Source of the DNA: Oopsacas minuta
Lineage: Eukaryota > Animalia > Porifera
Assembly: GCA_024704765.1 (NCBI GenBank)
Contig: JAKMXF010000111.1
Location: forward strand, 1,862,058 to 1,926,057
Direction: 5' to 3'
DNA length: 64,000 nucleotides
Of this stretch, positions 1 to 64,000 are shown in pieces (position 1 is the stretch's first letter; each line of letters begins with the position of its first letter). The notes below the pieces were generated by a model, which saw only the letters and a list, made by a program, of their open reading frames with translations, was not told where the DNA came from and did no database searches. The translations under genes and the position numbers were made by a program.

Positions 1-1440
1 AGTACCGATGTAAGCGACACAGCTCCACTGGCAATCTTTGTACGTGGTGTCACAGAAAGTTTCGAAATAATCGAAGAACTGCTCGACTTATGTCCAATGA
101 AAGACACAACAACTGGGCAAGATATTTTCAATGTAATAAAACATGTGTTTACGAAATTCAAACTTGCAGATGAAAAACTAAGTCGTTTAACAACCGATGG
201 AGCCCCTGCTATGACAGGAAAGCATAAAGGTTTTGTTAGCCTTATGCTCAAATCATGACCTCTCCAGTTATGGCATACCACTGCATTATTCATCAAGAAC
301 AGCTTTGTGTTATAACCTTAGATATGAAACATGTGATGGAAAATGTCCTCAATACAGTCAATTTCATAAGGTCGAAGGGACTCAATCACAGACAATTCCA
401 AGAGTTTCTTGCAGAGGTAGGATCAGACTATAACGATGTTATTTACTTTAGCCAAGTTCGCTGGCTCAGCAGAGCGTCTACTCTAACCAGATACTGGTCA
501 CTACTTGAAGAAATACAAACATTCATGACCATTAAGGGAAAGGATGTGAGCTTTCTGGAAAATGATCAGTGGTTGAATGATCTCGCATTTCTAGTTGACA
601 TAACTAAGTATCTCGCAGATTTAAATCTGAAACTACAAGGAAGAAAACAATTCGTTAACAACCTGTATGAGCATGTCAAAGCGTTCATCAACAAATTACA
701 ATTATTCCACCAACAATTTATTATGAAAAAGGTGCTACATTTCTCAACATAATCTTCAAGAAAAAGTGAGACAGTGAACCATGACAAGTATTCTGTGCTG
801 ATCAACAGCTTAATCGATGAATTTAAACTTAGATTTTCTGATTTTAGTGACAAATTCGATGAAATGGAGTTGTTTGTTTGCAGATCCGTTTGGAACTGAT
901 GCAACTAATGCTCGGAAATGTTCCAACTGGAACTAATTGAAATACATAATAACTCGGAGAGAAAGAGAGCTTTTACAGAGCATGACCTTCTGACATTTTA
1001 TAGTCAATATGTTACATCGGATCTATTTCCTAATTTATCACAACACGCACTTAGGTTCCTTTCCTTATTTGGCAGCACGTATTGCTGTGAACAGCTTTTC
1101 TCAATGATGAAAAATGTTAAAAGCAAGTCTAGATCACTCCTGACAGACACTCATCTATCAGGAATATTACTGATTGCGACATCAAGTGTACGAGCAGATA
1201 TTGACTCTTTGTGTAAACAAAAACAAAGACAGATATCCCATTAGATATGTTCTTTATTATTGAAGTTTACTATAATTTAATAAAACATGTAGTGGTTTTT
1301 CAATTCTGAAATAATCCGTATTAACGCCATCCCCAAATAAATAACATCATGCTACCTTGATATATCCAATGTCGTGCGGCCCTTAAGTAGTTAAAGAAGC
1401 CCTAATTTGGCCCGCGAACAAAAAAGATTGGACAAGCCTG
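1..1440 (+). mobile_element. Degraded hAT DNA transposon (Buster/SPIN/Charlie, GTF2IRD2-like transposase), 3' part; left end lies outside the window
   Basis: Frame 1 from base 1 reads STDVSDTAPLAIFVRG...LTTDGAPAMTGK. Frameshifted pieces follow: HCIIHQEQLC...VRWLSR (255-752) and FGSTYCCEQLFSMMKNVKSKSRSLLTDTHL (918-1244). Subterminal GCGGCCC motifs are present and the right TIR ttggacaagcctg ends at 1440 (rc CAGGCTTGTCCAA). Confidence 0.9.
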
Positions 1441-1499
1441 CTATAAGCGATTTGTCGCTCAAGCCGATGTCGTTAAATCCAATGTTTACTGTAGAACTT

Positions 1500-4400
1500 C
1501 AAGGATTGGTTTCTTCTGTCACCACAACACTGGCGAACCCTAAGGCTTAGGAACTTCAGAAATCAACAATTCTACGAACTTGGGTGAAATAATCACTAAT
1601 AATCCCAAATTTAGCCAACTTGGATTAGTTGTGTAAAGTGTAACCAGACCCCAATTTCTATTAACTTAACTATGTGGCGACCTCAAATTCCTAGAACTTG
1701 ACGGCCTGTGGTAACAAGTGATCCTAAACTATATGAACTTGACATAGTAAGGATGTCTAAACTCAAATGTGCAAGTACGAATTTCATGGTTACCACATTT
1801 CCCAAAGTTCGTGAAGATGGCTTCATTGATGATATCAGTTAAGGTAAGTAGCTCAATGTAGTGGTGTCAACACCGGCATATGCAGTGGTTTCTCCAATTT
1901 ATTGGAATACACAAGAGTGCGACAGTGTTCCCAATTTTTACGAACTTGACAGATTGGAGTTATCCTTCAAACTAATCTCTACGAACATAACTAATCGACT
2001 ACCTATCACAATATTCATTTTCTATCTTTATCAATAGTGAACCCAATATTCGCAAACTTTAGGAAGTGTGGTAACCATGGAGGTTGGGAACACTGGATAA
2101 CATACTTAGTAATTTTATTCAAAGTTGAGGCTGCCATAAGATCAAGAACGTATATATTGGGATCAATGTCGTCCCAATCAATACATAGTGCAATTGGGTT
2201 TATGGTGTCCCTACAAGGCACGTTCAAACAAATTTGGAACACTGATCAACACATTATTATCTTGATGTAGTGTAGTAGCTGGTGATCCCAATTTCTACAG
2301 CTCCAATTTAGACCAATATTTAGATCATACGCTTGACATAGTGCTCTCAGCAGTGATTTTGCAGTTTTGACGAATATACCTGTGAGTGTAACAGTGTGAA
2401 TACCTTTTGATCATAGAGCTAGAGTACATAGGAGGGGTAGTAACGGGTATAATTCTGAATCTTGTGAGTGAAATTCCTTTGATACTAAATGTAGGTTACA
2501 TTGGAGGGGGAGTTACTTTTTCTATCCGGAATCTTGACCAAACTTCATCTTCTGAATTAAGCCAAATGAGATTCGTATTGGATTTAGAGAACGAAATGGA
2601 TAGTCAAGACTAACATTATAGCTTCTGGAAAACGGGCATCTAAGCGAGAGACGTCTGCAGGAATTGGGTACTTTGTCAATTTCCAAAAGATTACAAAATG
2701 AGTAAGATAAAGGTGTTTTAGTTATCCTACAACATTTTCAGACAAAAAGTCTGCTTTAAATTTTTGAAAAGACGTACGTGAGTTTGGCTCCCACATTATT
2801 CTGCCATTTTTCGCCACTTTCAGTCTAAAACTGGATTGCAACATAATTGTACTTTAGGTGGAATGTGCGATGAATCATTTAGTCTAGAATATATACAACA
2901 ACCAAACTACGATATTTGTGTTCGTAGAGACTTTTGCAAAGAATATATTCTGTAAAGCATCAATAACACTGGAATCCTAAAGCGTTTCACAAAGTATCCA
3001 CTTCTTGCTGACAAAACTCGTTTAGATGCCCGTTTGACTAGAAGATATAATGGTAATCTATTCATCAATATCGTCCTCTAAATCCCAAACAAAATTTCCT
3101 TAGGCCTCAATATTCGTTAAATGAATGTTTGGTTAATGAACTTGAAGGATTGGTCTTCAGTTGCCAAAATTTCCGCCAACCTTGGGGATTAGGTCATCAG
3201 CTAACTATGTTTCTACTATCCAGGCTCGAACATGTGAAGTCACCAGTGACCATAATTACTATAAACTTAACTGAGTGGTGACCCAATTCTATGAAGTCGA
3301 CGAATTATGGCAACCAATGGTAATCACTTCTATGGATACCTAAATCCTTCTGTGAAAATTAGTGTCACTGTTGATTACAGGCAAAAAAGTTCATATTTTG
3401 TGAATTGGTCAGTCGGTTGAGTAAGTAGTGATTAGTGTGACGGTTAACTCCTATCTGTCAAGTTCATGGAAGTGACAACACTCCATCTAGTTCGTGGAAT
3501 TTTTGTGATCCCAATGCTGAACAAAATCAAACAGTAAATTGAGGCACAACATAATAAAGTACAGTATTTATGGGATCTCTTGCAACAATCAATATGGGAG
3601 GTAGAAATTCCTTGTCTGACATGTATCAACAAAGAACACAATCCTCACGAACTTTGTGAAGCGTTGTGAACAAGGAAGTTGGGAACATTGATTGCTACAC
3701 TCCGTCAAGTTCATAACAATTGAAGTTGCTTATCTGGCAACTTCATAGAAATTATCTGGGAATTTCAGGCTGGTCGACAAACTTCGTCAATAATTTATCT
3801 TGAAGTGATGTGGTATGGGTAATTTCAATTTCTACGAGCTAGACCGTGTAATGACACCAGTAAGTACAATTATCACGAGGATGACGGAAAGTGATATCCA
3901 GTCACCTCAATTAATACTAATTAGACATACAGCAGTAACCAGTACAAAAGTTATTTTGATAATGGTTTCAAATGATTTCATGTTCTAAATCCTCAACAAA
4001 ATCTCAATTTGGGACATAATTCTGAAAATTATAGTTGGCCAAGATTCAGGATTCAAACCGTAACCCTACTTCAATAGACACTACCAGTACTGTCAAAAGA
4101 ATTGTACTGAGAAGATTCAGGACACAAACCGTAACTCCCCCAAATGTAGCTACTTACACGATAAATGATATTGTAACAATGTCACACTAACACGTATATT
4201 CGCCGCAGATGGAACACTACTGGTCATATCACTGGTGACAACACTACGTGAGCTCCTAGAAATTGGGATCACTGGTTAACACGCTCCGTGAAGATCATAT
4301 AAATTGGGTATACTAGTTCCACCAGTTCGTGAAGTTGTTATAATTTGCAGGGCCTGGATTTCCCTTCCGATCTTCAACGTGATAATTATAGTCAGTGGTG

Positions 4401-4650
4401 TACTTACTTTGTAAAACTCGTAGAATTTGAAATCACCTGTCAACACCTTAAGTCATGAAAAATTCTGGGCTGATGTGTTGACCAATCATCCCAACTTCTA
4501 AAAGCTTAACAAAGTAGGGACCCAGAACCTAATTCGCACGTACTCCATTAATTTGAACAGAATCCCAATATTCAAGTACTTGATCATGTGGCAGTCTCAA
4601 TTTTCATAAATCGAAGAATTATGGTAACAAGTCTTCCCAAGTTTCATGGT
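1500..4650. repeat. Degenerate modular repeat field with partial inverted symmetry (foldback-like)
   Basis: Recurring motifs cccaatttcta(c)gaactt and (a/g)tgg(t/c)aac occur in both orientations. 2281-2307 is mirrored by about 4250-4276, and about 2430-2600 is mirrored by about 3980-4150. Confidence 0.6.
2621..3045. mobile_element. MITE (~425 bp) with ~28-bp TIRs in a TATA context
   Basis: Left end gcttctggaaaacgggcatctaagcgag; right end ctcgtttagatgcccgtttgactagaaga (imperfect inverted match). Confidence 0.65.
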
Positions 4651-5792
4651 TGCCAGTTAATCAAAAACTTAACTCAGTTAATAATTAATCCATTAACCAA
4701 AAAAGTTAACTTCCTTAACAGTTAATCCGTTAATTGTCCAAAAAGTAAAGGAAGTTATCATTAAACCGTTAACGTTAACTTATATTATACAAATTTAGCG
4801 GGATTCAGATAGACTTAACTGAAACAGAATTTCAATTTGTAATAATATATATCTGAGATTACCTAATGCATAGTAGCGATGATTATCTGTATACTAAATC
4901 ATTATTATATAGTTGTAACCTATAAGTTAAATCCGCTAAACAAACAACAACAAAATACGGCTCCTTTGCTCTATACACCATCAAATGAGCATTTGTTACC
5001 TCACACAGATATTATGAGATGATCTGGACGTGCGGCGACTATGTTGACTACATTTGGGCGAATGAACAAAGAAGCTAAGCGTGCAGATCATACAAACCGG
5101 TAAGCATGTATCAACCTCGTTAGTCAACTCCCTAGGGAAGTGCAACCGACATCCAAGGCGTAGATTAATGAGGTTAGGAAGGAAATGATTCGAATAAAGA
5201 TACAAGGACGTTCATTAGTTATGTACGGGTAGTAATGATAGAGAAAGGAATCCCTTTGGCCAGTGGTTGGCAACAAGCAGATGTGGTTAGGGTGATCTCG
5301 CCCTATCTTCAACTTTTCCAGTATCTTTGTATCGCCTAATAGTGCGGTACACAAATTTCCTTTTGTTTAGAGGGAGTTTCAGGATCTTCAAAATTTCCCT
5401 TGAAGGATGTGCTTTTGTAAATAATTCTACAAATTGCCGACCTCTCACGTTCCATCACTGATAAAATTGAAATTTCTCTACAATTGTACTCTGAAACTGT
5501 ATATTTATGTTAAATACAGTATAATAAGGTAAACTAATAAGATATATCTAATAGCAAAGACTCAGCATGGAAAAATGGTTCTTATAAATCATGGGACAGA
5601 ACTTAAAAGCCACCCTGTAGTTAACTAATAGAATTGATGTTTTTAACGAATTCCTATCCAAATATCATTACCATGGCAACAAAATAAAATGTAGGAATTT
5701 ACGCAATAGTTTTCAATCTAGCTAGGTAGTACTTGTATGTTATTACATTTAGGATATATATGTGTAATTGTTGATTAATTCAGTTAAAGCAA

Positions 5793-7794
5793 ATGAGTGA
5801 AGGAACGTACCATGAACATGCAAAAACTAGAATTTGTCGCTGGTGTTGTTCGAAAGTTAGCAAAATTGTTTTGAGGAATAATCACCTAAAGGACACTAAG
5901 TTAGGTGAATTATGCAACCAATATTTGGAACCAATCAATATTTTAGAAGATAATCGCCCTTATATCGTGTGTATACTTGTAAGCTCTACTTGTTTACTCT
6001 GTCTTCAGTGGATACCACGAGGAGAACACCCGCATGATATGATTGACCTATAATTCGTAACATGCGCTTAAACACCTGCCGCATTGGGAACTTATGTTCA
6101 ATGTGTACCGAGAGTTCAAGGTTCGGTCGCAAGAATCAAGCTTCATCTTCGATAATCCATATAAAGCCAGGAAGACCAACAATCAATTCACCTCAAAAGA
6201 TGATCAAGATATGTAACAAATGTGCGAGTCATGTTAGTCCAGGAGTTAGTCATATCTGTTTGAAAAAGACATTGATTACCAACGCACATAATATGTTGGA
6301 ACACCATAACGCTATTGATACATTCGTTGGTGATAATGTATACCAAAGATTACATGAATGTAGCCACAACAAATCTTCAATTCAGTTGCCTAAAACTTCA
6401 GGTGGGAATCCGTTTCATCTTTCTGTCTCCTCTTCCAGTACTGACGAACGTCCAGCCAAATTACCAAAAATGGATTTCTCTTACATCGCGAATTTGAAGT
6501 GTTCAGGAATGTCATTGTTTAATAAGCAATTAAAGGTGGTAACTCGAATTATTAGAGATGTTGGAGGTCCATGTCCATCAATGGATAGCTACTATAGAGA
6601 ACGACATTTGTTGTGCGACGAAATATTCGAATGCATCCAGATTGAGCTGGACTATAGTAAAGAGAAATACAAGTCAGAATATAGGAACTCCTGGATAGTG
6701 AGATGTTGTAATATCGATGCCCTGATAGAAAAGATCTTTAATATCAGCGGAGAAATATCGGTACATGATCTTCATTTCAAGCTTGGATTAGACTTTGGTC
6801 GTGGTTTCACTAAACTACTTATGTGTCTACAGAATGATAATTCTGTCGATAACCTGGTTAATCTATGGGCTACGAGTGCCCCCGAGTGTAATTATAACTT
6901 CTCCGTTATGCTCAAGATGACCAGATAAAGCGGTTGATGGAAGAATACAACGTTTCATTTACAGTAGATTTGAAAGCTGCTAGTTATTGCTTGGGAATGT
7001 TGAACGGACGTCACCCTTGTATATGGTGTACTTGGGACAATAGAAGGGGTTTAGACAATGTTCAGTGGGAAGAATGATCATCTGCTCACCATCTAGAGAT
7101 GTTTCAAAAGCTTCAAGATATGTATCGGGGAGATTCTAAGAATCATGCAATTGATTGCGATGGTATTGAGGATCGCCAAGCACTAAATGTATGGTTGGTA
7201 GATTTCATGCAAAAATGTTTAATCTTCCCGAGTTACATCTGTTACCTGGGATAGGACAGAAGTTATACGATGCCATCCTCATCACAATGTCTGAGACCAA
7301 AAAGAACACCATGAGCAATACTAATAAAACTGAATATTCATAGAAGTGCTTACTATGGAGGAGCATTTGAAGGTAATGCAATGAGGAAAATCACAAAGAA
7401 GGTATTGGAACTCGGGTTTCCAAAGAGTAATTCATCTTATATCACGCTTGTAAAATTCAGGGATGTTGTTGATTCTTGCTTCGGGAAACACATAAAGGAA
7501 GATTTCAAAATGGCAGTATACCATTTTAAACAATCATTTAAACAATCAGGACTTTCTTGCTCTACAAAAGTTAATGTTCTATATAGGCACCTAATTCCGT
7601 TTATCAGGAATTATCTTCCAGATTGAATGGGTTTGGGATCAGTTTCAGAACCAGCATTTGAATCTGCCCATTCTAGATTTGGTAGAGTTTGGGAGACAAG
7701 ATATAAATGTCAAGAGGAAAATGAAAAATTTCCAGAGTGCTTATTAAACACAGTATCAGATGTAAACTTCGCCAATTTCATAAATAAATCATAG
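5793..7794 (+). mobile_element. Pseudogenised DDE transposase of the Transib/Chapaev/RAG1-core type
   Basis: Broken ORFs give an N-terminal Cys/His-rich region, then LGLDFGRG (D1), TVDLKAASYCLGMLNGRHPCIWC (D2 plus CxxC), PELHLL, YYGGAFEGNAMRKI, STKVNVLYRHL and GLGSVSEPAFESAHSRF (E). The order matches RAG1/Transib core motifs. Several stops and frameshifts; TIRs not found. Confidence 0.75.
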
Positions 7795-8735
7795 TAAGGT
7801 AAGCTAGGTCATGTTCTACATTATATTAGGAATAATAATAATTGGTGGTTAGCTATGGTTAAGCATCAATAATCACACGTATATATCCTAAATGTAATAT
7901 CATACAAGCACTACCTAGCTAGATTGAAAACTGTTGCGTAAATTCATACATTTCATTTTGTTGCCATGATAATGACATTTTGGATAGGAATTCGTTAAAA
8001 ACATCAATTCTATTAGGTATGTAGTAATTAAATTGAATTCTAGGAAGAAATATGTCCGGGAAGAATCACGATAATATATTAAAAACGGGGATATGTCAAA
8101 ATTATTGTAGCCAGAATTTTTTGATTTCATAGATTTTTGCATAATCTGTAAAAACAATTTAATGGCAGGAAAAATTTTTGGAGTGTATATTCGGATTTCT
8201 CATAAAATTCTGTATAAGAAAGTGAAAAAATCTCAACGACCTCATTTTTTTGTCATAATGTTTTTCCAGGTACCCGTGAATATAGCAGCAGGGATCTTTC
8301 CGAAGAAATTCACGGACTAAACATTGGTGTAGACACTGGGGTGGGGGGTGGCTTCAGACCCCCACTGGTTATTTATTGATATAGAGAATTTATGTATCTA
8401 CCCCAACTGAGTAACACCTAATGAACAATATTTCAGGTCCACTAATGAACAACACTCCTTTGGTTTCAACCATACTTGCTTAGAGGAAATTCCTATATTT
8501 TGTCACAATATCTTTTGTGAACCAGAATTTTCCAAATAGACGCACTCGACTATCATTGAGTGAAATGAAACTCTATTATTTCCCACACTTATCATTTGTA
8601 TATCATCTACAGTCTGTCAACTAATTATTTAGAATATACTCAGTAATAATAGAACCAAGTCATACATTTATATTGAAGTTATACTCTTAACCCGAGTATG
8701 GCTAGGTGGGGTATTTTTGTACCCCAGAAAAAATT

Positions 8736-8903
8736 GGGGTACAAATATACCCCACTCAGTATATATTCGCTCTTTGTATTTGGGGTACAAATATACCCCA
8801 CTCAGTATATATTCGCACTTTGTAATTGGGGTACAAATATACCCCACTCAGTATATATTCGCACTTTGTAATTGGGGCACAAATATACCCCACTCAGTAT
8901 ATA
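8736..8903. repeat. Tandem repeat, 46-bp unit, about 3.7 copies, running into an assembly N
   Basis: Unit ggggtacaaatataccccactcagtatatattcgcactttgtaatt starts at 8736, 8782, 8828 and 8874. Each unit has an internal GGGGTA...TACCCC hairpin. Confidence 0.9.
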
Positions 8904-8904
8904 N
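8904..8904. other. Ambiguous base, probable scaffold join
   Basis: Single n. Sequence on either side is unrelated (tandem repeat on the left, start of the duplicated block on the right). Confidence 0.75.
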
Positions 8905-11900
8905 ACAGCATACTTATATAAGTAACACAGTATAATTTCTGCCTTGAAATAAGTTCAAAATATTATTGCTTTCGAAAGAATAGTGAAACTGCTTAAGTCC
9001 GGACTTAAGGGCTTGCCCCATGTCTGCCGGCGGCCGCGGGTCCACTCACTTCGTACTCGGCGTAAGTACTTTCTGTTGTACTTTTCTCCAAAACAGATTA
9101 TCAATTCTTGTATAAATTGTATAGGATGAATATTCGGATAAGACGTACTTCTGTTAGTACGTACTAATTTTTGTTTCACGAAGGGGTACATACGTGCATA
9201 CGTCTTATCCGAGTTCTACTGTGTATAAAGTGGAACTCGAATAACATGTACCTATCAGGAACCTATACTTACTCGAGAGTACCAATTATCGAATAAGCAG
9301 GAACCTTCCTCTCATTAATTTTTGAAAATCTCCACCCACGAATAGGAATATTATTAAAATGGTTTGTATCAAGAAGCAGTACGTCTTGACTCAAGTTCTA
9401 CTCTATGTACTATTTGCTTAGGGATATTCAAGAATTCAATGTGTTTTTCTAACAAGCGATGGGTAAGTTTCTATTTGTATTCTCTCAAGAATGATATATA
9501 TCATACAGTAGTGTCTGTAATAGCAATCGTTTAACAGCAATATAGAAACATTAATGATGACATAAAGTGCATTATCTATTGTAAATAGTTCTCATAATAG
9601 TAAATTCGTGTAGCAAGAAAATTACTGCAAAATATGATTTGCTAATTTGGCAAATTTTACTATCCACTGACTGTATACACAAGAATACATTACACTACAT
9701 ATAATGTAATTTCTAGGACTTGGTCTACTGAAGGAATCAAGACGGTTATTAATAGGAACGGTAGTGTGGAATGCACCACTATACATCTATCAACATTCGC
9801 AATATTAGTTTCCACAGCATCAAAATGCGAAAAACCAATCAGCGATATTTCGCAATTACTCTTACAGATAACAAGCTATACTCTACTCTCAATTTCTCTG
9901 ATATTTCTACTCATGTCACTTTTCATTTTCATATTTTCAGGAAAAAGATTCTTTCGTTTAGACATCAATGTAATGCATTTTAATCATACCGTGGGTATCT
10001 TGCTAGCCATATTTGTCTTCATATTTGGTGCAGAACTATTTGTAGAATATCCAGCTGTTTGCACCATAGTTGCATTCCTATTGCATTTCTTATGGACAAA
10101 TGTGTTTCTGTCTTCTCTCGCCACGGCTGTACTCATTTTCTATTCAATTTGGATAGTAGGACTCAATACACGAAGGAAACTATTCCCTATTCTTATCCCG
10201 ATAAGTTGGGTTGTATCATTCCTCTGGGCTGTAATATGGATTATTTATGGGAAAGTTGTTGCTGTTGCCTACTTAGATTCACAAATTGAGTCTAACAAAA
10301 CAGATATGAATTGTAGTAATCCATGCTTTATAAGCACGCGAGCGAATTTGATTTGGACATTCTTAGTCCCTATTTTCGTTGTCCTTGCAGTAAATATCCT
10401 AATACTAATCCTTGTACTCATCAAAATACGAATGGTTCTAAATAGGACAAAAGGTGCTGAATCAGAATTGAAGAGGTTTAGAAGAGTGGCCTTTGGCGCT
10501 ATGGTTTTGGTTCCAACTTTAAGTCTTCCTTTCATCATATCGATACCTTTGGCATTCCTTAGGTTTTACCGTGACAACGAATTAGCAGCCACAATCTTCC
10601 TATGGGTCTATGTAATTTCTACTACACCAATTGGACTGGTTCACTTTTTCCTTGTCACCTTCAGGATACCTGAAGCTAGATTACCAAATGTATTCTGTAG
10701 AAAAAAATATTTCGTGAAAGATCCAACTACTAGAAGTAGTAGTGTCGGGGGATTGAAATCACCTTTACCAAAATCAAATGAGGATAACACCACTGCTCTG
10801 AAGTTCAATATAATACGTCCAGTCGCAAAAGGTACCGTAACTGATATTGTGAATGAGATTAATAGTAAGGGACCTTTATGACACTTTGTATGTATTCTCA
10901 TTTGTTTACCAACATTGATAAATGCTGTAGAGAATATTATCATATGTAACATTTAACCAGGTGATAAATGCTGGGGTACAATTTGTGTGAGGTATGACTG
11001 TTTGTATTAACTTTGATTTAGGAATTTGGTGAAGCAATTTTTCTAAATAATTCCCAAATTATATGCTTAGTAAGCATGTTTGGCGAAAAGGCATATTAAA
11101 TATTATGATGATAAAGTTCGAAAGTTCAGAAATTATAGCACAGACAATGACTGGCACATGTCATGTCAATATTCACTATAACTCGAAAATCAAGTAGAGT
11201 AGAGCCTAGTTAATACGAATATGGTTAAGATGTAACTCAGGGTAAGGAGTTCGAATCTTGTCAGTCCCCTGGTGTATGTCTCATCGAGACTCTACTGTAT
11301 GTACGTATATGTACATATATACAGATTAATTGCGGTATAACAGTATAGATAAGTAATTACTCCATACTTGACGTATAATATAAATGCCCAAGTGCATGTC
11401 ACCTGGTATACTATCATTGTTTAATGGCAGCACTGCCTCACAAAAGAAAGATCGTCTGAGGAAGGCAAACTCATACAAATGAAGTTAGTGTCAGATGTAG
11501 ATAAACAGTAGCAAGATGACAAATTAGTTCAGTTAGCGTAGCATGCGGAACGATGCTTTGTTTGCTGAGAGAAGTCGTGCGAGCCAATTGACAAACACTT
11601 AGATAAATCTCAGAGTCAAATACGTATGTAGTAATGTCAAAGCTTAGCCAGCACAGAACTGTTAGTATCAGCATGCACCATGAGTAAGGGTACCAATATT
11701 TCGAAAATTGCATGTAAAATGGAAAAAAACATGTGTAATATGTTATTAGTTAATGAAAAGAAGTATCAAAATTATAAATATTTGTATAAACTATAAAATG
11801 AGAAAATAAGAAAATGAAAAATGAGTAATATACTAATTGGATAAAGCAAGATTATAGGAAATACACTCAAAGTAAGGAAAATGTTAATATTTCTGGAAAC

Positions 11901-12714
11901 AGCCTTTACTTTCAATGCCATAATTCACACATATAATATTATTTGAGTTATCTAATACAATACCGCATAGGTAAGAGAGATGTCCTATACCCAGAATATG
12001 CTTCATCACTCCTTGAGGTGAGAAGATACGGATTTCGTTAGCTGTAATGTCTGTAATTAAGAAGTTCCCCTTCTTATCAATCGTGAAGAAGACAGCTAAT
12101 GTTATTTGCTGATCCTGTCCAGTTAGCAGGAGATTATTCTGGAGAATACAGTCTCTGTTGTAGCAGTAGATGGAGTTTCTGTTTTGAGATAGGATGTAGA
12201 TTCTGTCAGAGAATACTGTAATGTCTTTTGGAAGTTTGAGTTCTCCGTAGCCGAACTGTTTAATGAAGTTAAGATTAGAATCAAATATTTGAATTCTTTG
12301 TATATTACAATCACAGACATATATTAACCCAGCTTCATGACACAATCCTGAGATAGTTTTAAATCGTCCTGCTGTATAGCCTCTTGAGCCTGTTTCCTTT
12401 AGGAATTGTCCTCCTAGACTAAACTTCACAAGAGACTCTTTAGCTTGATCAGTAACGAATACTTCCTCTTTTGACAGACATATAGAGTATGGCTCCTTCA
12501 AGTGGTCAGTCCCAAAAGAACGTAAATACTTTCCTTCAGTATTCAACACTTGAATACGACTGTTGCTTTTGTCACAAATATACAATTCATTACTTGCTCT
12601 ATCTACTGCTATTCCTCTGGGATTAATCAACTCTCCATTTCCTGTACCCCTCTTACAAACTTTAAGAATAGGGTTTTCCCTCCTCACGTATTCAGGAATG
12701 ATTTCAAACAAATC
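8905..12714. repeat. Left arm of a near-identical inverted segmental duplication (partner about 47131-50940)
   Basis: Reverse-complement identity: 8905 pairs with 50940, GPCR stop 10881 with 48963 and NHL stop 11884 with 47961. About 99% outside the NHL exon by eye. Confidence 0.95.
9422..10881 (+). CDS. Adhesion GPCR (secretin-like 7TM), 5'-truncated copy: GPS mini-exon 9422-9462 plus GPS/7TM exon 9717-10881
   Basis: Spliced product GYSRIQCVFLTSDG-TWSTEGIKTVINRNGSVECTTIHLSTFAILVS (GPS, HL/S cleavage motif), then seven hydrophobic helices including CTIVAFLLHF and CFIS...IWTFLVP. AG/GT splice sites and phases fit. Upstream GAIN and lectin exons are absent on this side of the N. Confidence 0.85.
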
Positions 12715-13080
12715 AATTTCCTTCACAGCAGTTCTAATTTTTTGAGAATAGCAACGAAACTCAACCATCTCTAAGTTATCTACTGCTACCTTTGAATTTT
12801 CTAATCCTACCAACTGGTCATCGAAAACTTTTCTCACAGGTCCTAACAAATTGCTCTTCATGATTGTTTGTGCATTAGCTTTTGCAATTTTCAGTTCATT
12901 GATGGCTTGCTCCAATGCTAGATTTGTATCATACCCCTCTTTCATTTTAGCTAGTCTAGTCAGTAGACTATCCCTGTGTTCCGTCAGAAATGCGAAAAGT
13001 TCATCAAACTTTCGGATAATTTCCATTTTGAGGCCTTCAAGTTTTTGTTCGGAATTAAACTCATGTATTACTTCAGCCAT
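11884..13080 (-). CDS. Intronless coiled-coil + NHL-repeat beta-propeller protein, subfamily 1, copy A (TRIM-NHL-like, no RING or B-box)
   Basis: 398-aa ORF with a helical N-terminus followed by six NHL-type repeats (NPRGIAVD...YICD..NSRIQV). No signal peptide. Confidence 0.9.
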   Translation of the reverse strand: MAEVIHEFNSEQKLEGLKMEIIRKFDELFAFLTEHRDSLLTRLAKMKEGYDTNLALEQAINELKIAKANAQTIMKSNLLGPVRKVFDDQLVGLENSKVAVDNLEMVEFRCYSQKIRTAVKEIDLFEIIPEYVRRENPILKVCKRGTGNGELINPRGIAVDRASNELYICDKSNSRIQVLNTEGKYLRSFGTDHLKEPYSICLSKEEVFVTDQAKESLVKFSLGGQFLKETGSRGYTAGRFKTISGLCHEAGLIYVCDCNIQRIQIFDSNLNFIKQFGYGELKLPKDITVFSDRIYILSQNRNSIYCYNRDCILQNNLLLTGQDQQITLAVFFTIDKKGNFLITDITANEIRIFSPQGVMKHILGIGHLSYLCGIVLDNSNNIICVNYGIESKGCFQKY

Positions 13081-13596
13081 AACTATAACAATATACAGAA
13101 ATTGAATGTAATGCTAGTGTAATATACAGGATGTTACTTTGTTGAAGTTGCTTGCAGCAAAGTTACAACCTGTATCCTGTAACAATGTTATATGATATAC
13201 GTTTGTTGCCTACAGCTTTTAGAGTGGCATTATTCTATCCTACTAATAGTAGCCTTTGTAAACTATGCTAATTAGATTATTCTAATATTGATTGAGGGAA
13301 ACATTTATGGAGAATATACGTGAGAGAAGAGCACAAAAACTGTATCCAAAGTTAGAACCTGTGCCGACGCCAAGTATTCATAATATTAAGATAACACAAA
13401 GGACAAAAAGATGAGTAGTATTCCCAATGCAAATAGTAGACCGCTAAAGCTATTTTGATATGGTAAACACCATCACATCCGGACCAGACCATTCTGACCC
13501 GATTAAGCGGAATAAAGGTGTTGGGCAGATTAATAAGATGATAATCTCATAACCTGAGTAATTTATCACTATTTGTATGGCTCTGTAAGTGAACAG

Positions 13597-16076
13597 TAGG
13601 GTTTTTAATCCCGGGTTTCCCGATCCCGGGATCCCGGGATCCCGAAGGTTATTGTTTCGGGACTAATTCCCGGGATTGTTTCTTCAATCCCGGGATATCT
13701 TCTTGATTGCATATTGACATGCTCTATGATCATTATGTACATTTGTGTAATTGCGTTGAAATGATTTAGGGATTCAATTGGTTTCGTATTGTTAATACTG
13801 AATGAAATATGTTTTCAATATGAATAAGACACCAAAATTAATAAATGCTTAACAAGTCAGAGAATTCAAGCAAACTTGTAAGGTACCACTCAACCATTCT
13901 AACTATTCAAATTTCAAATATAAGGTGAATCGTCAGAAAAGCCCCAATTTCATTCTAAATCGTAATTGTTGCATTATCGTTATATCGTACCTTGAATGGC
14001 TGGAAAAGTTATGTTTCAAGAGTTTGCAGGATCTAAAATTTGGAACCATTTTAAGCGCTCGGTATGTGGGAAATTAGCTGAGTGTAATTCCTGTAAAAAG
14101 GTACTTAAATGCGAAGGGGGATCAACAAAGGGGCTACACAATCATCTTAAATCACAGCACCAAATTGATTTATTGAAACGCTCAAATAATGAAGAAAGTG
14201 CTATCTCACATAAATGTGCGGTTAGGAAATTAGATTATTACATGAACGACGCTAGCCTACCAGCTGTGTTAGCCAGGATGACAGCTTGCGATGGGCTTTC
14301 ATTTAATATATTTACTACATCAATGGACTTGAGAAAATCTCTTGCTGCACTAGGACATTCACTACCAAGATCGGTTGTCGGAATAAGAGATCAAGTGCTA
14401 AAATATGGTCAGCAATTACGCCAAGATATTACCAGAAATCTAAGCATTATTAAATCAAAAGGTCAATATTTCAGTCTTACCCTTGATGAATGGACATCCT
14501 TGCAAAACAAAAGATATCTCAATATTAATATACATGGCATTGGGTTCTTTTGGAACATAGGATTGGTAAGGATTAAGGGAAGATTTTCTTCAGAGGCTTG
14601 TTCCAAGATAATCTCACTTAAACTAAAAGAATTTGGAATAGAATTCGAAACAGATGTGATTTCTATCACAACAGACGGGTGTTCAATGATGAAGAAGTTG
14701 GGAAAAATAATACCCACAAATCAGCAGTTATGCTACGCACTGGACTCCAGCTTGTAATACAAGACGTTATCTATCAAAAACAACTTAGTGAAACTGAAGA
14801 AATTTATTCTAGTACAAGTGAAACCGATGAAGATGAAGATGAAGATATGGAAATGTTTGATGATTTTAATGATGATGGATTCATTGTTTCGGAATCGATG
14901 GACCCTCAGAATGCTCTTGCACTAAATTTTGACATCTCCAAAATAGTAACCAAAGTACGTAGAATTGTGAAAATATTCAAGCGATCACCTTTGAAGAATG
15001 AAACATTGCAAACGTATGTGAAAGAGATTTATCCAAATGGGCTGAATGTGGTTCTTGATTGTAAGACTCGATGGAGCTCACTTGTGAATATGCTCGAGAG
15101 GATAATTCAGATCAAATTACCAATACATAAAGCTCTGTTAGATTTTGGTGAACATATATGCCTCAGCGACCAAGAAATTGCGGCTATCTCTTCTATAGTT
15201 GAAGCTTTGAATCCAATTAAGATTGCTTTAGAAGCTCTATGTAGAAGAGATACAAATTTAATTACAGCAGAAGCAACTATAAAATTTCTATTGGAAGATA
15301 TTCAGAAATCTAACACACATTATCATGCACAAATCCTGGAGGCGCTAAGCCAGCGGATGGTTCAAGAGAGGTACACTGAAGTTTCAGCGATACTTCAATA
15401 CCTACATAATCCTTCGGCACGACTTGTAAAAAAGACTGTAGTAAACACATTTTGTGCTGATTTGTTATCAAGAACTCGAAGGAAAGGAATTGAAGATGAG
15501 GAACATGTGAATGAAGAAGTATCAATGGTACCTTACTCACCTAATACGGCTGAAAGCATATCTGACTTAGATGATATCTCCCTCGCAAAAAGATTACAAT
15601 TAGCGATAGACGCATCGATGAAAAAGCCAGAAGATATACAAGTTCAACATTCATTATTCAATATATTGAAATATGAACTTACTATTGGAGAACAGACAGG
15701 AAAACGAGGATATCATTTGGAAAAGGTATATCAAATGCTACTAACAATACCTGCAACCTCAGTTGAAGCGGAACGAGCATTTTCTTGTTCGGCATATTTA
15801 TGTAACAAATTTAGAACAAGACTCAGTGATAGCACTTTGGATACGCTAGCATTCATAAGGGCCAACAAGAAAAAAAATTGATGATAGACTAAATAAACTT
15901 ATTACTCATTCATATTCATCTTGTACCCCCTATGTACCCCTATATTATACTTTCATTCTACCAGACTATCATATAATTAAACAAATTTAAAAATTGCTAG
16001 AGAGATAATTATCATCATTTATCAAGGGATTCCCGGAAATTCCCGGGATCCCGGAATCCCGGGATTAAAAACCCTA
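13597..16076 (+). mobile_element. Full-length hAT (Ac/ZBED-type) DNA transposon, 2480 bp
   Basis: TIRs tagggtttttaatcccggg / cccgggattaaaaacccta, subterminal cccggga repeats and a perfect 8-bp TSD GTGAACAG (13589-13596 and 16077-16084). Confidence 0.97.
13996..15881 (+). pseudogene. BED-finger hAT transposase interrupted by one frameshift at about 14740
   Basis: IWNHF...CNSC...GSTKGLHNHLKSQH (BED finger), LTLDEWTS, ITTDG, CKTRWSS and PATSVEAERAFS. Restoring one base gives the expected CYAHGLQLVIQDV. Confidence 0.9.
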
Positions 16077-17191
16077 GTGAACAGATTAACTGGTGGCTCT
16101 ATTAAGCCGAGTCTACTGTAATAGAATTGAAGATCATTTACCGAATACAAATTGGAAAGTAAATAAATCAATAACAAACACACAATAATCAAATTATCTT
16201 ATTAAATGATACTTACCAAATAGGATAAATAACACAATAACTTGTAGGTGTTTGTTGTTATTGTTTTGAATGCGAGTTGTGTATTTCTCGCGTTATAATC
16301 AAATGATGAATTTATCCTACAAATTCAATCAACTCCTAGCTATATTGGTCTCATTTAATAAATATTATGGGTTTATTTCAATACTTTGCTATCCTATTAC
16401 TGATAAATTACTAAATTTAGATGTAAATATCCATTCATATATCTATCTGCTCATAAACTTAATTATAATTATTCTATAACTCTATAGTATCGTTATACAT
16501 TCACTTCTCTACCTAACTAACTAGTATGTGTGGATATTCTCCTGATTTTTAGAATATTTCCTTGTGTTATGCTTCCGCGAAACTTATCCAAAGTGAATTT
16601 CACCGGTTTTGAAATGCAGGGTCAGCAGTGCAAATATTATCGGCTACATCCCACCAAAAAGTACAATATGTTCATTCCAAGATTTTGAAATATAATTATC
16701 TATACTTACCAACCTGAGTGAATAACAAAGGGGATAGAATACATATTGAGCTGGACATAGCGGGACGTAGCATAATTTCATTAGGCTAAACTGCATTAAT
16801 CGGTAAATTCAAGGTGTTTGACCAGTTTCGCAGGAGATTAGCCTCAACGAATTTCCAAAAGGCGAGACTTCCCGCTCAAATCGGGACAGTTAGCATGTAT
16901 GCAAATATAAAACAGTTATAAATTTTAAACATACTTAAAACAAATGTGTGTATACGTGGCCTCCAACGCGTAACTTCAAAAGCTATTTATGATATTGCAT
17001 AAGTATTGCACATTAGAATCACAGAAATATTAAACTAACAAAATAATATTTGAATTAACTTCGTTTGCAGAATTGTGTATTTTCCGTTAATTTATCAACT
17101 ATTATAAATCAGTAATATCATAGTGATTGAGTATGCTTTGAGGATGTTCTATATTACTAACTAGCTGAGACATTCATATTCATTGATAGCA

Positions 17192-17377
17192 ATGGAGGAC
17201 AAAGAAATAAAATGTGGTGGTTGTCCAGAACCATGCACGAGCCAATGTGGCGATTTCACCGAATTCTTCTGCGCTTGCCCCCTACAAGTAGAGTTATTTA
17301 CTCAATTTGGGCGAATCTACAGGTATACTTGTCAGGCTGGAAAATTCTCGGGGGGTCCTTGCTCGCTGCCTCTTTGA
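17192..17377 (+). CDS. Possible small cysteine-rich protein (61 aa, 8 Cys)
   Basis: MEDKEIKCGGCPEPCTSQCGDFTEFFCACPLQ...YTCQAGKFSGGPCSLPL. It forms a GC-richer island in AT-rich DNA; no family recognised. Confidence 0.35.
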   Translation: MEDKEIKCGGCPEPCTSQCGDFTEFFCACPLQVELFTQFGRIYRYTCQAGKFSGGPCSLPL

Positions 17378-17733
17378 ATTTAAGAGCCATTCCCCCAATA
17401 GCTTATCGCCTCTATACAAGGTATCTATTGATCAATTTGGAATATTCTTCCTATACAATTAGTTCAAGAATTGATTATCCATTTTGGAGAAAAGTAAGTA
17501 TTAACCGAATTCAACTGTAAAATAATTCAGTTAATATATACTCCAGATAGGTAACAGAACCCTCTGTCTGTCTCTCTGCCTCCCTTAGAGGAATTATTCA
17601 TTCTACACTATATTTTGCCCTCTATAAACGTTCAGATAGTCAGGTAAGTCAATTAGAACTCTACTTATGATTCATTTTAATGATATTATTTGATAAATTT
17701 GCCAATATTTGCAAGTTTAAGCATGGAATAGAT

Positions 17734-18582
17734 CAGTGGTCCTCAAACTTTTTCTCATTGCGTACCCCTCAAGCTGGATCTTGTGTGTGATGTACCCCTT
17801 AAAATGGCCTGCATTATAAATATTAGGTTTACAATCCCTTTTACCCAGTTGTGAAAAATAAAAGTGTTTTTTATTATAGCAATATAAATAAAGTAGATAA
17901 TTAATTAGTGAGAAGGATGTGCTTGCATGTTGTGTATCAGGCTATCAATTCGTGGCACAGTTTTTGAAAGGGCCAGACGAAGATCAGCTTCCACAGACAA
18001 CCGCGCTCGAAATTTGTTTGTAATTATTAATAGCGCTGAAAATCCTTGTTCACAAAGCGTTTTAGAAAACTTGGTTTCATCGAGCCCTCAGATAGCACCT
18101 TATAACATATTACACATTGTGGTAGTTCCCGTCCCTCTTTAAGTATGGATGTAAATCCATATTTAATATAGTCTTCATTATACTTCCGTTTCTTAACAGA
18201 TTCCATATGAATTTGGTGATAAAGTCAAGGTCTCAAAGAAATACTCTTCTAATTTCCATTTTATAAGAACAATACGATACACGGGTGGGTGTGATATTCA
18301 AATCAATATGAGTTGACACATATGTACGGACAATGGAATCCTTAATTAGCATAACCTCAAACAATAAATATTCAAGGGTGATAATAATTAGTGATGAAAC
18401 CATTGTAACTGATACATATTAATTATTTGGCATGAAATTACTATCTATGTGCTGAGTCTGTTGACATGATAGTGTGTAACTCGAAATATTTGTATATGAT
18501 TATTACAGAATTGATATGATTAGGTGAAACACCGGCGTACCCCTAGGAAAAGTGCTGGCGTACCCCAGTTTGAGAACCACTG
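17734..18582 (-). mobile_element. Internally deleted non-autonomous hAT (Buster/ZBED8-like), 849 bp
   Basis: TIRs cagtggtcctcaaac / gtttgagaaccactg and a perfect TSD GAATAGAT. The minus strand keeps the transposase start (LPQCVICYKVLSEGSMKPS) next to its end (CEQGFS...RLSVEADLRLALS...QAHPSH*). Confidence 0.93.
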
Positions 18583-19716
18583 GAATAGATTAACTTTTGC
18601 AAGGATAATCTAAACAGAGTGGCGAACAGGGCTACAGTAATCAGAGGTGTTGGTATACCCCATGTACCATATAGCATACCCCAACCTAACAACTCAATCT
18701 ACCCACTATACCGTAATATATCCAAACAATAGAAAAGCTAATATTCACCACGTATACTAATATATGTATAATAACAATAACAATAACAATAATACCATAA
18801 TTGACAATGAATGCACTCAAAACACTTCATTACTCTCAAATATCAATAATTACAATTGAATAATTAAGAAAACCCACACAACATATAACATATACAGGCG
18901 TCCACGTGGTTACCTATTCTGTTATTCTATTCGTAAAGTGTTTGCAAATTGTCCCAATTTTAGACGGGAATCCATGTTCGGATAAGTGTTGAGGCTATTG
19001 CCCCGCCAAAATTCGCAAAGAACCTTAATTGTCCGATGGTTTGTAGTCCTGTCCAATGCAAATATGCTACATACCACGAGTTCCCGCTATTTTCTGAATA
19101 ACTATTCATAGGAGAAGTTTTACGTTAGAATTTTCTTTAAAAATGAATTAAGACAAAAATTAAACAAATAATGATTTGTAAAAATCTATAAATAGAATAT
19201 GTGAATATAGAATTAATCATAAATTAGTTTCAATTTCGTTTGATTTGGAATTATAATTATTTGGTATTATTCATGTATCAAATAATATCAAAGCTCAGTC
19301 AGGGGTAATAACCACGAATTCAGTATAAATATCAATTCTGTACAAATTTGAGTCTCAAGGTAGACACTTTGTGTTACTCATGATGATGAACTGACACTTC
19401 TAAGTGCGGGCCAATTGACAAACACTCAGATAAATCTCAGAGTCAAATACGTATGTAGTAATGTCAAAGCTTAGCCAGCACAGAACTGTTAGTATCAGCA
19501 TGCACCATGAGTAAGGGTACCAATAATTCGAAAATTGCATGTAAAATGGAAAAAACATGTGTAATATGTTATTAGTTAATGAAAAGAAGTATCAAAATTA
19601 TAAATATTTGTATAAACTATAAAATGAGAAAATAAGAAAATGAAAAATGAAAAATGAGTAATATACTAATTGGATAAAGCAAGATTATAGGAAATACACT
19701 CAAAGTAAGGAAAATG

Positions 19717-20916
19717 TTAATATTTCTGGAAACAGCCTTTACCTTCATTGCCGCTATTCACACATATAATATTATCTGAGTTATCGAATACAATACTGCA
19801 TAAGTAAGAGAGATGTCCTCTACCCAGAATATGCTTCATCACTCCTTGAGGTGAGAAGATACGGATATCGTCAAATGTATTGTCTGCAATTAAGAAGTTC
19901 CCCTTCTTATCAATCGTGAAGAAGATAGCAAATGTCATTTGCTGTTGCTGTCCAGTCAGCTGTATAATATTCTGGAGAGTATAGTCTCTGTTGTAGCAGT
20001 AGATGGAGTTTCTGTTTTGAGATAGGATGTAGATTCTGTCAGAGAATACTGTAATGTCTTGTGGAAGTTTGAGTTCTCCGGAGCCGAACTCTTTAATGAA
20101 GTTAAGATTAGAATCAAATATTTGAATTCTTTGCATACTACAATCACAGACATATATTAACCCAGCTTCATGACACAATCCTGAGATATTTTTAAATCGT
20201 CCTTTTGTATAGCCTCTTGAGCCTGTTTCCTTTAGGAATTTTCCTGCTAGGCTAAACTTCAAAATAGACTCTTTAGCTTTATCAGTAACGAATACTTCAT
20301 CTTTCGACAGACATATACCGAATGGCTCCTTCAAGTGGTCAGTCCCAAAAGAGCGTATATAATTTCCTTCGGTATTCAACACTTGAATACGACTGTTGTC
20401 TTGGTCACAAATATACAATTCATTACTCGCTCTATCTACTGCTATTCCTTTGGAATTATGAAACTCTCCATTTCCATTACCCCTCTTACAAACTTTAAGA
20501 ATAGGGTTTTCCCTCCTCACGTATTCAGGAATGATTTCAAACAAATCTATTTCATCAATTGTTTTACGAATTTTATCAGAGTAACAACGGAACTCAATAA
20601 ATTCCAAGTTATCCACCTTTACCTTTTCAGCCATTTTCATTTCGATGTTTTTATCTAGTGTTTGTTTCATTATGTCTAGTAATCCTCCTACCAAGTTGCT
20701 AGTCATTGTAGTTAGATTTTGATCTTTGCATATTCTTAACTGTTTTATTGCTTCCTCCAATTCTACATTCTTGTCGTGTCCTTCCTTCATTTTAGCGAGT
20801 CTAGACAGAAGACTATTTCTGTGATCTGACAGATATTGGTAAAGTTCATCAAAAGTTCTTATTATTTCCATCTTCAGAGCTTCTAGCTTTTGATCGACAT
20901 TGAAAACTGCAGCCAT
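19717..20916 (-). CDS. Intronless coiled-coil + NHL propeller protein, subfamily 1, copy B
   Basis: 399-aa ORF, paralogue of 11884-13080 and 46762-47961. Confidence 0.9.
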   Translation of the reverse strand: MAAVFNVDQKLEALKMEIIRTFDELYQYLSDHRNSLLSRLAKMKEGHDKNVELEEAIKQLRICKDQNLTTMTSNLVGGLLDIMKQTLDKNIEMKMAEKVKVDNLEFIEFRCYSDKIRKTIDEIDLFEIIPEYVRRENPILKVCKRGNGNGEFHNSKGIAVDRASNELYICDQDNSRIQVLNTEGNYIRSFGTDHLKEPFGICLSKDEVFVTDKAKESILKFSLAGKFLKETGSRGYTKGRFKNISGLCHEAGLIYVCDCSMQRIQIFDSNLNFIKEFGSGELKLPQDITVFSDRIYILSQNRNSIYCYNRDYTLQNIIQLTGQQQQMTFAIFFTIDKKGNFLIADNTFDDIRIFSPQGVMKHILGRGHLSYLCSIVFDNSDNIICVNSGNEGKGCFQKY

Positions 20917-21371
20917 TCTATTCTAGAAATTCAAAATATTTGTGTATATATTTCTTGGGAAAATTACAGAAAGGTCTAGCTCGCTGTCATTTCATTATTC
21001 GTACAATTTGTCTTCATTAAAACACGAATTAAACAACTTAGTTAATAACCAAAACGTATGAAAATTCTTAGCAAATGCACTTGGAAGTAGGATGATGTAA
21101 ACAGGCTTGTATCCAGGAGCGAAATTACAAAAAATTGTGTAGTTAAGAGCAAGAATATTTTGAGAGTTAGGCGCATGTCACACGCCAATTTTGGCCAATA
21201 ATGTAATAATGGTAACAATCATAAAAGTCAATTGAAATGTATTATTGTTTATAAGATTAATCAGTTGAATTCATTAATATTGTAAAATTATTCAAAAGGT
21301 AAACTGTGTATAATTAAAGGGAGGAAGCTTGATAAATGATATGTAGGTTGAGTCCTAATACTACTGGTATT

Positions 21372-21595
21372 GGAATACCGACAATTCGCACCACGACAAT
21401 TCGCACCACGACAATTCGCACCACGACAATTCGCACCACGACAATTCGCACCGCGACAATTCGCACCACGACAATTCGCACCACTAATATCATATCAAAT
21501 TGGCCAATCAAATTAGGTGCGAATTGTCGGTGGTGCGAATTGTCCGGTGCGAATTGTCGCGGTGCGAATTGTCGTGGTGCGAATTGTCGGTATCC
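21372..21595. mobile_element. MITE-like palindrome built of 15-bp subrepeats
   Basis: About 7 copies of cgacaattcgcacca, a short spacer, then about 5 inverted copies (tggtgcgaattgtcg). Ends are gga(a)taccgac / gtcggtatcc. Confidence 0.8.
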
Positions 21596-22100
21596 GACTG
21601 GGGTATTACACCTCTGGAATGTAGTATTAACCGTAGAATATGTAATGGATGTATGGTTTGATTAAAATTAAACTTTGATGTTTCCAAAATTCAAATAGTC
21701 TAGGCGCGTAAGTGAAATCGAGAACTCATTTAGACGCGCTACATATAAAACCTGGAAGAAACCCTGGATGAATATCCAAGTGACAAGCCTAAGATATACG
21801 ATGTTTGTAATTACGTATTGAATATCAAATTATCAAGTTTTAAGTAATTAAGTAATTAAATACAAAATTACAAAACAATCAAAGGTAACAAACTCACGAA
21901 AAATATGTTGTTGTTGATATCAACTTTTGCAATTTGTTGTTGTGTTGTTGATTGATAATATATCGTGTGAATTATCAAATCATCTACAGACTATATCTTA
22001 GCTATGTGGTTCTACAATAATACTTCACTATCATATTTCAATTCATTTACTGTGTTGATTACTATTACTTGTATTGTGGCTCAGTTCTAACAGAACTTTG

Positions 22101-22251
22101 TACACTCAATGCCGGTTATAAGAACATCGTCGGGAACTGGACATAATGTTCTTGTATCCGATCAAATTCAATGGAGTAAGATACAAAAGATTCGGTAAAT
22201 CGAGGTAAGGTTTGTATAACCGGTGTTCTTATATCCGGCATCTACTCTATA
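22101..22251. mobile_element. TA-flanked MITE (one of many TACAGT-type short elements in the window); second copy at about 45950-46105
   Basis: Imperfect TIRs tacactcaatgccggttataaga / tcttatatccggcatctactctata. Confidence 0.6.
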
Positions 22252-23104
22252 TGTGTAGATATTCAATTGGTAATCTTCTGGTGAAAGCGAACAGATTTTG
22301 ACAGTCCGTTGGTGCTCTAATTAATAAGGTTCCAGTTTATGTACATACTTCCAAACGATATGAAGAGAAATGTTGGATTGTTGTGGACATAACTTATAAA
22401 GAAGCAAGGCAATCCCGATAATTGCTATGTCCCCCCAACTTCCAACGGGTCTGTTACTAATCAAACTTATCAACAACGAAAGGACAACTAAGCATTCTAG
22501 ATAGAATTGGCACAAGTGGCACAACATGGCCAAGTGCCAGTCGCCACTTGTGGGTAGGGAAAAGTCTACCAAAGGCCTATTTCGCCCAGTGGCAGTATGG
22601 CAGGACTTGTCATGACCTCTAATTATGGAAATAGCTAGGAAGTTGATGTGGACAACTCAAAGGTTTCTAGTATAAGATTTATAGCGATTAAAGTAGACTT
22701 ACAGTGTGTATAAAATTGATGACCTTGAGTTGTGGGCCCCTAAATGTAGTGGCCCTATTCAGCTGCACAATCCGAACACTCCTAAATCCGGACTGACGAG
22801 AAAGCGTACTACTTAATTCAAACGCAACCACAATTGAAGAATGTAAATTAGCTTTACTACTATACTACAGAATAATCTTATTACAGCAAGTTCTTACTCT
22901 TCTTGCTCATAAACGAACTAAATGTTCCCTTATTAAGTGATTAGCAAGTCGTGTTTTATGAGGAAACTTGCTTATAGGCAAACCTCTTAATAAGTAACAT
23001 AATTAATGCAATTTGGGCCATTGTGTGCCGAAAAAAACTTGCTAATAAGCGAATCTTGCTAATAGACGAACTCCACTGTAATATTATGTAACAAAAGTTT
23101 CGTG

Positions 23105-23536
23105 TCATCTTAACATAAACATGTAAACACCGAAACACCTAAACAACTTTGGTACAACTGCACAAGCAATAATGTCTCTTGGATGTTTGGGTTCTCGGTG
23201 GTCGAACTGTTTAATGGAGTGAAGATTAGAATCAAAAATTTGAATTCTTTGCATATTACAATCACAGACATATATTAACCCAGCTTCATGACACAATCCT
23301 GAGATACCAGTAAATCGTCCTTCGGTATTGCCTCTAGAGCCTGTTCCCTTTAGGAATTGTCCGGCTAGACTAAACTTCACAAGAGACTCTGTAGCTCTAT
23401 CAGTAACAAATACTTCGTCTTTTGTCAGACATATACCCCATGGCTCCTTCAAGTGGTCAGTCCCAAAAGAACGTAAATACTTTCCTTCAGTATTCAACAC
23501 TTGAATGCGACTGTTGCTATCATCACAAATATACAT
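23105..23536 (-). pseudogene. Internally deleted NHL subfamily-1 fragment (copy D, about 3 blades)
   Basis: MYICDDSNSRIQVLNTEGKYLRSFGTDHLKEPWGICL...HPRDII, then unrelated sequence. 23545-23690 matches the region upstream of copy B (21035-21180). Confidence 0.85.
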
Positions 23537-24268
23537 TTCATCACCACAACTTAGTTAATAACCAGAACGTATGAAAATTCTTAGCATATACACTTGGAAG
23601 TAGGATGATGTAATCAGGCTTTTTACCCAGGCGCGTATTTGCAAAACATTTGTGTAGTTAGGTGCAAGAAATTTTTGAGAGTTAGGCATTTTGTGGCAAT
23701 TACAAATGAAATTCAACAACTGTCACTATGTTATTGAGGTTACAACAAGCTGACATTATCGACCCGGCCCGAGGTAATCCTGTAACATGATATAGAAATT
23801 TTCTAAATTGAATGAAAATGATGAACCAGATCAGGGTTTTTCTAGATGATTTGAGGGGGGCAAAATGCCCCCTGAGCTATGGTCATATTATGCACTTTAG
23901 CTCCAAACTATCCCTCTAATTCATGAAACATTGATTAGCCCCCCTGAAAAATTCTCCTAAAAAAGCCCCAGATCCTACGGTCAGAAATTGTGATTGGATC
24001 ATAATTTCAAAGTCAATTTAATATATAAAGGGAAAATTAAATTACGTATTTTGAAATTTAACGGGCCGTATATTCGGGACCCCAAATTATAGGCCCGAAG
24101 ATCAGAATCCCGAATCTGGACTGAGCTCTAACTGGCCTCGGGATCAAGCAGGACTTGTGACCTCTACAGTATTTTACAATTCATCCACCATTCACATAAA
24201 AAAATACAATGAACAAAATGATACTACAAGAAAATACAAAATGAGTTAACCAATAATTATACTTGTAA

Positions 24269-25813
24269 TTATATTAGTTTACAATATACGCGTCGTTTCC
24301 GAATAGCATGAGATTTATTTGCAATAGCCACTCTCATTACTTCTTCAAATACTTGTGTAACTCCTATCTGTGTCAGAGCAGAACATTCAATATATCTAAC
24401 AGCTCCAATATCTCTCATCATCTCCAGACCCTGTGAGTAACTGATAGGAGCAAATTTCTTATCTTTCAATTTAATAAGAGAGATTGATTCTTCATCATCT
24501 CTCAAGTCTAGCTTAGTCCCGACAAGGATTTTAGGAGTGTTGGGATTAAAGTGTGTAACAGCAGGACTCCACTTTTCTTTAACATTCTCAAAAGAGTATG
24601 GATCAATCAGCGAGAAAGAAATCAAGAAGACATCTGTCAGTCTGTAAGATAACATTCTCAAGCGATAATATTCATAATTATCTTGAAATAAGTAAATTAA
24701 AAATAAGCAATTCATTAAATCTTATTATAATAATAATATTATTAAATCTCAAAGTTACATTTGTATGTACAGACAAATCACAAATTATGTGTTGAATGTA
24801 ATAAATCTATGAACAAGTTCAGCGATATCCCAATAAATATCTGAGATAGGTGTCAAAGTGTTTTGAACTATCAGACTTAAGTGTTTATCAATTGTTTATT
24901 ATCTTGCACTATCAGACTTTAGCACGGTTGCCGACTTGCCGTGGGAACGGATTGGAATTCCCATATTCACACAGGATCTCTATGGGAATTCCAATAGGAT
25001 TTCCCACGTAAAAATTCCTACAGTTTCCCATGAGATCCCAATTCCCACGACAACCCGATTTGATTGGAGTGGAAACGGGATTTCAATCCTATTCCCATTC
25101 CATATCAATCCCACAGGAAATGCTATGGGAATTCCTAATTGCCATTCCCACGGCACCCCTGGGTTTTAGGCACTTACGTAGCGTAGGTACATTGGAATCC
25201 ATTAATTAGCCAATAGTTCATGTGATAATGTTTATTTTAATGAATTTGTCTAATAAGTAGCCAAGGTAACTAAAATGTATATAAAATATTACTAATTAGT
25301 ATTAATAAGAATTGAAGACCAATATGCACTCAAAAGGTGCCTTATATGGACACAAAGTATTTGCTGGCAGCGCAAGTAAACGAAGCTTGCTTCTTTACTT
25401 TAACTTACCAGCAGTGTCCCATAAAGAAATCCTTAAAGTAACACCATCAATTTCTCTATCCATAGGACTCTCATCAAATCTAAGGAGATTGCGAGTAAAA
25501 CAGTTTTAATAACTCAGAGAATACTTACACTGTGGGTATGTAATGTGATGGGAATTGCTTTGAGGTATATGTGATGCATAGAGAGGTCTTACCAACATCG
25601 CTATAAAAATATATAATTATTAAATACTCTAAGACGAAACTAGAAAGTATTATGAATATATGAGAACCGTTGTTACAGAATTTTCTTATGATATATCCAG
25701 TATGTTATAATGTAATTATCAACCATTTCATTAAACAGCAACCATTAGGCTGACTACAATATTAAATTAGTTACTTGCCTGTTTCCAACTAAGCAACACT
25801 TAATAAATTCCAT
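24269..25813 (-). CDS. Rac/Cdc42-like Rho-family small GTPase, 4 exons (25813-25779, 25600-25529, 25479-25409, 24681-24269), 196 aa, atypical catalytic residues
   Basis: Spliced product [68 protein letters not shown]...GTKLDLR...ECSALTQ...[10 protein letters not shown]. The 35- and 72-nt first exons match Rac1 exon sizes; polybasic tract and CAAX present. Intron 1 has a GC donor. Confidence 0.9.
24936..25161. mobile_element. MITE remnant in Rho intron 3
   Basis: Inverted ends ttgccgtgggaacgg / ccattcccacggca and internal attccca repeats. Confidence 0.55.
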
Positions 25814-26838
25814 CAGATAAGAGGTAAAGTAGAAACAAAGGCTTTAAGTATATTAGGAGCTATTATGAACTGTCATATAGTAAGAATCTTGAAACAAGTG
25901 AAAATATTGAGGGCATGATGAAGAAACATTTTAGTAATTATACATACGGAGACCATAGACTACTATATCATACAGATAGGAAAGTAACCGGGCAACGAAT
26001 AGAAAGAGAGTCCAGTTTTATAAATCTCATAAAAGCAGTTGAAATATGAATCTAATTCGAATTTGAAATGTTTACTTCATGTACTTAAAAGTAAACAAAT
26101 ATTCACAATATGTTGTTTACAATATCATATTTGGACTCAGCATACTCGATTACCTCAGTATAACCATTGAAAGCATGTTTCTACCACAATATTGAAATGT
26201 GTTTACTTTATATCATGTAAACAACAATAAATTTACATATGAGAAACTTGAAAATGCGAAATTCGGGTTCAGCGTACAGTGTTACCCCTGTGTAGCCGTT
26301 TAGAGCAAACCTGTATAAATATTTTGGAGTTGGGCTAATTTGTTTACTATATATTCATAAAAACAACAATAAATTTACATATGATTAAAATTCAAATGTG
26401 TGAAAATCGGATTCCGCATATTCGATATACTTAGTCACGTTTTATTGAAATCTATTTACTTTCGAATTCATAATAGCATACCAGAAATCCTTTCCTTGAC
26501 AACGAACAGACAGACAGACAGACAATTGAGTGTAATCTCATTAACAGGAAATGAATTCTAAACAGCTAAGTGATACCATCTGAATCACATTTTGATAATT
26601 TAGGTTACTGTATCTCCTTGAATAAGCGCAGGGTTATTCTCAGAGGCGTAGTTAGCATTTCCCCTTTGGGGTTGCCCGACAATAAGTACACGTGTGCTTA
26701 TTCAGGAATATACAGTATATACAAATGAATGGTTATTACAGGTGGATAGTTGGTTTATAGCTTGTGAATGATACAATAATAGTGAATACGATATATTAAA
26801 AATTTAACACAGTGCTTTCTTTAAGTGCTTGTAGAAGA

Positions 26839-36775
<9,937 letters not shown>

Positions 36776-36890
36776 TTCTAAATTTAGAATTCCAAACAAA
36801 TAAATACAAAAACATCTATCATCCAAGCAGCTTCTACTCAGAGATATTAATCTTATTTTCGAAAGGAATAAGTTAGAACCGAATTAAGTA

Positions 36891-36990
36891 TGTGTATTAT
36901 TGTGTATTATTGTGTATTATTGTGTATTATTGTGTATTATTGTGTTTTATTGTGTATTATTGTGTATTATTGTGTTTTATTGTGTATTAT
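36891..36990. repeat. Minisatellite (TGTGTATTAT) x10
   Basis: Ten 10-bp units, two with the TGTGTTTTAT variant. Confidence 0.95.
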
Positions 36991-38063
36991 TAGGTCAGCT
37001 ATTATCAAATTTGATTTGTCTAGCATCTTTACCTTACAAATATTCATTGATTAAATTCCGATTTTAGATGAAAATCACGAATGGATATTATGAAAGTCAG
37101 ATACAGGGCTCTCAACTCTCACCATTTTGGGTCTACAAATACTGCAGAATTAAGGGTCTTTTCATAGAAAACTAATACTAAATTGCATATCTCAAGATAG
37201 AATCGTGAGATTTTTGACGAATCTTGAGATTTTTGAAACAATTTTGATGGTTTCCAGGTAGAGAGCCCTGCAGATAAGTTTTGCAAGTATTATTTGTGGC
37301 CGTTTAAATGTTACGTAACACAAATTTCCCTAAATATTGACACTCTTCCCTGTGTCACGCTTTTTCACCGTTTTGTAATAGAATTAGAATGAGGCTATCA
37401 CACTTCGCATACCACCCCTCACTTTGTAGCGTTAGGTAACTTTTGAATGGTCCATTTGTCTATTTGGAATATGTAGAATTATTTCTGAAACTTGCAATCC
37501 AGTTTGCGATTAAGCAATCTGTAAACACTGCTGCACATAAATCACACGTAGCATCAGATAGACAAATGTTATTATCGATTCTATGTGTATGTTACTTCAG
37601 ATGCCCAAACTCCTTCCCGTTACGTAACCGATGTTCCGTGGCTTAACCGGACGTCCCGATGGATAAACAGATGTCTAGTGACGTAACCGTAAGATGAAAA
37701 GTTTCTACATACGTGATATACAAGATCTTATTTTCATACATAGACGGCACATCATTTCAAAAAGTGGTAACGTACATTTAACTGGGCCTATCCCGTTGAC
37801 GCTCCTGCTCTTTAACAGGATCACCAACAACCCCACTCCCCTTCTGATCTCCTCCAAAGAGGATCTGGTTCTGGATCGAAAGATCCTAATACCATAGTTA
37901 CAAGAACATAAGGATACATAACCATGCTATATTTCACAATTGAGCATCCATATTTAAATTCTCGGATCAAGTCAATTGCCGTCCCGTCAGACTTCAAAAT
38001 GTAAGTGCAGGCATGCATGCAGGATAATAAAGAGAAAATATACAAACAACCAAAAGTAAACAA

Positions 38064-39812
38064 TCACTTCATCGGTTTTTGATGACTCTCAAACTTCTTG
38101 GGGTCATGTAGTTCAATAAAAGCTACTATCTTGTTAGTAAGAACGGTATAAGGAATGTTATTAGTCACAATACATTGTGCTGCTAATGTTAATAACTTGT
38201 ATGGTAATTGAGAAAAGTTAACCCAAATACTTTTCAATTGAGGGTCTTTAGAAATGATTTTAATAAATTCATTCGATTGTTTTATTCTAGTCTTTTTACG
38301 GATTGAGAAAGGTAGAACAGTAGGACATTTCACAACTTCATCTATAAAGCTGACATTAAATCTATTAACAGCTAACGGATAAGCCCCGTGCTTTAATAAC
38401 AGCATACAGGCTTGTATATCCAGTTTGTTGTAAGCGAAATGCAATACAGAGTTTCCGTTAGCTTCTTCTGCTCTGACATTACAATTAAAGTCGTTATCAA
38501 GTAAAAATGAAACTCCATTTTCATGATTAATCAAGGCATTTCCATTAGAGAGAATCATATGATAAATACTCAAGTTGAACTTAAGAGCAAACTCCTGTAG
38601 AAAATTAATGACCTTCTTAATGTGTATACTGAAATCTGGGTCAATATGTAACACAGAACTGTATTTTGTCCAGATTAATATTAGAAGGCCAATAGACCAA
38701 TAAAGCAGAGAGTCAAGAACCTCCTTTGTAGCTCCAAAATTAACAAAAGTAAATTTGGTAGCTACAAATACCAAAATGTACTCTGCGTAGTCAAGCAAAC
38801 AACTGAGCTGCAATTTTAGCTCAATGCAGCTTATGTAACGTGAAAAATTCAAATGGACGTATTTAGTCAATACTAAATGTTTCTTAGCAGAAACCCAATT
38901 AAAATCTTTCCTATTTACTAACGGTGGGATACTCTCTATGATAGCTTTAAATTTCAAATCCTCTCTTAGCTGTCCAAACCTTTGAGCATCAAGTAGCACA
39001 AATAATGTTAAAATAGGGTTCGGGAATCCTATTGTAATATCCCAAATATACATTAGCAAATTGTTGGAGTCTATAATATTGATTACATCATTTACATTCT
39101 GAGGCTCAGTCTGTCTAATAAATGCAGCATTTCTAGAAGGAATTCCGTGTTTTACTTGAGTAGAAAGAACTCTTCGAATAGCTTTGGAAAGAATTTTATT
39201 CGAAGTGAAAGTAAGATCAGTATTTAGAGAGGTAAGCTGATAATCTATAGCAACTTCAGGTGATACACTTGTAGACTGTAAAAGTATGCGAGACTTTGAA
39301 TTACTTCTCAAAATATTAGCTACACATATTGGATTGAAACCAAATTTCTCTTTCAGACTAAGATCTGGTTCTTTATGTAAATTACTAGGAATAATAGAGG
39401 TAACATTAAATTTGAGTTTGTTTCGATCTCTGGAAACTATCTGGAATCCTGAATAATGTGAAAAGAATTTGTCTTCTTTAAAGTTTTGAAACTCGACAAG
39501 ATTGTGGATATTTAACATTGATAAGTGTAAAGGAGTAAGTCCGTTATCTGATTGAGAATTAATATCAGAACCAGCGAGTAGTAAAAACTTTATGACATCA
39601 TCATCTTTAAATAACATTGCCCAGTGTATACACTGCATACCTTGATCATCTGAAATATTTATAAACTGTTCTACGTCTAGAGGATCCATCTTCCGAATTC
39701 TAACCTGAAAAAGTTGGTGAATTTCTTGATATTTCTTCAATGAGCAAGACATGACACAAACTAATCTATTATAACAAAGTTTAATAAGACAATATATCTC
39801 CGAAAATTTCAC
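38064..39812 (-). CDS. Intronless ankyrin-repeat protein with a FEM1-like C-terminal BC/VHL-box tail
   Basis: Ankyrin motifs GMQCIHWA...GLTPLHLS and GNSVLHFA...LLKHGA. The C-terminus LPYKLLTLAAQCIVTNNIPY...IVAFIELH resembles FEM1 tails. The true start may be a downstream Met. Confidence 0.75.
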   Translation of the reverse strand: MKFSEIYCLIKLCYNRLVCVMSCSLKKYQEIHQLFQVRIRKMDPLDVEQFINISDDQGMQCIHWAMLFKDDDVIKFLLLAGSDINSQSDNGLTPLHLSMLNIHNLVEFQNFKEDKFFSHYSGFQIVSRDRNKLKFNVTSIIPSNLHKEPDLSLKEKFGFNPICVANILRSNSKSRILLQSTSVSPEVAIDYQLTSLNTDLTFTSNKILSKAIRRVLSTQVKHGIPSRNAAFIRQTEPQNVNDVINIIDSNNLLMYIWDITIGFPNPILTLFVLLDAQRFGQLREDLKFKAIIESIPPLVNRKDFNWVSAKKHLVLTKYVHLNFSRYISCIELKLQLSCLLDYAEYILVFVATKFTFVNFGATKEVLDSLLYWSIGLLILIWTKYSSVLHIDPDFSIHIKKVINFLQEFALKFNLSIYHMILSNGNALINHENGVSFLLDNDFNCNVRAEEANGNSVLHFAYNKLDIQACMLLLKHGAYPLAVNRFNVSFIDEVVKCPTVLPFSIRKKTRIKQSNEFIKIISKDPQLKSIWVNFSQLPYKLLTLAAQCIVTNNIPYTVLTNKIVAFIELHDPKKFESHQKPMK

Positions 39813-40504
39813 ATATAAATCTCAACAAAACAAACGTTAGTGGAGTCTCCCAACAACGGACACATTGAGGATTAGATTTTGTCCGCTTCTCAGAGATTGA
39901 TTAAGTATTATTCACATGTATTATTAACTTATTTCGTTCCACGAGCTGTGTCCGTTGTAGAGGTGTTGTCCGCTTTCGGAGTGTCCGTTTTGGGAGACTC
40001 CACTGTATATACGTAAGAGATCTTTTGTATAGTTTTTATGTGGCTAAATATACAATTTCATAAAAATAAAATTTATACATAGACAGACCAAAGATGATCT
40101 GAAGTAGAGTAATTCAGGATATCGCAATTCTAAAAATAACTCTAAAAATCAGATACCCTGATATACAAGATCCTAGCCTATAACCAGATATACATAGCAA
40201 CTTTTCAGATAATAAACTTCGCTTTCACGATTATGCGACGAGAGTTTCTTTCGCACGAAGAAAAAAGAACCAGAGCAATCATATTTATGTAAATAAGGTA
40301 TGGAGGAATGAATTGTCAGTGTTTACTAGTTCCTTCCGTAGTCACTTTATAATTTAGTCGTCCACTGACTTCAGGTTAGAAACCACTCTACTAGCAGTGT
40401 GATACAGCTTTTCACAAGCGAAACAAAATTTCAAGAAAGTGTATTTAATTAGAACTAAACTAAGTGTTAGAGTTATGGAACTATCTATCACTATTCAACT
40501 CTAG

Positions 40505-41524
40505 CTATTTACGTCTCAGAGTATGAGAACTAAGAGTCTTTTTTCTGGTAACTAAATTATGTTGAATTGCAAACCTCTTCTTCTTCTTGTTCCCTCCTAT
40601 CTCCTCACTAGCTCTCTTCCTGCTCTTATCACTACAAGCCTTCTCATAAGCCCCAGCTCTATCCAGCACTGAGTACTTAGTTTCTAATGACGTAATAACA
40701 TCTTCTGAACTCTCATATTCATCTGATTCAGGATCAGCTACAGACTTTGGAAGAGGATTAATAGTCATAGTAGAGTCTCTATCAGAAGATATCCGTAAAG
40801 GAGGTGGGTTTGGTAGTCCACTGAATATAGGCAAAGCAAGTGACTTAAAGGATTTTACATATGCATTACGTAGATTGGACCAACCAGGTGGTATCTTTAC
40901 CATAAGGCTCTTTAGACACTGAATAACGTTTGCAGCTAATTGAGTACTTGTGAGTGTATCAAAACTACCAACAGCAATAGAGCTAGTGGAACCACTACTG
41001 ATATGAAATAGAATGGTAGAGAAAGCTTTGTCTATCTCAAGCCTGAGAGACATAGGTCTGAGGTGAATAGCTATAGGATTCTTATGTTTCTGTATGAAGA
41101 CCTTACCAAGGATTCTAGTCACATGGGGACAAGCCTTAGAATCTGTCAGGAACACATCGTATCGTGTTACAAGGGCTCTCCTAGCTTCAAACTGTCTGTA
41201 CTTTTTTATCAGTGACTTGATAGTCATCACTTTCTTGACACAGGTAATATTGTTATCTGCAATCAGCTGTTTGACTTTGTCTTTAGGGAAACATGTAAGG
41301 ATACAGACAGTGTGTGTTTGTTGGGAGTAGATGGGGTGAGGAAGACGGACACGAATCTGTTTCCTACATTTAGGAATTGTTTTGAATGTAATTCCTAAGT
41401 CTAAGTTATGAGAAGTTTTCATATCAAAAGGTTTCTGTGAAGAAGAGAATTTCTGGAAAAGAGCATCAGTTGCCTTCTGAATCAATTCCTCATTCAGAGC
41501 GTACTGTTGTCCATGTTTCTTCAT
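40505..41524 (-). CDS. RSL1D1: Ribosomal L1 domain-containing protein 1
   Basis: IRVRLPHP...VCILT...YRQFEARRALVTRYDVFLTD...LGKVFIQKHKNPI...WSNLRNAYVKSFKSLALPIF, with a basic C-tail. Confidence 0.9.
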   Translation of the reverse strand: MKKHGQQYALNEELIQKATDALFQKFSSSQKPFDMKTSHNLDLGITFKTIPKCRKQIRVRLPHPIYSQQTHTVCILTCFPKDKVKQLIADNNITCVKKVMTIKSLIKKYRQFEARRALVTRYDVFLTDSKACPHVTRILGKVFIQKHKNPIAIHLRPMSLRLEIDKAFSTILFHISSGSTSSIAVGSFDTLTSTQLAANVIQCLKSLMVKIPPGWSNLRNAYVKSFKSLALPIFSGLPNPPPLRISSDRDSTMTINPLPKSVADPESDEYESSEDVITSLETKYSVLDRAGAYEKACSDKSRKRASEEIGGNKKKKRFAIQHNLVTRKKTLSSHTLRRK

Positions 41525-42661
41525 TTCAGAAATTGCTAATAAACTACCGAGAGATATATTTCAATATCAGAATAGTGATTATTCGAAGGATAGTACACAG
41601 TAGTCTGTTACGAAAATGTTGGTCCCCTGGAAAATTGGTCGAGGGGGGAACCAAAATTTTCATGGAAAACTGGTCTACTTTGGAATTTTGGTCAACCTGG
41701 TTTTATGATTATAAAGTAGTAAATAAATAATTAGCATCGAATTGGTGGAAGATGAGCTTTGGGAGAGTCAATAGCTGATACAAGAGGTGTATCAGTACAT
41801 GTAAAGTTTCGAAAATTAACTAAATTTGAGAAAATCTCCATTTCAACAACTATACCAAGCTCTAAAACTCGCAATCAATCAATCAGGAGGAAGTCCTAGG
41901 CTATAACCCAAATGTGAAGTAATCGGGAATAAATATAAGTGAATATAGTTTACTAAATAGCCAGTTAGAATAACTAAGTAGAAAGCTAATTCCTAAATAC
42001 TTTGAGTATACTTATGTCGTAAACCTATTACTATAGAGGAATCACACCCAAGTTGTACCGATAATAATTGCGGCGGCTTTTCACTACATCACACAAGTAG
42101 TGACCAGAATACACCAAATTTTCATGGCATTTTGGATTTAGTATTAAAATTCCATGGAAAAATGGTCCGTACCCCTCTGTAGTACCAAATTGTAAGGGAA
42201 GCAATATTCCAGTGACTAGCCTTAGTTGGGAGGAGTTTAGAAGCTAATGGCCACTTTTTCGATATATTTCCCAGTATTACGTTATTGTATAGTACTTACT
42301 TAGTGTTGCAGCTAGTTCACAAAATTCAGACAGGAACCGGATCAATCTATATAATTTCAGGACAGGGCTGGACCGGACCGTCAACAAAGTTTTTCCCAGG
42401 ACCGACTCAACTAGATTCGGACTGAACTTAATATGTTAATCTGTTATCAAAAGTTGTGACGAAATAGAATCAGCAAATAATATATATGGAATACGAAATA
42501 TGAACAATTCATTGAATATGACATGCAATTATGAAGGACATGAATGAAATGATATAAACTATCAAGCTCGATCCAGTCAGAATGGGCTTGGAGCGGACCG
42601 AGAATCAGATCGGATCAGACCGGACCAGACCGATAAGTGACAAAGTCTTTGGAACCGTGAC

Positions 42662-43461
42662 CATAGGCGTAGGCAGTGGGGGGCAAGGGGGGGCATTTGC
42701 CCCCCCCCTAGCTGAGCTAGATAAATTAGGGAAAGAATTGAAAGTGACGAAATTGGTTTTGTTAACGAAGTACTGTCAACTCCGCTTAATCGGGACACAT
42801 CTGTTCCAGGCCTTTTGTCCCATTATACGGGAATTTGGTCCATTCACCTATACTTTGTTTGATTTTGCTCAGATCAAGTGGACTTTCTTTTTCATTGAGT
42901 CAATAATTTTCAGTCGATTACCAGAGTTTGTCCCGATTAACCGAAAATATTTAGTATTAACTTCAATGGAGATGATTCCGTTCCTGGAGATTTGTCCCAA
43001 TTAAGCGGATTTCCCGATTAACCGGTGTCCCAATTAAGTGGAGTTGACTGTACTTAAAGAATTCTCTTGCAAAAATAGAAGAACATTGTTGTGAATTCCC
43101 TTTATGAAGAAAAATAATCGATAGTTAGTGAGTAGCTCTATAGAATAAGGATAATTAACTAATCAATATCCAATTATGTTACTAGAGTTTACACATTCTA
43201 TATTAATTCTACTTTGTTTTTGTAAATATTATATGTTTGTTCAAGCGGCGTGACAGAAAACATGCGAAGGCGCACCAATTTGCAAATCAGACAGAAATTC
43301 CAGAGGACAAAGGTTTTGGTGACAGCACCATATTGTGATAAGTACTAATTATATAGTCAAATTTTTTTCTGGGGACCAAGCCCCCAGACCCCAAAAATGT
43401 TCGCTACGCTCGCAACTATTCAATTTGACCCCCCCTAGATTCTATACTGGCTACGCCCTTG
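42662..43461. mobile_element. Non-autonomous hAT-type insertion (800 bp)
   Basis: Perfect 8-bp TSD ACCGTGAC (42654-42661, 43462-43469) and TIRs cataggcgtag / ctacgcccttg. It interrupts an older ggaccg-rich repeat. Confidence 0.85.
42773..43050. mobile_element. TA-flanked Tc1/mariner-type MITE nested in the hAT insertion
   Basis: TIRs ctgtcaactccgcttaatcgggacac / gtgtcccaattaagtggagttgactg, with TA on both sides. Confidence 0.85.
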
Positions 43462-44639
43462 ACCGTGACCGGACTGGACTGCTCTCGGTGCATCCGGTTC
43501 GGACCGCTGCAATACTAATAGTACAACATCAAATAAATATTTAGTAAAAATTTTGCAATACTTCAAAACTATTTCTATGTTGTACAACCTTCTAACCCTT
43601 TCTCTCAAATTTCGCCAGATATTTGCTACCGAAACCAAATTCCCCCCCTCCCCCCTGTATAAGAGATTTTTCTCGCCAGAGCCAAATAAATATGAGATTA
43701 CGTCATAAATGGTTACACTATTGAGGAAAATTTCCCAAAGTATCTGTAGTGGAACACCGTTAACAACTTTTTGAGCCCAATTATCCATTTTCAAGTACAA
43801 TTAACTTCTGTGGATAATCAATTAAACCCTTTCGTGTACAAATTACGCTATTCTGGACAATTTAAAGGAATTTCCTGAGCAGAAACAGAAAACTGAGATA
43901 TCTTTCTAATAGTTTGACCGATTTCCTCAACTTAGGAACATAAAGCGTGGATAAATTACACGCATAGCATTCTATAAGGATATTTTGAGGTATATGGGGC
44001 GCACCTAGCGCCTACATACGCATAAATTTAACCTAATATATATATCTCTATGGTCTCTAGACGTACGAATATTTTGCTAATACTCTATTTTCGTAGTAGA
44101 AAATGTATAGTCTGGGCTATGAAAATAATTTGAATACAGTTTTAGGTGTATATGACCCTGAGAACCTGGATGAAACCCTGACTTAAGTACACCAACACTT
44201 ACTATCTAAACACAAATCAGCTATTTTCCAAGGGAATACAGCAACATAAATTCATACACAATACTCGCTTGACTGACGTCTGAACACACAAAGGTGGAGG
44301 GCTTTTAATAAATACATCGTCTTAATTGAAATAATACATTTAAAAATATTTATCCAATTAAAGCCACCACCGCAATTCGACCTAATGCAGCGCCTAAATG
44401 GACACATTGAAAAAGTAGAACTAACGTCGACAAAAGAAAATTATAACTAATGCCGCGTTCCCGATTATTTGAATACAATTTAATGGAATTGAACGACATC
44501 CATGCTCCAAAAATCGCACTAGTGAACAGGCCTTATTATATCGTAGGTCACGAATGAGATTATTCTGTAGTATAGTAGTAAAGCTAATTTACATTCTTCA
44601 ATTGTGGTTGCTTTTGAATTAAGTAGAATGCTTTCTCGT

Positions 44640-45050
44640 CAGTCCGGATTTAGGAGTGTTCGGAGTGTGCGGCCGAACAGGGCCCCCACATTTAGGAGGC
44701 CCCACAACTCAAGGTCATTAATTTTATACACACTGTAAGTCTACTTTAATCGCTATAAATCTTATACTAGAATCATTTAAGTTGTCCACATCAACTTCCT
44801 AGCTATTTCCATAATTAGAGGTCATGACAAGTCCTACCATACTGCCACTGGGCGAAATAGGCCTTCGGTTAGAGTGGTAATACTTATAGGGTTGATTTTA
44901 CTTGTGAAAAATTTGAATACACAAAAACACAAGCATTCTAATTTGAGGAATGGGGACAGGTGGGCGAACTGTGACGGCTTTGAATTGGCTTCAGTGAGCC
45001 CCGGGAATTGCCCTCGAACAAGGCCCCCCACATACCTAAATCTGGCACTG
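44640..45050. mobile_element. hAT MITE (411 bp)
   Basis: TIRs cagtccggatttagg / cctaaatctggcactg and a perfect TSD TTTCTCGT. Confidence 0.85.
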
Positions 45051-46761
45051 TTTCTCGTAAGTGTACTACAATATCCTTATACGTATTATATTATCACATA
45101 CACGTATATACATGTTACACATACAAAAATAGTATTTATCAAATTGATTGTGTTGCTCTATTAGCAAGTTTTTCTCATACAAAACCTGACTTGCTAAACA
45201 AGCTAACTCCACTGTATATGCCCTGTTTAGTGAATACAAATTTAGTCTAGTTATACATTAGTCATCTAAAGTCTTCTTGGATATCGTCTGGAAAACTCGT
45301 TGAAAAAATAATTGTGAAAAGTAGATAGCATTCTGTAAATATGATTCCAAAAGCTCTGCACTTATTAAGGAAATCGAATTATAAATAACTACAAATCCCC
45401 TTTGAAAACCAGTCATAAGGGGGGTGTTTGAACACCAAAATCCCCCTCGGATACGACACTGGCTCAGTGCCTCCACCCTTAGTGACCCCACGGGTTGCTG
45501 ATCTCATAGGAGGATAGGGAATGTATAGTTGTATACCCCTTCAAGATATAAATGTGGCCTTCTACAATCAGAATTATTCCCAACTTTTCACAACATCTAT
45601 AAGTTATTGTGTTATCGCGGCCACACACAACCTTGGTAGACTTTTCCCTACACACAGGTGGCACTGGCACTTGGCCATGTTGTGCCACTTGTGCCAATTC
45701 TATCTACAATGCTTAGTTGTCCTTTCGTAGTTGATAAGTTTGATTAGTAATCAGACCCGTTGGAAGTAAGGGGGACGTGTCAATTATCGGGATTGCCTTG
45801 CTTCTTTATAAGTTTTGTCTACAAAACCCAACATTTCTCTTCATATCGTTTATAAGTATGTATATACACTGGAACCTTATTAATTGGAGCACTAACGGAC
45901 TGTCAAAATCTGTTCGCTTTCACCAGAAGATTACCAACTGAATATTTACACATATAGAGTAGATGCCGGATATAAGAACACCGGTTATACGAACCATAAC
46001 TCGATTTACCGAATCTTTTGGGTCTTACTCCATTGAATTTTATCGGATATAAGAACATTATGTTCAGTTCCCGACGATGTTCTTATAACCGGCATTGAGT
46101 GTACAAAGTTATGTTAGAACTGAGCCACTATACAAGTAATAGTAATCAACACAGTAAATGAATTGAAATATGATAGTGAAAGTATTATTGTATAACCACA
46201 TAGCTAAGATATAGTCTGTAGATGATATGATAGTGTATAGAATATATTTGATAATTCACACAATATATTATCAATCAACAACACAACAACATTTGAACAC
46301 TACAAGTCAACAACATATTTTTCGTGAGTTTGTTACCTTTTGATTGTTTGTAATTTGGTATTTAATTAACTACTTAATTAACATTTGATAATTTGATATT
46401 TATTACGTAAATACAAACTTAATGTATGTCAGTGTTTCTCAATCTGTGGTCATATAACCAAACTTACACACATTTGTTGTTAATTGAATATTACATCATT
46501 CTACTTACAAGTGCATATAGTAAGAATTTTCACACGTTTTGGTTATTAATCATATTTCAGTAATGAAACAATATTACATGCTACTTTATGCCACGAATAT
46601 TTTTCGGAATTTAATTAATCATATTGTCACACCTTTGGGGTATTCATGTTTCAAATACTATCATTCCTCTCCAGCGGATAATGAAATGACAGCGAGCTAG
46701 ACATTTTTTGTAATTTTCCCGAGAAACATACACACAAATATTTTGAATTTCTAGAATAGAA

Positions 46762-47961
46762 ATGGCTGCAGTTTTCAATGTCGATCAAAAGCTAGAAGCT
46801 CTGAAAATGGAAATAATACGAACTTTTGATGAACTCTACCAATATCTGTCAGATCGCAGAAATAGTCTTCTGTCTAGACTCGCTAAAATGAAGGAAGGAC
46901 ACAACAAGAATGTAGAATTGGAGGAAGCAATAAATCAGTTGAGAATATCCAAAGATCAAATACTAGCTACAATGACTAGCAACTTGGTAGGAGGATTACT
47001 AGACATAGTCAAACAAACGCTAGATAGAGACATCGAACTGAGAATAGCTGAAAAGGTAAAAGTGGATAACTTGGAGTTTATTGACTTCCGTTGTTACTCT
47101 GATAAAATTCGTGAAACCATTGATGAAATAGATTTGTTTGAAATCATTCCTGAATACGTGAGGAGGGAAAACCCTATTCTTAAAGTTTGTAAGAGGGGTA
47201 GAGGAAATGGAGAGTTCAATAATCCCAGAGGAATAGCAGTAGATAGAGCAAGTAATGAATTGTATATTTGTGACAATAGCAACAGTCGTATTCAAGTGTT
47301 GAATACCGAAGGAAAGTATTTACGTTCTTTTGGGACTGACCACTTGAAGGAGCCATACTCTATATGTCTGTCGAAAGAGGAAGTATTCGTTACTGATAGA
47401 GCTAAAGAGTCTCTTGTGAAGTTTAGTTTAGGAGGACAATTCCTAAAGGAAACAGGCTCAAGAGGCCATACAGAAGGACGATTTACTAATATCTCAGGAT
47501 TGTGTCATGAAGCTGGGTTAATATATGTCTGTGATTGTAATGTACAAAGAATTCAAATATTTGATTCTAATCTTAACTTCATTAAAGAGTTCGGCTCCGG
47601 AGAACTCAAACTTCCAAAAGACATTACAGTATTCTCTGACAGAATCTACATCCTATCTCAAAACAACAACTCCATCTACTGCTACAACAGAGACTGTACT
47701 CTCCAGAATATTATACAGCTGACTGGACAGCAACAGCCAATGATAGCATCTCTCTTCTTCACGATTGATAAGAAGGGGAACTTCTTAATCACAGACAGTA
47801 CTGCTAACGATATCCGTATCTTCTCACCTCAAGGAGTGATGAAACATATTCTGGGTAGAGGACATCTCTCTTACCTATGCGGTATTGTATTAGATAACTC
47901 AGATAATATTATATGTGTGAATCATGGCATTGAAAGTAAAGGCTGTTTCCAGAAATATTAA
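46762..47961 (+). CDS. Intronless coiled-coil + NHL propeller protein, subfamily 1, copy C (mosaic of A-like and B-like segments)
   Basis: 399-aa ORF. N-terminus is B-like; propeller is a patchwork. Confidence 0.9.
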   Translation: MAAVFNVDQKLEALKMEIIRTFDELYQYLSDRRNSLLSRLAKMKEGHNKNVELEEAINQLRISKDQILATMTSNLVGGLLDIVKQTLDRDIELRIAEKVKVDNLEFIDFRCYSDKIRETIDEIDLFEIIPEYVRRENPILKVCKRGRGNGEFNNPRGIAVDRASNELYICDNSNSRIQVLNTEGKYLRSFGTDHLKEPYSICLSKEEVFVTDRAKESLVKFSLGGQFLKETGSRGHTEGRFTNISGLCHEAGLIYVCDCNVQRIQIFDSNLNFIKEFGSGELKLPKDITVFSDRIYILSQNNNSIYCYNRDCTLQNIIQLTGQQQPMIASLFFTIDKKGNFLITDSTANDIRIFSPQGVMKHILGRGHLSYLCGIVLDNSDNIICVNHGIESKGCFQKY

Positions 47962-48962
47962 CATTTTCCTTACTTTGAGTGTATTTCCTATAATCTTGCT
48001 TTATCCAATTAGTATATTACTCATTTTTCATTTTCTTATTTTCTCATTTTATAGTTTATACAAATATTTATAATTTTGATACTTCTTTTCATTAACTAAT
48101 AACATATTACACATGTTTTTTCCATTTTACATGCAATTTTCGAAATATTGGTACCCTTACTCATGGTGCATGCTGATACTAACAGTTCTGTGCTGGCTAA
48201 GCTTTGACATTACTACATACGTATTTGACTCTGAGATTTATCTAAGTGTTTGTCAATTGGCTCGCACGACTTCTCTCAGCAAACAAAGCATCGTTCCGCA
48301 TGCTACGCTAACTGAACTAATTTGTCATCTTGCTACTGTTTATCTACATCTGACACTAACTTCATTTGTATGAGTTTGCCTTCCTCAGACGATCTTTCTT
48401 TTGTGAGGCAGTGCTGCCATTAAACAATGATAGTATACCAGGTGACATGCACTTGGGCATTTATATTATACGTCAAGTATGGAGTAATTACTTATCTATA
48501 CTGTTAAACCGCAATTAATCTGTATATATGTACATATACGTACATACAGTAGAGTCTCGATAAGACATACACCAGGGGACTGACAAGATTCGAACTCCTT
48601 ACCCTGAGTTACATCTTAACCATATTCGTATTAACGAGGCTCTACTCTACTTGATTTTCGAGTTATAGTGAATATTGACATGACATGTGCCAGTCATTGT
48701 CTGTGCTATAATTTCTGAACTTTCGAACTTTATCATCATAATATTTAATATGCCTTTTCGCCAAACATGCTTACTAAGCATATAATTTGGGAATTATTTA
48801 GAAAAATTGCTTCACCAAATTCCTAAATCAAAGTTAATACAAACAGTCATACCTCACACAAATTGTACCCCAGCATTTATCACCTGGTTAAATGTTACAT
48901 ATGATAATATTCTCTACAGCATTTATCAATGTTGGTAAACAAATGAGAATACATACAAAGTG

Positions 48963-51900
48963 TCATAAAGGTCCCTTACTATTAATCTCATTCACAATAT
49001 CAGTTACGGTACCTTTTGCGACTGGACGTATTATATTGAACTTCAGAGCAGTGGTGTTATCCTCATTTGATTTTGGTAAAGGTGATTTCAATCCCCCGAC
49101 ACTACTACTTCTAGTAGTTGGATCTTTCACGAAATATTTTTTTCTACAGAATACATTTGGTAATCTAGCTTCAGGTATCCTGAAGGTGACAAGGAAAAAG
49201 TGAACCAGTCCAATTGGTGTAGTAGAAATTACATAGACCCATAGGAAGATTGTGGCTGCTAATTCGTTGTCACGGTAAAACCTAAGGAATGCCAAAGGTA
49301 TCGATATGATGAAAGGAAGACTTAAAGTTGGAACCAAAACTATAGCGCCAAAGGCCACTCTTCTAATCCTCTTCAATTCTGATTCGGCACCTTTTGTCCT
49401 ATTTAGAACCATTCGTATTTTGATGAGTACAAGGATTAGTATTAAGATATTTACTGCAAGGACAATGAAAATAGGGACTAAGAATGTCCAAATCAAATTC
49501 GCTCGCGTGCTTATAAAGCATGGATTACTACAATTCATATCTGTTTTGTTAGATTCAATTTGTGAATCTAAGTAGGCAACAGCAACAACTTTCCCATAAA
49601 TAATCCATATTACAGCCCAGAGGAATGATACAACCCAACTTATCGGGATAAGAATAGGGAATAGTTTCCTTCGTGTATTGAGTCCTGCTATCCAAATTGA
49701 ATAGAAAATGAGTACAGCCGTGGCGAGAGAAGACAGAAACACATTTGTCCATAAGAAATGCAATAGGAATGCAACTATGGTGCAAACAGCTGGATATTCT
49801 ACAAATAGTTCTGCACCAAATATGAAGACAAATATGGCTAGCAAGATACCCACGGTATGATTAAAATGCATTACATTGATGTCTAAACGAAAGAATCTTT
49901 TTCCTGAAAATATGAAAATGAAAAGTGACATGAGTAGAAATATCAGAGAAATTGAGAGTAGAGTATAGCTTGTTATCTGTAAGAGTAATTGCGAAATATC
50001 GCTGATTGGTTTTTCGCATTTTGATGCTGTGGAAACTAATATTGCGAATGTTGATAGATGTATAGTGGTGCATTCCACACTACCGTTCCTATTAATAACC
50101 GTCTTGATTCCTTCAGTAGACCAAGTCCTAGAAATTACATTATATGTAGTGTAATGTATTCTTGTGTATACAGTACAGTGGATAGTAAAATTTGCCAAAT
50201 TAGCAAATCATATTTTGCAGTAATTTTCTTGCTACACGAATTTACCATTATGAGAACTATTTACAATAGATAATGCACTTTATGTCATCATTAATGTTTC
50301 TATATTGCTGTTAAACGATTGCTATTACAGACACTACTGTATTATATATATCATTCTTGAGAGAATACAAATTGAAACTTACCCATCGCTTGTTAGAAAA
50401 ACACATTGAATTCTTGAATGTCCCTAAGCAAATAGTACATAGAGTAGAACTTGAGTCAAGACATACTGCTTCTTGATACAAACCATTTTAATAATATTCC
50501 TATTCGTGGGTGGAGATTTTCAAAAATTAATGAGAGGAAGGTTCCTGCTTATTCGATAATTGGTACTCTCGAGTAAGTATAGGTTCCTGATAGGTACATG
50601 TTATTCGAGTTCCACTTTATACACAGTAGAACTCGGATAAGACGTATGCACGTATGTACCCCTTCGTGAAACAAAAATTAGTACGTACTAACAGAAGTAC
50701 GTCTTATCCGAATATTCATCCTATACAATTTATACAAGAATTGATAATCTGTTTTGGAGAAAAGTACAACAGAAAGTACTTACGCCGAGTACGAAGTGAG
50801 TGGACCCGCGGCCGCCGGCAGACATGGGGCAAGCCCTTAAGTCCGGACTTAAGCAGTTTCACTATTCTTTCGAAAGCAATAATATTTTGAACTTATTTCA
50901 AGGCAGAAATTATACTGTGTTACTTATATAAGTATGCTGTGCATACGAGAGAGTTACGTACTTTGATTATGACCAAGTATACAAGCCCAGTAGTCATAAT
51001 TATTGAATGTGAAGAGCTTGAAAATGTCTTAAAAGGGCTTGAAGTTATTCAATAAAAGGCTTAAGTCCTATTCTATAAGAGGATCAAGTCCAAAGGCTTG
51101 AGCCCTACGGACTTAGTTTATACCGGGTACTCATTACGTGGTAACCAAGTTCTACTGCAATAGTATATACTACAAACATAGATACTTCTAGCAAATTGAA
51201 GTAGAAGATCATAAATTATTGAACAAATAATAATTGTTATTTGATCTATGATAAGTCAATGAGCGTAGTCTTGTCGCTTATAAATACAACTAACTTACAG
51301 AATGTAGCTCTTTCAATTCATCAATAATACTGAATTCAATCGTAAGATTCCCAACTAATGAAAGACTTGCTTGGGTGGTAATTACATCACTGATAATTCT
51401 ATACACACACCCAACAATCAGTATTATCTACGTACATTTATACAGTGTACACAGAAAATTGATCTTCTTAACTCACCTAACAGTATTATTTGTTAATTCA
51501 CGGGTCTCATCATATGTTTCACTGAAAGCGACCAATGTTGTATCAGCTAGAAATAATCACAAATATGTAAACAACCTCAATGTATTATACGTAATTCTGG
51601 CTAAGATGAGCAAATATTTGCACGATTGGTGTTACGATAACAAAGTTGTTCAAACTTAAGTAGCGATTCTAAGCTGTAGGGAGTGACAGAGTGAGTGACA
51701 ACAAATTATTGTTATTCGATCCATTTTGTATTTAATATAATCGAGGGTGAGTTTTTTCGGAATTTTAGCTATGTAATATTAACAGGGGCTGGGCAAACAG
51801 TTAGACCATGACCTCATCACTTTTGGCCTTGGCCTATTCAATTTTATGGTCTGAGCCTGACCACTTTACAATTGATCAAGCCATTGGCCTGCGCGCCACT

Positions 51901-53585
51901 TAACACCTTCCGCCACCCTTATAATATACTTTTTAATAGATAGACTAGGAGAATGTAATCAATGTATAGCAGTGAATGATGAATAGCCAATATGGATTAA
52001 TATGACTTTCTGATAGTTAGATTGCAAATTTGGGAATTACCTCCAAATGAGTTGGGATTCATTTCTATCGCATTGTTACCAACAGATACCTTTGTAGTAG
52101 ACTCAGCTTCCAATCCAATAATCACTACCACTAGAATATGAAGTATACAGAATAAGGTTGATATTTGAACTACCCATTGAAATTGCTTTCGTGAATAGAA
52201 TTACCTAGCCTTTGAATAATAATCTCTATTATTACTCCAGTTGCTACATTGAGACGAAGAAGTAAATTGTCCACAATACTTTCTCTCAATAGTAGAGATT
52301 TTACCTAATTGATAGTCGCTTAGGTAAATGAGGCAAGTACTGACTCAATATGTACTATACTTATTTATTATTACCCCAGGATTGATATTCCTGCAAATGT
52401 TTGTACTTGTATATGAAAATTCTCTAAACTTACCTCGCTGATGTCTTCTGTTGTAATTTCTACAATTCCCTATACAAGATAGATTATTTACGATAAACTT
52501 TTCGTATATTATACTACAGTCAACATCGGTTAACTCGAACCCGAAGAAAATCAAAATCTCGCAGAAACGAATGTTCGAGTTCACCGGCATTCGGGATAGC
52601 GAAAGTTTTTGATGTAAGCCGAATAGTAAAACGAGAGGAAATGAAAATTACAAAAATTATGAAATTTGTATTTGGAATACATTGCAACCAGTGCAGTGTA
52701 TCCAACTTTACATAAATACGTACTTACATCTAGTTCCTCGCAGAAAGGCGAATAAGTGCTTATATCAGAACAGTTCAGAGTCTCTAGAGAAATATCATAG
52801 AATAATATTGTATAATCTACTACAGTTCAGATTGAGGGTATTATACGTGTAGGATAATATTGCAAAATAACTTACCATTCATACTAAGATCTATTGTAGG
52901 TCCCGTTCCATTTACTGTTGCTCCTAATATTGCAAACAAGAAATAATAATTCGAGTATATCAATTGCCTATAAACTGCTGTACACGAATTCCAAATTTGA
53001 ACCTGTTTCTCTCCAATATTTATTGAATTGGGTTTTAAACCACCAAATTACAATGGCTATTTTGAAGTAAATTGATTATTTATTGAATTTATTGGATTCT
53101 TCCAATGGAGTATCGTTTGTTTTACTTTCCTTGAGAGTTAATATAGAATGGTAACTCACTCTTTTGGCATATATATGAAGTTCCAATATTGGTCCATGAA
53201 TTTCTTGTACAGAGGTAGTCATTCCAATACAGTTCTCCTCGAGTTTGATCAAAGAAATGAAAGCAAGATTCTCCTCCCAAACTGTCAGGTTGATTTGGAG
53301 CAAAATTGTTGTAATCAAAAGGCGTTCCATCTGTCCACACGTAGTCTCCATTATTAGCTGTATCACTAAGACCAATCCACGAAAACGTATCTTTGTTACG
53401 TATACCATTGAGGAGTTGGTTAACTACATCAGAATGTATACTAGCTAGATGGCCTCCCCAAGCAACGCAATGAGCTTCAGCTTGATTCCAGTTTTCATCT
53501 ACATCCACGCTTATATAACAATTGTTATTTATTGTGATGTCACAATGTTGCGATGGAGAGGTCGATTGTGCTTTAATGGTAGTCA
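48963..53585 (-). CDS. C-type lectin / GAIN / 7TM adhesion GPCR; exons 53585-53160, 52923-52876, 52783-52728, 52469-52434, 52304-52205, 52130-52041, 51546-51477, 51398-51299, 50423-50383, 50127-48963; first (signal peptide) exon not located
   Basis: CTL exon (CYISV...WNQAEAHCVAWGGHLASI...WIGLSD...WTDG...WNDYLC, phase 1-1), a chain of phase-consistent GT-AG micro-exons giving a GAIN-like region, GPS CVF...WSTEG...CTTIHLSTF and 7TM. Confidence 0.8.
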
Positions 53586-53683
53586 CTATTAGATTTTAAA
53601 TATTTGATTAATTTTAGCTTGGACTACATCTTTGCATGTTGGTAACTCCCACATAAATATTTCTTAGCTAATTGTTATATATA

Positions 53684-54026
53684 TAAGGCATTAGTCGATC
53701 GTGTTAAACAAGATCGAGCGATCCCGATCTCGATCATTTTTCCGATCGTTTGTGTAATATTCAAGACATATATTTTTGATAGTTACATCATTTCTTATAC
53801 CAAAAGAAACATAGGTGGAGAATCAACGCATTCTACGAACGAATATTACTGATTGTTGAACACAAATTTGGAACAATTACCTAATTATAAATAACGGTAA
53901 TGATAGTAGCATTCAAAGTATACAAAAATGATCGAAAAATGATCGAAAAATGATAGAAAATTTTTGTGCAAAAAAGGATCGCGATCGTGATCGAGCGATC
54001 AATGATCGTACGATCCTAATGCCCTA
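53684..54026. mobile_element. hAT-like MITE rich in gatcg
   Basis: Ends taaggcattag / ctaatgcccta; flanks tatatata / taaatata (7 of 8 match). Confidence 0.6.
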
Positions 54027-55614
54027 TAAATATACAAGAACTCTCGTTAATACTAATAATGGAAAGCATGCGTGGAAATGAGTATTAGTCCGAACAGAAT
54101 TTGTAAACAATGAAATGCTCTTCATTGAAAAGGGATTGAATGTACAATATTTCCCGGCATAACTAAGTGCTAGGAACCGCGATTCAATTTCGTTATTAGC
54201 TGAGTTGATTAATTATATTCAAGCTAGAGAGAAAGGTTCGCTTCGTTATTACCAGATTTTCGTTATATCTGACCTATAATGGAATTTTAATGTACTAAAT
54301 TTGAACATGTTTTAAGGAATTTTGTATTAACAGAACTGTTCCTGAATGTATTAACTCTTTAATATGATAGAAATTGAATATAACTAACCTCCTAATGTTA
54401 GCAGTATTGTAGAGGTTATTACAGCTATCAGCATCGTTCCTTATTTGTCGGTATGTTTATCTCAGATTATGCATTACAATTATTCTGAGTATTTATACAA
54501 ACAAATTATATTCACTGTGTGCAGTTAAACATCCCGCATTACTTGGTAATCTTCTGTATTCACTTTTTACTGTGCTGACTATACTTTACTTCTAATCAGA
54601 TAATCATAAATTCTTCATAGAACAATCATTAATTAATTACAACATGTGTATTTAATATACTTATGTGTGCATCCGAATAAGATATTACGATAAGAATTGA
54701 TAGTAATCTAAAGTATCCACGTGTATATCTATATTATTAAAGCACAATTGTTGTTTGTTTGTTTGTTTGTCTGTCTGTCTGTCTGTCTGTTTGTCCGTTG
54801 TCAAGGAAAGGATTTACGGTATGAAATTCTGATATTGTCGCATAACTATGTATTTATCGTGTTTATCAAGGAAGTAAATAGAATTCAATAAAACTTTACT
54901 AAATATATCGAACATGCGGAATCCGATTTTCACACTTTTGGATTAATCATATGTAATTTATTGTTGTTCTATGAATATAAAGTAAGCAAATTATCACAAC
55001 CTCAAAATATACGTAGATACTCGCCCTCAACGGCTACAAAGGGATTAATCTTACAAAATGATTCAATAACATATATGCCATATGCGTATATTTGTGAATT
55101 CCATTGTTCTAAATATATCTATATTATAATACTCATAGGAGCCGTCAATTTGGAGAATAATGGATACCTCGAGGCGCAATGCACCGAGTTCATTGCGAAG
55201 CAACGCGACGAGCCAAAGGCTCGTATTAGTTAAAACGTCAACAAAACGTATATTTTAGAAGAATTTGAGCTACTATCTATACTTAGTTACACTTCGGGTT
55301 CGGGTCGGGCTCGGGTCGGGTTCTGAAAAGTGGACCCAATACAACTCTGAATTTCATACTCATCAATTATTTCGTAATTAGTACATTTTATATTATGGTT
55401 AATATCTCAATCTACGCGCTGAGTACTCGAGGGGTACTTTGTAATATATTTATCGAGAATTTTCATAATTCTGATCGAGAATATTTAATAGACCACCTTC
55501 AGCTGGATAACTACCTCCCTCTAGCCAAGAAAAGCTTACTATGAGATCGAAAATTCGAAAGGGAAATTTCTAGGCGGAATTTTCTAAAATTCTAAAATGG
55601 ATACAAATTTGACA

Positions 55615-55718
<104 letters not shown>

Positions 55719-56076
55719 ACCAGCGAAGTGAAATGTCATAACAAATTCATGTTAACTGTTTTTCTGTACTATTCTGTGACTTACAAAGCTAAATGTGCAA
55801 TAAACACAACAAATTTGATTTTTTAAGAAAACTTATCCGTTCTGTTTCGTGGATTAGTCATGCCTGTAAATATCGTAGACTCTTGAGCTTAGATATAACA
55901 GGAGTTAACTGTAATTATTTCGTTGGGGAATTTGATATCCTATACTAATTGATTATTATTACTATATTTAGCTAATAATCTGAGAACTAATTTATATGCT
56001 TATGTCTATCTCAAATTACTATTAAATACATAAGTGCATTCTTATTTCAAAATGATCAAATTCGACTGACAAAGAA

Positions 56077-57348
56077 ATGGCTAGCGTAGCAGTGAAAAGA
56101 AACTTCATTGAACAAATAAAAGAGAGTAGAAGGAAGATTAGAGACTGCTTCAAGAGGTCACATGAAGCTCTACAACTCAGAGAGAATATCCTCCTTTCTC
56201 GTATTGATCAAATCGAGAAAGATTATAATAGAAAAACTCAAGAAATGCAAGAGTTATTGAAAGCTTTGAATAAATCAAAATCGTTCAATACAAACACTCT
56301 GACTTCTAATAAACTTAAAGCTACTCATCGAGGAATAGAATCACTAATAAATAATCAGATCGAGGAACTATCAGCTGATACAGACAGTAGTATTGAGTTT
56401 GAATGGAACAATCAATTCGAGACTGACATAGAACAGCTAGGGAGTATTAAACTTAGCGGTCAGACTAACATATCTTCCACCCCCACCTTCCCTCCTCAAG
56501 TGAAGCCTGTTGTGCCTGACTACAAGGCTAAACAGCTGCCTACTGCTTACTACTGTAAAAAATCTACAGGCAAGAAAGCTCCAGGAGAATTGAACTGTCC
56601 CAGATCTATAGCAGTACATTACCAAACCGGAAATATTTACATAACTGATAAGTGTAACGATCGTGTACAAGTATTTACCAGTAATGGAGACTATCTCTTC
56701 ATGTTCAGTGAGAAGATGAACAAACCAACTGGTATCTGTATATCTCAGAATAAAGTGTTTGTTACACAATCGGATGGTAATTGCATTAATAAGTACGAGC
56801 TAGAAGGGAAACTAATCAAGAGTGTTGGTAGTGAAGGGAATGGAGAAGCTCAGTTCAACTATCCACGGGGTCTAGATGTCTCTGATAGAAATAGCAATGT
56901 GTACGTATGTGATTCTAGCAATAAAAGAGTTAAAATCTTAACTCAAGAACTCAAGTTCCATTCCATACTAGGAATAGGCTTGCTTAAGTATCCATTTGAC
57001 GTTAAGGTTAGAAGAGACAGAGTACTGGTGCTAGATAGAAGTGATCCGTGTATGTTTGTGTTCAATTCAGATTACGTTCTAACCAACAGACTGATAACTC
57101 TAGGTGTTGGCAAACAAACAAACAATCCAAATTGTTTCGACATAGACAGAGACCATAACATCATTATGAGTGACTACAGAAATCACTGTGTGTACATATT
57201 CAATCAGGAAGGAGAACAGATACACAAGTTTGGGAAGGAAGGTCAGGGTATCGGGGAGTTCTATTGCCCATATGGAATAGCACTAAACAACACAGGGCAT
57301 ATTATAGTTGTGTGTCAGAAGATTACTAATTGTCTACAATTCTTCTAA
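56077..57348 (+). CDS. Intronless coiled-coil + NHL propeller protein, subfamily 2, copy F
   Basis: 423-aa ORF, close paralogue of 30474-31721. Confidence 0.9.
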   Translation: MASVAVKRNFIEQIKESRRKIRDCFKRSHEALQLRENILLSRIDQIEKDYNRKTQEMQELLKALNKSKSFNTNTLTSNKLKATHRGIESLINNQIEELSADTDSSIEFEWNNQFETDIEQLGSIKLSGQTNISSTPTFPPQVKPVVPDYKAKQLPTAYYCKKSTGKKAPGELNCPRSIAVHYQTGNIYITDKCNDRVQVFTSNGDYLFMFSEKMNKPTGICISQNKVFVTQSDGNCINKYELEGKLIKSVGSEGNGEAQFNYPRGLDVSDRNSNVYVCDSSNKRVKILTQELKFHSILGIGLLKYPFDVKVRRDRVLVLDRSDPCMFVFNSDYVLTNRLITLGVGKQTNNPNCFDIDRDHNIIMSDYRNHCVYIFNQEGEQIHKFGKEGQGIGEFYCPYGIALNNTGHIIVVCQKITNCLQFF

Positions 57349-57787
57349 CTGACTTCATTTTATATAATTAGTGATTTGTGGGGTACTTTGATTGTTCATT
57401 ATTTTCAATCTTTGTGATTTTGTAGTATAATCAGTTCGCTATTTGTTATATATTATTTGTATCGTCATTGTACTTAAGAATGTTTCAATTCAAACTGTCC
57501 AGCTGGGTAATTTCTTTTGTTCTTTTCAGGATTAATCTACCTAATCTCTAGTATTCTTTTGAATTTACATAGTTAGGTGTGAAAATTTGATTTTCACGAA
57601 AAAAGTATGAAACATTCACTTTGTAAATATTCATACCCGAGGTGCAAATCCCTGACCCGACATGTATATGTGTGCCCATTTTCACTGATAGATTTCGCAC
57701 TATCGTTCGGACGTAAGTCCGGACGTCACACATCGTCCATTCCATTAAGACACCTTTCAGACACCAGAGTACGAGTACTCTAGTCTC

Positions 57788-58780
57788 GTGAGTTCCCCAG
57801 CCTCTCACAAACTATCTCCCACCTTTCTATCCTTCCACCATTCATTCGGTTATGACCTACTCCGACGTTGTAACTTATACGTCATAGATCCAGACACAGT
57901 AATGTATATCAGTGGTAACCTGGTTCACTTCCTAACTCTAAGTACCGGAGAGTTGTCCTATCTTCGGTCAGCTAGTGGTCATGGTTTAGGGGCACTAGCA
58001 GTGCATCCGTCCAAGCAGTTTATAGCTGTAGCGGAGAAAGGAGTGATGCCTGTCATAAACATATTCACATATCCCGGTCTAAGATTAGATCGTGTACTCA
58101 GAGGAGGTACGGAGACAGCTTATGCTCATTTGACCTTCTCACCTGGTGATGGATTCAAGATAGCATCTGTTGGAGGGAGTCCTGATTTTATGCTTACTGT
58201 ATGGGACTGGAGACATGAAGCTATTGTACTCAGGAGTAAAGCATTCTCTCAGGATATATTCAGGTGCATGTGGATTTTGGGGGTTTGTGGGTGGTTCAGA
58301 CCTATTTTTACATATTTTGAAATTGTAGGCAGATATTTCCATATATGGAACAATGCCATAGGTTGATACGATATTCTTGTATATCCATAAACAATAAAAT
58401 TCATAATTCCCCCAAATTCGGTTGCATTATTGTATGGAGCTTTACTGTAATTAACATATTATTTCTAATAATAGCCTCCCTGGGATAATATAATTTACTG
58501 GCTATTATTCGAGGTAATACAGTATTTGAATATCTTTCATATTTTATAAATACCAAAAATTCTCGTTATATCCGACTTGTTTTACCTGAGTTTCTTATTT
58601 TTCTAGAGTATCCTTCTCACCAGAGAATGAAGGTATTCTAACCTCCAGTGGAATAGGGCAAATCAGATTTTGGAAGATGGCTTTACCTTTACAGGCTTGA
58701 AGCTACAAGGAGATATCGGTAAGTTCGGTAAGAGAGAGATTTCTTAAAGTCAGCGGGTATGCTGAATTTCTAGATGGTAA
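57788..58780 (+). pseudogene. CFAP44: Truncated, frameshifted CFAP44 (WDR52) copy: two 5' exons (to 58263 and 58607 to about 58780)
   Basis: HSFGYDLLRRCNL...GNLVHFL...AEKG...VLRGGTE...SVGGSPDFMLTVWDW...KAFSQDIFR / VSFSPENEGILTSSG.GQIRFWKMA. Then a 1-nt deletion before FTFTGLKLQG and a further frameshift or stop; no later exons seen. Confidence 0.8.
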
Positions 58781-61282
58781 AATTCATCAAATTCCTCATC
58801 TGATGCCAAAGATGAAAAATGCGTTGAACTGAGAAACAGAAAAGGTACAGTATTCTCCGATAAGGGAAATGGTTTATTTTTTGAATGCATAGTTCAGATT
58901 GGTTCTCTCAAAACGAAAGTCAACCTGCTAGGTAATGGCATATGAAATTCTAATACATTTTATCTTTCATTCCACATTTTTGCTGTTTGAGCATATTTGA
59001 ACTTCAAAAGTTGCTATTAACAATTGTGAAAGTCTGGGAATTTAGAGAGGAATCTCATGACAGTGACGGATAACACTACGATTTCTATTACCAATTTTTC
59101 CATAAATGTAAACTGAGAATTTATAAGCCATTTAAAGTTTAGTCACTCATCTAGTTATTCTAGTAGAATTTATTACGCTTATAGCACAATATATGATAGA
59201 AATACAAGTCTTTGATCCCAACCGACTATTCAGTATATGGAGTTGTTGTGTAATGAATACTCAATGTACCAAATCGTCCTATACAGAATCGTCGTTATCC
59301 TGCCCTAGGCTGTAGCAGTATAGGAATGTAATATACCTGAAATTGGGTTTTTCGTTTCATCGGTTTCTTTTCATTTTGCAAGCTTTGTAATAATTGTTCA
59401 TTCCTAATTTCCATATATAATAATCCGATTGTTCATCAAAATACGTAGAGATTATTTAGTTTATCCGAGGTTGCAGATGTGAACGATATATTTTCTTTTC
59501 TACTTATTTCCTATCGTATTTAATCGGAGCTTCTCAGCCATCTAGCTCTACAATCGGTGGTGGATTTGTAATGGCAGCTCAGCACAATATTATGTAATTT
59601 TCAAAACTAATGGAAATGGCCATATCATTTCAAATTCCAAAAATGAGGTGATTATCTCTGTAGCCACAGTGTAGTCAAGTTTGGTCATAGACTCAAAGGT
59701 ATGATTACAGGTTGGGAACAGGGTGTATTCCTAAGTATAAATGTAAAGGAATGCTCTAAAGCACTGCCCCTTTCACTAAATTTGCGTCTCTTATGTTGTA
59801 TAATCGCCCCCCTTTGATACCCTAGTTTTCCAGGCTTCTCTACATTAACATCTTATGAAAAACAACATATTTACGCTAATTTTGGTCAAATTCAAAGTAC
59901 AAAACTTAGATGTCATCGTATTTAGTACTTTTTAGCTGAAAATCGAAGGAACATAAGCATTTACACATGTAAACGATACTTAAACATAAATTGGATAATA
60001 CAAAAATATATTACTTGATAATATTATTTTGAACTCTAATTTCTAAACTGAAAAATATAATCTAATAATCCAAATATTTCGATAAAGAATCGCCTTCGCG
60101 TTACCCCATTCCCCCCTCCCCAATACACCACTGATTGGGAAACCCTGTATTAGATTATTCCCTCATCAACAGTCATAATAATTGAGCCAATCCTTATACT
60201 ACGAACCAAAATATCTTAGCATCTAGAAATTAGAGCATGTATATTCTGAGTGTAATATGACTCATTATCCTCATATCCGATATACCACAATATAGATATT
60301 TAAGTGCAGATGCTTACATATACAATATGTCATAAATGTGTAAGATATTGGATAACTTAATAATGGCAATGAAAATACATCATATATGTGGAGGGCGTTT
60401 CAAATCAGTTGCAGCATCCTTTTTGACTTCCTAGAACCTTATTCAATGTAACATAATCTGGTTGGTTGTAAGGATATATAAGATTGTGTTAACAAGAAAA
60501 ATATTAAATAAATTTTAATTTCAGATAATTGACTTTGTCTTTCGTTATGAAATTCAGAATCTGTTCATCACTGTTGTATGTGATAATACTACTGTCTTCA
60601 GTGCAATACTTCGTAAACGGACAATGTGAGTTACAAAATGGTCGAGCCGACAGACTGGGAGTGTAGGTCAAAAATAGTTTGAATAATATAACATTTGGTC
60701 ATAGATAAATAAATATCATGATGGAGCTAAAACTTAGGTTATCAAATTTATAATCTTCACACCTTTTGTTGAAGACTGAATAACCATATTTCCACACTTT
60801 TCTATGTAATTTCCAAATGAGGTATCTAATTTGTAGAAGGTCCATAAATTCCCATAAAATCTAATACAACAATGTGTAAACCGAGAAAACCCTTTTCAAC
60901 AGATTGGGGATAGTTTTAAGTATGACCTGAGTCAACACTATACAAATGAGCGGTTTACTAATAGGCTGTCTACATGTAAGAGTTATCATTACTAAATGTT
61001 AGGAATTAGATTTCCATATGTGGTCAGTCCTCAGTATTAATCGGGCGTATTCAAAGTTTATCATACAATAAATCCCTTTTGCACGCCTGTAACTGGTGTG
61101 TCGGGTTGACATTTTTAGTATACGTAATGTTTGATAATTTGAGGTTCTACGAAATCAATAAATGTATTCGGATATGCGTCGTTTCTGGAGCATCGAAATA
61201 TACAAATCGCTAGTGAATAGTTTTGTAGCCAAGCGCATGAGAATGAAATGTAATTTCATTTTGCTCTGAAAATTCATTGTAG

Positions 61283-61471
61283 TGCCCATAAGCGGTTGTG
61301 ATGCAATATCTAATGAAGGGACATGTTTCAGTTACTTCACAAGCTCTGGTATAAACTGGGAAGATGCTAGACTACAGTGTGTTTCAAGTGGTTACGACCT
61401 AGCTACAGTAACATCCATTGAAGAGAATACGTTAATGTATGACACTGCAACTGGTTCAACTAGTTGTTGGA
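61283..61471 (+). CDS. Partial C-type lectin domain exon cut by an assembly N at 61472
   Basis: AG acceptor, then PISGCDAISNEGTCFSYFTSSGINWEDARLQCVSSGYDLATVTS...SCW. Confidence 0.7.
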
Positions 61472-61472
61472 N

Positions 61473-63275
61473 TCGATACGCGTACCATCTCAAGTATGGA
61501 GTCTTGTAGGAATTGATCTCATCGGGCCCTTACAGGAGTCTACAAGTGGCAACAAATATATTGTAGCTATTTCAGACCACTTTTCCAAGTGGTCAGAAGC
61601 TATTGCCATTCCTGACAAATCTTCTAATCTGTAGCTGATTTTCTATACATAGTAGTTTGCAGATTGGGATGTATGGACACACTAATAAGTGATCAAGGAA
61701 GAGAGTTTGTGAACAAAGTTATTGATTATCTTCTTGACATTCTGCAGACTGAGCATCGAATTTCTTCTGCTTATCATCCTGAAACAAATGGACAACGGGA
61801 GAGAGATAACCGTACCCTGAAATCTGTATTGGTGAAATTGGTAAATGAAAGAGGTGATGATTGGCATATGTATATCCCAGGAATACTATTTGCTTATCAC
61901 ACAAGCATTCATGCTTCTACGAAATGTACTCCATTTCCAGCGATGTATTGTCGTAGTGTGAAGTTACCAATTGATTTGTCTATTAAACCTCCAAAATCAA
62001 TTGAGCAGGCGAACCCAAAAGTTTACAGGCGTTTGGCATGATGCGTGAAGCTATCAACGCCAAAATTGATCTTAATATCACAAACGCACAGAAACACCAA
62101 AAACGCAACTTTGATGACCGTCATTCTAATAGTAAAGTGTTACCACCTGGCGCAACTGTGTCTATAAAAACAGCAAGCAAATACATCGAATGTGATCGAA
62201 ATGGAACCACGCTGGATAGGTCCTTACAAAATCATTGAGTTGCTAGATAAAGGACATGCAATCCTAGAGAATATTAACACAGGTAAGTAACTAAAAATAT
62301 ATATAATATTGCAAATTTAAAGGTATATGATTCAAATAACAAAGCTGAAGATGGTAAATCAAAGGAAAAGAAACAATTTCAATATCACATTCTAAGATCA
62401 AGAAACTAGAGTGTACGGATGAGCTAGTTTTAATTGGAGTTAAACAAGGAGTTAAACAATTCAACCCTTTGTCTAACAAAAGAGGTTAAAGGCGACTTAG
62501 ATCTTTTTTACAACGGTTTCAAGAGTTGAACTTGTATACGTTCTGGGTTATGAAACCTTTTGGACCTTACCTATCTAACCCCGCGCGGATATACAGAACT
62601 AAAGGGGATGGTAATTGCTATTTCCGATCAATAAGCTACATCCTAACAGGTTCAGAAGATAGCCATATTATAATTCGTAATAAAGTCGTCCATCGCATGA
62701 GTGATAGTTTGAATGAAACACTAAGAAAGTATCCTTCTCAAATGGTTGCCAATTATGTCAGCGAAAGTGCCATTGACTCCAGTAGTGTTTGGGCAACCGA
62801 GGCAGAAATAGTGACCACAGCTAATCTTATTCAACATGATATCGTTGTGTATGCAAAGAGTGGGGATTCTATGGAATGGCTTACATACCCTGCATCTTTT
62901 ACATTAACAGAAACAACAGAAACTGCATTGTATCTGGAAAATTTAGCTGAACACTTCAATGTAGTCATTAATATACAATGATACTAGAAACAGAGACTAT
63001 ATTTTCCTATCTGTTCATTAGTACCATAGATTCATTATTGTATTCGCACAACTCAACACACCTTAGATTCATTATTGTATTAGCAGATGATTTAAAAGAA
63101 CTACTAATCACTATAATCTCATTGGGAATATTTACTCAGGGTATAAACTAGGCTAGGCAGTTTATACCCTGGAGGTTAATCTAGTCTAGGCTAGTTTATA
63201 CCCAGGGGGATAATCTAGGCTAGCCCAGATTATACCCGGGTATATTCTGACGGGAGGTTAATCTAGGCTGCTACA
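61473..63275 (+). mobile_element. Ginger-type DNA transposon (Gypsy-like integrase + GPY/F + OTU protease), degraded; left end lost at the N
   Basis: VGIDLIGPL...DHFSKW...ISDQGREF...SAYHPETNGQRERDN...WIGPYKI. A GTAAGT intron donor follows at 62282, then the OTU ORF. A subrepeated terminal region ends ...gctgctACA (rc TGT terminus) and is followed by CCGG. No RT or LTR seen. Confidence 0.75.
62526..62981 (+). CDS. OTU-family cysteine protease (deubiquitinase-like) domain carried by the transposon
   Basis: GDGNCYFRSIS...WATEAEI...HFNVV catalytic motifs intact. Confidence 0.8.
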   Translation: MNLYTFWVMKPFGPYLSNPARIYRTKGDGNCYFRSISYILTGSEDSHIIIRNKVVHRMSDSLNETLRKYPSQMVANYVSESAIDSSSVWATEAEIVTTANLIQHDIVVYAKSGDSMEWLTYPASFTLTETTETALYLENLAEHFNVVINIQ

Positions 63276-64000
63276 CCGGGTATATTCAGGCCCTCTGATT
63301 CTGAGAGGGGGGCCAGAATGGCCGAAAAACTATTGCTGGCCAGCCGGGAAATACTCCAATGAGTCTAACTGTTCCGCATTAAGCTGCATAGCGCAACTCC
63401 ATAGTCTCAGGTTACTGTTTTGAAATGTTACAAGTTACCAATTGGGAATATGTAGATCGAGTCATAGTTTTTCCGAGAAATTTTTTGCGAGGTTTTTTGC
63501 GGGCCGGCCAAATCAATTGCAGGCAGTTTCACGGTTAGAAATTTTGGCGCGTGCACCTTTGAGGGCTATTTTCCCTGGGCCTCACGCCCTCACGCTCTAA
63601 AGGCCTCCAAATCTATTTCATCGAATATTCATCACAATATTTGGGTAATATGTACTCAAATTCGGGAGAATAGCAAAATGTCCCTGAAAACCTAAAATCA
63701 AACCCATTTCAAGCAACCTTTGAAATAGAAAGTGAGCGCATCTGCCCCCAAGTATGGCGGTTAATCGATGACTCACTTGTGTAACTTTCTCTTTTTATTG
63801 GATATTTACTTTGCTATAATCTATCTACATAAGTTTTAGCTTACAAATTCAACAATATACTTTCTAATAGGAAACGTTAATTTCATTCGCTCCAAATTAA
63901 GTTCCTTCCTTGTTACTTCCGTTCTGTTAATTTAATAGAGCTATAATTTCCTGTAATTAAGTACTAATATTATTCTTACCATTATAGATCCAAGAAGAAT

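What the first reader, a model, noticed from the sequence alone, without database searches (positions are those of the whole stretch)
11884..47961. Hypervariable NHL beta-propeller family (subfamily 1): constant frameworks with variable loops on one face
Seen: copies A (11884-13080), B (19717-20916), C (46762-47961) and fragment D share long identical nucleotide runs. They differ at the same two places in each blade: the residues around the x-x-P-x-G start and the loop after the conserved Asp. Examples are ELINPRG/EFHNSKG/EFNNPRG; CDKS/CDQD/CDNS/CDDS; PYS/PFG/PYS/PWG; TDQ/TDK/TDR; FKT/FKN/FTN/FTG; ITLAV/MTFAI/MIASL; TDITANE/ADNTFDD/TDSTAND; and NYGIESK/NSGNEGK/NHGIESK. By-eye count for A vs C over about 275 propeller codons is 29 non-synonymous and 7 purely synonymous codon changes. 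Established: in TRIM-NHL proteins (Brat, LIN-41/TRIM71) these loops form the top face that binds RNA or protein. Inference: a cytosolic coiled-coil + variable propeller receptor family under diversifying selection, comparable to TRIM5/finTRIM B30.2 loops and possibly an undescribed innate-immune or self/non-self recognition system.
Basis: partly seen in the sequence, partly recalled or inferred. Interest (0 to 1): 0.85.

Follow-up and report, generated by a model that had tools for sequence, protein, structure and literature searches.

The report
Hypervariable-faced NHL propeller genes, glass sponge
The glass sponge Oopsacas minuta carries many near-identical intronless genes for a small coiled-coil plus six-bladed propeller protein. 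The copies differ almost only on the propeller face that normally grips a partner, and that face changes faster than silent sites, which is the usual mark of an inherited recognition repertoire whose targets are unknown.

Summary
A (11884-13080, -), B (19717-20916, -) and C (46762-47961, +) are intact 398-399 aa single-exon genes in Oopsacas minuta contig JAKMXF010000111.1. D (23168-23548, -) is a gene fragment.

Each protein is an N-terminal coiled coil plus a six-bladed NHL propeller (AF2 pLDDT 91). The nearest solved folds are TRIM-NHL domains. No RING, B-box, signal peptide or TM segment is present.

I defined site classes from strand topology before counting. Across 10 intact paralogues:
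- Top-face loops (d-a and b-c): dN/dS 1.96 (bootstrap CI 1.28-3.38).
- Bottom loops 0.46, strands 0.55, coil 0.37.
- dS is about equal in all classes.

My own M2a vs M1a fit gives 2dlnL = 108, with 17% of codons at omega 5.4. The coil gives 0. The same positions are hypervariable in another sponge's family.

The scaffold evolves in concert. ORF dS is uncoupled from flank divergence: the A-C flank differs by 0.5% and the propeller by 5%. Both alleles at 29 of 42 A-C differences occur in other paralogues.

An immune or self/non-self role is inferred, not shown. The short-tract mosaic depends on a hybrid, Pilon-polished assembly. This scan has already flagged the same family on other pieces of this genome.

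The parts
11884..13080 (-). Copy A, an intact 398-aa CC-NHL gene. Coil about 12679-13080, propeller 11884-12678. It is a chimera: an L011-like 5' part joined to a C-like propeller, with the switch at about 12700-12715.
   Evidence: ORF; Pfam NHL; informative-site mosaic against L011 and C.
19717..20916 (-). Copy B, an intact 399-aa CC-NHL gene. Coil 20512-20916, propeller 19717-20511.
   Evidence: ORF; Pfam NHL. It is 93.2% nt and 87% aa identical to C.
46762..47961 (+). Copy C, an intact 399-aa CC-NHL gene. Coil 46762-47166, propeller 47167-47961. Positively selected codons (NEB >0.95): 145, 147, 156, 172, 173, 199, 213, 236, 243, 259, 276, 284, 286, 329, 331, 349, 371, 373, 388. Codon n starts at 46762+3(n-1).
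   Evidence: ORF; exact match to the GenBank gene call; AF2 model pLDDT 91; M2a sites.
23168..23548 (-). Fragment D, a 127-codon in-frame piece of a propeller (blades 1-4). It is a truncated pseudogene, with private changes at framework residues near its 3' end.
   Evidence: dS to A/B/C 0.14-0.21.
8905..12714 (.). Arm 1 of the inverted segmental duplication: A's propeller, the 3' flank, and the GPS+7TM exon of an adhesion-type GPCR (9766-10881).
   Evidence: Self-blast; sliding identity gives 15 mismatches in 2,900 flank bases against 42 in about 800 propeller bases.
47131..50940 (.). Arm 2 of the inverted segmental duplication: C's propeller, the 3' flank, and the GPCR exon (48963-50198).
   Evidence: Pfam 7tm_2 and GPS; the GenBank gene model also carries Lectin_C.
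19404..21001 (.). B-side block of the older B-C duplication. It pairs with 48267-46675, and further upstream homology links 21803-22882 with 46418-44553.
   Evidence: flank divergence 2.3% against ORF dS 0.075-0.12.
30474..31721 (+). Subfamily-2 CC-NHL gene (415 aa), about 28% identical to subfamily 1, with the same architecture.
   Evidence: for the pair, top-loop omega is 0.95 against 0.20 for bottom loops.
56077..57348 (+). Second subfamily-2 CC-NHL gene (423 aa), 85% nt and 74% aa identical to 30474-31721.

Best explanation
A, B and C belong to a multigene family restricted, as far as detected, to glass sponges. The genes are intronless and encode a cytosolic protein of about 400 aa: an N-terminal helical coiled coil, probably for dimerisation, followed by a six-bladed NHL beta-propeller. 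SHOWN: the propeller scaffold and the coil are under purifying selection and stay near-identical between copies. About 20-30 codons are under positive diversifying selection. They sit at two in-register spots per blade: the end of the d-a loop with the entry to strand a, and the b-c loop after the conserved Asp. Together these spots make up the top, ligand-binding face. SHOWN, with an assembly caveat: variants are exchanged between paralogues by short-tract ectopic gene conversion. As a result, synonymous divergence between any two ORFs sits at a family-wide level of 0.03-0.15 whatever the age of the duplication. In this window a 3.8-kb inverted duplication has 0.5% diverged flanks but a 5% diverged propeller. 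Copies also die: 3 of 13 are pseudogenes, and D is a fragment. INFERRED: each paralogue presents a different binding surface on a constant frame, so the family acts as a germline-encoded repertoire of intracellular binders for diverse or fast-evolving ligands (RNA or protein). The most plausible sources of such ligands are viruses, symbionts, selfish elements or conspecific tissue. I put about 0.85 on the repertoire-under-diversifying-selection part and about 0.3-0.35 on an immune or allorecognition role specifically.
For: Architecture: only NHL/DUF5128 Pfam hits. AF2 gives pLDDT 91, helices 7-96, and 24 strands in 6 blades. The best Foldseek hits are Thin/TRIM32, LIN-41/TRIM71, TRIM2/3, Mei-P26 and Brat NHL, with TM by target 0.75-0.85 for the NHL-only chains. 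Selection by a-priori topology classes, 10 intact paralogues: top loops dN 0.187, dS 0.095, omega 1.96 (CI 1.28-3.38, P(dN<=dS)=0.0015). Bottom loops 0.46, strands 0.55, coil 0.37, with dS 0.09-0.11 across the propeller classes. A, B and C alone: 2.14 (CI 1.13-6.2). Sites chosen independently from 107 proteins at 53-67% identity to C (one of them located to assembly ERZ25072730): 20 of the 30 most variable positions coincide (p=1e-15), and they give omega 2.3 in O. minuta. Codon ML: M2a vs M1a 2dlnL=107.9. Each blade pair on its own tree gives 35-37 (p about 1e-8). The coil gives 0.0, an internal negative control. Top-face dN (0.08-0.22) exceeds the non-coding flank divergence in all 14 pairs that share flanks. 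Gene conversion: 45% of informative site pairs fail the four-gamete test, including 28 of 66 synonymous-only pairs. Incompatibility is lower between neighbouring sites (p<0.001 for windows of 5 sites or fewer). For 29 of 42 A-C propeller differences, both alleles occur in other paralogues. For several pairs homology stops within 5 nt of the ATG and the stop codon. Age and expression: locus L012 in another species is syntenic with L004, sharing the alpha-mannosidase neighbour. Homologues occur as complete transcripts in the Vazella pourtalesii transcriptome.
Against: No ligand, expression response or phenotype is known. Transcription of A, B or C could not be tested, because the runs found are kept only as contigs. 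The assembly is a SPAdes hybrid polished with Pilon, so part of the short-tract mosaic could come from mis-threading or mis-polishing among near-identical paralogues. Recombination can inflate site-model LRTs, although the tree-free pairwise tests agree with them. Between species the family looks constrained overall and dS is saturated. Net charge of the top loops ranges from -4 to +6 between paralogues, so uniform RNA binding as in Brat is not indicated.
Confidence: 0.72

Rival explanations
1. Relaxed constraint plus gene conversion. The loops tolerate any residue, and the pattern reflects neutral loop drift on a constrained scaffold, with no selection for diversity.
For: Loops are generally less constrained. 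Propeller-wide omega is only about 1. The subfamily-2 pair shows top omega 0.95, not above 1. Pseudogenes are frequent.
Against: Neutral drift cannot push omega above 1. The top class gives 1.96 with the CI excluding 1. Independently chosen sites give 2.3. The M2a class has omega 4.9-7.6 in three separate segments. Bottom loops are loops too, yet have omega 0.34-0.46. Top-face dN exceeds flank divergence in 14 of 14 pairs.
Confidence: 0.1
2. Endogenous sub-functionalisation. The paralogues are RNA- or protein-binding regulators, as TRIM-NHL proteins are, each tuned to a different host target, and the positive selection reflects past specialisation rather than conflict with non-self.
For: The nearest folds are RNA-binding TRIM-NHL domains. 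HV sites are rich in N, R, Y, S and K and carry net positive charge in all copies. At least one locus is syntenic between species.
Against: Very young copies differ most at the binding face: flanks diverged 0.5-4% against top-face dN 0.08-0.13. There is ongoing birth and death and continual shuffling of variants. The same sites are hypervariable in a second species. Together these fit continuing diversification better than a finished division of labour. Nothing here tests the targets.
Confidence: 0.15
3. Assembly artefact. Collapsed or mis-threaded paralogues and haplotypes in a hybrid short/long-read assembly create apparent copies and mosaics.
For: The assembly used SPAdes with k up to 99, then SSPACE, Pilon and GapFiller. 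Hundreds of short unitigs at 90-99% identity pile on the gene. The window is the end of its contig.
Against: A, B and C have different outer flanks and lie on one contig. Identical runs between them (82 nt or less) are shorter than k=99. Ten of 13 copies keep 1.2-kb ORFs. Mis-assignment of real variants would not create omega above 1 or confine variation to one face. A separate assembly of another sponge shows the same hypervariable positions.
Confidence: 0.03

Closest known systems
TRIM-NHL proteins (Brat, LIN-41/TRIM71, TRIM2/3, TRIM32/Thin, Mei-P26, NHL-2)
   Same: A six-bladed NHL propeller preceded by a coiled coil. These are the best structural matches. Ligands (RNA, or protein partners as reported for Brat) bind the top surface formed by the b-c and d-a loops (PMC4015489). 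That is exactly where the sponge copies vary.
   Different: No RING and no B-box. The coil has detectable relatives only in CC-NHL proteins of about 400 aa or their fragments, never in longer RBCC proteins. TRIM-NHL genes are few (3-5 per genome, PMC4015489) and conserved. Here there are many near-identical intronless copies with a hypervariable face.
Podospora anserina HET-D/HET-E/NWD WD40-repeat family (PMC1805685, PMC2873952)
   Same: A beta-propeller recognition domain in a multigene family. The repeats evolve in concert by sequence exchange between loci, and a few positions per repeat on the interaction surface are under positive diversifying selection. This is the closest evolutionary analogue.
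   Different: The fold family differs (WD40 against NHL), and so does the kingdom. I recall NWD proteins as STAND/NLR proteins with a NACHT domain, and none is present here. In NWD genes repeats are swapped within and between genes and vary in number. Here exchange is between homologous positions of paralogues, blade number is fixed at six, and no blade-to-blade nucleotide similarity was found.
TRIM5alpha and fish finTRIM B30.2 domains (PMC2657112, PMC3845644)
   Same: Cytosolic coiled-coil proteins whose C-terminal binding domain carries positively selected variable loops. finTRIMs are a large, lineage-specific expansion.
   Different: The binding domain is B30.2/SPRY, not NHL. The RING and B-box effector parts are present there and absent here. 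Antiviral function is demonstrated there and unknown here.
B-box/NHL gene expansions of molluscs (ESM Atlas clusters)
   Same: The nearest language-model clusters are mollusc NHL proteins of 340-560 aa, some with B-boxes, in clusters of 60-300 members. So lineage-specific NHL expansions do exist in invertebrates.
   Different: This is a lead only, with no alignment or E-value. Part of those proteins carry B-boxes. I found no report of face-restricted hypervariability for them in the searched library.

Membership tests
NHL-repeat six-bladed beta-propeller (Pfam PF01436) | NHL repeat matches above the gathering score | tested here: met
   A, B and C score 54-65 bits against a cut-off of 20.
NHL-repeat six-bladed beta-propeller (Pfam PF01436) | Six four-stranded blades closed by an N-terminal strand | tested here: met
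   The AF2 model has pLDDT 91, with 23 strands plus strand 140-142. TM-score by target is 0.75-0.85 to the NHL-only TRIM chains.
TRIM-NHL (RBCC-NHL, class VII TRIM) | N-terminal RING finger | tested here: not met
   No RING hit in Pfam. The ORF starts about 135 residues before the propeller. For some pairs paralogue homology ends within 5 nt upstream of the ATG.
TRIM-NHL (RBCC-NHL, class VII TRIM) | One or two B-boxes | tested here: not met
   No zf-B_box hit.
TRIM-NHL (RBCC-NHL, class VII TRIM) | Coiled coil before the C-terminal domain, homologous to the TRIM coil | tested here: inconclusive
   Long helices 7-74 and 77-96 are predicted. An exhaustive phmmer search with the coil found 25 clusters, all 418 aa or shorter, and none was an RBCC protein.
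TRIM-NHL (RBCC-NHL, class VII TRIM) | Electropositive RNA-binding top surface | tested here: inconclusive
   Net charge of the top loops is -4 to +6 between paralogues. HV sites carry +1 to +6. No electrostatics or binding data are available.
Germline-encoded diversified recognition repertoire (operational class: finTRIM, NWD/HET-E and similar) | Many recent paralogues with birth and death | tested here: met
   At least 14 subfamily-1 genes at 71% identity or more in this genome (three in the window, eleven elsewhere). 287 relatives in total at E<=1e-10. Three of the 13 full-length copies whose DNA was read are pseudogenes, and there is one fragment.
Germline-encoded diversified recognition repertoire (operational class: finTRIM, NWD/HET-E and similar) | dN/dS above 1 confined to the ligand-binding surface | tested here: met
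Germline-encoded diversified recognition repertoire (operational class: finTRIM, NWD/HET-E and similar) | Exchange of variants between members (gene conversion) | tested here: met
   Caveat: the assembly is polished and hybrid.
Germline-encoded diversified recognition repertoire (operational class: finTRIM, NWD/HET-E and similar) | Demonstrated binding of non-self ligands, or an immune or allorecognition phenotype | not testable with these tools
   No functional data. The runs found are contigs only.
Fungal NWD/HET-E STAND proteins | NACHT/NB-ARC nucleotide-binding domain | tested here: not met
   No such Pfam hit.
Fungal NWD/HET-E STAND proteins | Near-identical repeats exchanged within one gene, with variable repeat number | tested here: not met
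   No intragenic nucleotide repeats at blastn E<=1e-10. All copies have six blades.

The most novel reading that the evidence does not exclude
The CC-NHL family is an anticipatory, germline-encoded intracellular receptor repertoire of glass sponges. In a syncytial animal it would recognise viral, symbiont, transposon or allogeneic molecules. Its binding faces would be continually re-assorted by short-tract gene conversion among dozens of paralogues, with pseudogene fragments such as D also serving as donors. That would make it the first such system built on an NHL propeller, and one of the earliest-branching animal examples.
Probability: 0.3. Interest if true: 0.85.

Novelty: new variant of a known kind. 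Interest (0 to 1): 0.66.

Why it matters
How sponges tell self from non-self or sense intracellular parasites is poorly known, and especially so for syncytial glass sponges. Here the evolutionary signature of a recognition repertoire appears on a fold not previously reported in that role. That signature is a constant frame, a positively selected binding face, concerted evolution, and birth and death of copies. NHL domains are known as conserved RNA and protein binders. Neither hexactinellid genome paper mentions NHL or TRIM genes. The family gives concrete candidates for binding and challenge experiments. The window also offers a natural clock: a 3.8-kb duplication whose flanks are 0.5% diverged while the propeller face has dN 0.13. 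It also shows that the GenBank product names for these genes are misleading (PEP-CTERM, T9SS target domain, peptidylamidoglycolate lyase).

Tried and rejected
(1) Expression and allelic diversity from public runs. The five runs found are kept only as Logan contigs. Short unitigs (300-640 per run at 90% identity or more) pile on the gene from many paralogues, so neither transcription, phase nor alleles could be read.

(2) PHI-like test with a wide window (20 sites). It showed no distance effect (p=0.61). Only windows of 5 sites or fewer are significant, so conversion tracts are short, at most about 100 bp.

(3) Targeted hypermutation of loop codons. Rejected, because dS is about the same in top loops (0.095) and in the rest of the propeller (0.107). 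dS is about twofold higher at the most variable codons (0.18). I attribute that to linkage with selected sites or to multi-hit codons.

(4) Point mutation after the A-C duplication as the source of the propeller differences. Rejected. Nine synonymous differences are seen where about 1 is expected at the flank rate, and both alleles at 29 of 42 differences are found in other paralogues.

(5) C as a mosaic of A and B (a neighbouring first-reader note). The data fit better with A as the chimera, having an L011-like 5' part and upstream flank joined to a C-like propeller and 3' flank.

(6) Cross-species dN/dS for the syntenic pair L004/L012. dS is saturated at about 1.2, so the comparison is uninformative.

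(7) Residue-level mapping onto Brat or LIN-41 RNA contacts, and solvent exposure. Not done, because model coordinates and reliable PDB numbering were not available. Strand topology was used instead.

(8) A link of the coil to TRIM coiled coils. No sequence relatives were found outside the family.


Full report
**Where the window comes from**

Protein C is encoded letter for letter on JAKMXF010000111.1 of GCA_024704765.1, the glass sponge Oopsacas minuta. It lies at 1,908,819 of 1,926,057, so the window is the last 64 kb of that contig. The DNA is 32-40% G+C, with sparse ORFs.

**The observation**

- A (11884-13080, -), B (19717-20916, -) and C (46762-47961, +) are uninterrupted ORFs of 398-399 codons.
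- D is an in-frame fragment of 127 codons at 23168-23548 (-).
- Nucleotide identity in the propeller is 90-93%, while amino-acid identity over the whole protein is only 74-87%.

**Architecture**

- Pfam finds only NHL repeats and the related DUF5128 propeller. There is no RING, B-box or other domain.
- An AF2 model of C, built on a 120-sequence family alignment, has mean pLDDT 91. It shows helices 7-74 and 77-96, then 23 strands plus strand 140-142, which gives six four-stranded blades.
- The best solved matches are TRIM-NHL domains: Thin/TRIM32, LIN-41/TRIM71, TRIM2/3, Mei-P26 and Brat. TM by target is 0.75-0.85 for the NHL-only chains, at 19-26% identity.
- The N-terminus has no hydrophobic stretch, so the protein is presumably cytosolic. 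This is an inference.
- An exhaustive phmmer search with the coil alone against 1.84 billion representatives found 25 clusters. All are 418 aa or shorter and carry the match at their N-terminus. The coil is therefore family-specific and never joined to RBCC modules in detectable relatives.

**Family size and range**

- A length-limited search found 287 relatives at E<=1e-10.
- Eleven further O. minuta proteins are 71-90% identical to C and lie on four other contigs.
- More than 100 proteins at 53-67% identity carry ENA as their source. The one I located lies in assembly ERZ25072730.
- Complete transcripts exist in the Vazella pourtalesii transcriptome.
- Locus L012 of the ENA assembly has the same alpha-mannosidase neighbour as O. 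minuta locus L004. The family and at least one locus therefore predate that species split.
- I fetched the DNA of ten paralogues. Seven are intact. L008 and L010 carry 1-bp frameshifts and L009 an in-frame stop. GenBank models these three with artificial introns.

**Where the variation lies**

In the 13-copy alignment, the positions with 4-7 different residues recur at two in-register spots in every blade:
- the end of the d-a loop and the first residues of strand a (the x-x-P-x-G motif);
- the b-c loop just after the conserved Asp.

By the field's definition, the b-c and d-a loops form the top surface of NHL propellers and the a-b and c-d loops form the bottom. The top surface is Brat's RNA-binding platform (PMC4015489).

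**Selection tests**

I fixed the site classes from the DSSP strand map before counting: top loops 83 codons, bottom loops 41, strands 135, coil 136. Pooled Nei-Gojobori estimates over the 10 intact paralogues are below.

| Class | dN | dS | omega |
|---|---|---|---|
| Top loops | 0.187 | 0.095 | 1.96 (codon-bootstrap CI 1.28-3.38; P(dN<=dS)=0.0015) |
| Bottom loops | | | 0.46 |
| Strands | | | 0.55 (0.36 without the first two residues of the a strands, which alone give 3.0) |
| Coil | | | 0.37 |

- dS is similar across the propeller classes, so a local mutation hot spot does not explain the pattern.
- For A, B and C alone, top-face omega is 2.14 (CI 1.13-6.2).
- To avoid circular site choice, I took the 30 most variable propeller positions from the 107 more distant (53-67% identical) proteins. 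Twenty of them coincide with the O. minuta top 30 (hypergeometric p=1e-15; Spearman rho 0.52).
- At those independently chosen sites, O. minuta shows dN 0.42, dS 0.18 and omega 2.3 (P=0.0005).
- My own codon-likelihood implementation (F3x4, ML tree) gives M0 omega 1.11 for the propeller.
- M2a against M1a gives 2dlnL=107.9, with 17% of codons at omega 5.4.
- All 19 sites with posterior above 0.95 are in top loops or at their edges (five at the second residue of strand a, one near the end of a strand d), and none is in a bottom loop.
- Recombination can inflate such tests, so I refitted each blade pair on its own tree. 2dlnL is 35-37 in all three (p about 1e-8). The coil gives 0.0, which serves as an internal negative control.

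**Concerted evolution and the duplication in this window**

- The block 8905-12714 is an inverted copy of 50940-47131.
- Its 2,900 bases of flank, which include an adhesion-GPCR exon, differ at 15 positions (0.5%). The roughly 800 bases of propeller differ at 42 (5%).
- Synonymous differences are also about nine times the flank expectation: 9 observed against about 1 expected.
- For 29 of the 42 differences, both alleles occur in other paralogues. The excess therefore does not come from new point mutations. It reflects exchange with the rest of the family, or a patchy conversion event.
- A itself is a chimera. Up to nt 369 and in its upstream flank it follows paralogue L011. From nt 384 on it follows C.
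- Across 14 pairs with shared flanks, flank divergence ranges from 0.005 to 0.115, while propeller dS stays within 0.03-0.15 and does not track it. Top-face dN (0.08-0.22) exceeds flank divergence in every pair.
- For some pairs, homology stops within 5 nt of the start and stop codons.
- 45% of informative site pairs in the propeller fail the four-gamete test, including 28 of 66 synonymous-only pairs.
- Incompatibility is lower between neighbouring sites (p<0.001 for windows of 5 sites or fewer) but not over 20 sites. This indicates tracts of roughly 100 bp or less.

Caveat: the assembly is a SPAdes hybrid (k up to 99) that was scaffolded and then polished with Pilon. Some fine-scale mosaicism could therefore be artefactual. 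Identical runs between A, B and C are at most 82 nt. The selection results do not depend on phase.

**What could not be shown**

- The public runs that hold this DNA are stored as contigs only. Hundreds of short unitigs from many paralogues lie on C. Expression, phase and alleles could not be read.
- Net charge of the top loops ranges from -4 to +6 among paralogues. The selected sites are rich in N, R, Y, S and K. This suits binding surfaces but does not identify the ligand.

**Comparison with known systems**

- The fold and its binding face match TRIM-NHL proteins, but two defining TRIM features (RING and B-box) are absent.
- The evolutionary mode is closest to the Podospora HET-D/E/NWD WD40 family: concerted evolution plus diversifying selection at surface positions of a propeller (PMC1805685). 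It also resembles TRIM5 and finTRIM B30.2 loops (PMC2657112).
- Neither hexactinellid genome paper mentions NHL or TRIM genes, and targeted literature searches found no description.

**Verdict**

- The diversifying-selection reading is supported.
- Gene conversion is an essential added element.
- An immune or self/non-self role remains an inference.
- This scan has already flagged the same family on other pieces of this genome.

Noticed in passing
window 8905-11883 and 47962-50940: The inverted duplication carries a second intact copy of the terminal GPS + 7TM exon of an adhesion-type GPCR (ORFs 9766-10881 and 48963-50198). The GenBank model of the C-side gene also has a C-type lectin domain, and a Lectin_C ORF lies at 53122-53586. 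The two exon copies are about 99.5% identical.
   Followed up: partly
window 13996-15881 (+); L003 6247-7839; L005 1-851: A hAT transposon remnant (BED zinc finger, then the hAT dimerisation domain in a second overlapping ORF) sits directly upstream of A. Two other paralogue loci also have DUF4371/ZBED5-like transposase genes within 1-4 kb upstream. This could be a link between hAT elements and the spread of the family, or simply TE-rich surroundings.
   Followed up: no
window 27819-28361, 33851-34213, 34282-34827 (-): ORFs with ribonuclease-inhibitor-type LRR_6 repeats, the LRR type used by NLRs, flank the subfamily-2 NHL gene. No NACHT ORF of 90 aa or more was seen between 24 and 38 kb.
   Followed up: partly
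window 30474-31721 and 56077-57348: The subfamily-2 pair shows the same trend: top-loop omega 0.95 against 0.20 for bottom loops and 0.49 for strands. The linker that has no counterpart in subfamily 1 has omega 2.5.
   Followed up: partly
L008, L009, L010 (GenBank proteins P0008-P0010): Three annotated family members are pseudogenes (two 1-bp frameshifts and one in-frame stop) that the GenBank annotation bridges with artificial introns. Product names across the family are misleading: PEP-CTERM domain protein, T9SS C-terminal target domain, peptidylamidoglycolate lyase.
   Followed up: yes
window 45887-46147: There is a very high contig depth spike here, with many loose ends, just upstream of C. 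This indicates a high-copy dispersed repeat.
   Followed up: no
window 5625-5775 and 7865-8016: A pair of 152-bp inverted repeats (93% identical) brackets a 288-aa ORF with no Pfam match (6062-6928). It may be a small TIR element.
   Followed up: no
window 21375-21593: A palindromic stretch of about 200 bp (a self-inverted blast hit at 81-88%) lies between B and the upstream B-C homology block.
   Followed up: no
Read-laying run X5 (organism B, other study) on window 45800-48400: A second, independent data set holds about 300 contigs that are 90-99% identical to the ORF. It has almost nothing on C's unique upstream flank, and only about 93% identity on the 3' flank. The ORF scaffold is therefore better conserved than its surroundings in a related sponge or population.
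   Followed up: partly
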